A DNA stretch of 64,000 nucleotides, taken from Oikopleura dioica. Its lineage: Eukaryota; Animalia; Chordata. Below, piece after piece: positions 1 through 64,000 of this stretch. Under the pieces are notes generated by a model that was given only the letters and a program-made list of their open reading frames with translations, was not told the origin of the DNA and did no database searches. Location of the stretch: the NCBI GenBank assembly GCA_907165135.1, contig OU015566.1, positions 14,446,001 through 14,510,000 of the forward strand. The letters run 5' to 3'. The position numbers were made by a program, and so were the translations under genes. Positions within the stretch are counted from its first letter, which is position 1; every line of letters starts with the position of its first letter.

Positions 1-3000
1 TAAAAACTCCACGTGCTCCATAAAAATTTCAACTTGAGGAAATCACTTTCACGGCCAAGTTCTCGTCATTGTCCAGAAATTTGGGAAGTCGTTACAAATA
101 ATGAAAAAAAAAACGAAACAATAAAAAAAACTTCATTTTTTCCAACAAAGAAGGAGGCTTTTTGCAACTTCCTCTTTCCCATGTCCGAGATTGAGGATTC
201 TTTTCTAGAAAGATAAAAAAATAACCATAAAGTTGGTTAGATTACATCTCATATGAATTTATAATGGAAAGGAAAGTCATGAACCTAGAATTTAATTTAA
301 TCTAATTTTGACGCCTCCGAAAATAGAGTAGAGAGAGAAATATGCTATTCTCATTAGCGGAGGTCCCTTATCACTGAAATCGACCGAAAACGAGCTCATT
401 CTTGACCTCCTGGTCTGAGAATAACAATCGAGAATGACGTCCCAGTGTTATCGACAGAAATCGTCATAATAAGCTCATCCCACGCTGCGCCCGATCAGCA
501 TTATTGCCTTTTTCTGCTGCTCTATAAAATTGACTCCAAAACTCGATAAGCGTCAATTGAATCTTCTGAATTGACTTCTGGAAACTTTCTATTTGCATTT
601 CAAAGTCTTAGAATCTTAAGCAAGCAATAATTTCGCAGTTTCGACAAGGAGTAAGACAAAACTCTGACACGATAATTGCATCCGCAAAGGAAGTGTTCTC
701 ACACTCGTTTGTTTTCCTTTCCTTCCTGTCCTTTTCTCGCTTGAGCTGGTTGATAAACGATAACGAATTATTCGAATTCGAAACGCTGCTGATAATTAGC
801 AGCGTAATTCGAGCTGGCTACAAGTTCCATTCCACTGCGCCTCCTTTTCTAGTGCTATTTTCCCAGGACTGACCCTTCCGGAAACTTCAAATTTGGAGAT
901 CGAAAGAATCGAGTTTTCGAGACGGTCGTAAATCGACCTGGTCGTTCTCAGAGTGTCGCTGCCAGCTTGATGAACTTTGTCTTGATTTTTTAGAATGCGT
1001 AAAAATGAACGTTCTCGTTTCTTATTTACGGCGTGTTACTTCAATAATGGATGGGCAAGACGCCCGATTTCCGGTGCATAATGGACAGACCTTTCCAATT
1101 CTTGTTTTTCATTAAAATTTTTCATAAGATTGGGGTGAGTAACACCCTTAAATTTGAAAATGTTAAGTAAGAAGTGGATAACGGTGGTATATCCTTAAGA
1201 AAAGTCGTAATCTTAAGGGTCCAACACTTGATTAAAACTTTTGAAATACTCACTTTGCCAGGGACACCCTTATTCGCTGAGATTTATCCGCTCAAAGTGG
1301 CGTCTCTTTAGGTGCCCCTCTCTTGGAAAAGAGGCAAATATTTAGGTGATCAAAACGGTAAAGAGGCCGCGTTTGAATCGGCGAAACCGCGAATTTACGA
1401 ATCATTATATTTGCAAGTACGTCCGGCCTCGAGTCCGTGATTTATCTTCAAGCCGGTTGAGAAAGAAAAATACGATCATGAGAAAGAGTGTTTTTTACAC
1501 TCTTGATAAAAAGAAAAGCCGAAAAATAAATTTGAATTGTGGAAATTAGAGTTTTTGTTTCAAATTTTCAGCGGCGAATTCTTTTGAAAAAATGATATTC
1601 AGATTAATTTTAGACGGATGAAATTATGTCTCACCGAAGGATGATGCTTTTAGACGTCAGAAGTCTTCGAGCCAAAAGTTTTCGAAGTGCGAAAAAGCTA
1701 AAGTAAGTTTCAGAGCAATACTTGATCAAAACGATCAAGTACCAATTCCCGAAGAAAAAGAAGTGGCACATGGAGAAGCACGTGATATCGTGATGGAAAG
1801 ATGGAAAATTTGGCCGAGCTCTTGTGGGAAATTAGAAGATCATCCTATAACTCGAGAGTGCTCGAGATCAAGGTCGTCAACTTATATCACACAGCTGTAT
1901 AAAACACTCTATTTGCCATCAACAACGAAAAACGGGTTCTCAAATAAATTTCGTCGAAAATTTTCTTTCAAGAAAAAAGTATCGTTTTGAAGAACAGATT
2001 TTCTCGATCAGAAATTGCGGAAATCGCTTGATCCGCCGCGTGTTCTTCAGACAAGCCATTTTCCGGAATTGAAAATTGCGCGAAATTCAAAACCGCTTGG
2101 CCGGCTCCGAAGACCCCCGCTGAGCTGAAAATGATCCGCGCTCTGATCCGCGCGATCTTTTACTTTTTTACTTTTTGGAAAGTAGTTCAAAGCGGCCGCC
2201 GCCCAGCGCCTTGTTTGATACAAAAGATGATTGCAAGAAAAAGTAAGATGGATTTTTTGCTGGAATCAGATGAGTCCGATTCTTTTTTGATTGATTTTCT
2301 TTGCTTGGAAATTGCTTTTCTCGCGCCAGAAGGTGATATTTGAGGAAATAATTCTTGTATTTTCCGTTAATTAATTTTCCAATAATTTGGTCAAATAACT
2401 TGAAGCGGTTAAACTTGAAAAAGGTCGAAAATCTCAACTTCGAAACCCAGGTCAACTTTTGCTTTTTGTCGAAAAGGATGGTTATTTTGCTTGAAAAGTG
2501 AGTTGGTTATTTGCAAACACCTGAGCACCGATGGTGAAAATCGATATTTTTACGTCCGAGGCCTATTTATGAGCTGTGGAAGAATCGTCCGTTGTTTGTG
2601 TTCTTGCCGCTCCCTGAGAAAACAAAGGATTAACTTTTAGTGCTGTTAACGGAAGCGCGTTTTCAATTTTCCCGACCGATGGGAAGTCGAAAGAGTCAGC
2701 TGAGGCAGTAAATTTTAGACCCGCGGGATGATAGGAACGCGAAGGTCAGTCTGATTCTCCTTTTTAAAGGGTGTCTCCTTAACAGGAAAGTCTTCTTTTT
2801 TTCATCTAGAATTTGAATTTCTTTATAAAAGAGCTTAAAAATGGTCAATTAGAGCTGATCTCCTTATATTAGCACTGACGCCCTTAAGAAATCTTTTATC
2901 TTAAGGGTGTATGAGATGATTCGACTCGAAATTCAATAAGCTTTCTTTTGGTGCAAAACTTTAAGGGTCTCCTAAATGATTTTAAGAAGCTACGGTCGCC

Positions 3001-3817
3001 TGAAATCTCCTGTTTTTGAGAAAATTGGCCGGTGAAATAGGTCAACCCCATTCAGAAAAAGTCCGCCTTGGCTCTTCAAGGGATTTTTGACATTTGCTTT
3101 TGTAACTTTCGAATAAAGTAAAGCTCAAGTTCTCGCTTTGATCTTGCTCGGCGTTTTCTGTTGAAGTTGGATTATGCTTTTTTTCACCAGACCCATTTTT
3201 GCCAATTTGGATCGGGCTGTGTTTGGGCACGCGCTTGATCAGTGTGACGGCTTGACGGAAAAGTGGACAATAGAACAGGGAGACCCTTAATGACTTGGAA
3301 AGTGGGTCGAAATTCTGGTACTTTCTTTTGATGCAAAAATTTGGCGTTATTGAAAAAATAATGAATTGATTTTTGCAATTTGCGGAGAAAATCCCTTTCC
3401 TTAAAAATGGTAAGCTTTGGGCACACAGGTAGCTGTCCAAAATCACGCCCGGAAATGTCCGGGGCAAATTTAAACTGGCCTTAGGCGAGTTATTCCGCGC
3501 TAATTCCTGCACATACGGAATTTTCTCGGAGCTAATTGTTCATCGATTTATTTTTAGATTTTGAAAATTTCTGAAATGAAAAAATTTTTGGGACAGAAAA
3601 TTTTAGATGGGATTAGCGGACGAGCAAATGGTGGAGGAGGAGGATTAGCGCGGATGAAGTCGCCAGGCGCATTGATTTTCTAGAAAAGCGCAACGGGAGT
3701 CGACAATCCTCTTCAGAATGTCACATCTCCCGCCGCGCTCTCAAGAAATTCAGGCTCAGAAAGGAAATTACTATAAATCTGGCTAAAGCTGCTTCAAGAA
3801 AAAAAAAGTTCAGTTAC

Positions 3818-4050
3818 TGTTTCTTTTTTAATTATTGGGGATCTCCGTTTCGTTTCAATAGCGAATATGCGGGATTTCAGCCAATCAGAAGCGAGATTTC
3901 TCTCTGTCTGCCAATAAAAAACCAAACCCCTGAAAAACCTCAGAGAGAGCTTCTTGAGTAGGGGATTTTTTGATTGGCGGAGACGAAAAATTCTTGCTTC
4001 TGATTGGCTGAAATCCCCAATAATCATCATAGAAACAGATCTGTCTTATC
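3818..4050. repeat. Imperfect inverted repeat (~230 bp, MITE-like) with CCAAT boxes in both arms
   Basis: GGGATTTCAGCCAATCAGAAGCGAGATTT (~3870-3900) mirrors AAATTCTTGCTTCTGATTGGCTGAAATCCC (~3990-4020); TTATTGGGGAT/ATCCCCAATAA also pair. Confidence 0.6.
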
Positions 4051-6726
4051 TTCGTCAGTTTTTTCTTCTTCAAGCGTTTTCTTCCAGCGTCGTAAATCGA
4101 CCTGTTGAATTTAATCTGCATTTTGGCATCCGGGACCACCATCGAGGAATTCGCGCCTTGCAGCTGATCATTTCGTTTTTATTGAGCTTGGATCCTTATT
4201 TTTTACACGACAGCTGCAGCGCTGACTTTTTATTGACACTTTTTATTGTAATTACTCGTTTATTTTTCATAAATAAACTATGATCGAATTTCGGTCGGCC
4301 AAATCATGTTTCCGTGTTTTCAAAATCGTCATAATCCGTCAATTATAAAACATAAGTCTGTTGCTATTTTTTCTGTTCCCACGCGGAGGGGGGCGAGTTT
4401 TTTACTGAATGGATATTTAGCTTATCGAAAATCAGCTTCATTTACTCGTGGATTTGTTCTCAGCTGAATTTCGAGGCGATTGGTAAGTAAATATCTTAAA
4501 TAATTCCGCCAAAGCCAGGTTGATAAACACTTCCTCAGAAGATGAAAAACTTCAAAGGAAAGAAACCCTCTCAGCCGGAAACCGGCGATTCAAAACTCGT
4601 GAGCGGAGGATTATGGCTTCATGCCCGCTTTTTTTTCATGCTCAAGTACTGTTTTTTGCTGATAAAGATGATGATGAAGAAGCGGCTCCTCGGATAAAGA
4701 AAAGTTAACAAATTTATACGATCTCGATTTCAATTTTTAATGCAAAGCATGACTCACAGCCGGTCCGTCTGACAGACAAAATCGTCTTAATGACCAGCTT
4801 TTGGAAATTACGATTCCTGGGCTGGAATCATAAATCTTGGATTTGGAGCTTTTTCAAGTTTAAAAATTCATGCAAAAATTGTCAGTCTCGGGCGTTACTT
4901 CTCACAGCTTCTTGAATTTATGCTACAGGTGCTAATTTTACTGTAATTGGCTTGGCAGTAAATCGTCGACAAGGACGAATTGCCGCTATAAAGAATCATG
5001 CCCTTGAGTGGCAATAAAGCTCAATTTCAAATTTCCATGAATAAAATTCCAAAAAGAATAAAGAAAAAAATCGATGCACTAACTACTCATTATCATTTAT
5101 ACATCTCGAGCTTGTTTAAATCACGTGTTTATGTATGCCAAGGCATTGTTCCCCTACCCCTTGGCAGGCAGATGCTCATGAGTGTCCACAGATGTTGGTG
5201 AAATAATATTCAAAATTTTCGTAGGTTTTTGGAGTTTTTTGGAGGAATAAATATTTGCGCCTCCTTTTGGGAAAAAAGATGATAATTAGGGAAGACTTGT
5301 GTACTTGAGCTTTGCGACTTGACATTCCAGGTGGCCAAAATAAAGAAATTACATGCACTTGGCCTTGCGGGTCACGTGAACGGCGGATTAGCCTAGTTTG
5401 GGGAAATATTTTGAGTACTTTTAGTGATTTTTTGGGTAATTAATGATTTTATGCAAACAGCATTTCGATCTTGCTTTTTGCTTTGAAATTTACCTCAACT
5501 GAATTGAGTCAACTCAAAAATTAAGGGAGTCAGTAAGTTCACAAAAAAAAAGTCCATGAAAACCTGATCGTCTATCTTTACTCCTTTGTCCGATAAAAAC
5601 TCCGGTAATGCGCCTTTTTATTGCACCCATAAACTCGGCATCCCTTTTTCTTATCTACCGTAATTGCTCGCTCTGCGCGAATTTCGGCACTTTCCGTCCC
5701 TCTTTTACTACACGATGGAAAGTTTTTATATCTCAAATAAAAGCCCCTGCCCACGTGTTGACAAGTTCCTGATTTTGTGATTTGAAGCCACTGAAGTCAG
5801 AATCGAATAACTTATTCATGCGTACGGAAACTGCTTTTGTATATTCTGGCGTATCATATCTTCCGCCGCACGTGCAATTTTATTTTCGGTGTTTTCAGCT
5901 GTTCCAACACTCGATTTTTCGAATCCTCGATCGCTAATTTTTTCATTCAGAATTCTTGGGCTTTTGATATTCTTTTCAAATGATGAAAAACATTCGATCG
6001 AGAAGTCGCTATCATAATCGCCATTTTCTTTTTGATTTTATTCCAAAAATAATTTTAACACCATCTTTTAGTAGCTTCTTCCAAAAACAGCTTGAGATAA
6101 TCCAAGATCAAGAAATTTGCAAAACTCGCGCTCTTCTTTGATCCGCCGCTATTTACCTTGCTCAAAAATTTCTAGCACCTTTTCCGTGTTTTCTTGACCT
6201 GAAGCTGTTTTCGCCCGTTTGATAAGAAATGCACTTTTTAACCTCTTGACATGTGTTGCGCAAAATAAGGGTTGAGGAGTTGAGGAGTTGTGTATTACAT
6301 AAAAAACGAGCTGCTTATTATTATTGGCGTCAAATACCGTTCTATTCAGCTCGGAAATAAAAAGGCGCATCATAAATCAGAGCGGCCCTTTGAAGTCGCC
6401 CGAATGTGCAAATTACCGCAAGAGCAAATACTATTCCAAACAAAATAAATTACAAATCGCCAAATTTCCAATTCGATTTTGTCAATTCAAAAATCTCAAT
6501 ATTCAAATCTCAACAAAGGGAGGGCTTTTATTGCCTTTGAAAAGTAGGTTTGAAGCGTTGAATTTTGGCAAAAGATTTTAATATCCGAAAGTCAATGGGG
6601 AGGAAATTGAGGACGAGGGGAGAAAGAGGGTTTTTGTTGAACTTGGCAACTAAAAAGAATAAATTTCAAGAAACGAAGCATAAATTTAGGGGCCGAAAAT
6701 AATCTCTCTTCCTTGATTTCAAGTGC

Positions 6727-7220
6727 TCACATAGTGACTGGTGAAGTAACTTCGACCTCGTTCTGGATCATCACGCACCAGAGACAGAAGAAGGAAAGCA
6801 AGCAGTCACTGAACTAGTGTTACTCTTACTTATCTTCTCTTAATTTACTTGATAGCTGAGCCGTCGATTCCCCGAAGCTGTCGAATCTCGCCACGCTGGC
6901 TGCAGGAAATGCAGCACCAGCTCTGAAAAAGTTTAGTCTTCCTTGATTTCTTTCGATTTGGAAGCTAACGATTGGCAAGCAGCAGGACAAAATACAAGTT
7001 GCAGTTCCCGACTGGCCCATTTTCTCAACAACAGCTTTGTGGGACAAACAAGGGCACCAGAAAGTCTTGCAGCAGATTCCGACATCCGAGCAGCAACTTT
7101 TTGCAAATATAAACGGCAAAACTTAACATATTTATTCAAATTTCATTCGTTCCTGAATAGCCCGCTTCGAAACTCCCCGGTAGGAGCTTTAAGCACTTTT
7201 GGCTGCTGCGTTACAGTCAT
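6727..7220 (-). CDS. PLAC8/cornifelin-family cysteine-rich protein, paralogue 1 (4 exons)
   Basis: Manual splice: MTVTQQPKVLKAPTGEFRSGLFS|CCSDVGICCKTFWCPCLSHKAVVEKMGQSGTATCILSCCLP..|WCCISCSQRGEIRQLRGIDGSAI..|DCLLSFFCLWCVMIQNEVEVTSPVTM*. The GLFSCC, CxxxFWCPC and GIxGS..DC..CxxCxxxQ pattern is typical of PLAC8. Intron 1 (7097-7152) is GA-AG. Confidence 0.85.
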
Positions 7221-7373
7221 TTTTGTCGAAAAGTAAAGTTGCTCTGAATGTAAAAATGAAGAAAAACAAAGAAAATCAGCAGAAATGCACCTCACACTCT
7301 TGTTAGAAATTTACTCAATGAGAAAAATGGAGACGTGGCGATTTTTTAAATTGTTTTATTTTATCCTTCAGCC

Positions 7374-8198
7374 GAGTGGAGGACTCTCGCCCAAGTGGAC
7401 TCTCGCCCAAGTGGACTCCCGCCCAAGATGGACTCCCGCCCAAGTTGGGCGAGAGTCCTTTGGGCGAGAGTCCATGTGGAAATTTTCAACAATGAGAAAC
7501 AGAAAGTTGGGCGAGAGTCCTCCACTCCAATTGTTAATGACTATTCAATGACAAAAGAAAGCAATGAGCTGTATATAATATATATGCAATGTACTTTGTA
7601 TAAATTAAAGTTAGGGTTAGGGGGCACTGGGCAAAATGACAGAACAACCTTACCCGAGGGGGATAGGCTAGGGTTAGTTAGGGTTACTGAAGGTAACCCT
7701 AAGTAACCCTAGACTAGACCCCGGCATCTTAGGACCTAAGGGGCGAAGCCCCGTGGTAAGGGGCAATTAGATTTGATAATTTCGGCTGAAAAGCGGTGCA
7801 GTAAGACTTACCTTCTCTTTCAACTTAGTCGAGGATAAGTACTTTTTGAGAGTTCCAGTTTTATTAGCAAAGGTCAATATTTTCTCACGTCAAAGAATTT
7901 ATGCTTTCGCTTATTTTGCTGGACAAACCGAAACTGGAACTCTCAAAAAGTGCTAATCGTCGACTAGGTTGAAAAGAAGGTAAGTCTTACTGCACCACTT
8001 TTGTCATTGAATAGTCATTAACAATTGGAGTGGAGGACTCTCGCCCAAGATCGGCTCTCGCTCAACTTTCTGTTTCTCATTGTTGAAAATTTCCACATGG
8101 ACTCTCGCCCAAGATGGACTCCCGCCCAAGTTGGGCGAGAGTCCTTTGGGCGGGAGTCCACTTGGGCGAGAGTCCACTTGGGCGAGAGTCCTCCACTC
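7374..8198. mobile_element. Non-autonomous MULE/foldback-like DNA transposon (825 bp)
   Basis: Long TIRs start GAGTGGAGGACTCTCGCCCAAG, with tandem GGACTCTCGCCCAAG subrepeats. Perfect 9-bp TSD CCTTCAGCC at 7365-7373 and 8199-8207. Extra internal hairpin at ~7787-7865/7930-8003. Confidence 0.85.
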
Positions 8199-8217
8199 CC
8201 TTCAGCCACTCCTCATA

Positions 8218-9062
8218 GGCTGCTCCTTGATCGCGCGGAATCCTGGATCGCGCGGATCCCGGATCGCGCGAATTCCTTGATCACGCGGATCGGGTGATTC
8301 AGGATTCCGCGCGATCCAGGATTTCGAATGAAATTGGAAATTCAATTTACAATTCTGCTTTTCTTATTAAAAACGGGTAGAAATGGTGTTAAACCATGTA
8401 ATAATTATCTTTTCAATGTAGAAATTTAAGAATATCAACTAAAAAGAACCTTCAACTAAATCTTCACTCAACTATTTTTGATTGTTTGATTTCCGGGACC
8501 TTCTTTTATACGCAGGGATTAGCAACGCTCAAGGTCCATTTGGAGGTGACAAATGGAAGGCAGTCCCGGATTTTTGCAGGAACAGAATAGAATAAATATT
8601 GAGAGCTACTCTTATTTTAAGTTAATTATCATAATTAACGATTCCCTTCATTTCCTTCTCTTGATTCTTTTCAAAACATTTCTCAAATATTTGTCTGACC
8701 CTGCGAAAATCCGGGACTGCCTTCCATTTGTCACCTCCAAATGGACCTTGAGCGCTGCTTATCCCTGCGTATAAAAGAAGGTCCCGGAAATCAAGCAATC
8801 AAAAATAGTTGAGTGAAGATTTCGTTGAAGGTTCTTTTTAGTTGATATTCTTAAATTTCTACATTGAAAAGATAATAATTACATGGTTTAACACCAGTTC
8901 TGGCCGTTTTTAATAACAAAAGCAGAATTGTAAATTGAATTTCTGATTTCATTCGAAATCCTGGATCGCGCGGAATCCTGAATCACCCGATCCGCGTGAT
9001 CAAGGAATTCGCGCGATCTGGGATCCGCGCGATCCAGGATTCCGCGCGATCCAGGAGCAGCC
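8218..9062. mobile_element. Non-autonomous MULE/foldback-like element (845 bp), near-perfect palindrome
   Basis: Arms ~8218-8580 and ~8700-9062 (start GGCTGCTCC, end GGAGCAGCC) around a ~120-bp spacer. GATCGCGCG subrepeats. 9-bp TSD CTCCTCATA at 8209-8217 and 9063-9071. Confidence 0.9.
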
Positions 9063-9522
9063 CTCCTCATATCTATTCAGTCAAATTAAACTCTTGAATT
9101 TCCGATTCCCATGATTGCCTGTATAACAATTGGTCGTTCACTGAAAGATAACTGTAATTCACAAAATCTTTGAAGCAAGAAAATCTAAAATTCCTAATTG
9201 GCAATAAATAAAAGAATTCTTGAGATTTGGTGGCGTCAATTTGACAGAAAGTGCTTGTCCCTGTCGCTTGAAGTCTTCTGAGAGGAACAATATTGACTGA
9301 GAACGAAATCGTGCTTGTTAGAAATTCGAAAGCGCACCGCACCCAGCACCTGGCAGGACTTTTCCTGTCAATTTTCTGACTCTCAGGGCTAATTTTTCTG
9401 TTCTAATGACCGAAGATCTTATGGAAGCGGTCATTTTCTTTCAAGTTATGAATTTATTTTCAGGAAAGACAGTAGTCAAAAAGAGATTGTATTTACTGTC
9501 AGTGTTGCTGATTTTTCTTGAA

Positions 9523-10041
9523 TCAGAATTGCTGATCATCAGCTTTTGGTGTAACTTCGACTTCGTTCTGGATCATCACGCACCAGAGACAGCAACAAGA
9601 CAGCAGAAAGTCCCTAAATCAGCCCTTTCAATTGTATTTTTCTGATTAACTTGCTTGAAAGCCGAGCCATCGATTCCCCGAAGCTTTCGAATCTGGCCTC
9701 TCTGGTTGGAGGAGATGCAGAACCACGTCTAAAAATATTTCAGCCTATTCTTGATCGTGCAACTAGAAATTTACGATCGGGCACCAGCAAGAAAGAAGAC
9801 AAGTTGCAGTTCCCGGCTGGTTCATTTTCTCATTCACAGCTTTATGCGAGAGACAAGGGCACCAGCAAGTCTTGCAACAGATTCCGACATCCGAGCAGCA
9901 GCTTTTCAGAATGATAAAAAAATTCATAGATAAGAATTCATCGTAAAAATTCTCATTAAAATTTCACTCGTTCCTGAAAAGTCCGTTTCGGAACTCGTTG
10001 CTCGGTCCTTTGAACTCTTCCGGCTGCTCAGTTACAGTCAT
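9523..10041 (-). CDS. PLAC8/cornifelin-family protein, paralogue 2 (4 exons)
   Basis: MTVTEQPEEFKGPSNEFRNGLFS|CCSDVGICCKTCWCPCLSHKAVNEKMNQPGTATCLLSCWCPI|TWFCISSNQRGQIRKLRGIDGSAF..|DFLLSCCCLWCVMIQNEVEVTPKADDQQF*. Same exon structure as paralogue 1; intron 1 GA-AG (9902-9973); intron 3 has a GC donor. Confidence 0.85.
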
Positions 10042-11407
10042 TTTTTCTTGCGAGACTGAAGTTACTCTGAAGATTAATGAAGAAAAAATGAAATGAGTCT
10101 TTCAGTTTGGTTCAAAATCGACTTACTGAATGGATATCCTTGCTGAGAAATTCTGTGCAATTATTAAAATCATTTATCAGTTCCGTTGACCACTCCCTAT
10201 ATTTATACAGTCGCCGTTAACTCAAGTATTTCCCAGATTCTTAGTCTTCCTTCTCCTTTGAAATTTCTAGTCAACAGTTTCAGACCACGAAGCGTGTTTT
10301 CTGCCGTCGATTTCGGACTCGGGTGTTCTTCTTTCTGCAGAAGGATGCTTGTACTGAAGTAGAAATCCCGAAGTTGACCGCAATGGACCCTATTAGAAGA
10401 CGAAACTGTGCTAAAATTGGAATGATGAATATTAACCCTGAAAAATGAAGAAGTATTATTTATAGCCTTGGCTCCCCGTCCGCTGGGACAACAACAACTC
10501 ATAAAAAGTTCATGCCTTTTCCTCCTCTCCAGACGCAAAGACTTAGACTGACTCATAAAAGACCTGCTTTCTGATTTTCGGACCAAAGTTGAATTTCAAA
10601 AAACAAAGAAAAAACAAAAGAATTTTTTATTTTATTATTTTGAATTCAAAGAAGAGAACCGAAACGAAAAGAAACGGTATGGTCATTTTTGGGTTATTTT
10701 TTGACAGGTTGTAATCTGATCAAAATACTCAATTATTCAAATTCATGACAAAAAACGCGTTATAAAAGCTTGTAAAGGTTAATCTGCAGACTGCGCGAAT
10801 TCGAGTAAACTTGACGGGCTGAAATACGCAAATCAGTTTGAATACTGAATAATTTAATTTGTGAAGCCGAATTCGAGAATGAAGCTAATTAGACTGGGCT
10901 TTATTTCGCAGTACATCAGAAGACTGCCCAGCTGATCATTTCAATGCTTTTTATAGTTTGATTTACGACGCTGAAGAAGTTTTGAACAAGAAGTTTCGAT
11001 TTGGGAGACATGGAAGAGATCAAGGAAAAAGAAGAGGAAGAAAAATGCTGAGAAAGACGTTTCTTCTTTTCAGGAAAGGATTTTTTCGCATAGATAATGA
11101 AAAACTTTCAATTCGAATTAGCTCTAGAATTTTTTTGAAGTTTGAAATTTCAAATTGTCGATTTGGCCATCAAATATCGGACATTTTTGTTGAGTTTGTT
11201 GTTAAATGCTTCAAAACACAATTCGAGAATTGACAAGACTGTATTGTCGATAATACAACTGTCAATACTTGTAAGAATCAATTTGATTGTAAGGAATCCG
11301 TAAAAGGCCGGGAAAGAAAAAGTACGATCGCGAAAAACGTCGGTCCCAGCGAATGAAAGACGTCTACGTAAGTACCTTTCAAACTGCCCAAGAGGTCGGC
11401 TCGGCAA

Positions 11408-11552
11408 CCTGTGTAAAAAACCTGAGTCAGGTTCTGAAGGGCTAAAATGAAAAACCGCGTAGAGGCTTTTTTAAGGGCGAAGGCGCTTCATAGCACTTAT
11501 CGCGGCTTTTGATTCAAGCTTTTCAGAACCTGACTCAGGTTTTCTAAACAGG
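11408..11552. mobile_element. MITE, CCTGAGTCAGG family
   Basis: TIR CCTGTGTAAAAAACCTGAGTCAGGTTCTGAA pairs with TTCAGAACCTGACTCAGGTTTTCTAAACAGG. The same termini recur at 26191-26413 and ~40010-40105. Confidence 0.7.
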
Positions 11553-14500
11553 CTCGGGAGGTGGGAAAATGCAGCCAATTTGAAGAGTAATTGGCGGCTA
11601 AATGTGTGAGTCCGTGAAAACGTAAAATTTAATGCGAGAACAATGAAAAGGCAAAAGACAATTGTCTTTAGGCATTGAATTTAAATATGTTCTCGAATAA
11701 ATAAAAAGGCCCTAATGCGAGCCATTCATTAAATTGGAGTCGACTATAAAAACGACACTAATTAGAGGCGAAGGGACACGCGCATGTTTCACGAAATTAT
11801 TGAATTTTAAATCAGAATCGTTTTTCGAAGCAGTTCTTTTTTTTCAGTTCTTGTTCATGAAAAAGAAAAGAGAGAGAGGGGACGAATAGAGAGCAGTAGC
11901 TGCTTTGAGAGTTTCGATGTTTCGCTTTTGCAAGGGCTGGAGGAAGAAGTTCTGGAAGGGCAGCAGAATCACAGTCGTTGAGGATGACTGGGAACTCTTC
12001 ATGGTAAGACTGAATTGATCAATCGAGTACTTAAAAGATAGGCAGTTTTTCTCAAGCTTGAAGCTGTTGTAGCAAATCTGTTATTTTTATTCTGAGAAGC
12101 CACTTTCTGGTTCACTCTTTCTGCTTCATTTTGCAGGGGGTCATGAGCAGTTCTGAACTAAATTGACCAAAAAAAAAAAAGAAAATTATAAAATTATTGT
12201 TTATTAATTTTTAAATGGCTGGGTTTATTAGCTCACTTAACAGGTAGACAAGAGGATCTTTTGAAGTGATGTTGATTCTCTAACGTTCTTGAATTTTTAA
12301 TCGGCCGTTGTAGCCGCGCAACATTCACTAAACTAGTCACTTTTTCGTTTTGAGAGAAAATGACTCGCTGGAATCGGCAACGAGTGCGTTTTTGTTGAAT
12401 CGCGGAATGCTTGGTTTCCGGAATTCCCAAAGCAGAGCGGCTAATCGTCTAATACGCCAGCTTTCCCTTTATTGGAATAGAGCGGAGGACTTTTCGTATC
12501 CATCTATTATTCAAACACGGTCTTTGTGTTCCAGTCGAAAACGTGCCACTGTCCCTCACTTTACAGGACTAAACGACAACTGATCCATTTACTCTGTATT
12601 TTTCAGACCTCAAAAAAAGAGAGAAAAAACATCGGCTATAGAAGCCGCGTGCGGCTTCGAACAAAAAGAAAAAATTGAAAAAAAAAGCGCGGCACAAATA
12701 TTCTTGGACTCAATTAATCGAAGAATAAATCAAAAAAGCCGCTTGCGGCTATCAAAATTAAAAAAAAACAAGCTTTAATAATTTTATGCGGCTAACATTT
12801 TGACTCAAAAGCCGAAAGCGGCTTCCGGATTTCGACCAATTTATCAATAAAATTTTCGCTTAAAAACTTTTGATAAATCGATATTTCCGGCAAAATCGAA
12901 AAAAAACAAAATGTAGACAAAATTGCTTCTTTACGTCTGTTGCGGATTTTTGTGAACAAGGGGAGCGTCGTAAATTTAAAGTCGAAGAGATTATTTCAAA
13001 GTTCGAGGATTTTTGGCAAAAGAACAAATCAAGTGAGATTTTGAGACGATGTTCGAGAGAAGAGAGACTCGTTCGCTCTTACTGTAATTTCGGATAGAAA
13101 CAGTAATAGTCTATTACTAATAGACAATTTTATTCCTGAATGATTAAATTTCTCCCTTTGATTTTCGAATAGAAGCTATAAATTTGCGCGGCGAAGCACC
13201 TAAACGCTCCTAAGAGACCTTGAAGAGAGCCGCCGCTTTAAAGATTTTTAATCCAAAAACCACAGAAAGCGATTTGATTGATTAGCGACTGATCCCTGTT
13301 TCCCGAATTCAAATTCAAAGTGGGAATAATTTGACAGAGAGAAACTTTTCAGAGAAAATGGGCGCGAACACAAGAAAAAGCAGAAGCAAGATTCAGTGAT
13401 GCCCCAACGGCATCTGCGGCGGGCCAGGCTCAGATACTATCTCACCATTTGCAGTAGATCGTCTTGGGGATCGGTGAAAACGCACTTTTTAAAGCTCTAG
13501 AAATTCTAGCCTAGAATGATTTTCCTCTTTTCAAATGAATTATCTTTCAAAATGAAACTCTTGGTTGATTACAAGAAATTTTGTCTAGGTGCCAGTTGCT
13601 CTGTCTACCAGACAAATCCTTAGAAATAAGATTTTATGAGGATTTAATGGTCTCGTTTTATTTTATCTCATATAGTTTTACCACTTTTTAAAGTAGTTTT
13701 TTCAGTTATCAAAGATGGAATTAATTTTTAAAATTTTTGTCTGGCAGACAGGCGCATTGTCTAGTAGACAAAACCCTCAAAACGAAATATATTTGGATTA
13801 ATCAACTGAAAATCTTTGAAAAATCCTTTCTGAAAAACGTATTTCGATCTTTTCCTCAATTTTGTCTACCAGACAGAATGCCTGTCTACCAGCCAAATCA
13901 TGCTTCAATGCTTTAATTGCATTTATTTATTAATTTTTGCGCTGAATATCAAGTTTCAATTGTAAAACTGGCGTTTTGAGCAATTTTTGCCACTAAGCTC
14001 TTTTGTCTGGCAGACAGATAGTGTCAGAATATCATTTGGATATTTATTCAATTAAAAATCAACGCCACCGCGTTTCCTTTCAAGTTAAAGTGTCTCCTCG
14101 ATATACTTTAACGTCGTTTTTAATTTTTAATCAATATCAGCTCTCAATTCCATCCCTTAGGACTGCCCCTGCTTTTAGTCGGAATTTATTGCCCGAGAGA
14201 AAGGAATGCAACTCAAGCGACAAAACATGTTTTTTGATAAAAACGGGGAAAAAGACGAGGAAAAAGAAGCAAGAACGGCTTTTTTGAACGTTTGCGTTTT
14301 CATCTTGTCTTGGGTTTTGTGCTGTCGGCCGATAAGAAGGTGCTGCGACAAAACATGTCGGGGAGCTTCCTTCCTCACTCCCAGCAGACCGACCCAGATC
14401 ATTCCAGAGTCAGTCAGGAGAGACACCAAAGTCTTTCTCTCGAGAAATCAGGTAAAATTCAACAGCCAAAGGCTTTGTAATAAAGGGATTATGCGTGGAC

Positions 14501-14689
14501 CATTCATTGACACTCTTGCCCCATTCTACCATTAATTCGCAAGAAAAACCACTCAAAACCGGAAATTTAGCTTGAAATTCAACTATTTTAATCAAACCAA
14601 AGTCATGTCGTCAGATATATCTTTTGTCTTGTCTTTTCTCACTATAAAAATCTCATCGATTTATTCAATTTAGCATTGAACTTTCTTAA

Positions 14690-15027
14690 GGACCCCCCCG
14701 TCAGCTTTTTCCATCGAAAAATTGAAAATTTTAAAAACACAATATTTTTGGTTCTTCATGCGTCCTCAGGTTAAACTTGCTTCAAAAACTTGATAAGAGG
14801 ACTTTTTGGCCAAGAAAAATCTATATTTTTGCCAAAATTAGGGCAAATTCGTCAATTTTGGGCGAAAAGTCCAATTTTCAAATGCGATTTTGAGGGTGAA
14901 GGAGTCGAGATAGACCCCCAAAAAATGAAGCCTCAAAATCGTTTTTTGACCCGTAGAATCCATTTCCGGGGTCAAAATATTAAAATTCCGAAAATGGATT
15001 TTTCGAAAAAAGCTGACGGGGGGGTCC
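14690..15027. mobile_element. MITE with TTAA TSD and GG...CC termini (Kolobok-like)
   Basis: TIR GGACCCCCCCGTCAGCTTTT / AAAAGCTGACGGGGGGGTCC, flanked by TTAA at 14686-14689 and 15028-15031. Confidence 0.75.
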
Positions 15028-17402
15028 TTAAACAACAAAAATGAACTTTTGTTCTCTTCCTAGTTCTGAAAAACCCAATATCAATCTGGCAAAAAGCCGT
15101 CAATAATCCTAAATAATTAGCGAGAAATACTTTAATTATTCGATTTCGGGACAATGAGACACCTAAGTATCTTTTATTACATCAGAGGGCAATTTTTCAA
15201 ATCGCCACAAAAGCAGAAAAAGCAGAGAAAAAATGTCAAAATGTCTTTTTGCACCGAATGTTTGGTTGCTCTGCGAATCGTGAGTTTTTTCGATTGATTT
15301 TTTCCGAGAAAATTTTTGAAAACGATTTTTATGAAGATGTTTTCTTGCTTTTATTAAAATTAATTAATTTTAGATGGATAACACTAAATAGATTCTATTG
15401 GATACTTAGATAAATGTCAAAAGATCTTTCAAAAACTTATTAAATTTTTACTTTTTTTACAAAAGAATCACCGTTACTAGCATTGAATGCAGTTTATTTG
15501 GACAGAACAAAAAATAGTTCGTGATTTGTCAATAATCTGAAGCGTAATGAAAAAGGAAAAGCTGAGATTTTTATGAAAGAGCGTGATCAACTTATAGAGC
15601 GTGAAATCTAACATTCCATCACAGTGGTCCCCGAGAAAATCCCTTTTTATTGAGAAAATGTTTTCTTGTTTTTATGTAGAATCGAGGAAAAAATGGCGTT
15701 CCAACGGTATGGTTAGTAAAAACCGTGCATGGTCGATATGAAGCAGAGAAGTTACTGTTAGAGTATGACATCAAAATGGGTTAATTATTAATATCGTATT
15801 CATCCCTTTCGACAGTTGTTCGGACTGGGCACAGGCACTAAAAGGATCACTCTGAGGAAGAGACAAAATAAAACAAGATTAGATTTTTTCAAAAAGGATC
15901 AAAAAGGATGAAATCGAGTTCAATTTCGAGATTCAAGCTCAAGCTCATTTCCAGACAAATTTTTTTGCAGTAAGATTTTGATTTTTGAACAAGAACTTTT
16001 TTTTCGCAGATTTAAGGGTCTCGCATGGATTATGGTCGTAGATTTTTGGCACTTTTCTCTCAAAGAAAACGGCCGCTTTCCCCCCTGAATCTTCCCTAAA
16101 GCTCCTTATCCCTTGATCTTCTTGAACTTTAGTGGCATTTTCTTCTCGCAAAAGACCTCCCTCGTTGACAGAGCGGACCCTTACTTCACTAATATTTTTG
16201 GGTATTTTTTGTGAGAGGAGAAATTCTGCTTCGATCCCGATCTTTTGTTCTGCATCAGACGCAGACAGTAGCGAAGGAGTTAATTGCCTTTGTAAAGGGG
16301 CATTTTTTATCAAAAGAGGAAAAGGGAAAAGAAAATTAGAGAGGTGTTTTTTCTAGCGAAAGAGGTACAGTCTTAAGTGCAGAGCAATTTCAGGGGAAAA
16401 TTACTTAGTGAAACCCTTAATTTTTACTTTTTTGTTGAATCACCCGGCCTTTATTTTTATTTTCCCTCAGGCTACTTCTTTTGCATTGCTTTTTTCATCC
16501 CTTTTTTGGAATGCTTCTAACTCTTTCTTTTCAGGCGAGCATGCTCAACTCCGAAAACCGCGATGGAAAGCAACACCCTTATTCGGCAGGTGAGTCCTCC
16601 TTGATTTCAAGCTCAACTCAAGTTCAACAATTTTTGCTTGATTTTCGCTGCTACAGTAAATTTGCTTAGCGCACGGGGAAATTTCGCTTGCTAAGTGGTT
16701 TCTTTATACAATGAATAAGGTCGATCAAACACGCTTGCCAGAGCTAGTCACCTCTAATTCGTAAAAATCAGAAAATTTTCGCGGTTTTATTAAAAATCAA
16801 AAGCGCATGAAAAAATGCCGAAGAAGCCGAATAGCCGGGAAAGAGATTTTACCAAGTTGCCGGGGATCAAAGAGGAACTGCCAAAAGGGCTGAGAAATGA
16901 AGACTTGACGGGTTTTGCGCGCGGAATCGAGATCCAGCGCGTCTTCTACGACCGAGATATTTACTCGATCGTTGGCAACTGTCTCTGGCCAAAAGTAAAA
17001 GTTCAACGAAGCGAGAATTCAATAATTGAACTAGTTTATTATTAAAACGATCGCATCCTCGTGAACCTGCGGAACAGAATGGGCGCAAAAAGGACTGCTG
17101 GTCCGAGCGCAAAATCAACTCAGCCAAAATAATCTAGTCAGGCAGATGCCCATTTATTGGCGAATGAAGAAGTTCGGTAAATCTAGTTTGTTGAGTCTAA
17201 AGATTCATTGAAAGTACCGCAGGGATAAAAAACGATATTATGATTTTGAAATTATATTTTTTTCAATAAAGACCTTTGTTTTTGCTTCAGTTAGCCCCGT
17301 TTTTTGCCCCTTGATGACCTCAAATGACCCCGAATGAACTTGATTGACCCCTCAATGAACTTAAAGGCGCATTTTCGGACCAAAATTTACGATTTTGTTC
17401 AG

Positions 17403-20400
17403 AGGATTTGGATAGAATCATGACGGACAAGACGCGAATTTTCAAGAAGGTGCGCGAAAATTGGCAGAAAGATCGTAAAATGGTGTTATGGGATGATCGA
17501 CTAAGTATTTGGATGAGCACCAAGGGAACGGACCTCACCCGCGCCAGGAAGATTTCTGTTGAAGACATCGAAGAAGTCAGCTTAGGTAAGAAAAATGACC
17601 TTTCTTTCTTTTTCAGATGATTTGTTAAGGGACTCACAGCGATATAGTCTGGGAAAAGGCGAAGAAAAAGATCGCCTTCCAAAGCGATCAGGCCTTCACG
17701 ATCAGTTTCAAACTTGCGACTCGAATGGCGCCGCTGTACTTGATCGCCGAGGACAGCCAAACCGCGAGGGCTTGGGTCGAGGGACTCAGCCGCATTCGAG
17801 ATCGAGTGTCGCGGATGACCAGCCGCCAAAGACACACTTGGTGGCTCTGGGAAAAGTTCAAGGCTGCGGACAAGGATGGAAACGGAACGCTGACCAAATC
17901 TGAGGTCAAGAGCTTTTTCAACAGCATCAACCTCAGGAATCGAGTTTTCAAAAAGCAAGGATAGTAGATTTTCCCTCTTATCTGTTTTCTTTCTTAAAAA
18001 ACTCGGAAAAAAGCATGAACCCAGCAAACTTCGAAAAACTCTTCAAAAAATACGACGACAACAAATCGAACAGTCTCTCTTGGGGCAACGTCAAGGAGCT
18101 CTACGAAGAGCTCTTGATCCCGAACGAAGTCCGAAATCTCTACTACCAGATCGCCGGCGAAGACGAAACGCTCCAACTCTGCGAGTTCCGCGAGTTTTTG
18201 GAGAAATACCAATTCCACAAAAATTTGACGGATGAAAAACTCAAGGAAATGGTCCGCGTTTTTGAACCGACAGGTACTCTTTGATTGTTACTGTAGCTCC
18301 AGTATCGATTCTAGCGACGGAGAGTAATCTTGAAGATCCAAACTTTGAAATCGGCCTTTACGGATTCGCCATGTACATTCGCTCGGCAAAAGTGATCGAC
18401 GATTCTTCCTACGAAAAGATGCAGGACATGAGCCGACCGATGACGGACTACTGGATCGCTTCCAGCCACAACACGTACCTGTTGGACGACCAGCTGACAG
18501 GGCCGAGCAGCACAGAAGCGTACAAAAGTGCCCTGTTAAAAGGTTGCCGCTGCGTCGAACTTGACTGCTGGGACGGAGCTAATGGAGAGCCGATTATTTA
18601 CCACGGCTGGACCAGGACTTCCAAAATCAGCTTCAAGGTAAACTCTCAACCTTTTTTTCAACTCTTTATCTTTTCTCAGGACGTGATCACAACTGTCCGC
18701 CAATACGCCTTCAAAAAATCGGACTATCCAGTCTGCCTCTCGCTCGAAAACCACTGCCACATTCCCCAGCAGCAAAAGATGGCCAAATACATGGTCGAAA
18801 TCCTCGGAGACCTTCTGCTTCGAGCTCCAGTTGACCCTGATGAAGATTGTCTTCCATCTCCAGAAGCGATGAAGGGAAAAATCTGGATCAAGGGAAAGAA
18901 ATTGAAGGAAGCAGCGGGAGATTCGAAGAAGAACAAGGCGGAGAACGACGATTTCGTCGTCGACGATGAAGTTTCAGAAGAAGACGAAGGAGAGGGATAC
19001 GCACAGGGGAAGGATCGAGACAGCCCAGTTGGGAATGGAAGTATTCCGGCAGCAGAAGAAGCTGGAAACCAAAAGAAACAGAAAAAGACCGTAAGTTTTA
19101 AGCTTAGGCCCGACCTGTTGCTTTTTTTATAATTTTCGAATCAACAAAAGTCATTCCCCGAATGATTCAAAACACTAACTAAAGTACAGTGGTACTTCAG
19201 AAGAAAAGCCATCCGCGTTGGGATTTTACAAAGCTTTGGCTTTCGTAAAAACCGTAAAAATCGGCGAAAACACTCTTCTTCCCGAAGAGTGAGCTTAAAA
19301 AGCTCCAAGGTTAAAAATATTTGCTCTTCTTGCACTTTGAATTTGTCTCACTTTTTTCTGAACTAACAAAGGAAGCACAAATCGATAATTACACAAAGAG
19401 AGTTTTTTTTTTGAACTTTGCTTTTTTCGAACGTCACTGTTTGTTTTTTCCTTGAGGAATGTTTTGGGGAAGAATCACTTATTAACCGCAAGAAAAGTAA
19501 ACTTTGATTTAGTTCAAGGACCAGGTTAGAAAGACGAGTTTGTTGCTTCTCGCCACTAGTAAATCCATTACCGCCCCTGTAAGAAGCATTTTTAACATTT
19601 ATATCTCGGCTCTAGGATCAGACACTTTTCAGTCGACTTCGACAGACGAGGAAATCTCTTCCTTGTTTTCTTCGCCCGAATTGCGACCTTCTTCAAAAAC
19701 GAGTAGCTTTCGCTTCCGAAGCTCTCGTTTTCAGGGGCGCTCGCGAAAAGCGGTACTTTTTATTTTGTAAATGTCGTTTATTAACAGTGCCGTTTTCTTG
19801 TTTTTTCAATATTGCGCGCGTTCGTGTTTGTGTGTGTTTTTGGTTTCTATCTGTTTTTGGATTTTCCCGGAACTAATTTTTTTGTAGAAAAAGATCAAGC
19901 TGCATAAAGATCTGTCCGACTTGGTGATCTACACTCAATCCCGTCATTTAAAAGACTTCGACGATGCGCAGCAAAACTCGGACTACCGCCACATCAGTTC
20001 CATCGACGACAAAGTCTGCTCTTCCTATGCAAAGAACCAATCAGTAAGCCACTTTTCCACTCTTTTTCTCCAGCCCTACTCCTCTAGAAAGCACTTCTGA
20101 ACCACACTTCCCGACAGCTGATCCGAATTTACCCCAACAAAAGAAAATAGACTCTTCAAATTACAATCCGATCCCTGTCTGGGCTTACGGATGCCAAATC
20201 GGTAAGCGTTCTCTTCCTTGATTCCCAATTAGGGCTACTCTAGTGGCGCTGAACTACCAAACTGCCTGTGAAGAAATGCTGATCAACCAAGCTCGCTTCA
20301 AACAAAACCAGGGCGCCGGCTATGTCCTCAAACCCGAATTTTTGCGAGAAGATGCTCTCCGCAACAATAATTTTGACATCAATGATACCTCAACTTTCCC

Positions 20401-20935
20401 CCGCTCCCAGCCCTTTTCATACAAAATCAAGGTCGTTTATTCTAACAAATTCCCTAAAAATCCGTCTTCAAGATCATCTCAGGCTGCCAGTTGCCAAAGC
20501 CGAAGCAGTCCAACAAAGGAGAAGTGGTCGACCCTTACGTTAAAATCCGCGTCGTTGGTCCTCCAGTCGACGATAATCCGAAGAACTCAAGGACGACCAA
20601 ATTCATCGACAACAACGGCTTCAGGTAAAGAGCTTCCTAATTGCCCCTTTTCAGTCATCTTTTCAGTCCTTGTTGGAATGAAGAATTCACCTTGACGACT
20701 TGGTTCCCTGAACTGTCGATGCTTGAAATTCTGGTCTACGACAAAGACGTCGGAACAAAAGTAAGCAATCCCTAGAAATTTCCCTCAATCATCGTTTCAG
20801 GACGACAAACTGGCAAATTCGTACCTTCCAATGGACAGCATCGTCCCCGGCTACCGACAAATCCCGCTTTTCGACAAAGAAGGCGGCAGTCTCTACCCAG
20901 CCACTCTTTTCTTCCACATTGAAATAAGCGAGTAA
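17403..20935 (+). CDS. PLCD: Phosphoinositide phospholipase C, delta-type (PH, EF-hand, X, Y, C2); 5' end uncertain; one apparent 1-bp frameshift at ~20145
   Basis: EF-hand [12 protein letters not shown]; X box [30 protein letters not shown]; Y box LSDLVIY..RIYP..DSSNYNP..GCQIVALNYQT..GYVLKP; C2 DPYV..NNGF..WNEEF..VYDKD. Stop TAA at 20933-20935. GA-AG intron at 17937-18013. Confidence 0.92.
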
Positions 20936-21259
20936 AAAACACGCCGCCACCTTCATCTTCACCTTCAACTCGACCACTCCTCAAACAAAGAAATTAATTT
21001 AAAAACGACCTTGGTGCTTCCTGATCCTCACTTCTTTTTTTCGAAACTGTTCACTGCATTCACGAGCCTTAATAAAATAAATTCTATTATCTAAAATCTC
21101 CTCGCAAAAAATATTCCCTTTTTCTGTGAATTAAAAGTGGACTAGGGGACGCGGAAGGTGAGTAGGGCATATATAGGCCGAGATTGAAAAAGATGATGCT
21201 CAGTTAGGCTTTATTGTCCATTTATGCAATCGAACTAATTGTTGAATAAAGACTTTCTT

Positions 21260-23087
21260 GCAACATCTTAGCAATGATGGATCAAAAATTATTGATGCAA
21301 ATTTGCCAGCACCTGGAGATGCTCACAGTGCTATCGGAGGACATGTTCCGACTTATGAGGGAAATCCGATTCTCATTGCTGGATATGATCATTTCAATAA
21401 GAGATACACCAGATCTGTCGAGCAATACAGGTTTGTACTTTCATACTTCTTGACGAAAACGATGATTTATAGTGAGAATGATGGCAGCAACCGTTTTGCC
21501 CGTTTTGCCGTTCTGCACCAATGCCGTTTCGCCCCGAATGCCGTTCTGCCCGTTCAGGGCGAAACGGAAAAATGGGCAGAACGAATTTTCGGGCGAAACG
21601 TCATTTTCGAGGCGAAATTTAGGAAATTATTTTGAATTTGATGATGAAGGCGAAGATTCGGTTGGCCCAGTCCCCGCCGAGTGAGAACGTGCAGGATTTG
21701 TCGAGCCGAGTGAAGGAGATGTAAGGGACCACGCCGCCGGTGTTAACTCCTGCAGAGGCTGCCCCTTGGTCCAAGTTTGAGAAAGTCTCGGTGTGAATCC
21801 TTGAGTAAACATAAACTGGGGGCATCCTGAGCCGGGAATTTTGATCAACCACGGCCCAGATGATCCTCAAAACTGAAGATATGGAAGACAAAAAAATAGA
21901 ATTTTAATTCTCCGCTATCGTTAAAGTCTTTTGATGATAGACTTTTGAAATAAATCACTTCCAATTATTATCAGCTGCTTGAATCAAAGTAACTTTCTTA
22001 ATTACTTCCGGTTTGGGAGTAGGGGGAAAGGGAGAATCTACCTGCACATTTGGTTGCGCAACTCAAAGAGGCCGTTGCTGGAGGACCGTTGGAAGATAAG
22101 TCTATCAAGAAAAGCATTCGAGAGAAAATGGCCCGAGTTTCGTTACTTTTTGAAGTTACTTTTTCAAAGTAACTTCACTTCAAAGTTAAAGTGAAGTGAT
22201 TCGGAACTCTGGCCCGAAGATGAACATCACCAGCATCAAAAATTCCTGAGGAAGCAAGATCGATTCCTATCTACCATCACAATCCTGCCGTCAGTTTCTT
22301 TAATCCCGATTCAACTTAAGTGGTCAACGAACGATTTCTTCAAGCTGAATTTACGAACAAGAGGGGCATGTTGGTCAAGATCTGGATATTCAAGAACGAG
22401 ATTCATCTTGCATTTTTGACATTAAAAAAAATTACGACTTCATAATCGTGATCAGCAGTCAATTTTACCCTAGTTGGTAATTTTTCAGAAAATTCCATTT
22501 TTGCTGTCTTCCACATCTTCATTTTTGAAGATCATCAAGGCTGAGCTTGATCATGATCTCTGGCTCAAGATGCCCCCAGTTTATGTTTACTCAAGGAATC
22601 ACACCGAGACTTGCTCCAACTTGGGCCCAGTCTCTGCAGGAGCTCACACCGGCGGCGTGGTCCCTTGCATTTCCTTCACTCGGCTTGACACCTCCTGCAT
22701 GTTCAAACTCGGCGGGGGTTTGGCTAACCGAACCTAAATTGATGATCGTACAGGAGAAAAGATTTGTATTTTTAAAATGAAGCTTTACTTTTTAACTTTT
22801 TCATTTTCCAAAATGCCGTTTTGCCCAATGCCGTTTTGCCCCGAATGCCGTTCTGCCCATTTTTCCGTTTCGCCCTGAACGGGCAGAACGGCATTCGGGG
22901 CGAAACGGCATTGGTGCAGAACGGCAAAACGGGCAAAACGGCTGCTGCCGAGAATGATGGCTGGATCAACGACTACAGGATTCTTTTTCCAGAGTCGTAT
23001 ATTGAAAGTTACTCTTCTGTTTGGGGCGATTTTGGCGTCGTCATCTTTCCAGGAGACTCTCAGTATGTTTATCTGTTCAAAGTTTGA
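21260..23087 (+). pseudogene. Kelch/beta-propeller-like gene fragment disrupted in an exon by a MULE-like insertion
   Basis: Removing the element and one TSD restores ...YEGNPILIAGYDHFNKRYTRSVEQYS ENDGWINDYRILFPESYIESYSSVWGDFGVVIFPGDSQYVYLFKV*. The kelch assignment rests only on the ILIAGY..SVEQY..W pattern. Confidence 0.45.
21483..22949. mobile_element. MULE-like element (1,467 bp) with ~430-bp imperfect TIRs containing coding-like sequence
   Basis: Termini GGCAGCAACCGTTTTGCCCG / CGGGCAAAACGGCTGCTGCC. 9-bp TSD GAGAATGAT at 21474-21482 and 22950-22958. Arms ~21483-21900 and ~22490-22949. Confidence 0.85.
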
Positions 23088-23123
23088 TAAAAACACTGTT
23101 TCTTCATAGGACAGTTCAATATA

Positions 23124-23890
23124 CAGTGGGTATGGTCAATTTAGCAGCGGGCAAATTAGCAGATTTTGCTCAAAATCGAAAAAATTTTAAAAATCGTTAT
23201 TTTCCCCGAAAAAGTTACACTGGTCCATATTTTTCTTGAGTCGGCAACTTGCCAATGACAAGTAAAATGGCAAGTTTGGCAAGGCAAGTACTTGCCTTGC
23301 CTTGTCTTGCCAAGGGAATTATCCTGGCAAGCTAATGGCAAGTTAATGGCTAGGTCTTTTTCCCTTGATTTTTATGAAGAGTTCATGCTCAAAAATCATT
23401 TTCTAAAGTAAAACAAGTCATTTTCACAGAGAATGAGGAACAAAACAGTCGGTCAGTTTTTGAAAAACTACTCAAAGACCCATCGGGCCGGACCTGAAAC
23501 TCCGCTCGTGTTAGTATCTAGCAAATTTCTTGAAATTATCTTGCCAGAACTAGCCATTTCTATAACTTTCCATGGCAAGTAACTTGTCTTGCCATCAGTA
23601 CGTGACAGCAAAGGAATGATTTTGATGGATAGAGTTTTGATAGGCCGGTAAGCCAAATGTAGCAATCTTATTGGCTCCGAGTAATGGGTTCCTTTGGTGT
23701 ACGTTACTATATTATTCACTCATTTGGTGTCTCGTCTTATCATAATTGTTCTTTTTCTTTGTTAATACCAAATTTAATGATTTGAAAATTCTGGTCTCGA
23801 AGTTCGGAATTTTTTTGGAAAATGGTCAATTTAGCATATTTTGTCGAAATCTGCCAAAAAAACTACCTGCTAATTTGACCATACCTACTG
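23124..23890. mobile_element. Tc1/mariner-type MITE (TA TSD, CAGT termini)
   Basis: TA|CAGTGGGTATGGTCAATTTAGCAG ... CTGCTAATTTGACCATACCTACTG|TA. Interior is rich in GGCAAG/CTTGCC motifs. Confidence 0.7.
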
Positions 23891-24779
23891 TATATGGCGA
23901 CTGTACAATTATGAATGGACCCAAATTGGAACTCCTCAATGGTTTGATGAATGAAGCTTTTCTTTTTTTTAGAAATTTTTAAGGACCCCGCGAAGATATT
24001 ATGCGAGAGCCCTGCTTTTCCCAAATAATGAGGTCAAATGCATTTTCTTTCTAAATAACTAAATCTGTTGAAGGTAATGGTCGTCGGTGGCGACTGATAT
24101 CGCAAATTCACGAAATTCACCTTCAACGACGATTTCACTTCGATCGAAGGAGAAGACCTCGACCATTTACCAGAGACTGACGACTACGATGATCCTTTTG
24201 CTATTCTAGTGCCTGACGGCTTCTGTACACTTTAAACTAGAAAATCGAACGAGAGAAAAATAATGTTTGTTTTACGAGAATTTTATTGACGAACAGAAAG
24301 GCCGACTTGAGCAGCTTTTTTAAAAATGTCTTCCGAAGTCTCATCAAGAAAAAAAACAAATCATCTTTTTGTTACATAGAAAAGCTCTTACAGTCCTCAT
24401 TGTCTTTTTTTTTGCGCTGGGATTTCTCAGCAACAGTTTCTTTCTCAGGCTCTTCTTCTGTAACCGGAGCCAAGGTCTGTTTTGGAAGATGCTCATGCTC
24501 GGGCTTTTCTTCTTCGGGCATTGAAATGTCTTCCTAGACGAACTCAGGAGTTAGAATTGTTCAATCACTGTATTCCTCCAATAAGAGTAGCTAACCGTTT
24601 TCCTTTGCTTTGGAAGATTCGCCGTCAAGAAGAGCAATGAGCTTCTCAATATTCTCGTTGATTTTTAGCACTCTTGTTTCTATCCTATCAGCCCGTCGTT
24701 TCTCTCAAATTTTGGAGCAGGCTTTGTTCTACTTAATTCAGAGAGTTTTTTTGGAAAAACGGGCAAAACGGTTGCTGCC

Positions 24780-25560
24780 ATGTCGGAAACTCAAGAATCT
24801 GAAATTCTGAAAGACCAGATTTTAAACTCAAGCCAAAAAATGAAACCCAACCTGCCCTCTTGCTGCTCTACGGAGACTCAATCGACAAAAAAGACGAACT
24901 CCGACCTAACGACATCGACGTCTATTGGGCTGCTACCACGTCTGGCCCTGGAACACGAGAGTGATCAGATCGCACTACGAAACGGCTACTGATCCCACAA
25001 AGGTTTGATCAAAATTCATTTTCTTCTATGATTTCAAAAAGGAATGGGTCGAGGAGCGAATCCGGCAGTTTCCAGTTCAGGGCGAATTCCTCAACATCAG
25101 TTCAGCCGATGGCCTGTTCGACTTCATATTTGATGTCCAGTAGGGCAAAATCTCTCCCACCGTTTGGTGCCACAACGTTCCAGCGGGAACCTGTGAAGGA
25201 AAGACTGCTGCTGGTTGACTACGACAACTCAGAATTCGGCACTAGAGCTTTTGACCTCGCCTACTACATCATTCACTTCTACGAGAAATTCAACAAAGAT
25301 ATTAACAAAGACTCCTTGAACATGTACTTGCATGAGTACAACAGAATCAGCGAAGTCCGCCAATTTTCAATCGAAGGTACTTTAACCTAAGCAGTGCAAG
25401 GTCTCAAATTCCTCCTAGAGCTGGAGCAAGAAATGAGCTGCGTCTGGCCATATCTTTTCATGGAGCAATCCGTGTTCTACCGCTCAATCGGCGTCGACGA
25501 GGACTTCTGCAACTTCCTGTTCAACTTAATGCGAGAAATAAAGTCTAAGATTTGAAAACT
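24780..25560 (+). pseudogene. Choline/ethanolamine kinase-like (APH/ChoK fold) pseudogene
   Basis: PTVWCHN and LLLVDYDNSEFGTRAFDLAYY resemble ChoK motifs VFCHND and LIDFEY..RGFDI. In-frame stop at ~25140, frameshift after CHN, catalytic Asp missing. Confidence 0.6.
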
Positions 25561-26044
25561 TCGTTTATTAGTAATTAAGAAGGAGAGAATTCTATGAATA
25601 TTTCTTTCAGAACTGCTTTCACTAGAATTTGAATAAACTCCAATTTTATAGATCGCAAAAATATCAGAAAATGCAATTTGAAAATGAATTTTTCTAAGAA
25701 AGTTTGCGAACTGGCCTCTCGCTTCCGGAAAATATCAATCCTTTGTGCTCCTGGCGAGGCAAATTCCCGCTGGAAGTCCTATCAGCAAACACGCTCCGCA
25801 TTTTCGCACCGATTGCTTGATCATCTGCTCGATTTCCTGGTCGGTGGAAATGTGCACAGGCAGCGCGGGTCCGTCGTCTTGACTGGTGCAGCCGGCGTTG
25901 GCGCTGAATTGGCGCGGCGGCCAATCAGCGCCCGCGCTGCCAACTTTCCCACGCGCCGCGTCGAGTTTTCTTTTTTTTTTCGAAAACGGCGAAAATCGCC
26001 GCTTTTTGTTTTTTTTTGAATAAAAGGGCTGAAAATCAGCCCTA

Positions 26045-26190
26045 GAATTTATGAAGAAGGAAGAAGAAGATTTTATTAAAATTTTTTATGAAAAAAAAAG
26101 AGATTTTAGGAAGAAAATTGAAGAAGAAGAAGAAAAAGAGATAAAGAGAAGAAAGGAGAAGAAAAAGGAAGAAAAAAGGTAGGAGAAAAA
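26045..26190. repeat. Purine-rich (GAA/AAAAG) low-complexity tract
   Basis: Runs of gaagaagaagaaaaagagataaagagaagaaaggagaag. Confidence 0.7.
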
Positions 26191-26413
26191 CCTGTGTAAA
26201 AAACCTGAGTCAGGGCTCAGGAAAAGCAAAGAAGAAAAGCCGCTTAGCGGCTTTTTTAGAAAACGAAGCCGAAATCGGCTTCGTTGGAAAAAATAACTTC
26301 GTTTCGTTTTAAAATTCTTCAGAAGCCGATTTCGGCTTCTTTTACTGAAAAAGCTGCTAAGCAGCTTTTATTTTTCACTATTCCTGAGCCCTGACTCAGG
26401 TTTTCTACACAGG
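26191..26413. mobile_element. MITE, CCTGAGTCAGG family
   Basis: CCTGTGTAAAAAACCTGAGTCAGGGCTCAGGAA ... TTCCTGAGCCCTGACTCAGGTTTTCTACACAGG; internal AGCCG-N3/4-CGGCT palindromes. Confidence 0.75.
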
Positions 26414-26473
26414 TTCTTTTAAAATTGGGGGGGAAAGATTTGGGAGAAAAAAAGAGCTATTGAAAGCTCTGTT

Positions 26474-26750
26474 AGGACCCTGACTCAGGCTTTCTTTAAA
26501 AGAGAAAGCCAATTTCTTGTAGCTGAGAATCCCTTTTTTTTTCGCCGGAAGTAAAAAAACAGGGTAGCTCAGTGGCCAGAGCGCGGATTAATTTCCGGGA
26601 CGTGGGTTCGAATCCTACTCCTGCACTTCTGGCGCGAAAAAAAGGATTTTCAGCCGCTAGAAATCGGCTTTTTCTTCTAAAAAACGAAGCCGTTAAGCGG
26701 CCTCTCTTAATTTTAAGGCTAAAAAAGGGGGAAATCTGAGTCAGGGTCCT
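26474..26750. mobile_element. Palindromic element (TIR AGGACCCTGACTCAG) with a tRNA-derived core
   Basis: TIRs at 26474-26488 and 26736-26750. Inner arms GCTGAGAATCCCTTTTTTTTTCGCCGGAAGT / ACTTCTGGCGCGAAAAAAAGGATTTTCAGC flank the tRNA-like sequence. Confidence 0.6.
26560..26625 (+). ncRNA. tRNA-like sequence (pseudo-tRNA or SINE-type Pol III promoter)
   Basis: A box TAGCTCAGTGG, D stem GCTC/GAGC, T stem GTGGG/CCTAC with B box GGTTCGAATCC. Anticodon arm degenerate (CGGA-TTAATT-TCCG); acceptor stem only 5 bp. Confidence 0.6.
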
Positions 26751-28039
26751 GAGAGAGGTCATTTTCGGAGAGCTCGAATGCCTGATTCAGGTTTTTTAAT
26801 GAAAAAAAGGGCTGAGAAGCCGATATTCTCCAGAAAACTGAGTAGAAAACCGGAGTCAGGTTTCAAAAGAGCTAAAATGAAAAGTCCCAATGCTTTTATT
26901 TCGAAAACGAAGCCGCAAGCGGCTTTTACAAGCGATAAAAATGGCTCAGATCAATTCATTCATCTTCCGAACCCACCAAAGAAAGGAGCAGCTAAGAAAG
27001 AAGACCCAAAAGAAAGAAGAAGCGCCAAAGAAAAAGGACAAGCCAAAGAAAGAAAAGAAGGAAAAGAAGCCTCAGCCAGCGAAAGCAGCCGAACCAGAAA
27101 AGCCAGCCGAATTTTCATCCCTAGAAAACAATTCTTTCAGCAAGAGCTTCCGATGTAAACCTCTACTCTCGATCTGCTCTTCACGGTAATTACTGCACGA
27201 TTGCGATCATTCTGCGCGCCGGGTCCCGAAATACAGTCGATATTCCAAACGGCGTCGCTCACTTGGACGAGAAAATGGCCATTGGAGCGACTCTCGATTC
27301 TTTTGCTTCGAGAACGCAAGTCAGAGAGTTTTTGGAGATAATCGGCGGAATTAGCGACTCCCAGACTGACCAAGAAGGGCAAGTAAGCCGCTACAAAGCT
27401 GCTGCCGATCCCAACGAATCTTCGGAAGACGATCTAAAGGTAAAAAACTAGAATTACAGGCCAGAGAAGCATTATTCCTAGCTGCGGACGTGGCAAGACA
27501 AAGCAGAGGAGCTAGAACTGACAAATGAACATTTGGAGAAGAGGCTTGAGAAGATCCGACAAGCGAGAATGAAAATTTGAACCAAGATTTCCATCGAAGA
27601 CAAAATAAAACTCTGCCAGCGAAATTTTGCATCTCTTCAACCTCACTTCACTTTCATGCCTTTGAACGACTCACTCTATGAATTCTTTAAATCGGAAAAA
27701 AATAAAGATATCATAATTCGGCTTCTCGTCTCATAATCCTCAATCTTTACAAGTGAAAAGTACATCACTCATTATTCAACTTCGATGTTCCCATATGCAA
27801 GTGTATCTACAATTTCGCATATAAACTAGTTTGAGTTTAAGACAATTCTGCATGACACAATTCTGCTAAAGTAACAGTACAGGCCTACTTTTTCCAAGAA
27901 TACCTATCTTTATGTTACAAATTGTGACTTTTGTCTACAAAAATAAGCCTTTAGAAATGAGCAAGAAAAGGAGATTCGGCTTTGACAAGAAGCAGGCAAC
28001 GTTTTCGTCTTTGTCCTCGTCGCTTATGATGACTTCCCT

Positions 28040-30595
28040 TCTGCGCCAGAACGAAAGATTCTATTTCGAGTTCGCCGACAGTGACAGTCTGCTTGTGGAG
28101 ATAGAAGAGCAGTACGCTTATGTCGAATGCACGGATTTCACTCTGAAAAGCTGCCGAGGCGCTTCAGGAACAGCATGTCTTTGGCTCGGACGAGTACTGG
28201 ATTGCCGCGGCGACGACGTTCTTCTTTGCGGGCTTCAGGGAGGAACCACTCTGGAAATGCGAAACGAGACGATCGACAATCCGCAGAAAGACGTCTCGCC
28301 AGAAGAGCAGAAGGAACTAGACGCGGAGCTAATCCACGAAATCCGCAACTGCAGCTACCATCTGACCAAGTTGGACTACTTTCACAAGTTCATGCGCCTC
28401 CTGCTCGCCGAGTGCAAGGACATTTTGAAAGTGCCGATGGAGGATGACTCTGGACATCAAGTGCTCATTCGACTGCTCTTTTCGGTGGTTTACACGATCG
28501 TGGAAATCTTGAGAAGACCGCCGGCGCCGTTGGACAGCGAAGAGCGGCAAAAAGTGCACTTTTCTTTCAAGCAGAGTTTGCAGGATTCGGTCGAGTATAT
28601 CGACGATTTGTTGATGATTCTAGTCGATGTTAACTCATCGTCGTTAGGTAAGAGCTGATTATTCAAGCGTCGTTATTGAAAAGTTGTAGCTCCCGTAATT
28701 CCGATGAAAAAAGCTGTCCTTCTGAAGTGGAAATTAACATTGGCGACTTTCGAGAAATGGAACGAAGCAAGAATAAAAACGAAAAGCGATACTTGCAGAA
28801 ATCGAGTTCCCAGCTGATATCATGCGAGAACTGACGCCAGTGACGACTCACATCGACACAATGGTGATGAACATGGCGGAAGGGCAGATTGACTACAACG
28901 GCCCGCAGCACAGACCCAAGCTTCAGCGAAATCAAAAGCGGAATACGAGCGAGCTTGAAGACGAATTCGACAATTTAGATGACGAAAATGCGGAGAATAG
29001 GCCGTCTACTCCCACTCCCACGCTCGGTCGCGGCTCCAGAAGGCCGAGTTTGACGTCTTCACGGCCGACCAGCCCGTCCAGAGAGTCCGAGAGCTCTCTA
29101 GGCCCGAGCTTTGACAGTCCCCTTGCCACGTGGACGTATCCTTATCTTCCCTGGAAGCCGAAAGTGACGCTGAGCGAGATTGACGACTTCGTCAGAATGG
29201 CGCGCTCGAAGTACCTCGACTACAGCTTCAAATACCCAAAAACAGAGGCGCAAATGCTCGCAGCGGTTCAGAATCGTTTCGGACTCCCGAAGCCGACCAG
29301 AACAGCATGAAAATAATGGACAAATACATTTACAAAAGCCTGGCCGATGTACAACGCGAAAAATGGGCGGAAACGGAGAAACACCAACAAGAAAAAAGGA
29401 AACTTCTTCGATCGAAAAGTTGTACGAGCGAATCTGGCAGAATCTATCAATGAATGTGATTTCGCTGTTGAAATAATTGCTGGCAGCGGCGCCGACTGCG
29501 AATAAAAGCGATATATTCATGCAGGATCAGATGGGGCCGCATTCCATTCAATTAGGAAGGGTTCAAAAGCTTTAAAAATCGGGTAGAAATTACTGTTATA
29601 AATTCATTCTCAACCCAAAAATAGAAGGAACGCAGCTCTTCAAACTTCCTGTCATGCTGATCGGACTCGACGTCAGCCGCCACAAAGAAATCGTGACAAA
29701 AGCAATCTCTGGATTTATCCTGCTTTTGATGAAGCACCTCTTATCGCCAAGTTTTTCAACCAGAATATGACCGTCTTCGTAACTCAAAGAAATCAAATTC
29801 CAAAGCTAGATTTACGAAATGCTATTCGAGGTAAATCCCATTTTTCGTCTTGAAAAGGGATCATTTTCTAGGGCTGCCAATCATCCAAGCGCTGATAGAA
29901 CGAGCAACTGAAGAACAGATGCCCTACTGTTGGCGAAACATGTTCTCTTCAATTTGTTTCTTGAGAATACTCGTCAAAATCATGAAAGGAAAGCCTTGGC
30001 GCGTCATATGTTTGGTCAAATACAAAGCCACGAACATTTTCAAAAAGACTCTTTTGGTCAAACACGGTGTTTTTCACATCTACGTTTTGAAAGTCATCAA
30101 GCTTCACGCGAGATTTTTGGGAAGACAGTGGAGGAAAAGTAATATGGACGTGGTTTCCGGAATTAACGGGTATTTGGGCTTTTGGCTTTTTGAAACAATT
30201 TCGATAATTTCAGCATGGTGCGCCATCATTTGACAGACGATTGGGCTTTCTTCAATGCAGAGCCGGACAAGGAATCTTCAGTCCAAGAGGAAAATAAAAT
30301 CACGCAGACCTGCTCCTCTTTCAACAGAATAGTCTACCTCCCCGAAGATCAGGAGTGGACCAAAACTGGACATATCGCCAAGTTCAATGAGGTAATTTTC
30401 ATAATCCTGGTTATATTTTCAAATCTCGGTTCAAGATTCGCCTGCCGCCAAATTTTGGGAGTCGCTACAAAGCTTGGCTGGAAAAGGAGGTCATGAGCGT
30501 CAACGTCGACTGGGATCAACTGCTGAGTCCGGAGAACGCAGCCTCTGTCTATCAAGCCGAAGACCAGCCGGTTGCTGAAACCGCTGCCGCATAAT
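28040..30595 (+). pseudogene. STRIP: Striatin-interacting protein (STRIP/FAM40/Far11) pseudogene
   Basis: FYFEFADSDSLLVEIEEQYAY, PMKKAVLLKWK, LLK*LLAAAPT (TAA at 29474-29476), PLIAKFFNQN, VLKVIKLHARFLGRQWRKSNMDVVS, VDWDQLL match STRIP1 motifs. Several frameshifts and an internal deletion at ~29740. Confidence 0.85.
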
Positions 30596-30725
30596 TTCTC
30601 AAAACCACTGTCCAAATGATGATTTATTACCTAAACGACGTTTCTACTTGTTCAAACTTTTTCCTTGTTAAATACAACTTTCACCGATTCCACTTTTCTT
30701 CTGATGAATCTTCTTTCAGAAAAGG

Positions 30726-31780
30726 ATGATTCGAAGTCGCGTTTTTTCGTCTTTTCTTTCGCGGAGTAGTCGCAGGAACAATCGAGTAGCCCTCCGATCT
30801 CCCTCTTTGGCGAAGTTTGAAAACGAGTCCTTCGTCGAACTCAATAAAGACCCCTTCAAGACCGAAATCAAAAAGATTCCCATTGACGATTTTCGCTCTT
30901 TGACTCTGGTGACGCGCCCATCTCGACATGGAACTCACACGACTGTTGGATTGTGTTTTGCCGCGGGATCGAGGCATACTGGCGCCTTTTCTCCTGGAAT
31001 CAGTCATCTTGACCAAGCGCTCGCTTTTGGGAAATGCAGCTCTTTTGAAAGTCGAAATGAAATTCGGGAACGGGTCAAAACTTTAAAATTCAATCTTTTG
31101 GATTCTCTTTCTTGATTTCAATGATTTCTTAACCTTGAAAAAAGGATTATTTGGACAAATGCGGGGCCATTTTCGACGCTCAAAGCGACCATGAGACGAC
31201 GATCTACGCCTTGTCCATCATGAACAAGCACATTTCAGAGGGAATCAAGGTGCTCTTCGATACGGCATTTCAACCGATGCTCACTGAGAACTGCATTGAA
31301 GAAGCCCTGGCTTCGGTGGAAAATGAACTAAAGCATAACGAATTTGAAGCTGTCCGAGTTAATGAAATTTGCGAAATGGCTATTCATGCAGGCTTCAATC
31401 ACTCGACTCGTGGTCTTGGAATCAAACGAAGCATGTAGATCCGTCTTTTGGGGTTTCTCAATCAAGGTAAACTATCAAGTTTATTTTATCGTGCGAAATT
31501 AATATTCAGTCTTCCATCCGAACCGGCAGTTTGGACGGGTGGAGCGGCGCACTTGATTTCTGGTTCATCTTCGTTCTCGATTCTCGGCGACGAAAGCAAT
31601 TCACAAACTTACTCTTCAATCGCCTGGGAAGCTTTGAGCATCAACGACCCAGATCGCTACACCTGCCACGTTTTACGCGCCATGCTGGGCGGCCAAAGCT
31701 ACTTCGAATCGGGCGGCCCGGGCAAAGGAATCACCAGTCTCTTGTGCACGCAGATCTTGGCGAATACTCGCAGAAATCCG
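30726..31780 (+). pseudogene. PMPCA: Mitochondrial processing peptidase alpha subunit, internally deleted and 3'-truncated
   Basis: Presequence-like MIRSRVFSSFLSRSSRR; AGSRHTGAFSPGISHLDQALAFG; glycine-rich loop MLGGQSYFESGGPGKG. Stop at 31436-31438, middle missing, fused to other sequence at ~31780. Confidence 0.85.
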
Positions 31781-31980
31781 GTTTCTCCGAAGTAGACCAA
31801 CTTCTCTCCGGCTTTCTTTTCGCGCTTGAACAAGACGATGTCGAAAGAGCGGTGAAAATCATGAATCAATCTTCTCGTGAGCTGAGGACTAGCGCTGGTT
31901 TCTTCTTATAATCGACTTGCATAGGTAAGCTCCTTTCCCGACCCCTGTTTCTACATATTTTTTAGTAAATCTTCAACTGC

Positions 31981-33019
31981 CAGAAGCCTCAAAGATCGTC
32001 TCTCCTTTTCCAACCGTCAAGAATCACCAGCTGTACTTCATGAAGAATTCGTCTCGTCGCTAGAAAACCCAATCGTCGTTTACAACCGCGTTCCAAAAAC
32101 TGCCTCCACTGCCTTTACCCATCTTCTCTACGACCTAACCAGAGGTAAGCACTTCTTTCCCGGCTCTTATCTTAAAAACGCACTAGAAAACTCATTCTAC
32201 GTCATCCATGTTAATACAACCGTGCCTAGACAGAATCCCGCAATCATGTCCCTCCAGGATCAAATGCTCCTTCGACAAAATATGACGACTTGGGGCCTTA
32301 CTCCTGCCTTTTATCATGGTCATTTCGCCTTCTTCAACGTCCCAAATGTCTTCTAGATCAATTTGGTTCGGTAAGAGCGCCTTTCAATAGAATTTGTCTT
32401 AAAATATTAAGGAACCCATTTGACCGACTGGTCTCGAACTACTACTTTCTCCGATATGGTGATAACTTCCGAAAAGGACTTCTGAGGAGTAAGAACGGCG
32501 ATACGACGACCTTCAACGAATGCGCGAAGAAAGAGTCAAGCAAAGACTGCTCGATTCAGAAAATGTGGATTCAGGTAACTCGAATCAGGGTCTTCAGATG
32601 TCAGCCGCATTCATGTAGATCTCTTAGAACCTCTCTGTATGATGGCGTAAGGGTCTGAAAATTGCCCCAATGAACGCGATTCTTGATCTAAATTTTAGAT
32701 TCTAAAATTGCAAAGAGTCTTATAGGAGACACCAAAGTGTGCCGCCCGGATAGGAGGGGGTCAAGGGCGAGCCCGACCGCAGCTTTGCCTCATCTGAAAA
32801 TGCTCTTGTTTCTGATAATGCAAGCTTGTAATCGCTGACATTCATCTTTAGATTCCTTATTTCTGCGGCCAAGTTGCAGCATGCTGGGAGCCCGGAAGCC
32901 AGTGGGCTCTTGATAGAGCGAAGCAAAACGTCCTCGAACACTATTTTCTCGTGGGAAAGACCGAAAATCTGATAGAATTTGTTGAACTCCTGGAGAACGA
33001 AATTCCTGCAGTCTTCAAG
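31981..33019 (+). pseudogene. HS2ST1: Heparan sulfate 2-O-sulfotransferase pseudogene
   Basis: VVYNRVPKTASTAFT (PAPS-binding loop), FYHGHF, PFDRLVSNYYFLRYGDNFRKGL, IPYFCGQ..WALDRAKQN. TAG at 32354-32356 where W is expected; 3' end missing. Confidence 0.88.
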
Positions 33020-34489
33020 GTAATTTTCACAAAGAGACGTTCAAAATCCTCGGCAAATATCTCGAGAAGGAGCTGGCCGAGTCAAACATAAAAGTGTGTA
33101 GACTCGCGGCAAGCAAGGTGACGACGCTAAAATCGACCTTCGCAAGCATGAGTAATCAGCTGGGCGTCAAGTACTCTGATGTCAAGTTCATTACCTCCAA
33201 GAATTCCTCGACGCGGAAGTTATGCATCCTGACTCATACTTCCAACTTTCTGGTCGCTGTTTCGAGTGGTCCCTTATTGAGTTTCTTAGGTAGCGTACCC
33301 ATATCAAACTGCATTTGAACTAATCGGTGATTTAGCCATGACTTCTCTGTGGCAAACTACGCCTCAAAGTTAAAGTTTGCAGCTTTGGCGCATTACTCAA
33401 ACTTCTTCGCTTCTTTCGCTTGTTGGCCTCGAGAAAAGTCACTTGAAATTGCGAGAACGATCAGCAAACGAGAAATCGCAATTGTAAACTCTCTTCCTTC
33501 GGTAAAACAAAGTCAGATTTCCTCGGCAGCGGAGTTCGTCGCAGCTATAGAAGAATTCTTCGACAACCACCGTCGACGGTCCAAAGACCGTTTTTCAGGT
33601 AAGATTTAGTCTGCTATTTTCTTTTAAAAAACTTGTTCACTAGGAGGTCAGAAAGGAATTCTGCGGGAGGCTTGATAAAATCGTCGAAAAATACTTGAGT
33701 AAGGCGCGACAAAAAAAGCCTTTCGCGGAGATTTTCTTCTTTTACAAACTCAAACTGGTCGACAACAAGATGGTCCCTCCGATGGTCAAAAACATCGAAT
33801 CCGATTCAGTACACTAAGTAAACGACTCGCAAATTTCAAAATATTGAATATGAAATTCAGGGACGAAAAGATGCAACTGGTAAACGCAGATAGCAGTAAT
33901 CCCAATCTTCCGCCTGTGTGTGTTGCTTTCAAGCTCTTCACTAAAATGGGTTCAATGGTGAATGTCGCAGACTGTGGCTTGACTCCTTCAAGTGTATTCT
34001 TGAAACCGGAAACAAGAAAATCAAGAAGGAAGACTTGGATGCCACCTTTTTTCAATCAGTCAGCGATCTTCAGTTCCTCGGCCTTCTGAAACCCGCACAG
34101 CGAAAAACCGATCACGTCCAGAAAGTCACCTGGGCACTCTGAACATTAGAATTCACTTGTTTATCCACTTATCACTGCCTCTCAAATTAAAAACTAAGCC
34201 TGTCATCCTTTTGACTCTAAAAGGTCACTTTCAGCATGACTCGGGCGAAATGCAAGGATGGCATCAAGAATATCTTGAAGTTGAGTTCTTGCGGCATCGT
34301 TCCACCCGCCTTGTATGAATCTGGCGCGGCTGGTTAGGGCAAGACGCACGTTCCGAAGCAGATCATTGCGGAAAGGCTTCCAGTTTTCGTCGTGATCGAG
34401 CTGGCAAACTTGTTCATCAAGAATCAGCCAGAAGCAGCGACATCTCTCGCTCAACATGAAAAGTTCATACCAGACAATCGCTTGTGCGT

Positions 34490-34880
34490 CATTTTCGAGT
34501 CTCGAGTTGCCTTTCGAGTACATGCGGCGAATCATCACCGATTTCGACTTATTCTTCGCCCTCTTCGTCAACCTGCACATGTTGTTCAACTATTCAACGC
34601 TTCCTTCCGCGATCCCGGCTACACTTCTTCCCGCTTCTACTTCTCCAGCCGCAACTGCTCGAAATTTATCTCCCCGAAGCCGACTTGCTCGCACCACTGC
34701 TCCGTCTGCGCCAAATGCGTCATTCAGATGGGTACCAATTCGCTCTCCATTCATGCTTTTTGATCCTCTTTGCTATAGACCACCACTGGATCAACAACTA
34801 CGTGGGCAATTTCAATCGGCGCTACTTCTTCAACTTCTGCCTGCTCCTCATCTCCGAACGCCAGACCACGCTTCAGGTAC
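34490..34880 (+). pseudogene. DHHC palmitoyltransferase fragment (ZDHHC16-like)
   Basis: DPGY..CSKFISPKPTCSHHCSVCAKCVIQM|DHHWINNYVGNFNRRYFFNFC. The catalytic DHHCPW is reduced to DHHW, with a frameshift upstream. Confidence 0.8.
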
Positions 34881-35163
34881 AAAACTCGCCTAACAAATAA
34901 ACCTCCTTATACCATTATTTAAGCGAATGCATCCGACAAAAGCCCCTTCTCCGCGCAGCCGCTGCTTCGAGAACTGGCTCAAGTTCTACAGCATCCTTAC
35001 CTTTAGCCCATTTTTTACCCGATTTCTGATTCCTTCACCTCATTTGCCAATCGACAGCGGTGTCCCGGAGCATCTGAGCCAACTTCCGGCAGACCTCTTT
35101 ACGAAAAGAGTAGAGAAAGGATCCCATATTTTTTTGTTCAGACAGTGCGTTATCGGATTGAAA

Positions 35164-36871
35164 ATGAAGCCTTCACCCCACTTCAAATCGCCGAAGAAGA
35201 CTTCTAACAAATCATCCAACTCGAAGCTGGCCTCAGATCTTGATCCCGACCAACCAAGTAAGCGATAAAATAAACATTGAAAATAAACTCGAATTATAGC
35301 GCCGATTCCCCAACGAAAGATAAGATTTGCGAAGGAATCAACTGAGATTTCCCCTGAAATACCGTTACCGGAGCTTCCCCAATCTCAGGGGAGCACGGAT
35401 GGCTGGGTAAACTCTGCTCTTGCTTCTTCACAATCCTCTGAGAACACCCTGGGATCCGAAGAAGAGATCGATGGAATTTCCGTATCAGTCAGTGGTGAAC
35501 TTTTCGATAATGAGCTGCAGCCAATGGATACTACGCAGATTACCCAGCAAGACCAAGAAAAAGCTAACTACTCTCAAGGCTCCTCCGTCTACAAAACGCC
35601 TGAAAAGAGTCTACCGAAAACGCCCAGTAAGACTGATCAATCAGCACCCGCTACGGCTCCACAGCCCTCGAGAAACCTTCGTCGAATCCTCTTCAATGAA
35701 AATCAGACAGGGAGATCAAAAAAGGTGATGAAAAGCAAAGCGAGGAAATTCGACAATAAATCGAATAGGTCCTTTGAAAGGAATTTCGGATTTGAAAAAT
35801 TCTTTTATTAATTTGATCCTTTGAATTTTTGAAATCCGGCAAAGACGAAACAACACGTCATCGAAACATTACACGATTGACGATATTTTCAACGATCCGA
35901 TCGTTCCAAACTCGACTTTTCCAAGCGCCAAGAAGAAGCCCTTATCAACGAAGAACGCGATGGTCGATTTGACGAAATCGAAGAAACCGAGGAAATCAGA
36001 ACAGTGGTCGCCCGTGCCGCTCGCGATAATGCGAGGATTGAGGAACGAATCGGAGCCTTTCAGATTGAGGAGAAATCGGAAGAATGCTTTTTCTGAAACG
36101 GCGCCTGTTGAGGAAAGGGTTGAAAAGTTTTATTGCTTCAAGAAATTTTCCGGAGAAAAAATAATTTTTTTTTTTTTATCAAAAAGTTCCCTTTCCAACC
36201 TTTAAAAAAGCCAACTCAAACTCGGAAAAGCATCGGCGACTCGTTTCTCGACAACACTGTTACCGTGACCAATCTTCCTTCCGAGAGAAACGCTGCTGAT
36301 ACGACAAATCCCGAGTACGAGACAATTGACCGCTCTTTAAATGTCACCGCTGGTACCTCCGAACAGCCTGAGCCTGCTTTCTCTGGCTCTTCTTCAGATG
36401 TTTCCTCCAGAAGAATGGCACGCAAGGACGATAAAGGCTCTTCAATTGCTGATGCTGTAAAAACCGCTTCAAATCAACGAGAAGAGGTAACGATTTGAAA
36501 TCATGAAAAAGTACTCTAACTTCATTTTAGTCTGACGAGTCAAGCCGACCAGCTACGCGAGCAGCGTCAGTCCGAATAGCTTCGAGGGCAGCGTCAAGCC
36601 GAATTAGCCAAGCTATATCAAACCATATCAACCCGCCGAAAAGAACGAAGTGGACAGAAGTAAGCTTTTTATAAATGATTTAAATCTTTAATTGTTATAA
36701 ATTTAGGACGAGGACGGCAAGCTGATAGAAGGCCTCAATCTATACGGAAAAAACTGGAAAAAGATCGAGGTAGAGTTTTTCCGAGGAACGACGAGGACGA
36801 ACGTCAACCTCAAAGACAGACACCGTGTGCTTCTCAATAAAGACGACCATCGGGTGAAGGAAAAATACTAA
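35164..36871 (+). CDS. Telobox/TRF-like Myb-domain gene, paralogue A (no PDZ; middle region rearranged, status uncertain)
   Basis: Last exons give KRTKWTE|DEDGKLIEGLNLYGKNWKKIEVEFFRGTTRTNVNLKDRHRVLLNKDDHRVKEKY*. 5' exons, introns and 3' flank are clearly homologous to 48088-52050. Segment ~35720-36200 is unrelated to paralogue B. Confidence 0.6.
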
Positions 36872-37394
36872 ACCCCTTTCCTTCTTCTTCACTGTATATA
36901 GTTCACATTTTCACCCATCACCTCACTTTTATACTCTTAATTCACTGCCTTTTTCGCCTTACTATGATTTTAAATTAATGTCTTTTCCATTTAGATTGAA
37001 TCAGATTGAGAGCTCACTCGAACTGCCAAAAATTACATCAAGGATGAAAGAAGATATTCTTGAATTGGAAGAATCGAATCCAAAACGGCGAGCACGATCA
37101 ATACTCAGTTTCAATACTCAGAATAATAACTGATAATCAAAGTCTTTAAAAATCTGCTGATGCAACTCCATGCAATAAGTTAATTACCGCTCTGCCCTGT
37201 GGGCTCTCGGACTTGCCTTGCTCTTTGCAGTTATCGGTGGATGCGACGCTTATTAGAAATATCCTCGAAAATGTCATTTTTGTCCACTCTATTTTTATTG
37301 AGATCATAAATAGCTAGTCAAGGTTGACGCATTTTTACAACGCGCTTTTTGGATTAATTTTCTTCGTATAAAAAGAGACATTTTTCTTTACTAA

Positions 37395-38071
<677 letters not shown>

Positions 38072-38735
38072 TTGCGTTGCGCTGAAAATATCTCGAAGGT
38101 TCTCTATCCAAATGACAATTTCTTCGAAGGAAAAGAACTTCGTCTCAAGCAAGAGTATTTCGTTATCTGTGCTACGCTTCAGGACATTGTCAGGCGATAC
38201 AAGAGCTCAAAGTTCGGATGCAGAGATTCTGTCAGAACTCAGGTATTCTTTTCTAATCGTACAAGGGCGTAAGGGTGTAAGGCGCTGAGGTTATGCATGC
38301 ATAACCAGGTTATGCACTCTTAATAAAAATCATATTAATTGATATTTAACAGGTAGTTCAAGTGCGCTTCGCGAAAAGGACCTGTGCGTACACAAACCAT
38401 ACCGTTCTACCTGCTCTCGGCCAGTAAAGATGCTCGAGAATATGCTTCCTCGTCATTTGCAGATCATTTATCTGATCAACGCCCGTCATTTGAAGGACGT
38501 CGCAAAAGGTGAGTACAGTTTTATCCAGTATTGTCTCTAATACAGTGAATAAGCCTTCCCAAATGACTCATCGAAGCTTCGGGAGATGTCTCTGATCAAA
38601 GAGGACGGAGAAAAGCGAGTGAACATGGCATACCTCGCGATCGTTTGCTCACGCCGTCAATGGCGTTGCCGCCATCCACTCCCAGATCATCATCGACGAT
38701 ACCTTCAAAAACTTTTACGAGATGTCTTGCCGACT
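38072..38735 (+). pseudogene. PYG: Glycogen phosphorylase internal fragment
   Basis: [62 protein letters not shown]. Contains deletions and frameshifts. Confidence 0.92.
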
Positions 38736-38799
38736 TGGGAATAAAGCTATGCATGTGCAAAGATGAACAGTTTTAGGCGAAACAAACAAGTGGCAAAAC

Positions 38800-40875
38800 A
38801 AAACGAATGGCACAAAATTCTAGCAGACGTTGAGAAGTTTGAGTTCATGACAACAGTTCAAGTAAGAAAATTCTAGCACCAGAAGAATATTAACCAGCAT
38901 GATTCTTAGGAGTACACGATCCCAATCTTTCTGCAAAACAAAGATGTGATGTGCGAAGCCGTCACCGGCTCTGGAAAGACGCTGGCCTTCCTTTGCCCGC
39001 GCTGCACAAAATGATCTCTTCCGGGGCAAAGGACAAGAACTCCTTCATCGTCATTTCTCCGACCAGAGAGCTCGCCAATCAAACTCACAAAGGTACTATT
39101 CTAATGCTGATTTACTCGTTTATCGGATATTTTCTAGTTTTGCTGCGATTTCTCGATGTTCTTGAAAAGTACACGGCGATGACCTGCATCGGCGGAGTAA
39201 CAAAGATCCAGGAAGACATGGAAATGCTGGAAAAGTCGACTCCAGATGTGATCATCGCGACTCCGGGAAGAATGGACGATTTGATTAAACGATCCGATGT
39301 GCTCAAGGCGAAGCTGAAGACTGTGGAGATGTTGATTATCGACGAAGCGGACCAGGTTTTTGAACCCTTTCCTGCGAATTAACAAAGCCTTTTTTAAGAT
39401 TTTGGACATTGGTTTCGAAAAAGCGATCAATTTCATTTCGTCAAATCTTCTAAAGCAGCGGCGAACCGGTCTTTTCTCCGCGACGCTGAACGAAAACGTC
39501 CTCCGTCTGAAAAAGGCTGGTCTGCGTCATCCCCACTCCGTCTCGGCCAAAGAAAAGCGCAAGAGAACCTGTCCACGCCTCAAGAACTCAAACTGCTCTT
39601 CTCAGTCGTGGAGCCGCGCCACAAACTCAGTTATCTCGTTTCGTTGTTGAAAAAGCGGCGAAAGTCGAAGAGCGTCGTTTATTTTCTCACTTCCGACCAG
39701 GTCGACTATTTCCACCAAGTTTTGAGGCAGCTGGTCAACTATCCAGTGATTAAGTGCCACGGAAAGAAGAACCAGAAATTGAGGTCGAAAGCGATCAAGG
39801 AATTTACCGACAGATCTGGCGGAGCTGTTCCAGGAAACTCGCTACAAAGTCATTTTCTTTGAGGTCACGTGACGTGATTTCGCTGACCAAAATGGTAGCA
39901 AAAGATGCTTTAGACGCTGTTCTTTCCGTCGATATACAGTTTTTCACTGTCATATGCTACAGTTTACCCGCCAGAGGGGTCAAAATCAAGAGGTACTAAT
40001 AAGCGGAACCCTGAGTCAGGGTGCTGATAGAGCTGTCCAAAACTAACGTGCATCTGTATAAAACCCTGACTCAGGTTTCCACACAGGCTCCCGAGCCCTG
40101 AGCATCACTAACCGTTAATTAATAATGTTAAATCTCTGATGATTTCTGAATGTAGCGAATTGTAACAGTTACGACGGATCTGCTCTGCCGCGGCGTCGAT
40201 ATTTCCGGCGGCGTCGACTACGTCATCCAGTTCGATCCTCCAACCTTTGCTCCAAACTTTGTCCGCCGCGCTGGCAGAACCGCTCGCGCTGGAAAAAGCG
40301 GAGAAAACCTGGTCTTGGTGACTCCGTCGGAGCACGAGCAAAACTACCTCGAATTCAAACTCAACCAAAAAGTCGGCGACATGGTCGTGTTAAAAGAAGA
40401 TTTCGAGATTTTGGAACTGGAGAAGGTCAGGGAGATCCAGTTGAAGGACTAGAGGAACTTTGAATACGCGCAGAGGGCGTTCCCGAGCTTTTTTTGTGCT
40501 TACAAAGGTAACTACTGTACTACGATAATGAAATACAGTAACAAATCTTTTCTACAGAGATTTCTTTCGATAACAAATCCATTAGGCGCTGCTCTGATTG
40601 GTCAGAAATGACTCTAATCGGAAATTTTCATTTTGACCAATCAGTAAGCTTGATGGATCAATTCATTATCAAAAGAAGTCGTTGTAGAAGATTTTCTTTT
40701 CTGAAATCGATTTCTAGCGCACGAGTGCAAATACATTTTCCGCGAAAAAGAGCTGATCAAAAGTATTAGTGATTATGCGCTCATGTTCGGTCTTTTGAAA
40801 ATGCCAAAAATGGCCGAGCTGAAGAACAAGGAGTACACTGGCTTTACCAATAGCGACGTTGATACAGCATCTCAA
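38800..40875 (+). pseudogene. DDX55: DEAD-box RNA helicase DDX55/Spb4 copy, damaged and 3'-truncated
   Basis: [68 protein letters not shown] at 40450-40452; motif VI His replaced by Arg; fused to a STRIP fragment. Confidence 0.85.
40010..40105. mobile_element. CCTGAGTCAGG-family MITE remnant in a DDX55 intron
   Basis: ACCCTGAGTCAGGGT ... ACCCTGACTCAGGTTTCCACACAGGCTC. Confidence 0.6.
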
Positions 40876-41185
40876 ACCACGTCCACCAATTTGAATATCT
40901 TTCCCATCACTTGTACGGCTCAAACTGCTTTCCGCTAATCGCCAAGTTTTTCAACCAGAACATGACGGTTTTCGTCACTCAAAGAAATCAAATTCCAAAG
41001 GTGGACTTGCGAAATGCTTTTCGAGGTAATTGACCGTTTTTCGACTTAAAAAAGACCAATTTCTAGGGCTGCCGATCATCCAAGCGCTGATAGAACGAGC
41101 AACTGAAGAGCAGATGCTCTACTGCTGGCGAAACATAATCCCTTCGATTTGTTTCTTGATAATTCTCGTGAAAATCATGAAAGAA
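40876..41185 (+). pseudogene. STRIP: Second STRIP fragment
   Basis: NHVHQFEYLSHHLYGSNCFPLIAKFFNQN.. plus the following intron and exon; homologous to 29745-29990. Confidence 0.85.
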
Positions 41186-41187
41186 AA

Positions 41188-41248
41188 CGTCGTTCTCGAT
41201 TCTCGGCGACGAGAGCAATTCGGAAACTTACTCCTCAATCGCCTGGGA
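41188..41248 (+). pseudogene. PMPCA: ~60-bp PMPCA fragment
   Basis: gtcgttctcgattctcggcgacgagagcaattcggaaacttactcctcaatcgcctgggaa closely matches 31571-31630. Confidence 0.8.
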
Positions 41249-41321
41249 AAAGCCAATCAATCGCCAATCCGATGGAGCAGAACTTATGGAACCACTTCAT
41301 TTTTAAAGAGTTTGAGGACAG

Positions 41322-43440
41322 GGGAAGTTGAGCGAATCTGCCGAGAATCGAATTGCTACGAGCCTGAAAAAGTCAAGAACTTCTTGAAAGAGCAGAAAAT
41401 GTGGGACCAACTTCCTTTGATAATCGTCTGCGATCGATTCGACTTTGTCCACGACTCGGCTCTCCATCTTTACAGAAATAATCTCCAGAAATACATCGAG
41501 ATCTACGTCCAGAAAATTAACTCATCTCGACTCCCTCAGGTCATTGGTGGGCTTTTGGATGGCGACTGCGAGTCAGATGTGATCAAGAGCCTTATCATGG
41601 TTGTCCTAGGTCAGTTCTCTACTGATGACCTTGTTCGAGTAGCGAAACCGATTGAAGCTCCTTCTCCCGTGGCGAGAGTCGCGAATAGCTGAAGACTGCC
41701 AAGAACCCGCCAAGATCTTGCTTTGGCCAAGGTCTACATTGATGCCAACAACCCTTAGCGATTCCTTCGGGAGAATCCGCTGTTGTCGGTAAATACTGCG
41801 AAAATCAAGATCCTCATCTCGCATGTATTGTGTACGAGCGTGGAATGTGCGACGATGAACTCATCAAGGTCTGCAACGAAAACTCATTGTTCAAGAACGA
41901 AGCGCGATACCTTGTCCAAGAAAAGACTCCGAGATATGGGCTTAGGTTCTTGTTGACGATAACCCACACAGACGATCTGTCATCGATCAAGTTGTCCAGA
42001 CCGCTCAGAGGATCCTGATGGCATCTCTGAGGCTATCAAGATTTTCATGGAAGCTGACTTACCAAACGAGTTGATCGAGCTTTTGGAAAAGGTCGTTCTC
42101 GAGAACTCCGTCTTCTCCGATCATCGAAACTTGCAGAACTTGCTCATCCTCACTGCAGTCAAGGCTGATACTACCCGCGTCATGAACTATATCTCTCGAC
42201 TTGACAACTATGATGCTCCAGACATTGCTGAAATCTGCATCAACAATGAGCTCTACGAAGAAGCATTCGCCATCTTCAAGAAGTTCGACGCCACGACTTC
42301 TGCTATGGAAGTCTTGATCAACAACGCCAAGAATCTCGATCGATCGATTCCTTCTCTAGTTCTTATTTTGAAACTAGATTAAAGATAAAATCTTTCAACC
42401 TCCCTAATTTGATTGTAAAGGAGTCTAACTGTCGATTCAGATCCGAGAAGCTTACCTTGAAACGGAGCTCTGCTAATCGTTTGCCAAGACGAACAGACTC
42501 GCTGAGCTTAAAGAGATGTACCAGGCTGTCAAGGTCCTCTACGCCAGCATTTCCAACTTCTACTCTCCTCAAACTTGGCGGGTGTCAGGCTACTGTCGAA
42601 GCTACAAAGAAGGCCAATTCAACCCAAACATTGAAGGAAGTCTGCTTTTCTTGCGTCGAAAACGATGAGTTCCGACTTGCTCAACTCTGTGGCCTCAACA
42701 TCGTTGTCCATGCTGACGAACTCGACGATCTTATGAGCTATTATCAGGATCGTGGATTTTTTGAGGAACTCATCACTATGCTCGAAGGCGCCCTTGGCCT
42801 CGAAAGCGCTCACATGGGCATTTTTACAGAGCTCGCTATTCTTTACTCGAAGTACAAGCCTGAGATGATGAAGGAAAACCTCGAGCACTTTTGGTCTCGT
42901 GTCAATCTTCCAAATGTCCTCCGAGCTGCCGAGACTACTCACTTGTGGGCCGACCTTTTCTCCCTTTAGGATAAGTACGAGGAGTACGACGACGCCATCT
43001 TGACAATGATGAAGCACCCAACTGTCGCCTGTAAAGAGGGACTCTTCAAGGACATCATCAAAAAGGTCGGCAACATCGAGCTTTACTACAAGGCTCTCGA
43101 GTTCTACATCGACTTCAAAACTCTTCTTATCAACGACTTGCTCAATGCTCTTAGCCCACGAATCGACCACACCCGAACTGTTACCAATGTTATTGGCCTT
43201 GCTCTTCGACTTAAAAAGGTCTAACTCCTCGAATTCAGACGTATTGCTGCTTATCTTTACAAGAAGAACAACAGGTTGGTTTCTTTTTAGTAAACATTTC
43301 TTACCGATATTTCTGTAGATAGGCAATCTGTCGAGCTTTGCAAGAAGGACGATCTTTTCAAAGAGGCAATGGAGTACGCTGCCGAAAGCCGTGATACCCA
43401 ACTTGTGGAAGAACTTGCGAACTGGTCCCTCAAAAAAGAA
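41322..43440 (+). pseudogene. CLTC: Clathrin heavy chain fragment (central and distal leg), multiple lesions
   Basis: [101 protein letters not shown]. Stops, frameshifts and internal deletions. Confidence 0.95.
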
Positions 43441-43619
43441 CCTATTTTTTGCAATGGACACGCTGTGCAATTACTCAACATCTTACAGCAGCTTCTCTTA
43501 GTTCAAAGACGAATTCTTTTCTAGTTATTTATTATTCCAAATAAACCTGTGAAATAAACAAGTTCCAAAGACAAACATTATTCCAAAAAAATACATCACT
43601 CTGATTTTAGAAAAATGTC

Positions 43620-44640
43620 GCATTTTATGGGCGATTTCATGAAATCGTCCGAGAGTTAAACTAACCCTTACTTCAACGATGGTGGCACTGGAATGCCTCC
43701 GACCGAGGAGGAGATGATGGAGAAACAAAGAAAACCAGAGAAGAAGAAGCAGGAGATTAGCTATGGAGACGATGTGGAAGCGATGTGGGCGGAGTGAGAG
43801 GCAGAAGTTGAGCCTGAAAGTAGGCCTAAGAAAAGATCCAAGCATGAGGGCAAATGTAAGTCACTCTTATTGGAGTATAATTATACTGTTTAAATTATAC
43901 CTACTATATAATTTATACTGTATAATCTATCTAATATTTAGCTGCTGCTGAAATCAAAGAAATCAGAAACAAACTCACTGGAAAGCTGATGCGTGCCGAT
44001 CTCAAAGGCAACAAAGAAAAAACTGCGAAAATTTAAAAAGAAATCGACGAATTACCAGATGAAAACACAATCGTCGTTCAAAAATACGATGCCCGTGGTC
44101 GAATCCGTCCAAGTAACCAGAAACGCGAATCTGATATTTCTGCTCTTCTTCGTGATGAAAAGAATGACGATGGAGGAATGGGTTAGTTTAATGATAGTCT
44201 TCCATGTCTTCAAGGTCTTTTTTTAGCTTCGGATATGGCGCTGAAGAAGAACTCTTCGACGGCACAAAGACAAGAGGGAAAAAAGAGAAGCCTCATGCAG
44301 AAGAAGACCGTGAACGAGCAAAGAGCAGGATGATTCATAGAAGCCTCGAAAACTGTCGGTTTTGCTATTCGAATAAGGTAGAGAGTGAACGCAATTGAAA
44401 GCAAGAATTGACGTATTCTTAGAAACTCCGCGACTCAATTTGCTGGGTTGGCCAACACGTGTACCTTGCTCTTACAGGCTCTGAACCGATGGCAGAAGGC
44501 CACTGCATCATCGTTACAAAAGAACACTATCGAAATCTGCCGTCATGCGATGAGGATGTCGCACGCGAGATCCTCAACCTGCGAAGAATGCTTACTGGGT
44601 ATTTCAAAGCAAAGAACGATACAGAATTTTCCAACGATTT
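43620..44640 (+). pseudogene. CWF19L2: CWF19-like protein 2 fragment
   Basis: LENCRFCYSNK, MYLALTGSEPMAEGHCIIVTKEHYRNLPSCDEDVAREILNLRRML. Stops upstream; truncated. Confidence 0.75.
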
Positions 44641-44887
44641 TTCCAGCAACTGGCTTATGCGCCGCCGAGTCTGCGATTTATCGCTGCTATGCCGTCTGAT
44701 GCACACGAGAAGAAATTCGTTACGCACCCGGTAAGTTTTTAGACAGATAGAAAGTCCCGTGGTTTGTCTTTTGGACGCGCCGTTAAAAGTTTTATGTTTT
44801 TCTTGAATACGCGATTTTGAATCGATGAATCTGGGTTTACGACGTATTCTGATCAATTACTACTCGACTGACCTTATTCTTTCCAGG

Positions 44888-45221
44888 GAGATCTAATCGT
44901 CACAGCTACCGATGGTCTGTTCGACAACGTCCCCGACGAAGTGCTTCTCCAGGAACTCTCGTATCTTCCCCACGCCGATCAAATCCACACTCAAGGTCTG
45001 CCTCCTCCTTCCTCTTTCAACCCTTTAACTCCGCTTCTTCAGATCTGGAGCGCACGGCAAAGTGCCTGGCCTCGCGCGCGCACAAGAACGCGCTCAACAA
45101 GTCGTACGTTTCTCCCTCCGCGCTCGCCGCCAAAAGCGCTGGCTTCCACTACACCGGCGGCAAAATGGACGACGTAACGGTCATCGTATCCGTTGTGTCT
45201 GACCTCGGCACTGAAGTGTAG
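44888..45221 (+). pseudogene. PPTC7: PP2C-family phosphatase PPTC7, C-terminal fragment
   Basis: GDLIVTATDGLFDNVPDEVLLQEL..GGKMDDVTVIVSVV..*; N-terminal part absent. Confidence 0.85.
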
Positions 45222-46269
45222 CTTTTTAGCTTTTCTTTTCTTTTTTCTAAAACTTCCGTCTAAAAATTCATGATTCAAAATGCTCTCTTCGCCTTTCTCT
45301 CTCGTCTTTGTTTATTCTCTTTCTATCAACATATTCTTCTCTACTGAAATTTCCAAGGCCTACTTTTGACTTCATTTAAATTGAAGAACTAATGATGAAC
45401 AAACGGGTTTCTGACCCCTTTTTTGAGGTGTTCAACTTTGCCTTTTCTTGGTCCTTGAAGATCAAGCTGTCAATTCTTCAGCATTTATTTATTTAGGATG
45501 TTTTTAAAATGAAACAGTTTTGGCCTTCTTTTCTGGTGCCAAAATGACTTTACTCCTTTCTCCTTCGAGAAAGAAAAAATACTCTCATTTCAAAATTGAA
45601 AACTCTCCCAAAACAACATATTCTCTTTTACCTCGTTGCTTGTGCTACTATCAAACCATATTTTTCCCAAGTCAAGTCCCGCGGAGAACAAACTCTAGCG
45701 ACATCTGAACGAGAAAACGGTTCGGATCAGGAGTTTCCCGCGGCCGCTTGATTTCGGAATGAAGTGAAACTTGAGTGGTTACGAATTTAACTTATTTATT
45801 TGTATAAAGGAATACACTATTCGAAAATTGAAAGCTTTATCTGTTCTTTGCTGTTGTAGTAACAGCAGCTTGTTTATTTTGACGCATTTTTATAGCACAA
45901 TTTTTGAAGCACTGCAGTTTGAAAATTATTCTAGAGCTCGTCATGATGAAGTAGGGAGCTTCCTCAGTGCGTAGCAGGCGATTCAGTCAAGGCATCATAA
46001 GCTTTTGCCCGTTTTTCTTCTTGATAAACCGTCTCTATCGAGAAGATCGAGCAGGGCAAAAATATCATTTTGCAGCAATTCAACGACAAACTGTATTTTT
46101 CAAACTTCCCGTCTCTTTGACATTCGAGGACCATCGTCCACTTTTCTAACCTTCTATTTTTGTAGAGCCGTCAAGACAAAACTCTTAATTCTTCTTTGAT
46201 ACTGAAAAAACAATCAAAAAAAGCATGTCTGATATTTAGAAAAGAATGAAATGAGCGGAATCGAGTATT

Positions 46270-46760
46270 CAGAAATTCTGGATCGCTCGAACGCATGGCT
46301 CGCGGGAAATAAGCGAAGGTACTGAGGACCAAGGATTAGTGTAACTAATGAACTGTCTAGTGAAGGAAGTGTTCTTCATCAGCAACATTCTGCAATTCGA
46401 AATGATCCACTTCATCGGCCAGCTGCAGTACTACATTCACTTCGAAATCAGCGAGACATCTTGGGCAGTCTTCGCCGAAAAGGTAAGTCCTTCTTGGTCG
46501 CACCAAACCGGATCATTTGCAGGTCGAGATTTAGCAAATGACCTGAATGAAGTGATCATCGCGCACAATGCCTTCCTCAACGAGCTGGAACAGGGCTAAC
46601 TGCTCGCGGACTCTCTCTGGGACAAGATAAAATCACTCAGAATTGCGAACATCTTTTGCCTCCATTGCCAAATCAAGTGCCTTTTCCGAGGATGATGAGC
46701 TGCTAGAGAAAGAACGCAGAAACTCCTTCAAGAACGAAATGTTCAAGCACAAGGTAAAAA
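46270..46760 (+). pseudogene. TUBGCP3: Gamma-tubulin complex component 3 (GRIP2 domain) fragment
   Basis: FEMIHFIGQLQYYIHFEISETSWAVF..DLNEVIIAHNAFLNELEQG*LLADS matches GCP3 [31 protein letters not shown]; in-frame stop. Confidence 0.75.
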
Positions 46761-47611
46761 AGAGATTCAATTCAAAATGTAACGATTTCCCAGTGTTCGG
46801 TGACCACCTGCCGGACGACTTACCAGAAAATCCTCCCAGCCAGTCCTTTCTCTTCATGTGTCCACACGCGGCGATGCTGCTCAAAAGAAGAATTCAGAAG
46901 TGCCCCTACAGTGTTGACAAGTACAGTTACACTCGAAAAGCTGAAAGTTTAATCTAGTTTCTTAGGCAATTAGCGCCCCTGACGAATATTTTGATGAACC
47001 TCTCAGTTTCGCAGCTGCAGGAAACGCTGCTGGAAAAGTGACGCAATGGGAAATCTCTGGAAAGGACATCTTCGACCTCGATTACGATATCGACGATTCC
47101 ATCGAGGTAAAAACGGCTGTTTTTCAGTGGTCATCAATTTGATCGTTTTAGTGTATTCCAGACGTAACGATGGACAACGAGTCGGGAATGCACGAGCACT
47201 GGATGTTCTTGAACAAAGAAGTCACCGTTTCCAGCGAAAAACAAATCGGCCAAAACCCGAAGTCGTTTATTTGTTCAAAGATATGGTGGATTTCTGGTGA
47301 GTCCAATCGAATCTATTGACAGGACCCCTAACGCTTCTGACTAGTGACACGGCGAACGATGAAATGATGAAGGTGTCGCATAGTTTGTACGCGGCGCTGC
47401 TCATTCACGAGCCCCTCCACTCTTTGGTGGAGCAATTCGAGCGCCTCTTTCCCGAACTGCGCCTTTCCGGCTTCCGAGAGAAGCTCGAGCCCAGATGCGC
47501 GTCACTCTTCGCAGCAGAGAGCATTTCGCTGACGATGATCGAAGTTGTCGACTCGTTGCTGTCTGCCGCCTTTCCCAGCGTGGAACTGTTCTTTTCCTTC
47601 CTCATTCCATT

Positions 47612-47955
47612 GCTGCCTGCCTCTAACCTGTTACGACCTCATGCGACCCGACGTTGTTCTCGAGCAATCGTGGGGAAACGGAATCCAGGACTTTGCCATG
47701 CCTTACTTTATCTAGGTAACAAATGATGATGATTTTTATGCTTATCTTGAATAAGCCGAAGAGCCCGAGCAGCCGATGATCATGGCGCCTCAACTCATGT
47801 TGGCGAACTCTGCACATATGCCCGGCATGGCAGGAGCACCGGTAGAAGTCCTTCTCAAGTTTTATTTTTGATAAACTTTTCAGAATCCATTCGGTCAACC
47901 TGAGATTGGGTTGCCTGCCAAACTAATTCGGTGGAATGCCTGGACAATTCAAAGC
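47612..47955 (+). pseudogene. CLTC: Clathrin heavy chain C-terminal fragment, continuation of 41322-43440
   Basis: [33 protein letters not shown] then EPEQPMIMAPQLMLAN; matches [37 protein letters not shown] and PQLML. Confidence 0.88.
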
Positions 47956-48141
47956 TTTTTCTCAACTGATTCTTTCTTTCTACTTTTTGATTCGTCCATG
48001 TCTAAACGATCATTTTTTATCTGATCGAGAGACTGCGATCAAGGCGAGTCGGAGCATCATTTGAAAATACTCATTTTTCGAGAATCGAGTAGAGAAAGGA
48101 TCCCATATTTTTTGTTCAGACAGTGCGCTATCGGATTGAGA

Positions 48142-51100
48142 ATGAAACGAAAAGAGAGTGATGAATCCCCTTCGTCTGGCCGATCTGGACGAAAAGAGAG
48201 TGATGAATCCCCTTCGTCTGGCCGATCTGGAAGAATCAAGCAGCCAGTGAGCGCAGCATCTGTCAAAACTTCTCAAAAAGATTGTAAGTGGAAATGTTTG
48301 GTGTAATTTTAAACAACTGAAACTAGCACAAGGATCGAAAAATGAGCCCGCTCGAACGAGATCTTCACAAATTCATGTTCATCTAACCCCAGAAAAATCA
48401 CAGGCGACCACGCAAGAGAGCTTGGAAGATTCTCAAAGACTATCTCAACTGAGCCGTTACGAGATGATGGAACGAGCTGCTGAGTTTTCGCAGCCTTCGC
48501 CCTACTTCAAATCGCCGGAGAAGACTTCTAACAACTCGAAGCTGGCCTCAGATCTTGATCCCGACCAACCAAGTAAGCGATCAAATAAATATTGAAAATA
48601 AACTCGAATTATAGCGCCGATAAGCGACGATCCCCTGGAAGGAATTGAAAAATTGACCCAAGCTGCTCTTGCGTCTTCTCAATCGTCTGAGAATACTCTG
48701 CGATCCGAAGAAGGGATCGCTGGAATTTCCGTATCATTCAGTGGTGAACTATTCAATGATGAAGTGCCTTCGGATCCAGAGATCTCCCTCTCCGTCAGCG
48801 GAGAACTTTTCGATGATGAGCTGCAGCCAATGGATACTACGCAGATTTCCCAGCAAGAAGAAGACGAAGGGAACTCTTCTCAAGGATCCTCCGTCTACGA
48901 AACGCCTGAAAAGAGTCTACCAAAAACGCCCAGTAAGACTGATCAATCAGCACCCGCTTCACCTCCACAGCCCCCGAGAAAGCTTCGTCGAAGCCTCTTC
49001 AATGAAAATCAGGAAGAACCGATGGATACCCCGGAGATAATCATGGCGTCCTCGGGAGATACGACAGGGAGATCGAAAAAGGTCGAAATGAAAGATTCCT
49101 GGTCACAGGTTTCTGGAGAGACGCTACGAGAGACTGAAGGGAGAAAAAGAAGGACTCACGATGTGCAGAACTTATGCGCCGAAGAGTCTCAAGGAGAGAG
49201 GAACCAGACTCAGCGAGTGGGCGATCTTCTAAACCACTCAGCGCTTGTTCTCGACTCACAACAGTCAGCACAAACAACTCAAGCTCAACATGAGTCAACA
49301 TCGGCAACTCAAATCCAACCTCGACAAAAGTCACAAGGGACTAACAAAATATATTTCCCGCCTCCCACTTCTTCAACCTTGAAGCAAGCCTCAGCGACAC
49401 AGAAGACTTTCGACGAGGATTTAGATGACGATTACTTTGCGAAGCTCAAATCGCCGACGAGGAATGCTGATATAAAGAAAATTAACAAGCAAGCAGATCA
49501 GGCTAAACAGCAAAAAAGGGTTAATAGAAGAATGCCGCGATCGAGAGCAAAACCAACTCGTGACGAGGTGAAAAAATCGGTGGCTGAAGCCTGTCGCAAA
49601 GCACAAGCTGGCGGAATTAGTCGACGTCTGGAACTCGCGAGGGCTTTTATTTCAAGAAGAAACCGAGCACGAGATTCGAGCGATCCCTTGAATCGAGAAC
49701 TCGAAAATGCGACTTCTTGGGAGCCAAAAGTACCGAATGCGAATTTTTCTCAAAAAAGAGTTAACAGAAAAATGCCGAGATCGACAGCAAAACCAACGCG
49801 TGATGAGGTCAAAGAATCGGTGGCTAAAGCCTGTCGAAAATTACAAGCTGGCAGTATAAAACAACGTCTGGAATTCGCTAGAGCATTTATTTTGAGAAGA
49901 AAGCGAGATCCGAACGATCCCTTGGAACGAGAACTTGAAAAAGCGACTTCTTGGGAGCCAAAAGTACCGAAGGTGAATTTTTCGAAGCCCGTTCCAGGAT
50001 CATCAAGCCGTTTCAAAAAGCGTCTTCCAGTAGCGGAAAAGCTTGCTAAAGAAAAACCGACCCCTTCGAAATCTAAAGCTTCAAAATCCCTAACCAAAGA
50101 ATTGAGTGCGAAACCGAAGGGAAAGAGGAATGACGAAGCGGAGAATCAACCAACGTGCAGCAAGAATTTAACACCTCCAGCGATGCCACAAGATGTTGAT
50201 CTTTCTAGCTTCTTGGACTCGAGCGAGGATGAGGAAGTTCGTCGAGAAGTTTCGCGAGAAGAATGTGATGAAAAAACAATCATCATCAAAGATGCAAAGA
50301 ACATTCAGGGCCGCATTGGGTTCAGGCTTAACGAATCGAGCGAAGCAGGAATCTACATCAACGGGATTATCCCGGGGTCGGCAGCAGATAAAGCTGGGCT
50401 TCGTGTTGGAGATACTCTAATTTGCTTCAACGGTGTGAAATGCTCCGTCAAGAGCAAAATCAAGCTGTCTATGCTGCGAATAGTCATTGCCGAAACGGCA
50501 ACGGAAGACTTCGAATTCAAAGTTATTCGCGATGTGTCCGACCAGTATTCGCAGGAAGAAAACGTTGACACATCGGAAGTTTCAGACATTCCAGATGCAG
50601 AGCCTGCAAAAGAAAAACCGGGACCATCGAAATCTAAATCTTCGGAATCGCAAAGTCAGGAACGCTCGCAGCCACGAGAAGAGCAGGAGTCAGCTCATAA
50701 CTGGTCGCAGCAAGTTCTGTTCGATGAATCTCCGGAGGATCGACAAGCTCTATCGCCTGAATATGATCAGTCCCCACCCGCGCCAATTGACAGAGAGGAC
50801 GTTCGCGAATCTATGTTTCCCACCTCAAAGAAGAGAAAGCTTCAGACTCCTGAAAAGGACGCGCAGGGCGAAGCAAGCGCTAAAGTTCAAGCAGCGAAAA
50901 GGAGCAAGCACGAGAAGGAAAATATAACGCCTAAGAAAAGCGCTTCAAAGCCGACGACTCTTACGCCAGCTGTGGATAACACCAATGTTCGTCGTCCAGG
51001 AAGAGATGCCCTGAGCGAGATTTCGGACTTGTCTTCTGCATTTGATAATGACAGTCCAATTAGAGGCGTCGGAAAGATGAAGCAAAGTCAAAAGAAAGCT

Positions 51101-51827
51101 ACCAAAGAAAAGAGTGCGAAACTGAGGCATGACGAACCAACGTGCAGCAAGAATTTAACACCTCCAGCGATGCCACCAGATGCTGATCTTTCTAGCTTCT
51201 TGGACTCGAGCGAGGATGAGGAAGTTCCTCGACCGCAAAGTCGTCCTCGGAGAAGTAATAGATCGCCAACAGCTAGCATGCCGAAGCTCACCAAATCACG
51301 ATCACCAGAGAAGTCACCATCGCCATCTAAATCAAAAAAGAAGCCGATTTCGATGAAGAAAAATGCTGTAAAAACCAGACGACGGAATCCGAGGCCAGAA
51401 TCTATTGCTTCGAATCAACGAGAAGAGGTAACGATTTGTAATCATGAAAAAGTACTCTAACTTCACTTTAGTCTGACGAGTCAAGCCGACCAGCTACGCG
51501 GGCAGCGTCAAGCCGAAAAGCTTCGCGGGCAGCATCAAGCCAAATTACAAAAATTTGTGCGAATAAAGAATTTGCCCCAGTCGTGCAGGACTCAAAAAGA
51601 AAGAATTGGACAGATGTAAGCTCTTTATAAATGATTTATATCTTTAATTGTTATAAATTTAGGACGAGGACGCCAAGCTGATTGAGGGCCTCAATCAATA
51701 CGGAAAAGACTGGAAAACGATCGAGAAAAAGTTTTTCCGTAGATCGAAGAGGACCAACGTCCAACTCAAAGACAGACACCGTGTGCTTCTCGATAAAGGC
51801 GACCCACGGGTGAAGGAAAAATACTAA
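48142..51827 (+). CDS. Large disordered protein with a PDZ domain and a C-terminal TRF-like telobox Myb domain (paralogue B, ~1,150 aa, 5 coding exons)
   Basis: Canonical GT-AG splicing keeps the frame from ATG 48142 through a 2.8-kb stop-free exon to TAA 51825-51827. PDZ: GRIGFRL..GIYINGIIPGSAADKAGLRVGDTLICFNG. Myb: KRKNWTD|DEDAKLIEGLNQYGKDWKTIEKKFFRRSKRTNVQLKDRHRVLLDK. Confidence 0.85.
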
Positions 51828-52124
51828 ACCCCTTTCCTTCTTCTTCACTGTATATAATTCACCTTTTGACTTATCACCTCACTTTTAAACTCTTTATTCA
51901 CTGCCTTTGTCGCCTTACTATGATTATAAATTAACGTTTTTTCGATTTTAGGTTGAATCAGATTGAGAGCGCACTCGAGCTGCCAAAAATTACATCAAGG
52001 ATGAAAGAAGATATTCTTGAATTGGAAGAATCGAATCCAAAATGGCGAGCACGATCACAACTCCTATAACGGCGAAAATGGCGAAAACTACGAAAACAAG
52101 ACGAAGCAGAACAAAAGCGTCAAA

Positions 52125-53451
52125 ATGGTCAAGGGGCGCAATACTGTCGACTTCAAGCCGAGCTACAGGCCGCCAGATCTCCGATTGGTCCTAGAATCCG
52201 TTCCTGAAACCACTCTCAGTGCCAAACACAGAGCCATCATAGAAAAGTCCCTTGACGAACCAGTCACAACGACACCTCCTAAGTCAAAAACAAAGTCAGC
52301 TGGTCCTAAATCGCCGAAGAAAAGCGGCGCTATCTGCGGAAAAGCCGAGAGCTCGTCTTGCTTCCTCCTCCGATTACCTACCTACATTATGTATTTCCTT
52401 CTCTTCACAAGTCTAAGCTCACAGTTTGAGTGTACTCGGCCTATTTATAATCAACACTTCAAGGTAAGGTCGCTGATTTCTCAGTGAAAAACAATCTTTT
52501 GCAGCATTATTACGACGTCTACGTCATTCCAAAATACAACGAATACGTCGACCCACATGTACAAGAATTCGTCATCCCTGCGTATAAACAATACGGAGAG
52601 CCACAAATTGCTCAGCTCCAGAAGCTCTACGCTGCGCACGGCCAACCTCAACTTGAAAAGCTAATAAAGCTCTACGATGCTCATTTGAAAGACCACGTCG
52701 ATAAAACGATCACGAGTCTGAATGAGCAAGTCCAAACTCATGTCGTGCCAACTGTCCAAAATGTTCAAAAGGAACTCGAGCCATTTTTCAACAACGCTGT
52801 CAAAAATGGAACAGTCTTGGTCAAGCAACTTCGAGAACAAGTAAAATCAGCAGAAAAGGCTATTTTTAACCTTTACTAGGCTAATGTTCTCGCTGAAAAC
52901 TGGGGTGTAGTTTGCGAACAAGGAATCGCTGACATGCGAGTTCAAATCGACAAGTACAGTGCTCTTGCTCGTGATGAGACGCTCAAGGGACTCGCTAAAG
53001 TTCAACGCGCTAGTAAAGAATACGCTAATGCCGCTCTCGTCAATACCGGTCAGTTCTCTTCTTATACTCTTTTCTTATTGAAATCATAGAGGAGTATCGA
53101 CAACAAGCATCCGTCAAGTTTGCTGAAGTCCAATCTATTGTATATGAAAGAGTTGAAACAACTATTGCTATCATCCAAAAACAGCTTCCAATCATTCACG
53201 AGTTCCTGCTCGAGTACAACATCGACAAGATCTTCTCTAACATCTTCGAGGGTATCGGTCGATCAATTGTCTGGACAGGAGATCTCATTGGAAAAGTCGC
53301 TGCTGGCAGATTCTGCTGCGCCCAGGTTTACCAGCTGATTTTCTCCCTCGTTTTAAGCTATTTCTAGAGCCAAATCGCCCGACTTGGAAACGACATCTAC
53401 GAGTTCGGGCTTCTTGCATACAAGCAAGTTCAAAATCTTATCCAAAATTAG
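52125..53451 (+). CDS. Uncharacterised protein with a hydrophobic segment and long amphipathic helices (apolipoprotein-like); start codon uncertain
   Basis: Five exons splice in frame with GT-AG introns: MVKGRNTVDFKPSY..LPTYIMYFLLFTSLSS..HYYDVYVIPKYNEYVDPHVQEFVIPAYKQY..LAYKQVQNLIQN*. Confidence 0.6.
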
Positions 53452-53682
53452 TTAGATTTTTTCTGAATTTATTTAAAATTGAAAACTGCTGTCCATTTAC
53501 CATTTAGTGCAATACCTACTGTGAATTCAACTTGATTCTATTACTACTAGCTAAAGCAAAACCTTACTGTCGCAAGTTCATTTCTGTAGTTCAATTAAAC
53601 AAAAAAAGCGACCGCTTGAAAATCCCGCTAAATTTCTATGTGTTCAAGTGTATGAAAACATCCATTCAGCGAAGTCAAAAAA

Positions 53683-55350
53683 ATGTCGGACCATGAATCT
53701 GATAAGGAGGAACTGCCAGGACTTGGAAAAAGAGATCTTGTAGAAAGGTGTGTTAGGCAGTAAATAAAGTATTCATATAGGCACTTTCTAGCGCTGAGCC
53801 TCCAGTGAAAAAGCGTCGAAAGAAGAAGAAGCGAGGGCGGGTCCTTACAGTGGACGATATGCCGCGAAAAGTTCGGGAGGAATTCCGAACCGATCAAAAA
53901 GCTGAAAAATTCTTGCGCCTTCTGGGTGGCCTCAAGCCCGAAAACGTACACGCAAATCTTACCTGGATGCGACGATGCAAAACTGGTAAATTTGCGGAGA
54001 TGATGGAGTCTGAGCTTTGGGATCATTTCCTTTCCTGCTTTCATCGAAATTACATGTTTGGCAGAAAAGGTGGTTTCGGATTTGAGAAAAACTGCCATCG
54101 AAGGACCAGCTTGCCTGGCTCGAAATGAAGCAGTGGGAACAAGACTCCGATGACGAAGAGTTGCTCGAACTCCCTAGCGGCTGGATGGAGCGCGACGAAG
54201 AGCCTGAGGAGTACATGAAGGTCACCAATGGACGAGTCGAGTTTAGCGGCAAAACGTATATCAAAGTGTCAGTGATGTACGGAGGCGGTTCTCAGCTGGA
54301 CCCGAGAGACGCGATTTGCGATCCAACGCCCATGTCCGAAATTGAAGCCCAAATCGCCGCAGAAGAAGCTGAAGATACTGACGATGATCTTAAAAATCCA
54401 GATCAGCCAAAAGTAAGGCTTTCTTTGATTCCATTCTCAAGCATTTAAAGCCTATGCCAATGACCGCCGAAGAACAAGAAGCGGCTCGTCTCGCAAAACA
54501 GGCGAAACTCGAAGAAGAAATCCGCGAAAAAGAAGAAGAAATTACCACTGCCAAGCTCGCCGCGGAAACGATGTATCGAGGAATGGGTGTCGAGCCTGGC
54601 GAGGAAAATTCACGATCCCGACGACGTCAGGAAATCCACTGGGACTACGATCACAAGGTAAAATCAAGATTTAAAATTACTCTAATCTCTGTACTCAGGC
54701 GGAACCGGATCTGAAAGTGGGATCTGGCGGCGTTAATAAATTCATATCGGACTCGTATGGATATGGAGGTTACCGTGAATCTGAAATGGCACGTGATCAG
54801 TGGAAAGATCTATCTTACGATCAGACGCATGGGCAGGGGGCCAGCAAATACAGAAAATCAGCCTACGATAATTGGGATCAAGACTTCGAGCAAAAATACG
54901 TAAGAAATCACAATCCCTCTTCGTTTTATTCAGAAATGATTCTAGAAATGGGAGGATTTCGCAACCAAATGGGCGATCAAACGAAAAGAAATGAAATTCT
55001 ACAACAGGTTTATTTTTCTTTTCCAAAAATCTTACTCAAGATCATTCAGACAACACCACAAATACGAGGACATCACAGACACCCGAAAACAGTTCCTCGA
55101 AAAAGAGGATAAGAGATTCAACGAAAAACGAGTCCAAGCTGACGTTTCTTACTGGGCACAAGCAGCTGCTCAGGCCTCAATGGCCGTCCTCGCAGGAAGC
55201 AAAGATGGCAAAATCGATCTCCAGAATGCACCGTGGATGAAACAGCCTGCCCCTGCCCCCTCCAATGAGGATCCAAGAAAAAGATGTCGTATTAACTTTT
55301 CCCACAAGAAATTGTCTGTATTCCCTGTTCACAAATCCACTACCTTCAAA
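53683..55350 (+). CDS. Uncharacterised multi-exon acidic/charged protein; probable 1-bp homopolymer frameshift at 54087-54091
   Basis: MSDHESDKEELPGLGKRDLVES|AEPPVKKRRKKKKRG (NLS-like).. followed by several in-frame exons with GT-AG introns. No family recognised. Confidence 0.55.
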
Positions 55351-55393
55351 ATTTAACGGTCTATTGAAAATATCCAAACTTGATTATCAAAGA

Positions 55394-56240
55394 ATGACAA
55401 CAGAAGTCGAAAATGGTCAGGAAGCAACGCCTGAGAAGACAGATTCTTCAGTTACCGCGCTGCCAATAGAAAAGAAAGAGGAAGGACCCGACGAAGGTAA
55501 AATTGCACTTTTTTGAGTTCCGTCTAATTGCTTTCAGAGGAGTCAGAAGCAGAAGAAATCGACTCAGACGATGATTTGGACGACGATGTAAATATAATGA
55601 TCGGAGATATCGACGGCGAAGCTGTTATAAACATAAACCCAGTACGTTCTCTTCCTTGATTTCCGACACTATACTGATTTTTCCAGAAAGATGCAAACAG
55701 CGAAGACAAAAAGACAAGACGCCTCAGCAAGCAGAAGTGCTCATTACTTCTTCAAGCGGAAAATTGATCCCAAATCCTGAAAAAGATGCACTCACGGATA
55801 AGCCGTGGCAGAAGCCTGGCGCTGACTTATCAGATTATTTTAATTACGGGTATATAAAATATATACTCTCAATCCATTCATAATTTATTCATTCAGATTT
55901 GAAGAAACCTCATGGAGAAAGTACTCGGAGAAGCAGAGAACGCTCAGAGATCGAGCTTTGCTCCTACTGCGGACAAGGACGAACATCGCTCAATTTGCGC
56001 CACCTGGAATGCCATTCCTTCCAATGGGACCATCGCCTATCAAATCTGAAAACTTCAACAGATCTAACCCGCCTCCAGTTATCAGCTCCAACGGCAGTGT
56101 ACCAGTAAGTGCCAGCATGGGCGACCGCAGAGGACCACCAGGTAGGCAGTACACCAGGAAGCAAGCAAATTAACGTCATAATTCTAGATATCAAATAAGA
56201 CAATGACAGTGGCCCACCGCCGCACCTCATGCCTAGGCTT
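55394..56240 (+). CDS. FIP1L1: Pre-mRNA 3'-end processing factor FIP1; 3' end uncertain; probable homopolymer frameshift at 55708-55712
   Basis: Fip1 motif [18 protein letters not shown]|[17 protein letters not shown], acidic N-terminus [17 protein letters not shown], Pro-rich tail. Confidence 0.88.
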
Positions 56241-56855
56241 ACCGCGGTGTTTTTCGATTTTCAAGGTTCCTTTGAAAAATCTCCCCATACTTTCAGAACC
56301 TATGCATCAAGACAAGCCTTGAAAAACTGCACTTGCAGAATTTTCGATATGAGTCATCTTACCTCTTTTTTTGGGGGATTTTTAGCAAGAAAAAAAGCAC
56401 TAGTTTGATTAGAAGCGGCTTTTGAGTGCGTGCTAGATCGATTTTGATTATTTGATGCCTACCATGTGAAAGATAAGCGCAAGACGCATCGATACATATG
56501 AAATTGCGGAGTGCTTCCTTCATATGATTCTAGAGCTTCAAAGTTGACGCAAGCAGCCAGATACGAAAATCCAATATTATCAACTTCTGATATAAGCATG
56601 CTATGATGATGTTTTATAGCTCAAATTGAAGCTTATGAATTACTGAACAAAATGAAATGGTATTTTTTGACCAGCCGGTTGTGCTTCCGGTTCGTCGCGG
56701 TTCATGCCCGGAAATAGGTCAAATTGTAGAAATATGTATATCAAATGAATTCATTTTCAACAGTAAATCTTTTAAACATATTCAGAAGTTCAACCAACCG
56801 GTTATTCTTGCGGTTCATGGTGGTTCATGGTGGTTCAAGCGCAGAAATGAACAAA

Positions 56856-57040
56856 CCGTTTACACAATCCAGTCTGCGACGGGGCCAAGCCGATCCAAAG
56901 GGGAGGCAAGGCCCGTTTACACAATCCAGTCTGCGACGGGGCCAAGCCGATCCAAAGGGGAGGCAAGGCCCGTTTACACAATCCAGTCTGCGACGGGGCA
57001 AAGCCAACCCGAAGGGGAGGCCAGGCCCGTTTACACAATT
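56856..57040. repeat. 57-bp tandem repeat, 3 copies plus a partial copy
   Basis: Unit CCGTTTACACAATCCAGTCTGCGACGGGGCCAAGCCGATCCAAAGGGGAGGCAAGGC; copies 1 and 2 identical, copy 3 variant. Confidence 0.95.
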
Positions 57041-57061
57041 CTGTAAACGCCCGGCTTGGCC

Positions 57062-60000
57062 CCGGTTTCTGCCGGTTTGTCATTAGGGTTACGAATTTGG
57101 ATAAGGTTCAAGATAGTTTGAGAGTGTTTTAGGCCGGTTTCTGCCGGTTTGTCATTAGGGTTACGAATTTGGATAAGGTTCAAGATAGTTTGAGAGTGTT
57201 TTAGGCCGGTTTCTGCCGGTTTGTCATTAGGGTTACGAATTTGGATAAGGTTCAAGATAGTTTGAGAGTGTTTTAGGCCGGTTTCTGCCGGTTTGTCATT
57301 AGGGTTACGAATTTGGATAAGGTTCAAGATAGTTTGAGAGTGTTTTAGGCCGGTTTCTGCCGGTTTGTCATTAGGGTTACGAATTTGGATAAGGTTCAAG
57401 ATAGTTTGAGAGTGTTTTAGGCCGGTTTCTGCCGGTTTGTCATTAGGGTTACGAATTTGGATAAGGTTCAAGATAGTTTGAGAGTGTTTTAGGCCGGTTT
57501 CTGCCGGTTTGTCATTAGGGTTACGAATTTGGATAAGGTTCAAGATAGTTTGAGAGTGTTTTAGGCCGGTTTCTGCCGGTTTGTCATTAGGGTTACGAAT
57601 TTGGATAAGGTTCAAGATAGTTTGAGAGTGTTTTAGGCCGGTTTCTGCCGGTTTGTCATTAGGGTTACGAATTTGGATAAGGTTCAAGATAGTTTGAGAG
57701 TGTTTTAGGCCGGTTTCTGCCGGTTTGTCATTAGGGTTACGAATTTGGATAAGGTTCAAGATAGTTTGAGAGTGTTTTAGGCCGGTTTCTGCCGGTTTGT
57801 CATTAGGGTTACGAATTTGGATAAGGTTCAAGATAGTTTGAGAGTGTTTTAGGCCGGTTTCTGCCGGTTTGTCATTAGGGTTACGAATTTGGATAAGGTT
57901 CAAGATAGTTTGAGAGTGTTTTAGGCCGGTTTCTGCCGGTTTGTCATTAGGGTTACGAATTTGGATAAGGTTCAAGATAGTTTGAGAGTGTTTTAGGCCG
58001 GTTTCTGCCGGTTTGTCATTAGGGTTACGAATTTGGATAAGGTTCAAGATAGTTTGAGAGTGTTTTAGGCCGGTTTCTGCCGGTTTGTCATTAGGGTTAC
58101 GAATTTGGATAAGGTTCAAGATAGTTTGAGAGTGTTTTAGGCCGGTTTCTGCCGGTTTGTCATTAGGGTTACGAATTTGGATAAGGTTCAAGATAGTTTG
58201 AGAGTGTTTTAGGCCGGTTTCTGCCGGTTTGTCATTAGGGTTACGAATTTGGATAAGGTTCAAGATAGTTTGAGAGTGTTTTAGGCCGGTTTCTGCCGGT
58301 TTGTCATTAGGGTTACGAATTTGGATAAGGTTCAAGATAGTTTGAGAGTGTTTTAGGCCGGTTTCTGCCGGTTTGTCATTAGGGTTACGAATTTGGATAA
58401 GGTTCAAGATAGTTTGAGAGTGTTTTAGGCCGGTTTCTGCCGGTTTGTCATTAGGGTTACGAATTTGGATAAGGTTCAAGATAGTTTGAGAGTGTTTTAG
58501 GCCGGTTTCTGCCGGTTTGTCATTAGGGTTACGAATTTGGATAAGGTTCAAGATAGTTTGAGAGTGTTTTAGGCCGGTTTCTGCCGGTTTGTCATTAGGG
58601 TTACGAATTTGGATAAGGTTCAAGATAGTTTGAGAGTGTTTTAGGCCGGTTTCTGCCGGTTTGTCATTAGGGTTACGAATTTGGATAAGGTTCAAGATAG
58701 TTTGAGAGTGTTTTAGGCCGGTTTCTGCCGGTTTGTCATTAGGGTTACGAATTTGGATAAGGTTCAAGATAGTTTGAGAGTGTTTTAGGCCGGTTTCTGC
58801 CGGTTTGTCATTAGGGTTACGAATTTGGATAAGGTTCAAGATAGTTTGAGAGTGTTTTAGGCCGGTTTCTGCCGGTTTGTCATTAGGGTTACGAATTTGG
58901 ATAAGGTTCAAGATAGTTTGAGAGTGTTTTAGGCCGGTTTCTGCCGGTTTGTCATTAGGGTTACGAATTTGGATAAGGTTCAAGATAGTTTGAGAGTGTT
59001 TTAGGCCGGTTTCTGCCGGTTTGTCATTAGGGTTACGAATTTGGATAAGGTTCAAGATAGTTTGAGAGTGTTTTAGGCCGGTTTCTGCCGGTTTGTCATT
59101 AGGGTTACGAATTTGGATAAGGTTCAAGATAGTTTGAGAGTGTTTTAGGCCGGTTTCTGCCGGTTTGTCATTAGGGTTACGAATTTGGATAAGGTTCAAG
59201 ATAGTTTGAGAGTGTTTTAGGCCGGTTTCTGCCGGTTTGTCATTAGGGTTACGAATTTGGATAAGGTTCAAGATAGTTTGAGAGTGTTTTAGGCCGGTTT
59301 CTGCCGGTTTGTCATTAGGGTTACGAATTTGGATAAGGTTCAAGATAGTTTGAGAGTGTTTTAGGCCGGTTTCTGCCGGTTTGTCATTAGGGTTACGAAT
59401 TTGGATAAGGTTCAAGATAGTTTGAGAGTGTTTTAGGCCGGTTTCTGCCGGTTTGTCATTAGGGTTACGAATTTGGATAAGGTTCAAGATAGTTTGAGAG
59501 TGTTTTAGGCCGGTTTCTGCCGGTTTGTCATTAGGGTTACGAATTTGGATAAGGTTCAAGATAGTTTGAGAGTGTTTTAGGCCGGTTTCTGCCGGTTTGT
59601 CATTAGGGTTACGAATTTGGATAAGGTTCAAGATAGTTTGAGAGTGTTTTAGGCCGGTTTCTGCCGGTTTGTCATTAGGGTTACGAATTTGGATAAGGTT
59701 CAAGATAGTTTGAGAGTGTTTTAGGCCGGTTTCTGCCGGTTTGTCATTAGGGTTACGAATTTGGATAAGGTTCAAGATAGTTTGAGAGTGTTTTAGGCCG
59801 GTTTCTGCCGGTTTGTCATTAGGGTTACGAATTTGGATAAGGTTCAAGATAGTTTGAGAGTGTTTTAGGCCGGTTTCTGCCGGTTTGTCATTAGGGTTAC
59901 GAATTTGGATAAGGTTCAAGATAGTTTGAGAGTGTTTTAGGCCGGTTTCTGCCGGTTTGTCATTAGGGTTACGAATTTGGATAAGGTTCAAGATAGTTTG

Positions 60001-63000
60001 AGAGTGTTTTAGGCCGGTTTCTGCCGGTTTGTCATTAGGGTTACGAATTTGGATAAGGTTCAAGATAGTTTGAGAGTGTTTTAGGCCGGTTTCTGCCGGT
60101 TTGTCATTAGGGTTACGAATTTGGATAAGGTTCAAGATAGTTTGAGAGTGTTTTAGGCCGGTTTCTGCCGGTTTGTCATTAGGGTTACGAATTTGGATAA
60201 GGTTCAAGATAGTTTGAGAGTGTTTTAGGCCGGTTTCTGCCGGTTTGTCATTAGGGTTACGAATTTGGATAAGGTTCAAGATAGTTTGAGAGTGTTTTAG
60301 GCCGGTTTCTGCCGGTTTGTCATTAGGGTTACGAATTTGGATAAGGTTCAAGATAGTTTGAGAGTGTTTTAGGCCGGTTTCTGCCGGTTTGTCATTAGGG
60401 TTACGAATTTGGATAAGGTTCAAGATAGTTTGAGAGTGTTTTAGGCCGGTTTCTGCCGGTTTGTCATTAGGGTTACGAATTTGGATAAGGTTCAAGATAG
60501 TTTGAGAGTGTTTTAGGCCGGTTTCTGCCGGTTTGTCATTAGGGTTACGAATTTGGATAAGGTTCAAGATAGTTTGAGAGTGTTTTAGGCCGGTTTCTGC
60601 CGGTTTGTCATTAGGGTTACGAATTTGGATAAGGTTCAAGATAGTTTGAGAGTGTTTTAGGCCGGTTTCTGCCGGTTTGTCATTAGGGTTACGAATTTGG
60701 ATAAGGTTCAAGATAGTTTGAGAGTGTTTTAGGCCGGTTTCTGCCGGTTTGTCATTAGGGTTACGAATTTGGATAAGGTTCAAGATAGTTTGAGAGTGTT
60801 TTAGGCCGGTTTCTGCCGGTTTGTCATTAGGGTTACGAATTTGGATAAGGTTCAAGATAGTTTGAGAGTGTTTTAGGCCGGTTTCTGCCGGTTTGTCATT
60901 AGGGTTACGAATTTGGATAAGGTTCAAGATAGTTTGAGAGTGTTTTAGGCCGGTTTCTGCCGGTTTGTCATTAGGGTTACGAATTTGGATAAGGTTCAAG
61001 ATAGTTTGAGAGTGTTTTAGGCCGGTTTCTGCCGGTTTGTCATTAGGGTTACGAATTTGGATAAGGTTCAAGATAGTTTGAGAGTGTTTTAGGCCGGTTT
61101 CTGCCGGTTTGTCATTAGGGTTACGAATTTGGATAAGGTTCAAGATAGTTTGAGAGTGTTTTAGGCCGGTTTCTGCCGGTTTGTCATTAGGGTTACGAAT
61201 TTGGATAAGGTTCAAGATAGTTTGAGAGTGTTTTAGGCCGGTTTCTGCCGGTTTGTCATTAGGGTTACGAATTTGGATAAGGTTCAAGATAGTTTGAGAG
61301 TGTTTTAGGCCGGTTTCTGCCGGTTTGTCATTAGGGTTACGAATTTGGATAAGGTTCAAGATAGTTTGAGAGTGTTTTAGGCCGGTTTCTGCCGGTTTGT
61401 CATTAGGGTTACGAATTTGGATAAGGTTCAAGATAGTTTGAGAGTGTTTTAGGCCGGTTTCTGCCGGTTTGTCATTAGGGTTACGAATTTGGATAAGGTT
61501 CAAGATAGTTTGAGAGTGTTTTAGGCCGGTTTCTGCCGGTTTGTCATTAGGGTTACGAATTTGGATAAGGTTCAAGATAGTTTGAGAGTGTTTTAGGCCG
61601 GTTTCTGCCGGTTTGTCATTAGGGTTACGAATTTGGATAAGGTTCAAGATAGTTTGAGAGTGTTTTAGGCCGGTTTCTGCCGGTTTGTCATTAGGGTTAC
61701 GAATTTGGATAAGGTTCAAGATAGTTTGAGAGTGTTTTAGGCCGGTTTCTGCCGGTTTGTCATTAGGGTTACGAATTTGGATAAGGTTCAAGATAGTTTG
61801 AGAGTGTTTTAGGCCGGTTTCTGCCGGTTTGTCATTAGGGTTACGAATTTGGATAAGGTTCAAGATAGTTTGAGAGTGTTTTAGGCCGGTTTCTGCCGGT
61901 TTGTCATTAGGGTTACGAATTTGGATAAGGTTCAAGATAGTTTGAGAGTGTTTTAGGCCGGTTTCTGCCGGTTTGTCATTAGGGTTACGAATTTGGATAA
62001 GGTTCAAGATAGTTTGAGAGTGTTTTAGGCCGGTTTCTGCCGGTTTGTCATTAGGGTTACGAATTTGGATAAGGTTCAAGATAGTTTGAGAGTGTTTTAG
62101 GCCGGTTTCTGCCGGTTTGTCATTAGGGTTACGAATTTGGATAAGGTTCAAGATAGTTTGAGAGTGTTTTAGGCCGGTTTCTGCCGGTTTGTCATTAGGG
62201 TTACGAATTTGGATAAGGTTCAAGATAGTTTGAGAGTGTTTTAGGCCGGTTTCTGCCGGTTTGTCATTAGGGTTACGAATTTGGATAAGGTTCAAGATAG
62301 TTTGAGAGTGTTTTAGGCCGGTTTCTGCCGGTTTGTCATTAGGGTTACGAATTTGGATAAGGTTCAAGATAGTTTGAGAGTGTTTTAGGCCGGTTTCTGC
62401 CGGTTTGTCATTAGGGTTACGAATTTGGATAAGGTTCAAGATAGTTTGAGAGTGTTTTAGGCCGGTTTCTGCCGGTTTGTCATTAGGGTTACGAATTTGG
62501 ATAAGGTTCAAGATAGTTTGAGAGTGTTTTAGGCCGGTTTCTGCCGGTTTGTCATTAGGGTTACGAATTTGGATAAGGTTCAAGATAGTTTGAGAGTGTT
62601 TTAGGCCGGTTTCTGCCGGTTTGTCATTAGGGTTACGAATTTGGATAAGGTTCAAGATAGTTTGAGAGTGTTTTAGGCCGGTTTCTGCCGGTTTGTCATT
62701 AGGGTTACGAATTTGGATAAGGTTCAAGATAGTTTGAGAGTGTTTTAGGCCGGTTTCTGCCGGTTTGTCATTAGGGTTACGAATTTGGATAAGGTTCAAG
62801 ATAGTTTGAGAGTGTTTTAGGCCGGTTTCTGCCGGTTTGTCATTAGGGTTACGAATTTGGATAAGGTTCAAGATAGTTTGAGAGTGTTTTAGGCCGGTTT
62901 CTGCCGGTTTGTCATTAGGGTTACGAATTTGGATAAGGTTCAAGATAGTTTGAGAGTGTTTTAGGCCGGTTTCTGCCGGTTTGTCATTAGGGTTACGAAT

Positions 63001-64000
63001 TTGGATAAGGTTCAAGATAGTTTGAGAGTGTTTTAGGCCGGTTTCTGCCGGTTTGTCATTAGGGTTACGAATTTGGATAAGGTTCAAGATAGTTTGAGAG
63101 TGTTTTAGGCCGGTTTCTGCCGGTTTGTCATTAGGGTTACGAATTTGGATAAGGTTCAAGATAGTTTGAGAGTGTTTTAGGCCGGTTTCTGCCGGTTTGT
63201 CATTAGGGTTACGAATTTGGATAAGGTTCAAGATAGTTTGAGAGTGTTTTAGGCCGGTTTCTGCCGGTTTGTCATTAGGGTTACGAATTTGGATAAGGTT
63301 CAAGATAGTTTGAGAGTGTTTTAGGCCGGTTTCTGCCGGTTTGTCATTAGGGTTACGAATTTGGATAAGGTTCAAGATAGTTTGAGAGTGTTTTAGGCCG
63401 GTTTCTGCCGGTTTGTCATTAGGGTTACGAATTTGGATAAGGTTCAAGATAGTTTGAGAGTGTTTTAGGCCGGTTTCTGCCGGTTTGTCATTAGGGTTAC
63501 GAATTTGGATAAGGTTCAAGATAGTTTGAGAGTGTTTTAGGCCGGTTTCTGCCGGTTTGTCATTAGGGTTACGAATTTGGATAAGGTTCAAGATAGTTTG
63601 AGAGTGTTTTAGGCCGGTTTCTGCCGGTTTGTCATTAGGGTTACGAATTTGGATAAGGTTCAAGATAGTTTGAGAGTGTTTTAGGCCGGTTTCTGCCGGT
63701 TTGTCATTAGGGTTACGAATTTGGATAAGGTTCAAGATAGTTTGAGAGTGTTTTAGGCCGGTTTCTGCCGGTTTGTCATTAGGGTTACGAATTTGGATAA
63801 GGTTCAAGATAGTTTGAGAGTGTTTTAGGCCGGTTTCTGCCGGTTTGTCATTAGGGTTACGAATTTGGATAAGGTTCAAGATAGTTTGAGAGTGTTTTAG
63901 GCCGGTTTCTGCCGGTTTGTCATTAGGGTTACGAATTTGGATAAGGTTCAAGATAGTTTGAGAGTGTTTTAGGCCGGTTTCTGCCGGTTTGTCATTAGGG
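57062..64000 (+). repeat. 72-bp tandem array, ~96 apparently identical copies, running off the window end; candidate telomeric or subtelomeric satellite
   Basis: Unit CCGGTTTCTGCCGGTTTGTCATTAGGGTTACGAATTTGGATAAGGTTCAAGATAGTTTGAGAGTGTTTTAGG (T27 G22 A15 C8). The 60-nt lines recur every 6 lines (360 = 5 x 72) and the antisense translation is an invariant 24-aa repeat. Confidence 0.99.

Follow-up and report, generated by a model that had tools for sequence, protein, structure and literature searches.

A patchwork of decayed, intron-retaining gene copies near the end of chromosome 1 of Oikopleura dioica, probably a subtelomere-type assembly of duplicated segments

Content of the patchwork

Near the end of chromosome 1 of Oikopleura dioica OKI2018_I69, approximately 23 kb of DNA (positions 24780-47955 of the window, i.e., of the whole 64,000-nucleotide stretch analyzed) consist of decayed DNA copies of about 20 genes. 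This patchwork is probably of the subtelomeric duplicon type, its pieces having been copied at the DNA level and distributed among the ends of chromosome arms. Genome matches elsewhere were found for 93% of 24780-47955 (identity 75-99%, mean best identity 92%), and apparently intact originals were located for 17 pieces, in agreement with the original prediction that the pieces are secondary copies. The expected position at a chromosome end was also confirmed, since the patchwork is located at the end of the long arm of chromosome 1 and the window ends 23 kb before the end of the chromosome. The true extent of the region is wider, covering at least 18134-56233.

Pfam and genome alignments to the parents recovered all 12 genes named from the sequence in the original prediction; they lie on the + strand, are broken and still have their introns. 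The mosaic of broken gene copies is thus real. Additional pieces belong to ORC3, a coiled-coil gene, XRCC1, two more M16 sequences and a telobox paralogue; STRIP-PMPCA has left a second remnant, and CLTC is present in three parts (Table 1). The Pfam analysis was performed on stop-free + strand pieces, and the identities of the ChoK-like and PP2C fragments were confirmed on paralogue or parent ORFs. A single ORF (37721-38269) matches both Epimerase and glycogen Phosphorylase. The ten longest minus-strand ORFs showed no real Pfam match.

Table 1. Recognized pieces of the patchwork and its surroundings. Donor and sister coordinates refer to scaffolds labelled C1, C2, C4 and C5, with the strand there in brackets.
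Piece	Position	Strand	Match	Remarks
PLC gene block	18134-21106	+	92.5-93.6% to C4:5159639-5162609(+) and C1:6048502-6051424(-)	Left part of the duplicated region, outside 24780-47955; PI-PLC motifs in ORFs; both matches beside centromere gaps
ChoK-like kinase fragment, multi-copy family	24862-25539	+	84-86% to C5:5761806-5762449(-) and C4:5141369-5142012(+)	Carries a stop (tblastn); paralogue ORF matches Choline_kinase, APH and EcKL (Pfam)
UPF0489-like gene, 3' fragment	25548-25899	-	tblastn of C5:5760993-5761676(+) ORF, residues 105-228	Stops and a frameshift
M16 peptidase fragment	27110-27377	+	91% to C1:6106920-6107189(-)	Parent has a 182-aa open M16 ORF; Pfam Peptidase_M16 27125-27448 (E=5e-8)
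Coiled-coil gene piece	27373-27932	+	90% to C2:9698343-9698930(-), coding strand of the donor	Overlaps the M16 piece by 5 bp
ORC3-locus piece A1	27954-28061	+	88% to C2:1948685-1948792	198 bp upstream of A2 in the donor
STRIP (codon ~12 to end), spacer and 5' two-thirds of PMPCA, one segment	28063-31765	+	90-96% to C1:6098654-6094655(-)	Exonic deletions of 63 and 153 bp, frameshifts and stops; parent genes apparently intact; Pfam DUF3402/STRIP 29835-30230, Peptidase_M16 30708-31792
Remnant of the gene that the donor locus carries 2.2 kb downstream of PMPCA	31760-31888	+	94% to C1:6092457-6092329(-)	Joined via a 2197-bp deletion with 6-bp microhomology GCGAAT
HS2ST fragment	31889-33029	+	89-90% to C4:657740-658993(+)	Seam with ORC3 10 nt into an intron, ~6 bp shared sequence; Pfam Sulfotransfer_2 31925-32655 (below curated cut-off)
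ORC3 3' part and downstream sequence (A2)	33027-34515	+	93-96% to C2:1948990-1951413(+)	Deletions of 298, 415 and 233 bp; fillers of 12 and 10 bp; Pfam ORC_WH_C 33703-34086 (below cut-off)
DHHC palmitoyltransferase fragment	34513-35081	+	87-91% to C5:5758266-5757531(-)	158-bp deletion; parent retains the DHHC motif; Pfam DHHC 34338-34760
Telobox paralogue B, embedded in the patchwork	35088-37106	+		Forms direct repeats with 48082-52063 (PDZ-telobox gene), 87-98%
GALE: 320 bp of 5' intergenic flank, start codon and 5' half	37109-38076	+	87-94% to C5:6958407-6959538(+)	Pfam Epimerase; upstream neighbor of the parent is FNTA
Glycogen phosphorylase, two internal pieces flanking a ~100-bp dispersed repeat	38080-38810	+	94-97% to C2:8999542-8999734 and 8999869-9000320(+)	Parent has long open frames; copy covers Pfam Phosphorylase 164-208/713
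DDX55, first exon to an exon end, minus ~500 bp at 3'	38814-40867	+	92.4% to C2:382823-384890(+)	10 indels; motif I frameshifted relative to the apparently intact parent; Pfam DEAD and Helicase_C 38903-40449
Second STRIP-PMPCA remnant (STRIP', PMPCA'', PMPCA'), heavily deleted	40859-41330	+	STRIP' 90% to C1:6096912-6096578; PMPCA' to C1:6094660-6094588	41190-41249 repeats 31571-31630; PMPCA' resumes within ~5 bp of the point where PMPCA breaks off at 31765
CLTC body, C-terminal clathrin repeats, piece a	41323-43436	+	80-92% to C1:16028952-16026170(-)	Deletions of 319, 58 and 245 bp; parent has a 982-aa open frame, copy has stops; five Pfam Clathrin repeats 41030-43521
CLTC 3' UTR, piece c	43438-43516	+	96% to C1:16025629-16025551	In the parent directly after the end of piece b
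CWF19L2 pseudogene fragment	43513-44625	+	96% to C2:6150-4926; 86% to C1:7934672-7933184	Same TGA and TAG stops in all three copies; open gene is C4:5379128-5379388; Pfam CwfJ_C_1 44423-44731
PPTC7-like PP2C fragment and 3' flank	44625-45834	+	91.7% to C1:6154168-6155401(+)	9 indels; PP2C on parent ORF; parent followed downstream by a cullin gene
Block with XRCC1 and GCP3 pieces	45460-47752	+	95% to C1:6087639-6085304(-)	GCP3 donor C2:51206-53392(-), 88-95%; XRCC1 piece 46035-46293, 89% to XRCC1 N-terminal region; Pfam GCP_C_terminal 46345-46596
CLTC last exons to stop codon, piece b	47611-47969	+	94-95.5% to C1:16026110-16025738	78-bp deletion; displaced 4 kb from piece a; match to the stop codon (~C1:16025650) extended by eye
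PDZ-telobox gene A	47969-52063	+	Copies: C2:78-3933(-), C1:6080454-6084406(-), C5:5744606-5747751(-), C5:5666367-5670222(+), C1:7883953-7888461(+), C1:7926959-7931667(-), C4:5123021-5126047(-)	952-aa ORF 48602-51457; constant downstream partner of most patchwork versions
Youngest duplicated block: SMAP, Fip1 and neighbors	52188-56233	+	96-97% to C1:14436647-14441446(+)	Pfam SMAP (below curated cut-off) and Fip1
72-bp satellite, one TTAGGGTTA per unit	57062-64000	+	96 copies, 100% matches	Patchwork points toward the satellite

Sister versions at chromosome-arm ends

As the original prediction had suggested, the same mosaic recurs elsewhere. Collinear sister versions were found at C2:361-14809(-), C1:6.080-6.099 Mb(-), C5:5.744-5.763 Mb(-), and C4:5.159-5.182 Mb(+); the sites are the start of the XSR and regions beside all three centromere gaps, the centromere-side sites being 10-130 kb from the gaps. 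Satellites or (TTAGGG)n face the gap in five of the six gap flanks. The sister patchworks have common seams at 89-96% identity and common CWF19L2 stop codons, together with independent deletions. Most versions are directed toward satellite and TTAGGG repeats, and most are located upstream of a PDZ-telobox gene. The satellite at the right end of the window runs to an N gap, resumes and adjoins (TTAGGG)n approximately 130 bp away, at C4:14532522. Internal TTAGGG tracts of the human type were absent from the duplicon boundaries.

Decay and seams

In addition to stops and frameshifts, the copies contain 11 internal deletions of 58-2197 bp. Among approximately 22 seams and deletions, 12 show microhomology of 1-9 bp and 8 contain a filler of 1-21 bp; the junction microhomology anticipated in the original prediction is thus present and could have arisen by either template switching or end joining. 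According to the account of Deng et al. (2018) given in PMC11067885, O. dioica has lost c-NHEJ and MMEJ is active. In an animal without classical NHEJ, seams with microhomology and fillers are the expected signature of end joining.

A different history seems unlikely: replicative template switching (MMBIR/FoSTeS, chromoanasynthesis-like) at a broken arm end or collapsed fork would have joined most of the pieces at once, in a single event or a small number of events, and block duplication would have followed. It would account for seams with 2-9 bp microhomology and short fillers, for parent-copy identities that are mostly 87-96%, and for the interleaved re-use of donors. ORC3 piece A1 at 27954-28061 is separated from A2, which starts at 33027. 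The PMPCA copy breaks off at C1:6094655 (window 31765) and is taken up again from C1:6094660 (window 41263). Of the CLTC pieces, a is followed by c, and b comes only after a further 4 kb, although in the parent the end of b adjoins the beginning of c. Since the halves of split ORC3, PMPCA, and CLTC resume within 0-200 bp, replicative template switching fits them better than independent insertions. However, sister copies differ in their subsets of pieces and have independent deletions, many junctions are simple deletions inside one donor, the SMAP-Fip1 block is clearly younger (96-97%), and unequal exchange between sister patchworks could also interleave donors.

Orientation of the pieces

The original prediction placed every recognizable piece on the + strand. 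This holds for nearly all pieces but not for the 350-bp fragment at 25548-25899, the only minus-strand piece recognized. Donors from distant loci are in the same sense in 10 of 10 cases (p about 0.002); this orientation is real and is not predicted by the duplicon model. Co-orientation is partly inherited: blocks were duplicated from one arm end to another, and the apparently intact genes there were already co-directional. For the donors from distant loci, a constraint acting regionally at arm ends, whose apparently intact neighbors are co-directional, is favored over a capture machine.

The mechanisms initially put forward for the orientation bias found little support. Serial capture of small pieces is an unnecessary assumption, as several of the pieces are what deletions subsequently left of larger segments that held more than one gene and measured up to 6.3 kb or more. 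Classical break-induced replication at a chromosome end and tip translocation both preserve centromere-to-telomere polarity, whereas at least five of the nine placed donors have the opposite polarity; neither is therefore supported. Nor does the evidence support Helitron, TIR-transposon, or retrocopy origins. Co-oriented, intron-retaining pieces of many genes that recur at several loci could have been carried by a gene-capturing transposon (Helitron, Pack-TIR, Maverick), with the repeated units being element copies. This is very improbable: the window ORFs encode no transposase or Rep/helicase, as had been noted originally, and no polymerase or integrase either; Helitron_like_N had no matches in the genome (a weak negative, the control being silent); the mosaic is not flanked by inverted repeats; the copies share neither 5' nor 3' termini, homology ends varying between them; and the sites are confined to arm ends.

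Copying at the DNA level

Alignments to the parents are continuous across introns and intergenic spacers, and none of the copies has lost an intron, in accordance with the original prediction that copying was at the DNA level or from unspliced RNA. The UPF0489-like fragment was co-copied with its convergent ChoK-like neighbor, and the same convergent pair is present at C5 and C4. The 3' boundaries of the pieces have no poly(A), and a search for spliced-leader remnants found none (a weak negative). These observations, together with the intergenic flank of the GALE copy, indicate that DNA was copied.

They also make it hardly probable that unspliced, partly polycistronic pre-mRNAs were copied by a template-switching reverse transcriptase, although chains of the same sense would then arise automatically. 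In favor of such copying, every piece from a distant donor is sense, two-gene pieces of the STRIP-PMPCA type might derive from operon transcripts, CLTC piece a and the DDX55 copy end exactly at an exon 3' end, and the STRIP and DDX55 copies begin a few codons past the start codons. Besides the convergent pair and the intergenic flank, it counts against such copying that LINE and Penelope elements were reported to be almost lacking in the assembly of OKI2018_I69 (PMC8008620).

Chimeric joining of reads of unrelated genes at a hard-to-assemble chromosome end is extremely improbable, even in a Nanopore assembly with a reported error rate of 1.3% that has, just outside the window, two N gaps and 16 kb of sequence that may be misplaced, because a read chimera would be nearly identical to the parents, whereas the copies differ from them by 3-20%, including shared disabling mutations, and the same seams occur at other loci at 89-96% identity.

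Proposed origin

The subtelomere-type duplicon patchwork probably formed as follows. All four large scaffolds contributed donor loci, at least 17 in total, from which segments between approximately 0.1 kb and more than 6 kb were copied as DNA, so that exons, introns, spacers, sometimes two or three neighboring genes and once a convergent pair were taken together. The segments would have landed at chromosome-arm ends, in the domain rich in repeats that lies upstream of the PDZ-telobox genes. Multi-piece blocks would then have been exchanged or duplicated among the end of the chromosome 1 long arm, the XSR start and the three centromere-gap regions, most of them retaining polarity toward the satellite and TTAGGG end. 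All copies decay by point mutations and by deletions, which are frequent and leave microhomology or fillers, as alternative end joining would in an animal without classical NHEJ. The analysis demonstrates the parents, the decay, the copying at the DNA level, the blocks in common and the character of the seams. The history is reticulate; we infer in which order the events took place and whether the enzymes were those of end joining or of replicative template switching.

Comparison with known systems

MMBIR/FoSTeS rearrangements usually arise locally in a single event and have mixed orientation. The patchwork resembles them in its microhomology seams, short templated insertions, and donor re-entry near the departure point, but it drew on donors from other chromosomes, and its sister copies point to several rounds. 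In plants, Helitron and Pack-MULE capture produces chains of fragments of unrelated genes, with introns kept, often co-oriented and in several copies. The patchwork likewise forms multi-copy chains of unrelated intron-retaining fragments, but it has no transposase/Rep, termini, target-site duplications, or flanking inverted repeats and occurs only at arm ends. Drosophila HeT-A/TART elements and rotifer Terminons are attached to telomeres, carry reverse transcriptase, and have 3' ends facing the centromere; the patchwork is also a long co-oriented gene row at a chromosome end, but it is devoid of reverse transcriptase and its pieces point toward the end.

For pericentromeric duplication, a two-step model exists. 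Human and primate subtelomeric and pericentromeric duplicons (Ambrosini et al. 2007, PMC2323237) are, like the patchwork, mosaics of intron-containing genomic fragments and pseudogenes with originals elsewhere; in both, blocks are shared between chromosome ends with telomere-ward polarity kept, and block-to-block identity exceeds copy-to-parent identity. In contrast, the O. dioica pieces are 10-1000 times smaller, packed without spacer, heavily decayed by deletion, and almost without exception co-oriented with respect to transcription, block boundaries lack TTAGGG islands, and centromere-side arm ends participate like telomeres.

As described for O. dioica MMEJ (Deng et al. 2018, in the account of PMC11067885), joins and deletions in the patchwork have 1-9 bp microhomology and short fillers, in both cases sometimes palindromic or locally templated; the breaks reported in that account were induced experimentally, whereas the patchwork joins are natural, fixed, multi-kilobase, and interchromosomal. 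Gene graveyards at chromosome ends are already known from other species; what distinguishes this one is the near-uniform facing of its pieces and its seams, which are a record of DNA-break repair in this animal.

Content and Extent of the Patchwork

All 12 genes named in the original prediction for the mosaic of broken gene-fragment copies at 24780-47955 were recovered by Pfam scans of stop-free plus-strand pieces. In addition, Pfam scans and DNA matches revealed ORC3, two further M16 peptidase pieces, an XRCC1 piece, and a paralogue of the PDZ-telobox (telobox) gene family. The stop-free pieces and exons were searched singly, by reference, and the gene calls involve no joined or spliced models. 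The ten longest minus-strand ORFs gave no real match. The view that every fragment lies on the plus strand held for nearly all of them and failed for a UPF0489-like gene fragment (25548-25899, minus strand), which was copied jointly with the ChoK-like gene convergent to it.

Of the region 24780-47955, 93% is matched by DNA at other sites in the genome, with a mean best identity of 92%, and the mosaic proved wider than first delimited, the duplicated patchwork spanning at least 18134-56233. From 57062 onward the sequence consists of a perfect 72-bp satellite. The window (C4:14446001-14510000) stops 23 kb short of the right end of chr1 and is followed downstream by the 72-bp satellite and then TTAGGG. 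Loci are given below on C4 (chr1), C5 (chr2), C1 (PAR), and C2, which we take to be the XSR of the Okinawan O. dioica assembly OKI2018_I69.

Apparently intact parents were located elsewhere in the same genome for 17 pieces (Table), so the pieces are secondary and not sole copies. Identity between copy and parent was 80-97%. The CLTC, GCP3, and CWF19L2 matches of the window contain stops, the CLTC and CWF19L2 parents being open, and in STRIP, DDX55, and CLTC one parental exon falls into two or three reading frames. Judged from these stops and frames, the window copies are dead. Stops and frameshifts in the copies, together with apparently intact parents elsewhere, rule out ordinary dense genes or an operon. 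Since two stops are identical in all three CWF19L2 copies, these copies are traced to one ancestral pseudogene.

Some ORFs cross seams uninterrupted, namely 37721-38269 (GALE to PYG, 183 aa) and 41030-41689 (220 aa). The latter runs from STRIP' (part of a second deleted STRIP-PMPCA remnant) through PMPCA to CLTC, and its counterpart in the C2 copy is open too (206 aa, C2:6302-6919). Such ORFs are probably due to chance in young copies; chimeric peptides are possible.

Related Patchworks at Chromosome-Arm Ends

As had been anticipated for other chromosome ends, collinear versions of the mosaic (sister versions) with partly common seams were found at four places. Three of the four end with a PDZ-telobox family member; none was seen in the version near the chr1 centromere gap, an assembly gap at the centromere. 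The sister versions differ by independent deletions, and a 233-bp ORC3 deletion of the window is absent at C4:5.179 Mb. According to the published gap positions (chr1 5,191,657; chr2 5,707,009; PAR 6,029,625; PMC8008620), the centromere gaps are 10-130 kb away from the internal versions. Six main versions are directed to their own arm or contig end; the exceptions to this polarity are two smaller telobox sites (C4:5123021-5126047 and a pair at C1 7.88/7.93 Mb). A search for the end repeat at the XSR start found none. In C4:5167427-5177300, beside the chr1 centromere gap, the convergent ChoK-like/UPF0489-like pair is duplicated in tandem (5 kb), and in a DHHC copy at C4:5182045-5182344 the catalytic DHHC is changed to DHHL.

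Table. Donor loci, sister versions of the patchwork, and centromere-gap flanks
Feature	Location	Strand	Remarks
CLTC donor	C1:16.0257-16.031 Mb	-	982-aa open frame
STRIP, PMPCA and next gene, donor	C1:6.0923-6.0987 Mb	-	apparently intact
DDX55 donor	C2:0.383 Mb	+	apparently intact
HS2ST donor	C4:0.658 Mb	+	apparently intact
ORC3 donor	C2:1.949 Mb	+	apparently intact
DHHC donor	C5:5.758 Mb	-	apparently intact
GALE donor	C5:6.958 Mb	+	apparently intact
PYG donor	C2:9.000 Mb	+	apparently intact
Two M16 pieces, donors	C1:6.107 Mb and C1:6.095 Mb	-, -	apparently intact
Coiled-coil gene donor	C2:9.698 Mb	-	apparently intact
PPTC7 donor	C1:6.154 Mb	+	apparently intact
CWF19L2 donor	C4:5.379 Mb	+	open
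GCP3 donor	C2:0.052 Mb	-	apparently intact
SMAP-Fip1 block donor	C1:14.437 Mb	+	apparently intact
Sister version	C2:361-14809	-	89-97% identical
Sister version	C1:6.080-6.099 Mb	-	collinear
Sister version	C5:5.744-5.763 Mb	-	collinear
Sister version	C4:5.159-5.182 Mb	+	collinear
chr2 left gap flank			254-bp satellite related to the 72-bp unit of the window, then (TTAGGG)n at the edge
chr2 right gap flank			begins with 1.24 kb (CCTAAC)n
PAR right gap flank			begins with 238 bp (TAACCC)n
PAR left gap flank			51-bp satellite, one TAGGGTTA per unit
chr1 left gap flank	C4:5187571-5191098		51-bp satellite, 69 copies, 99% identical, one TAGGGTTA / CTAGGGTTA per unit

Satellites or TTAGGG repeats occupy five of the six centromere-gap flanks, and the flanks resemble chromosome ends. 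The 51-bp satellite of chr1 abuts the gap, shares its strand with the adjacent patchwork, and mirrors the 72-bp array of the window. The chr2 and PAR gaps (C5:5703010-5711508 and C1:6025626-6034124) have head-to-head telomere repeats as flanks, behind which lie satellites of 51, 53, and 254 bp that have TAGGGTTA as their core. Given these repeats and satellites, each chromosome arm looks like a telomere-to-telomere unit; among the papers searched, none was found to give an account of this. Ordinary telomeres are present at the outer chromosome ends. In C4:14510001-14533022, the 72-bp satellite meets an N gap at 14510994, followed by 16 kb with genes on both strands, a second N gap (14527652-14528151), the 72-bp satellite again, and TTAGGG from 14532522, approximately 130 bp past the last exact 72-bp unit. 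Scaffolding may have placed the 16-kb piece, which has a gap on each side and lies within a single satellite, at this position.

Seams, Internal Deletions, and Donor Re-Use

The source of the STRIP-PMPCA piece and the next 129 bp is a C1 segment of at least 6.3 kb, from which three deletions have removed 63, 153, and 2197 bp. Three internal deletions were found in ORC3, four in CLTC, and one in DHHC, giving 11 exonic deletions of 58-2197 bp in total. Set against their donors, the pieces are remnants of larger segments. Inspection of the junctions for microhomology, as the original prediction had advised, gave a positive result: by a hand tally from BLAST end-points, 12 of about 22 deletions and inter-piece seams carry microhomology of 1-9 bp (e.g., the 6-bp GCGAAT and, between DDX55 and STRIP', an imperfect 9 bp), and 8 of the about 22 carry filler of 1-21 bp. 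As read from the junctions, this is the pattern that alternative, microhomology-mediated end joining (MMEJ) leaves. O. dioica is described as having no classical NHEJ and using MMEJ (Deng et al. 2018, cited in PMC11067885). The GALE copy contains, at approximately 37497-37520, a short palindromic insertion, ATCATAGGCCTAGCCTATGAT, absent from the parent coding sequence, which resembles the outcome of snap-back synthesis during end joining. The 3' end of DDX55 and the end of CLTC piece a are exact exon ends; exon-boundary ends as a rule were set aside, two cases being too few.

The same donors were used repeatedly. DNA of the ORC3 locus occurs twice, at 27954-28061 and then from 33027, 198 donor bases further along. 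PMPCA breaks off at C1:6094655 (window 31765) and is taken up again at C1:6094660 (window 41263). In CLTC, the body extends to 43436 and is followed by the 3' UTR (43438-43516) and, 4 kb later, by the last exons (47611-47969), this last-exon piece ending exactly at the start of the UTR piece. Such interleaving could come from replicative template switching or from unequal exchange between sister patchworks. Microhomology, fillers, and the re-use of the ORC3, PMPCA, and CLTC donors match the junction features of MMBIR/FoSTeS. A single replicative event of this kind is a possible though less likely origin of the mosaic: the sister copies are unlike in content and deletions, but the interleaving of donors is hard to obtain through simple insertions.

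Copying at the DNA Level

The proposed retention of introns was borne out, parent alignments being unbroken across the introns and the STRIP-PMPCA spacer. None of the 11 internal deletions corresponds to an intron; all are exonic and have no GT..AG ends. Partial splicing as their source was ruled out because no deletion equals an intron. The GALE piece carries 320 bp of intergenic DNA 5' of the start codon, and one copied segment has gene content on both strands (the convergent ChoK-like/UPF0489-like pair). No poly(A) or A-runs were found at the 3' boundaries of the pieces, and no spliced-leader remnant was detected, the latter being a weak negative. Intron loss, poly(A), and single-transcript content, which mark processed or RT-mediated copies, were not seen. 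Because introns, spacer, intergenic flank, and the convergent pair are kept and no A-runs or spliced leader were found, the sequence favours DNA-level copying rather than a pre-mRNA route. Thus, where DNA-level copying and unspliced RNA had both been proposed, the former is favoured and the latter is weakened by the intergenic flank and the convergent pair.

Transposable Elements

Helitron-type capture was not supported, with no Rep/helicase found among the window ORFs; judged from where homology ends, the units appear to have no common termini, as homology between them stops at different points. The initial statement that the window has no transposase or Rep/helicase holds, and polymerase and integrase ORFs are absent as well. 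Helitron_like_N (PF14214) had no match in the genome, a weak negative since the control genomes were silent too. A Pack-type TIR transposon was likewise not supported, as there are no terminal inverted repeats around the cargo: in 16000-57100, no inverted repeats flank the mosaic, and long ones occur only in the small elements at 21483-22949 and 26186-26418.

The first of these is a 1.5-kb element with inverted arms of 108-141 nt, inserted into a plus-strand gene fragment and having copies at C1:13.278, C4:12.888, and C5:4.495 Mb. The second is a small foldback repeat (97-nt arms, 88% complementary), dispersed in more than 60 copies that include both orientations. The segment 56234-57045 is the end of an approximately 6-kb dispersed element whose terminal inverted repeats are 630 bp long and whose interior holds 57-bp arrays. 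The genome contains at least 15 pairs, and the window copy is cut off by the 72-bp satellite. A 746-bp element (C1:14437817-14438562) with perfect terminal inverted repeats of about 39 bp and TTAAG on both sides is present in the parent of 52188-56233 and absent from the window copy, one apparent deletion being in fact this insertion. Its structure suggests a MITE that targets TTAA and was recently mobile.

Orientation of the Copied Pieces

On C1 (XRCC1, a mitofilin-like gene, STRIP, and PMPCA) and on C5 (CLPB, ADA2, and DHHC), the apparently intact neighbours of the internal versions already share this direction. The same-sense orientation is partly inherited, because block copies keep the direction of already co-oriented genes. 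All ten distant donors (HS2ST, ORC3, the coiled-coil gene, GALE, PYG, DDX55, CLTC, CWF19L2, SMAP-Fip1, and GCP3, counted here though about 40 kb from the XSR-start version) contributed pieces in the same sense (two-sided binomial p ~0.002). Two more pieces, whose donor loci were not located, come from the C2 sister patchwork: an amine-oxidase (LSD1-like) piece of the same sense and a reversed collagen piece. With these, 11 of 12 are in the same sense (p ~0.006).

Classical break-induced replication (BIR) and tip translocation keep centromere-to-telomere polarity. The HS2ST, DHHC, STRIP-PMPCA, M16 (C1:6.107 Mb), and CLTC donors point toward their own centromere, and GALE, PPTC7, CWF19L2, and SMAP-Fip1 away from it. 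Because donor polarity is mixed, neither polarity-preserving process explains the bias, and both were ruled out as its cause; the earlier suggestion of BIR at a chromosome end is rejected in its classical form.

A speculative and rather doubtful reading is that the same-sense bias is neither inherited nor accidental and was left by a strand-specific process acting at chromosome-arm ends, either one-strand capture or domain selection. Under capture, only one strand of transcribed donors would be copied, e.g., through priming of break ends on R-loops or on forks that head-on transcription has stalled. Under selection, a long domain of one-directional transcription or replication would be directed toward the TTAGGG end and the telobox genes. 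If true, each option would be a new rule for gene-fragment accumulation in an animal with unexplained genome scrambling.

Significance and Comparison with Known Systems

Most probably, the mosaic is a patchwork of subtelomere-type duplicons copied at the DNA level, distributed over arm ends, and pared down by deletions of the MMEJ type. The features of duplicons are present: secondary copies, unprocessed and with introns and flanks, adjoin telomeric or centromeric repeats and form blocks at several ends with polarity.

To our knowledge, the gene order of O. dioica is the most scrambled known in animals. Precise molecular breakpoints indicating the mechanism could not be found by Plessy et al. 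2024 (PMC11067885). The patchwork and its sister copies provide dozens of young seams and deletions, and the repair signature (microhomology, fillers, and strong deletion bias) can be read base by base because the genome still holds both partner sequences.

Two aspects are noteworthy, the same-sense bias of distant donors, which is a concrete and testable oddity, and the telomere-like architecture at the centromere-side arm ends. In the OKI2018_I69 assembly, these ends bear the same domain as the true chromosome ends, which bears on the origin of the three chromosomes and on possible sites of PDZ-telobox protein action.

Human subtelomeric duplicons have internal (TTAGGG)n at block boundaries, whereas the mosaic has none; TTAGGGTTAGGG occurs in the window at one site only (7611), outside the mosaic, and at no seam. 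The polarity rule of the human duplicons is matched by the main versions (PMC2323237). The mosaic belongs to a known class of structures, and its setting is new.

What the first reader, a model, noticed from the sequence alone, without database searches (positions are those of the whole stretch)
48142..51827. Apparently intact PDZ plus telobox-Myb protein: an unusual TRF-like architecture
The C-terminal domain KRKNWTDDEDAKLIEGLNQYGKDWKTI..RTNVQLKDRHRVL aligns with TRF1/TRF2 Myb (W..EED..L..GV.KYG..W..I....RTSVMLKDRWRTM), including the telobox LKDR motif, with the third Trp replaced by His. I see no TRFH domain. Instead there is a long disordered Ser/Lys/Glu-rich body with one PDZ domain, a combination I do not know from any described telomere protein. 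The 2.8-kb exon is stop-free next to a field of ruined genes, implying selection or very recent origin. It lies ~5 kb from the TTAGGG-containing array.
Basis: partly seen in the sequence, partly recalled or inferred. Interest (0 to 1): 0.85.

Follow-up and report, generated by a model that had tools for sequence, protein, structure and literature searches.

The report
Oikopleura PDZ plus telomere-type Myb gene
Near one end of chromosome 1 of the tunicate Oikopleura dioica lies an intact gene, one of a multi-copy family known only from Oikopleura, that joins a protein-docking PDZ domain to a DNA-binding domain of the kind vertebrate TRF1/TRF2 use to grip TTAGGG telomere repeats; whether it acts at telomeres is untested.

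Summary
Window 48142-51827 (+) is a five-exon, 1,169-codon open gene of Oikopleura dioica (Okinawa assembly, chr1, about 35 kb from the chromosome end). It encodes a mostly disordered Ser/Lys/Glu-rich protein with one PDZ domain and one C-terminal Myb domain.

The Myb is telobox (TRF) type:
- Its best full-domain sequence matches and top structural matches are telomeric Mybs.
- All four base-contacting residues of human TRF1 are invariant in the family.
- The third Trp is His or Tyr.
- No TRFH domain is detectable.

- The gene is one of at least seven Okinawa copies, and related copies occur in the Bergen lineage, where PDZ plus Myb is conserved.
- This copy is an in-frame mosaic that has lost several family motifs.
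- The public gene model wrongly fuses it to an upstream gene fragment.

Three sampled copies are truncated or broken; a fourth (P0003) keeps PDZ and Myb but carries a frame change. This copy stays open, which neutral decay is unlikely to allow.

DNA binding, telomere localisation and expression of this copy remain untested. The scan flagged the same family at other places in this genome. I rate it a new variant of a known kind, of moderate to high interest.

The parts
48142..48283 (+). Exon 1 with the start codon. It contains a perfect 42-bp tandem duplication (48147-48230) in place of the family's N-terminal 'VIDE' motif.
   Evidence: Sequence read. TRF and the repeat finder. The same ATG starts the independent models P0003 and P0004, and 47970-48176 is 99% identical to L004 5829-6035.
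48327..48572 (+). Exon 2, carrying the conserved SQLSRYEMMERAAE motif.
   Evidence: The motif is shared with the Bergen proteins.
48615..51427 (+). Exon 3, a 2,813-nt open exon. It encodes the disordered body, a duplicated helical segment, the PDZ and duplicated motif blocks.
49511..49983 (+). In-frame tandem duplication (units about 240 nt, 83-90% alike). It covers the C-terminal parts of the only confident helices outside the Myb (protein residues 445-478 and 525-574, window 49559-49660 and 49799-49948).
   Evidence: the repeat finder families D1 and D3. AF2 helices with pLDDT up to 85. tblastn shows P0003 residues 525-607 present twice.
50255..50602 (+). PDZ domain block (protein residues about 683-769; Pfam core 50291-50539).
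   Evidence: Pfam PDZ E 3.2e-9, above its cut-off. PDB sequence matches to PSD-95, DegP, PDZD7, NHERF1 and syntenin PDZs. 46% identity to the Bergen PDZ. The domain did not fold in the full-length AF2 model.
50148..51232 (+). Internal 987-nt in-frame duplication bounded by 98-nt repeats (50148-50245 and 51135-51232, 97% alike). It places the PDZ between two copies of the TCSKNLTPPAMP..SSEDEEV block.
   Evidence: the repeat finder family D2. Mosaic map against P0003.
50960..51064 (+). The best conserved linear motif of the family (..RRPGRDALSEISDLSSAFDNDSPIR).
   Evidence: 70% identity between Okinawa and Bergen, higher than in either folded domain.
51472..51615 (+). Exon 4: 27-bp repeats encoding Ser/Arg/Ala-rich linker, then the basic arm and start of helix 1 of the Myb (KRKNWTD, 51595-51615).
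   Evidence: The intron position after W-T-D is shared by all copies, including Bergen.
51663..51827 (+). Exon 5: the rest of the telobox-type Myb (helices 1-3), a conserved tail GDPRVKEKY and the stop codon.
   Evidence: Pfam. Profile against PDB. AF2 model with core pLDDT 86-90. Fold searches.
35167..36868 (+). Second, heavily deleted family copy. It keeps P0003 residues 112-177, 263-360, 1057-1129 and 1172-1266, has no PDZ, and keeps the Myb exon (76% identical to this gene's).
   Evidence: tblastn. Stops inside the homologous stretches.
57062..64000 (+). 72-bp tandem array, 96 identical units, each with one TTAGGGTTA on the + strand. It is a possible binding platform and is context only, not part of the gene.
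   Evidence: TRF. Pattern count of 99 in the window against 0.29 expected.

Best explanation
The stretch is a real protein-coding gene of Oikopleura dioica. It is the public model OKI2018_I69 chr1.g3931 without that model's first 292 residues, which come from an upstream gene fragment.

It belongs to a multi-copy, fast-evolving family found only in Oikopleura sequences. Family members consist of:
- a long disordered body studded with short conserved motifs;
- a short helical segment;
- one PDZ domain;
- a single telobox (TRF-type) Myb domain at the very C-terminus.

Most likely mechanism (inferred, not shown): the Myb domain binds duplex TTAGGG-type DNA as the TRF1/TRF2 Myb does. Helix 3 would lie in the major groove and the basic KRK arm in the minor groove. 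The PDZ and the linear motifs would recruit partner proteins in place of a TRFH domain. The natural targets would be the TTAGGG telomeres of O. dioica and telomere-derived satellites such as the neighbouring 72-mer.

The copy in this window is a subtelomeric, in-frame mosaic built by internal duplications and exchange among paralogues. Its reading frame is kept open, so it is probably still used. It has nevertheless lost several family motifs.
For: Gene and family:
- The exon model equals the public model's C-terminal 1,169 aa.
- PDZ and Myb pass Pfam thresholds.
- PDZ plus Myb is conserved in the Bergen lineage: P0008 and P0160 are annotated with both, and the Myb exons missed by model P0007 lie at L001:9423-9736.
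- Identity between Okinawa and Bergen is 61% in the Myb and 46% in the PDZ, against 25% in the N-terminal body.

Telobox identity of the Myb:
- With the family profile, the best single-domain PDB match that spans the whole domain is zebrafish Terfa (32.5 bits; RTAVNLKDRWRTMVK against RTNVNLKDRHRvLLK). Human TRF1 and TRF2 follow at 32 and 30 bits. The T. vaginalis Myb repeat reaches 29 and c-Myb R1 15, and the SHAQKYF hit (36 bits) covers helices 1-2 only.
- Among 750 Myb repeats in the 143 non-family proteins of the 1.84-billion-protein search, 8 of the top 10 and 20 of the top 30 per-domain scores carry [LIMV]KD[RK]x[RK]. Overall 33 of 750 do (Fisher p about 1e-23).
- In the AF2 model (core pLDDT 86-90), the top 7 of 48,161 representative PDB chains are telomeric Mybs: NgTRF1 Z 9.2, three hTRF1 entries 8.0-7.6, two Tbf1 entries 7.3 and 7.1, and hTRF2 7.2. 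hTRF2-DNA superposes at rmsd 1.2 A over 54 residues.
- The hTRF1 base contacts R380, K421, D422 and R425, the phosphate contacts W383, R415 and R423, and 8 of 9 core residues are conserved in all 11 family Mybs (Tables 2-3 of PMC2377444; alignment; structural register).
- TTAGGG is the O. dioica telomere repeat (PMC8008620).

Open frame of this copy:
- The nearest annotated proteins are 87-91% identical in amino acids, and the nearest DNA is 86-88% identical over most of exon 3.
- Random substitutions leave the frame open in 4% of trials at 2% change and in 0.05% at 6%.
- All five internal repeat spacings are multiples of three.
- Most indels against the paralogues are multiples of three.
- Three sampled copies are truncated or show frame changes (L004, L005, L006). 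A fourth, P0003 (L002), keeps PDZ and Myb but has a frame change patched by an annotated intron.

Transcription:
- A 239-nt contig from an oligo-dT plankton metatranscriptome matches 48901-49139 with one mismatch, where the sampled paralogues are at most 89% identical.
- A short family member comes from a source labelled 'merc' under a sequencing-run accession, which I take to be a marine metatranscriptome catalogue.
Against: - No DNA-binding, localisation or knock-down data exist.
- Three bulk RNA runs gave no reads anywhere on the 5.7 kb laid, so they are no test. The one matching metatranscriptome contig has depth about 2.6, spans no splice junction and could come from DNA.
- Margins over non-telomeric Mybs are modest: about 1-2 Z units, and 3 bits over a Trichomonas Myb repeat.
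- A telobox-like Myb can lose DNA binding, as the TERB1 Myb has (abstract of PMC8867601).
- A single Myb binds weakly without dimerisation, and no dimerisation domain is shown here.
- Pairwise dN/dS against P0003 is 0.45-1.2, with 0.81 in the PDZ and 0.93 in the Myb exon.
- This copy lacks the N-terminal VIDE motif, the RKPxRSIxSSxxTRDP motif before the PDZ and both NPEYETFD motifs.
- The PDZ did not fold in the full-length AF2 model.
Confidence: 0.6

Rival explanations
1. This copy is a by-product of subtelomeric duplication and recombination with no function of its own. The working family members lie elsewhere (for example PAR.g10616 or PAR.g10079), and the open frame reflects youth or gene conversion from working copies.
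For: - The gene is a mosaic of blocks with very different dS to P0003 (0.08 to 0.35). Short stretches are 95-99% identical to other copies, which points to recent exchange.
- Motifs shared between the lineages are lost, and the PDZ sits in a non-canonical place.
- dN/dS is near 1 in the PDZ and Myb exon.
- The gene lies among gene fragments.
- Expression of this copy is not established.
Against: - Over most of exon 3 the nearest known DNA is 12-14% different. A frame of 1,169 codons staying open through even a quarter of that change is unlikely.
- The internal duplications and most indels are in frame.
- The Myb differences from P0003 avoid every core and DNA-contact position.
- This copy keeps the ancestral frame where P0003 does not.
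Confidence: 0.3
2. The family is a chromatin or transcription factor unrelated to chromosome ends. Its Myb would recognise another sequence, or act as a SANT-like protein-binding module. Alternatively it would bind interstitial or promoter TTAGGG-like motifs, as I recall plant TRB proteins and yeast Tbf1 doing (not checked here).
For: - Single-sequence PDB search ranks Trichomonas Myb, a SHAQKYF Myb and c-Myb above TRF1.
- Structural Z-scores of SANT and R2R3 Mybs are within about 1-2 of the telomeric ones.
- Other family copies are not next to TTAGGG arrays.
- The family has no TRFH.
Against: - The non-telomeric hits either sum several repeats or cover helices 1-2 only. In per-domain, full-length terms telobox Mybs are best.
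- Helix 3 and the basic arm keep every base-contacting residue of hTRF1.
- The SANT domains rank below the telomeric Mybs and share only 16-24% identity with the model.
Confidence: 0.2
3. The unit is a mobile or selfish element that carries a Myb-type DNA-binding protein, which would explain its many copies.
For: There are several dispersed copies at 82-95% identity, and a shared 5' flank is 99% identical to the chr2 copy.
Against: - No transposase, integrase or reverse transcriptase is called beside any copy.
- The copies travel with different host-gene fragments (E1/UPF0172, clathrin, SET, NFACT-R), as expected of segmental duplication.
- The protein architecture is conserved between lineages whose copies are only about 40% identical.
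Confidence: 0.05

Closest known systems
Vertebrate TRF1/TRF2 (TERF1/TERF2; zebrafish Terfa) Myb domain
   Same: - A single C-terminal three-helix Myb of the same overall length, with helix 3 reading RTxVxLKDRxR.
- A basic arm before the first Trp.
- All hTRF1 base contacts conserved (R380, K421, D422, R425).
- 33-39% identity, rmsd 0.8-1.6 A to the crystal structures.
   Different: - No TRFH dimerisation/docking domain, and no acidic or basic N-terminus of the TRF kind.
- A PDZ and about 1,000 disordered residues instead.
- The third core Trp (W424) is His or Tyr.
- A conserved 9-residue tail (GDPRVKEKY) follows helix 3.
Uncharacterised ascidian proteins with two telobox Mybs (Styela clava XP_039265388, P0151; Phallusia mammillata CAB3261678, P0154)
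   Same: - Best-scoring animal relatives of the Oikopleura Myb (49.7 and 41.5 bits per domain; 48% and 40% identity).
- Long Ser-rich disordered body.
- The telobox Myb ends the protein.
- The third aromatic is Tyr (LKDRYR, LKDKYR).
   Different: - They carry an N-terminal helical-looking domain of about 200 aa and a second, internal telobox Myb, and have no PDZ.
- No similarity outside the Myb.
- Whether their N-terminal domain is a TRFH could not be settled.
Plant NgTRF1 / TRFL family 1 (telobox Myb with C-terminal extension)
   Same: Top structural match (Z 9.2, 63 residues, rmsd 2.1 A). The match also covers the conserved tail after helix 3.
   Different: The plant extension is a full fourth helix whose Arg-638 contacts DNA (PMC2377444). 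Here the tail is only about 9 residues. There is no PDZ in the plant proteins.
TERB1 (meiotic telomere to nuclear-envelope tether)
   Same: A large scaffold protein with a single C-terminal telobox-like Myb. Its Myb (1x58) is among the structural matches.
   Different: - As I recall, TERB1 has N-terminal ARM repeats and a TRF1-binding region (not checked here); no ARM family is found in this protein.
- Its Myb matches less well (18 bits, Z 6.2).
- Its Myb is reported to have lost canonical DNA binding (PMC8867601 abstract).
C. elegans TEBP-1/TEBP-2
   Same: Lineage-specific duplex-telomere binders built from Myb modules (abstract of PMC11032478). I recall them as lacking a TRFH (not checked here). 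They are a precedent for non-TRF solutions.
   Different: Several Myb modules, one of which serves for dimerisation; TTAGGC telomeres; no PDZ. Not compared by sequence here.

Membership tests
Telobox (telomeric duplex-DNA-binding) Myb domain | Three-helix Myb/homeodomain-like fold | tested here: met
   Pfam Myb_DNA-binding and Myb_DNA-bind_6 above their cut-offs. AF2 gives helices 18-31, 35-42 and 50-63 with core pLDDT 86-90.
Telobox (telomeric duplex-DNA-binding) Myb domain | Helix-3 motif of the form V-x-[LI]-K-D-[KR]-W-R | tested here: met
   RTNVQLKDRHR; K, D, R and R are invariant in 11 family Mybs. The Trp position is His or Tyr. Among 33 other telobox repeats found here that position is W 18, F 7, Y 3, V 2, A 2, C 1.
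Telobox (telomeric duplex-DNA-binding) Myb domain | Basic N-terminal arm with an Arg that enters the minor groove (hTRF1 R380) | tested here: met
   KRKNW, with Arg three residues before the first Trp. Model residues 12-63 align to hTRF1 379-430. Contacts are from PMC2377444 Table 3.
Telobox (telomeric duplex-DNA-binding) Myb domain | Closer to telomeric Mybs than to other Myb/SANT classes | tested here: met
   Per-domain profile scores. The top 7 of 48,161 PDB representatives are telomeric Mybs. Margins are modest.
Telobox (telomeric duplex-DNA-binding) Myb domain | Sequence-specific binding of TTAGGG-type duplex DNA | not testable with these tools
   Needs EMSA, fluorescence polarisation or DAP-seq.
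TRF1/TRF2 family (shelterin duplex binders) | TRFH homodimerisation/docking domain (Pfam TRF, PF08558) | tested here: not met
   No Pfam hit at E up to 5 on any part. AF2 shows only two short helical segments outside the Myb. PDB sequence search of the helical part finds nothing.
TRF1/TRF2 family (shelterin duplex binders) | C-terminal telobox Myb | tested here: met
   See the rows above.
TRF1/TRF2 family (shelterin duplex binders) | Telomere localisation and binding of TIN2/RAP1 | not testable with these tools
   No localisation or interaction data were available here.
PDZ domain | Match to the PDZ profile above the curated threshold, with a carboxylate-binding loop | tested here: met
   PF00595 at 37.5 bits (cut-off 23.2) and PF17820 at 34 bits (cut-off 27). 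The GRIGF loop is conserved as IGF or IGL in all copies. PDB sequence matches are to many PDZs.
PDZ domain | PDZ beta-sandwich fold | tested here: inconclusive
   The full-length AF2 model left residues 575-849 under pLDDT 50, probably because the rearranged alignment is poor there.
TERB1-like meiotic telomere tether | N-terminal ARM-repeat domain (feature recalled from memory) | tested here: not met
   No ARM or HEAT family in Pfam scans. The N-terminal 440 residues are predicted disordered.
Transposon-borne Myb protein (e.g. PIF/Harbinger partner) | Adjacent transposase gene and terminal repeats | tested here: not met
   No transposase family among the called neighbours of seven loci. Terminal repeats were not searched exhaustively.

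The most novel reading that the evidence does not exclude
Oikopleura dioica is a chordate with ordinary TTAGGG telomeres that is reported to lack classical end joining. In this reading it has replaced the TRFH-based TRF1/TRF2 anchor of shelterin with this PDZ-Myb family. The family would then be its main duplex-telomere binder. Partners would be recruited through the PDZ and short linear motifs. The gene would be duplicating and diversifying within subtelomeric and other duplication-prone regions, alongside telomere-derived satellites that each carry a TRF half-site.
Probability: 0.2. Interest if true: 0.85.

Novelty: new variant of a known kind. Interest (0 to 1): 0.6.

Why it matters
Proteins that bind duplex telomere DNA are known in detail for vertebrates, yeasts, plants and lately nematodes, but I found no study of them in tunicates. 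O. dioica keeps the vertebrate TTAGGG repeat (PMC8008620). It is also described as lacking non-homologous end joining and as having an extremely reshuffled genome (PMC12426944).

A family that combines the TRF-type DNA-reading head with a PDZ, without a TRFH domain, would show that the shelterin anchor can be rebuilt on another scaffold inside the chordates. It would also give a concrete handle (tagging, ChIP, knock-down) on how chromosome ends are protected where the main threat that TRF2 guards against is absent.

The family's copy-number flux also makes it a case study of a DNA-binding protein evolving in duplication-prone regions, here next to a possible target satellite. If the Myb does not bind TTAGGG, the finding reduces to a lineage-specific Myb factor of ordinary interest.

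Tried and rejected
- **RNA runs X5-X7** (same species label, 2026 raw reads) gave zero reads over the whole 5.7 kb, flanking genes included. They probably come from another O. dioica lineage, so they are no test of expression.
- **Word-indexed homologue searches** with the Myb region of P0008 and with the ascidian protein P0154 returned only the queries themselves.
- **Foldseek on the low-confidence full-length model** gave nothing usable.
- **Protein-atlas look-ups** gave only generic Myb clusters for the Myb, no hit for P0008, and unrelated helical bundles for the ascidian N-terminus.
- **TRFH in the ascidian relatives:** Pfam and a five-sequence profile against PDB found none. This is unresolved, not excluded.
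- **First dN/dS attempts** used over-extended BLAST alignments and were discarded in favour of the stricter blocks.
- **P0002's locus** is not on record.
- **Rejected readings:**
  - a transposon-borne Myb, because there is no transposase and the flanks are varied host-gene fragments;
  - a TERB1 orthologue, because there is no ARM domain and the Myb match is weaker;
  - a generic SANT domain, because the DNA-contact residues are kept;
  - the public model's N-terminal GCP-like extension as part of the protein, because three independent family models start at the same ATG.


Full report
**1. What is at 48142-51827**

Reading the DNA gives five exons on the + strand with GT..AG introns of 42-47 nt:
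- 48142-48283
- 48327-48572
- 48615-51427
- 51472-51615
- 51663-51827

. Spliced, they make 3,510 nt, 1,169 codons and one terminal stop. The product is identical to residues 293-1461 of a public gene model, P0001 (Oikopleura dioica OKI2018_I69 chr1.g3931).

That model adds 292 N-terminal residues taken from GCP-like fragments upstream. Two other family models (P0003, P0004) start at the ATG equivalent to 48142, and the 172 nt before it are 99% identical to the chr2 copy. I therefore take the extension to be a fusion artefact.

The record places the gene on chr1 (14,533,022 bp), with its stop codon about 35 kb from the right end.

**2. Domains**

- Pfam finds one PDZ (E 3.2e-9, above the curated cut-off) and, from exon 5 alone, a Myb domain (E 6.6e-8).
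- Nothing else is found, even at E up to 5.
- A full-length AlphaFold model is disordered apart from two helical segments (residues 445-478 and 525-574) and the three Myb helices. The PDZ did not fold in that model, probably because the rearranged alignment is poor there.
- Composition is S 13.5%, K 10.1%, E 9.0%.

**3. Is the Myb a telobox (TRF-type) Myb?**

A single-sequence PDB search is ambiguous: Trichomonas Myb, a SHAQKYF Myb and c-Myb rank above TRF1. Those hits either sum several repeats or cover helices 1-2 only. Five further lines of evidence agree on a telobox type, though the margins over other Mybs are modest.

- *Profile against PDB.* With a family profile, the best single-domain match that spans the whole domain is zebrafish Terfa (32.5 bits), followed by human TRF1 (32) and TRF2 (30). 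The Trichomonas repeat scores 29 and c-Myb R1 scores 15. Helix 3 reads RTNVNLKDRHR against RTAVNLKDRWR.
- *Unbiased large search.* I ranked by per-domain score the 750 Myb repeats in the 143 non-family proteins returned by the profile search of 1.84 billion proteins. Of these, 8 of the top 10 and 20 of the top 30 carry [LIMV]KD[RK]x[RK], against 33 of 750 overall (Fisher p about 1e-23).
- *Structure.* A domain model (core pLDDT 86-90) was aligned to 48,161 representative PDB chains. The top seven are all telomeric Mybs: NgTRF1 Z 9.2, three hTRF1 entries 8.0-7.6, two Tbf1 entries 7.3 and 7.1, and hTRF2 7.2. SANT and R2R3 Mybs follow from Z 7.1 downwards. Foldseek and the second-look alignment agree, with hTRF2-DNA at rmsd 1.2 A over 54 residues.
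- *DNA-contact residues.* According to Tables 2-3 of PMC2377444, hTRF1 reads bases with R380, K421, D422 and R425. It holds phosphates with Q381, W383, S404, R415, S417 and R423. In the structural register (model 12-63 = hTRF1 379-430), all four base contacts and W383, R415 and R423 are identical and invariant in all 11 family Mybs. Eight of nine core residues are conserved in kind, and both salt-bridge acids are present.
- *The unusual residue.* The one deviation is the core Trp424, which is His in eight family Mybs and Tyr in three. Among other telobox repeats in the search, that position is also F, Y, V, A or C.

The family also has a conserved tail after helix 3 (GDPRVKEKY; D, R and V invariant or nearly so). 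Its role is unknown. The plant Myb extension that contacts DNA is a loose precedent.

**4. The gene is a member of a family**

*Okinawa genome.* Related proteins are annotated at PAR.g10616 (P0003), PAR.g10079 (P0002), chr2.g5496 (P0004), chr2.g5486 (P0005) and chr1.g1380 (P0006). A deleted copy lies in this window at 35167-36868.

*Bergen genome.*
- Tandem copies are interleaved with NFACT-R fragments on one scaffold (P0008, P0160, P0013).
- Another copy (P0007) lies on a second scaffold. I found the Myb exons its model had missed at L001:9423-9736.
- P0008 and P0160 carry PDZ and Myb in the same order as P0003.

*Conservation between the lineages*:

| Region | Identity |
|---|---|
| Myb | 61% |
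| PDZ | 46% |
| ..RRPGRDALSxIxDLSSAFDNDxPIR block | 70% |
| N-terminal body | 25% |

*Reach beyond Oikopleura.* Apart from unnamed metagenome or metatranscriptome pieces, every family member that carries an organism name is O. dioica. One short member (P0029) comes from a source labelled 'merc' under a sequencing-run accession, which I take to be a marine metatranscriptome catalogue.

*Nearest outsiders.* The closest outside relatives whose organism is named are the C-terminal Mybs of uncharacterised ascidian proteins: Styela clava XP_039265388 and Phallusia mammillata CAB3261678. Two unnamed proteins from ENA contigs with the same two-Myb layout (P0083, P0111) score about the same. The ascidian proteins have 40-48% identity, a Tyr at the Trp position, and the Myb at the very end of a long disordered protein. 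They also carry an N-terminal helical-looking domain and a second, internal telobox Myb, but no PDZ. Whether their N-terminal domain is a TRFH could not be decided.

**5. This copy is a mosaic**

Against P0003 it reads 1-57, 168-607, 525-647 (again), 786-846, 912-1027 (PDZ), 620-863 (again) and 1125-1266.

The DNA shows the following internal repeats:
- a perfect 42-bp tandem duplication in exon 1;
- a 240-nt tandem duplication covering the C-terminal parts of the helical segments;
- a 987-nt duplication bounded by 98-nt repeats that are 97% alike, which puts the PDZ between two copies of the TCSKNLTPPAMP..SSEDEEV block.

All these spacings are multiples of three.

Block-wise dS to P0003 ranges from 0.08 to 0.35, and short stretches are 95-99% identical to other copies. 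The gene therefore seems to have been assembled by exchange among paralogues.

It has lost the N-terminal VIDE motif, the RKPxRSIxSSxxTRDP motif and both NPEYETFD motifs. On the other hand it keeps the ancestral frame in a stretch (..PPRKLRRSLFNENQEEPMDTPEIIMAS..) where P0003 runs out of frame and its annotated model bridges the frame change with an 83-nt intron.

**6. Is it under selection?**

For the open frame being maintained:
- Over most of exon 3 the nearest DNA is 86-88% identical, and no annotated protein is closer than 87-91%.
- Random substitution of the coding sequence leaves it open in 20% of trials at 1% change, 4% at 2%, 1% at 3% and 0.05% at 6%, before counting indels.
- Most indels against the paralogues are multiples of three.
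- The chr2 and chr1.g1380 copies show frame changes, a PDZ split by 8 kb, or truncation.

Against strong constraint:
- Pairwise dN/dS is 0.45-1.2, with 0.81 in the PDZ and 0.93 in the Myb exon. The 14 Myb differences from P0003 nevertheless avoid every core and contact position.

I read this as a frame that is kept open with fast-changing surfaces. Decay held back by gene conversion is not excluded.

**7. Expression**

- Three bulk RNA runs gave no reads at all on the 5.7 kb laid, so they are no test.
- One oligo-dT plankton metatranscriptome gave a 239-nt contig at 48901-49139 with one mismatch, where sampled paralogues are at most 89% identical.
- A second contig (51135-51363) continues into sequence that encodes the HPKIIPSAARKP stretch present in P0003 but absent from this copy, so it comes from another family copy.

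. This is suggestive only.

**8. Context**

TTAGGG is the O. dioica telomere repeat, chr1 is assembled telomere to telomere, and subtelomeres are reported to hold long-period tandem repeats (PMC8008620). The 72-bp array 5.2 kb downstream has 96 identical units, each with one TTAGGGTTA. The other family loci fetched have no such array within 6-10 kb, so the linkage is not a family trait. O. dioica is described as lacking NHEJ (PMC12426944), which makes its end-protection proteins of special interest.

**9. Verdict**

Observation: confirmed.

Interpretation: the telobox assignment, the PDZ and the lack of a TRFH are supported. Uniqueness is not, and function is untested.

Classification:
- It works like a TRF-type DNA-reading head on a different scaffold.
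- It is not a member of the TRF1/TRF2 family, because the TRFH test fails.
- I found no paper that describes a PDZ plus telobox protein and none on tunicate TRF proteins.
- I rate it a new variant of a known kind.

The scan's first readers flagged the same family at other places in this genome.

Noticed in passing
window 57062-64000: 72-bp tandem array of 96.4 copies at 100% identity, running off the window edge. Each unit has one TTAGGGTTA on the + strand, and GC skew is +0.47. A 57-bp repeat (56856-57039) and a 10-bp repeat precede it.
   Followed up: partly
window 35167-36868: Second family copy with the same first and last parts but most of the middle deleted. It has no PDZ, stops lie in the homologous stretches, and its Myb exon is 76% identical to this gene's. 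The 3' flank up to about 37106 is also duplicated (87% to 51407-52063), so the downstream gene start was copied too.
   Followed up: partly
window 46348-48141 (upstream part of public model P0001): The public gene model chr1.g3931 fuses GCP-like fragments to the PDZ-Myb gene. A metatranscriptome contig lies on the minus strand at 47749-47960 and skips 42 nt (47841-47882, GT..AG), so the region may be transcribed antisense.
   Followed up: no
window 7611-7702: Small interstitial cluster of telomere-type repeats: three TTAGGGTTA sites on both strands, one of them TTAGGGTTAGGG.
   Followed up: no
L002:9230-9394 (PAR.g10616, P0003): The annotated 83-nt intron bridges a frame change. Homology to this window's gene and to the Bergen proteins continues in the other frame, so about 25 residues of P0003 are an out-of-frame reading. 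This is either a real frameshift or an assembly error.
   Followed up: partly
L004 (chr2 5.73 Mb), L005 (chr2 5.66 Mb), L006 (chr1 5.12 Mb): Other family copies lie far from the chromosome ends among repeated host-gene fragments (UPF0172 plus E1 fragments beside both L005 and L006; a clathrin fragment beside L004, as in this window). The public models fuse two of them to C2H2 zinc fingers.
   Followed up: partly
P0151 (Styela clava), P0154 (Phallusia mammillata), P0083, P0111, P0102: These proteins share a layout: an N-terminal helical-looking domain of about 200 aa, an internal telobox Myb, a disordered linker and a C-terminal telobox Myb. P0102 has more Myb repeats. P0151 and P0154 are ascidian; the other three are unnamed and P0102's source was not looked up. 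They are candidate tunicate TRF proteins that current profiles do not recognise as TRFH.
   Followed up: partly
window 50915-51064 (protein residues 897-946): The most conserved linear motif contains R-D-A-L-S-E-I-S-D, and in the Okinawa copies it is preceded by K-E-N. From memory these resemble APC/C D-box and KEN degrons. The KEN is not conserved in Bergen. This is a lead only.
   Followed up: no
L007 (Bergen scaffold FN653062.1): Family copies in the Bergen genome are arranged in tandem, each beside a fragment of an NFACT-R_1 gene. One public model (P0160) fuses the two.
   Followed up: no

What the first reader, a model, noticed from the sequence alone, without database searches (positions are those of the whole stretch)
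57062..64000. Perfectly homogeneous 72-bp G/T-strand array with one TRF half-site per unit: candidate non-canonical telomere
About 96 copies with no visible variant. The + strand is 68% G+T (G22:C8) and runs 5'->3' out of the window, the polarity of a telomeric G-strand. Each unit has exactly one TTAGGGTTA (TRF half-site YTAGGGTTR) plus degenerate look-alikes (TTTTAGG, TAAGGTT, TTTGG), as if derived from TTAGGG repeats. The window ends exactly on ..TTAGGG, which may be chance. A 72-nt unit is far longer than known telomerase templates, so maintenance would more likely be by recombination or rolling-circle amplification. Alternatives: a subtelomeric satellite capped by TTAGGG further out, or a centromeric satellite (a dimer is 144 bp, near nucleosome-core length).
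Basis: partly seen in the sequence, partly recalled or inferred. Interest (0 to 1): 0.85.

Follow-up and report, generated by a model that had tools for sequence, protein, structure and literature searches.

The report
Subtelomeric 72-bp satellite, not a telomere
The flawless 72-bp repeat is real, but it is a lineage-specific satellite in the patchwork region about 22 kb from one end of Oikopleura dioica chromosome 1, stopping at an assembly gap, in a species reported to have ordinary TTAGGG telomeres, so it is an ordinary kind of chromosome-end repeat and not a new kind of telomere.

Summary
Window 57062-64000 is 96.375 copies of a 72-bp unit with no mismatch, 68% G+T, with one TTAGGGTTA per unit.

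The main interpretation does not hold. The window is chromosome 1 (OU015566.1) of the Okinawan Oikopleura dioica assembly OKI2018_I69. It ends 23,022 bp short of the scaffold end. The array runs on to window 64,987 (110.1 perfect copies). It then reads CCGG-TTAGGGTT, then a 500-N scaffold gap, then gene-like DNA. By gene numbering, nine more annotated genes lie in the last 21.5 kb.

The published assembly paper gives TTAGGG as the telomere, reports telomeres at both chr1 ends, and says subtelomeres tend to hold longer-period tandem repeats.

Left of the array is typical subtelomere patchwork:
- a 4-kb copy (96-97% identical) of a PAR locus, cut inside Fip1;
- dispersed repeats;
- a 57-bp repeat.

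The unit shows statistical traces of descent from telomeric hexamers. Perfect identity and copy number cannot be trusted, because the assembly was Nanopore-based, consensus-polished, and the contig ends inside the array.

The satellite was not found in JGI marine metagenomes or in one wild-sample run.

The same stretch was noted before in an overlapping window of this scan (s1-371529, s1-383391).

Verdict: a subtelomeric satellite, a new member of a known kind, of low to moderate interest.

The parts
52188..56233 (+). 4-kb segmental duplicate of a locus on the PAR scaffold (OU015568.1, about 14.437-14.441 Mb). It ends abruptly inside the Fip1 gene. The chr1 Fip1 copy (g3934, 209 aa) is truncated and carries TAA at 56195-56197 where a related-lineage contig (L001) reads TCA in frame.
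   Evidence: blastn of L011 against the window gives 96.9% identity over 1,170 nt and 96.2% over 2,888 nt, stopping at 56233. The PAR copy keeps the Fip1-PurA-sulfatase-Iso_dh-DZF order seen in other lineages.
56234..56855 (.). Mosaic of dispersed repeat segments. The left boundary at 56233/56234 is shared by copies that sit in other contexts.
   Evidence: In read laying, summed word depth rises 5- to 20-fold over the single-copy flank from 56247 on. Loose ends occur at 56233/56234, 56648 and 56855 in several runs.
56856..57039 (+). 57-bp tandem repeat, 3.2 copies here. It belongs to a family that is abundant in all four runs laid. Elsewhere the family continues as a longer array.
   Evidence: Tandem Repeats Finder and the repeat finder D3. 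The loose end 'behind 57041' continues the 57-bp unit in 13, 20 and 2 contigs of X1, X4 and X7, and depth is very high.
57042..57064 (-). Short inverted piece made of two segments of the 57-bp unit (12 nt and 13 nt). It forms the junction with the first 72-bp unit.
   Evidence: the repeat finder inverted pairs I2, I3 and I7-I9.
57062..64000 (+). 72-bp satellite array with the G/T-rich strand on +. There are 96.4 perfect copies in the window. It continues outside the window to 64,987 (110.1 copies), followed by CCGG-TTAGGGTT and a 500-N scaffold gap at window 64,994-65,493.

Best explanation
This is a young, lineage-specific subtelomeric (telomere-associated) satellite of the Okinawan Oikopleura dioica lineage. 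Shown: the array is real DNA, it stands at a contig end beside a scaffold gap about 22 kb from the scaffold end, and its proximal flank is a truncated segmental duplication followed by dispersed repeats and a second satellite. Inferred: part of the unit descends from degenerate TTAGGG hexamers in telomeric orientation. Inferred: the unit was amplified and is kept uniform by unequal exchange, gene conversion or break-induced replication, which is the usual dynamics of subtelomeric satellites. Inferred: the true array is probably longer and somewhat less uniform than the polished consensus. Chromosome capping itself is done by ordinary TTAGGG repeats. The one TTAGGGTTA per unit could bind TRF-type Myb proteins and extend telomere-like chromatin inward, but nothing here tests that.
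For: Identity and position: the window's PDZ-Myb protein is OKI2018_I69.chr1.g3931 on a 14,533,022-bp record. Its locus maps the window to OU015566.1 14,446,001-14,510,000.

Distal side: L003 shows 110.1 perfect copies, then CCGGTTAGGGTT, exactly 500 N, then gene-like DNA encoding an EF-hand-like protein. Table S1 gives chr1 as 6 contigs and 3,943 genes, and Fip1 just left of the array is g3934.

Patchwork flank.

The array is real and not an assembly invention: contigs of runs from two studies other than P2 (X1 of P1, X4 of P3) give summed word depth of 10^4-10^5 on the array, against about 280 and 180 on the single-copy flank.

Telomeric descent of the unit: 34/72 in-register matches to (TTAGGG)12, reached by 178 of 20,000 shuffles. 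The best 42-nt stretch scores 27/42, reached by 5 of 5,000 shuffles. A telomeric 9-mer appears in about 1% of shuffles.

Youth and lineage restriction: there was no exact match to two parts of the unit in JGI metagenome contigs, which do hold O. dioica of another lineage. Depth on the array is zero in the wild-sample run X7, which otherwise carries this locus at about 97-98% identity.
Against: I could not read the last 20.8 kb of the scaffold, so the terminal TTAGGG tract rests on the paper and not on my own reading. The placement and orientation of the 21.5-kb terminal contig come from Hi-C scaffolding and were not checked. The last 8 nt before the gap (TTAGGGTT) could be the start of a real telomere tract, which would put the array directly under a telomere. 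I could not test whether the satellite lies at other chromosome ends. The shared left boundary at 56234 also fits a mobile element. Contig depth is not a copy number, and read laying silently drops human-like (TTAGGG-rich) contigs, so a junction from array to TTAGGG could not have been seen.
Confidence: 0.75

Rival explanations
1. The array is the expanded internal tandem repeat of a mobile element, such as a foldback or MITE-like element or another non-autonomous DNA element. The element inserted at, or was captured next to, the truncated Fip1 copy. Its subtelomeric position would then be incidental.
For: The repeat block starts at exactly 56234 in copies with different left neighbours in X2 and X7. 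A small inverted piece of the 57-bp unit forms the junction. The same window holds foldback elements built of short tandem subrepeats. One of them carries an inverted pair of telomere-like TTAGGGTTAC motifs at 7658-7722, the same 10-mer as in the 72-bp unit. Earlier scan notes list such elements elsewhere in this genome.
Against: No terminal inverted repeat, target-site duplication or right end was found, because the right side is an assembly gap. Many different internal boundaries (56503, 56648, 56785, 56855) look like a mosaic and not like one element. No homology beyond 10-12 nt exists between the unit and the foldback elements.
Confidence: 0.12
2. The array lies directly under the true chr1 telomere. 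On this reading the contig end CCGG-TTAGGGTT is the start of the terminal TTAGGG tract, and the 21.5-kb gene-bearing contig was misplaced distal to it by Hi-C scaffolding.
For: The perfect register breaks only in the last 8 nt, and these read TTAGGGTT in G-strand orientation. An earlier unchecked note describes a 51-bp repeat alternating with TTAGGG blocks at another end of this genome (s1-390065). The small terminal contig is close to the size limit at which Hi-C placement becomes weak (my own knowledge, not tested).
Against: Eight nucleotides fit equally well a unit with a 17-nt deletion, or a poorly polished contig tip. A similar deleted and diverged unit is seen in X1. A contig that reached a telomere would normally carry hundreds of bases of TTAGGG. 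The paper reports telomeres at both ends of the chr1 scaffold as built.
Confidence: 0.08
3. A non-canonical telomere: the 72-bp array itself is the chromosome cap, maintained by recombination or rolling-circle copying.
For: G-strand polarity towards the scaffold end, extreme homogeneity, and one TRF-type site per unit.
Against: The array is not terminal in the assembly. The species has TTAGGG telomeres by the published assembly. The repeat is not detected in a wild sample of the same lineage or in other lineages, which an essential cap would not allow.
Confidence: 0.02
4. A centromeric satellite, with a 144-bp dimer close to nucleosome-core length.
For: Possibly high copy number in X1 and X4. 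The authors found no centromeric satellite, so that role is unassigned.
Against: The array lies at 14.50-14.51 Mb of a 14.53-Mb scaffold. The paper describes the centromeres as dividing chr1, chr2 and the PAR into short and long arms. PDZ-paralogue loci at chr2 5.7 Mb and PAR 7.9 Mb have no copy.
Confidence: 0.02

Closest known systems
Subtelomeric (telomere-associated) satellites of organisms that use telomerase, for example tomato TGR1, tobacco HRS60, rice TrsA and great-ape subterminal satellites (named from my own knowledge)
   Same: A long-period tandem array within tens of kb of a chromosome end. It sits next to segmental duplications and dispersed repeats, is lineage-specific, is highly homogenised, and lies proximal to an ordinary short telomeric repeat.
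   Different: The unit is short (72 bp) and carries one exact 1.5-repeat telomere motif. Only one locus was seen here. Direct adjacency to the terminal TTAGGG tract is not shown.
The 'tandem repeats with longer periods' reported in O. dioica subtelomeres by Bliznina et al. 2021 (PMC8008620)
   Same: Same assembly, same class of feature and same kind of location. This array is most likely one of them.
   Different: In the text and supplement I read, the paper does not describe this 72-bp unit, its telomere-like motif or its position at a contig end.
Long complex terminal repeats of telomerase-less Diptera, such as the Chironomus 176-350 bp units and the Anopheles 820-bp unit (from my own knowledge)
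   Same: Long-unit, highly homogeneous arrays near chromosome ends that are kept uniform by recombination.
   Different: Those arrays are the actual termini in species lacking a short telomeric repeat. Here the species has TTAGGG telomeres and the array is not terminal in the assembly.
Interstitial or degenerate telomeric sequences in subtelomeres
   Same: G-strand orientation towards the end, with in-register hexamer similarity to TTAGGG over about 42 nt of the unit.
   Different: The degenerate block has been re-amplified as a 72-bp higher-order unit, and about 30 nt of the unit (the CCGGTTT duplication) is not telomere-like.

Membership tests
Telomere (terminal cap repeat) | The outermost sequence of the chromosome | tested here: not met
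   In OU015566.1 the array ends 22 kb before the scaffold end and is followed by 500 N and gene-like DNA. Nine more genes are numbered after it. Caveat: the placement of the last contig is by scaffolding.
Telomere (terminal cap repeat) | Present at all or most chromosome ends | not testable with these tools
   No tool searches this eukaryotic assembly by DNA. The search of earlier notes by sequence was blank, which means nothing.
Telomere (terminal cap repeat) | No other canonical terminal repeat in the species (needed for a non-canonical telomere) | tested here: not met
   PMC8008620 reports TTAGGG telomeric repeats, found at both ends of chr1 and chr2. This is taken from the literature; I did not read those ends myself.
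Telomere (terminal cap repeat) | G-rich strand running 5'->3' towards the end | tested here: met
   GC skew is +0.47 on the + strand, which points to the scaffold end.
Subtelomeric / telomere-associated satellite | Tandem array of long-period units within tens of kb of a chromosome end | tested here: met
   110.1 copies of 72 bp at 14,503,062-14,510,987 of a 14,533,022-bp scaffold.
Subtelomeric / telomere-associated satellite | Embedded in a patchwork of segmental duplications and dispersed repeats | tested here: met
   A 4-kb copy of a PAR locus at 96-97% identity, truncated at 56233.
Subtelomeric / telomere-associated satellite | Lineage-specific with rapid turnover | tested here: inconclusive
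   Absent from JGI metagenome contigs and from the X7 contigs. However, contig holes and exact-match scans cannot prove absence.
Subtelomeric / telomere-associated satellite | A canonical telomere tract distal to it on the same molecule | not testable with these tools
   The last 20.8 kb of the scaffold could not be fetched.
Centromeric satellite | Located at the cytological or Hi-C centromere | tested here: not met
   The position is at the scaffold end. The paper describes the centromeres as dividing the chromosome into short and long arms.
Centromeric satellite | CENP-A occupancy | not testable with these tools
   This needs ChIP or CUT&RUN.
Transposon-internal tandem array | Defined element termini (TIR or other) and a target-site duplication on both sides | tested here: inconclusive
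   The left boundary at 56234 recurs in other contexts. The right side is an assembly gap. No matching inverted terminus is present in the window.

The most novel reading that the evidence does not exclude
The satellite and the neighbouring genes form a matched pair. On this reading, the 72-bp array offers one TRF-type site (TTAGGGTTA) every 72 bp as a binding platform for the Oikopleura-specific PDZ plus telobox-Myb proteins encoded 5-20 kb away. That would extend telomere-like chromatin inward, or serve as a recombination-competent back-up cap directly under the TTAGGG tract, if the TTAGGGTT at the contig end is a true exit to the telomere.
Probability: 0.08. Interest if true: 0.6.

Novelty: new member of a known kind. 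Interest (0 to 1): 0.25.

Why it matters
As read here it matters little for telomere biology, because Oikopleura keeps ordinary TTAGGG telomeres and this is one more fast-evolving subtelomeric satellite. It is useful in three practical ways. First, it marks an unresolved spot in the 'telomere-to-telomere' chr1 of OKI2018_I69: a contig ends inside a repeat whose summed word depth on the laid part in two other runs is hundreds of times the single-copy flank's, a hint that it may be longer than assembled (depth is not a copy number). Second, together with the truncated copy of a PAR gene block, it documents how O. dioica chromosome ends are built. That bears on the extreme genome scrambling reported for this species. 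Third, it offers a natural array of regularly spaced TRF-type sites next to lineage-specific telobox genes, which makes a cheap binding test possible.

Tried and rejected
- The 2,306-aa open frame on the minus strand of the array exists only because 72 is a multiple of 3. A search of 5.8 billion proteins found nothing, so it is not a gene.
- Two exact-pattern scans of JGI metagenome contigs with different parts of the unit gave 0 matches.
- Rfam found only a tRNA at 26560-26623 and nothing in the array.
- Single-strand folding of three units gave a z-score of only -1.9, with just small CCGG hairpins. There is no structured element and no G-quadruplex-type run.
- Loci of the PDZ paralogues on chr2 (5.7 Mb) and PAR (7.9 Mb) were fetched to look for further copies of the 72-bp repeat, the 57-bp repeat or the 56234 block. 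None were found. P0014 was not on record.
- Searches of earlier notes by sequence, with the unit and with the post-gap DNA, were blank. Blanks there mean nothing.
- I could not reach the last 20.8 kb of chr1. The look-up needs an exact annotated protein and no homology search was left. ORFs in the 704 nt after the gap are too short and none is an annotated gene.
- Copy-number estimates from Logan contig depth were considered and set aside as unreliable, as the tool itself warns. I report them only as a hint.
Because read laying silently drops human-like contigs, the absence of an array-to-TTAGGG junction carries no weight.
Full report
**1. The observation**

Window 57062-64000 is 6,939 nt. It is 96.375 copies of one 72-nt unit without a single mismatch or indel (script; Tandem Repeats Finder). 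The unit is T27 G22 A15 C8, so the + strand is 68% G+T. GC skew rises from about 0 to +0.47 over the array. Each unit has one TTAGGG, which is part of one TTAGGGTTA, and none on the other strand. No further copy of the unit lies in the remaining 57 kb of the window.

**2. Where the window is**

The large exon at 48653-51460 matches the protein OKI2018_I69.chr1.g3931 of Oikopleura dioica at 100% identity, on a record of 14,533,022 bp.
- Fetching that gene places the window at OU015566.1 14,446,001-14,510,000. The window therefore stops 23,022 bp before the end of the chr1 scaffold.
- It also agrees with the offset given for the overlapping last window in s1-371529.

**3. What lies beyond the window**

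I found the protein of the last gene left of the array, Fip1, through a representative search with one of its exons. A homology search then returned the annotated product g3934. Its locus L003 covers window 45,394-66,198 and is identical to the window over the overlap.

In L003:
- The array is 110.1 perfect copies.
- After the last full unit the sequence reads CCGG TTAGGGTT.
- Exactly 500 N follow.
- After the gap comes gene-like DNA encoding an EF-hand-like protein.

The assembly paper says that scaffold gaps are an arbitrary 500 bp, and that contigs were joined with Hi-C using 3D-DNA. Its Table S1 lists chr1 as 6 contigs with 3,943 genes. Since Fip1 is g3934, nine more annotated genes sit in the terminal 21.5-kb contig. 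The array is therefore at a contig end and not at the chromosome end as assembled. The window ending on TTAGGG is chance.

**4. What the species uses as a telomere**

Bliznina et al. 2021 (PMC8008620) report four relevant points:
- TTAGGG is the telomeric repeat of O. dioica.
- Telomeres were found at both ends of chr1 and chr2.
- No high-copy centromeric satellite was found.

Plessy et al. 2024 (PMC11067885) add that repeat density rises in subtelomeric regions in three lineages. Neither paper, in the text I searched, describes this 72-bp unit. I could not read the terminal TTAGGG tract of chr1 myself.

**5. The proximal flank is subtelomere patchwork**

Window 52188-56233 is a 96-97% identical copy of a locus on the PAR scaffold (L011, OU015568.1 about 14.44 Mb).
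- The PAR copy keeps the gene order Fip1-PurA-sulfatase-Iso_dh-DZF.
- That order is also seen in contigs of other O. dioica lineages (L001, L004-L008), so the PAR copy is the original.
- The chr1 copy stops at 56233 inside Fip1. It also has a TAA where a related-lineage contig (L001) reads a sense codon.

From 56234 onward, contigs of four public runs show multi-copy sequence with several different boundaries.

A 57-bp repeat follows at 56856-57039. It is abundant in all four runs, and elsewhere it continues beyond 57041.

A 23-nt inverted piece of the 57-bp unit then forms the junction to the first 72-bp unit.

This arrangement matches earlier unchecked notes about disabled gene copies near the chromosome ends of this genome (s1-326483, s1-393162).

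**6. Is the array real, and how uniform is it?**

Evidence that it is real:
- Logan contigs of runs from two studies other than P2 (X1 of P1, X4 of P3) give summed word depths of about 2x10^4 to 5x10^5 on the array.
- The single-copy flank gives about 280 and 180 in those runs.
- The repeat is therefore real DNA and may be more abundant than the 110 assembled copies. The tool warns that such depth is not a copy number.

Evidence on variants and distribution:
- Run X2 (depth about 13) shows little depth on the array.
- X7, a wild marine sample that carries this locus at about 97-98% identity, shows none beyond 57119. A hole in contigs proves nothing.
- Loose ends at unit phase 0 in X1 and X2 are diverged units. 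One has a 16-nt deletion and lacks TTAGGGTTA. Variant units therefore exist somewhere in these genomes.

Why the perfect identity is not trustworthy:
- The assembly was made from Nanopore reads with Canu, polished three times with Racon and then with Pilon from short reads.
- Such polishing pushes every unit of a near-identical array to the majority consensus.
- The contig ends inside the array, so the copy number is bounded by read length.
- Perfect identity shows the units are very similar. It does not show they are identical.

**7. Is the unit telomere-derived?**

The unit length of 72 is 12 hexamers. In the register set by its TTAGGG:
- 34 of 72 positions match (TTAGGG)12, which 178 of 20,000 composition-matched shuffles reach.
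- The best 42-nt stretch matches 27 of 42, which 5 of 5,000 shuffles reach.
- Any 9-mer of the telomere repeat occurs in about 1% of shuffles.

This gives moderate support for descent of about 40 nt of the unit from degenerate telomeric repeats in telomeric orientation. The remaining 30 nt, including the CCGGTTT duplication, is unrelated.

The same 10-mer, TTAGGGTTAC, also occurs as an inverted pair in the core of a foldback element at 7658-7722. A mobile-element source of the motif therefore cannot be excluded.

**8. Mechanism**

My preferred reading is as follows.
- A degenerate telomere-like stretch in a subtelomere was amplified as a 72-bp unit.
- The array is kept uniform by unequal sister-chromatid exchange, gene conversion or break-induced replication.
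- It lies proximal to a normal TTAGGG cap.

The amplification mechanism is inferred from general knowledge of satellites and is not shown here. A role as a binding array for TRF-type Myb proteins is possible. Two PDZ/telobox genes lie at about 35.1-37.1 kb and 48.1-51.8 kb of the window (earlier notes s1-383384, s1-371561, s1-383445). That role is untested.

**9. Rivals**

- A transposon-internal array. The shared 56234 boundary, the inverted junction piece and the foldback elements nearby speak for it. No termini or target-site duplication were found.
- An array directly under the real telomere, with the terminal contig misplaced. This rests on only 8 nt, TTAGGGTT, which fit a unit with a 17-nt deletion or a poorly polished contig tip equally well.
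- The non-canonical telomere.
- A centromeric satellite.

The last two are contradicted by the array's position in the assembly and, for the telomere reading, by the published TTAGGG telomeres.

**10. Limits**

The last 20.8 kb of chr1 could not be fetched. No tool searches this assembly by DNA, so the number of loci carrying the satellite is unknown. Only contigs, not raw reads, were available for laying. Contigs rich in TTAGGG may have been dropped silently as human-like, so the lack of an observed junction from array to TTAGGG has no weight.

**11. Verdict**

This is a subtelomeric satellite with an embedded telomere-like motif, a new member of a known kind. Its main practical value is to flag an unresolved repeat at a contig end in a 'telomere-to-telomere' chromosome. 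It also offers a simple test bed for the neighbouring telobox proteins.

Noticed in passing
window 52188-56233; L011 6044-10843: A 4-kb segmental duplicate (96-97% identical) of a PAR locus, carrying three gene copies. The Fip1 copy (g3934, annotated as 209 aa) is cut at 56233 and has an in-frame TAA at 56195-56197 where a related-lineage contig (L001) reads TCA. It is probably a decaying duplicate annotated as a gene. The PAR model g12551 (607 aa) appears to fuse Fip1 with the neighbouring PurA gene.
   Followed up: partly
window 56856-57039: A 57-bp repeat (3.2 copies here) belongs to a family with very high summed depth in all four runs, including the wild marine sample that lacks the 72-bp repeat. 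Most copies elsewhere continue as longer 57-bp arrays. It is an older and more widespread satellite than the 72-bp one.
   Followed up: partly
window 7374-8198 and 8218-9062: Two adjacent foldback (long inverted-repeat) elements built from 16-17-bp tandem subrepeats. The first has arm segments of 51-58 nt that are 98-100% complementary. Its core holds an inverted pair of telomere-like motifs (TAGGGTTAGTTAGGGTTAC) at 7658-7722. The second has 369-nt arms that are 96% complementary.
   Followed up: partly
window 21483-22949: A third foldback-like element. Its arm segments of 108-141 nt are 82-93% complementary and are made of 15-17-bp subrepeats (AATGCCGTTTTGCCC).
   Followed up: no
window 36539-36604 and 51480-51541: The same 27-bp tandem repeat (GTCAAGCCGAA.AGCTACG.G.GCAGC, 2.3-2.4 copies) lies inside both telobox-gene spans. 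In the 48.1-51.8 kb gene it sits about 110 nt before the Myb exon.
   Followed up: no
L003 19589-20100 (window 64,982-65,493): The contig carrying the array ends in CCGG-TTAGGGTT immediately before the 500-N scaffold gap. This is either the first bases of a telomere tract or a unit with a 17-nt deletion or a poorly polished contig tip.
   Followed up: partly
window 57031-63951, minus strand: A 2,306-aa open reading frame with a 24-aa period runs through the array only because 72 is divisible by 3. It has no homologue in the protein collection.
   Followed up: yes
window 26560-26623: A single tRNA gene match (Rfam RF00005, 33.6 bits) next to purine-rich low-complexity repeats at 26095-27058.
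   Followed up: no
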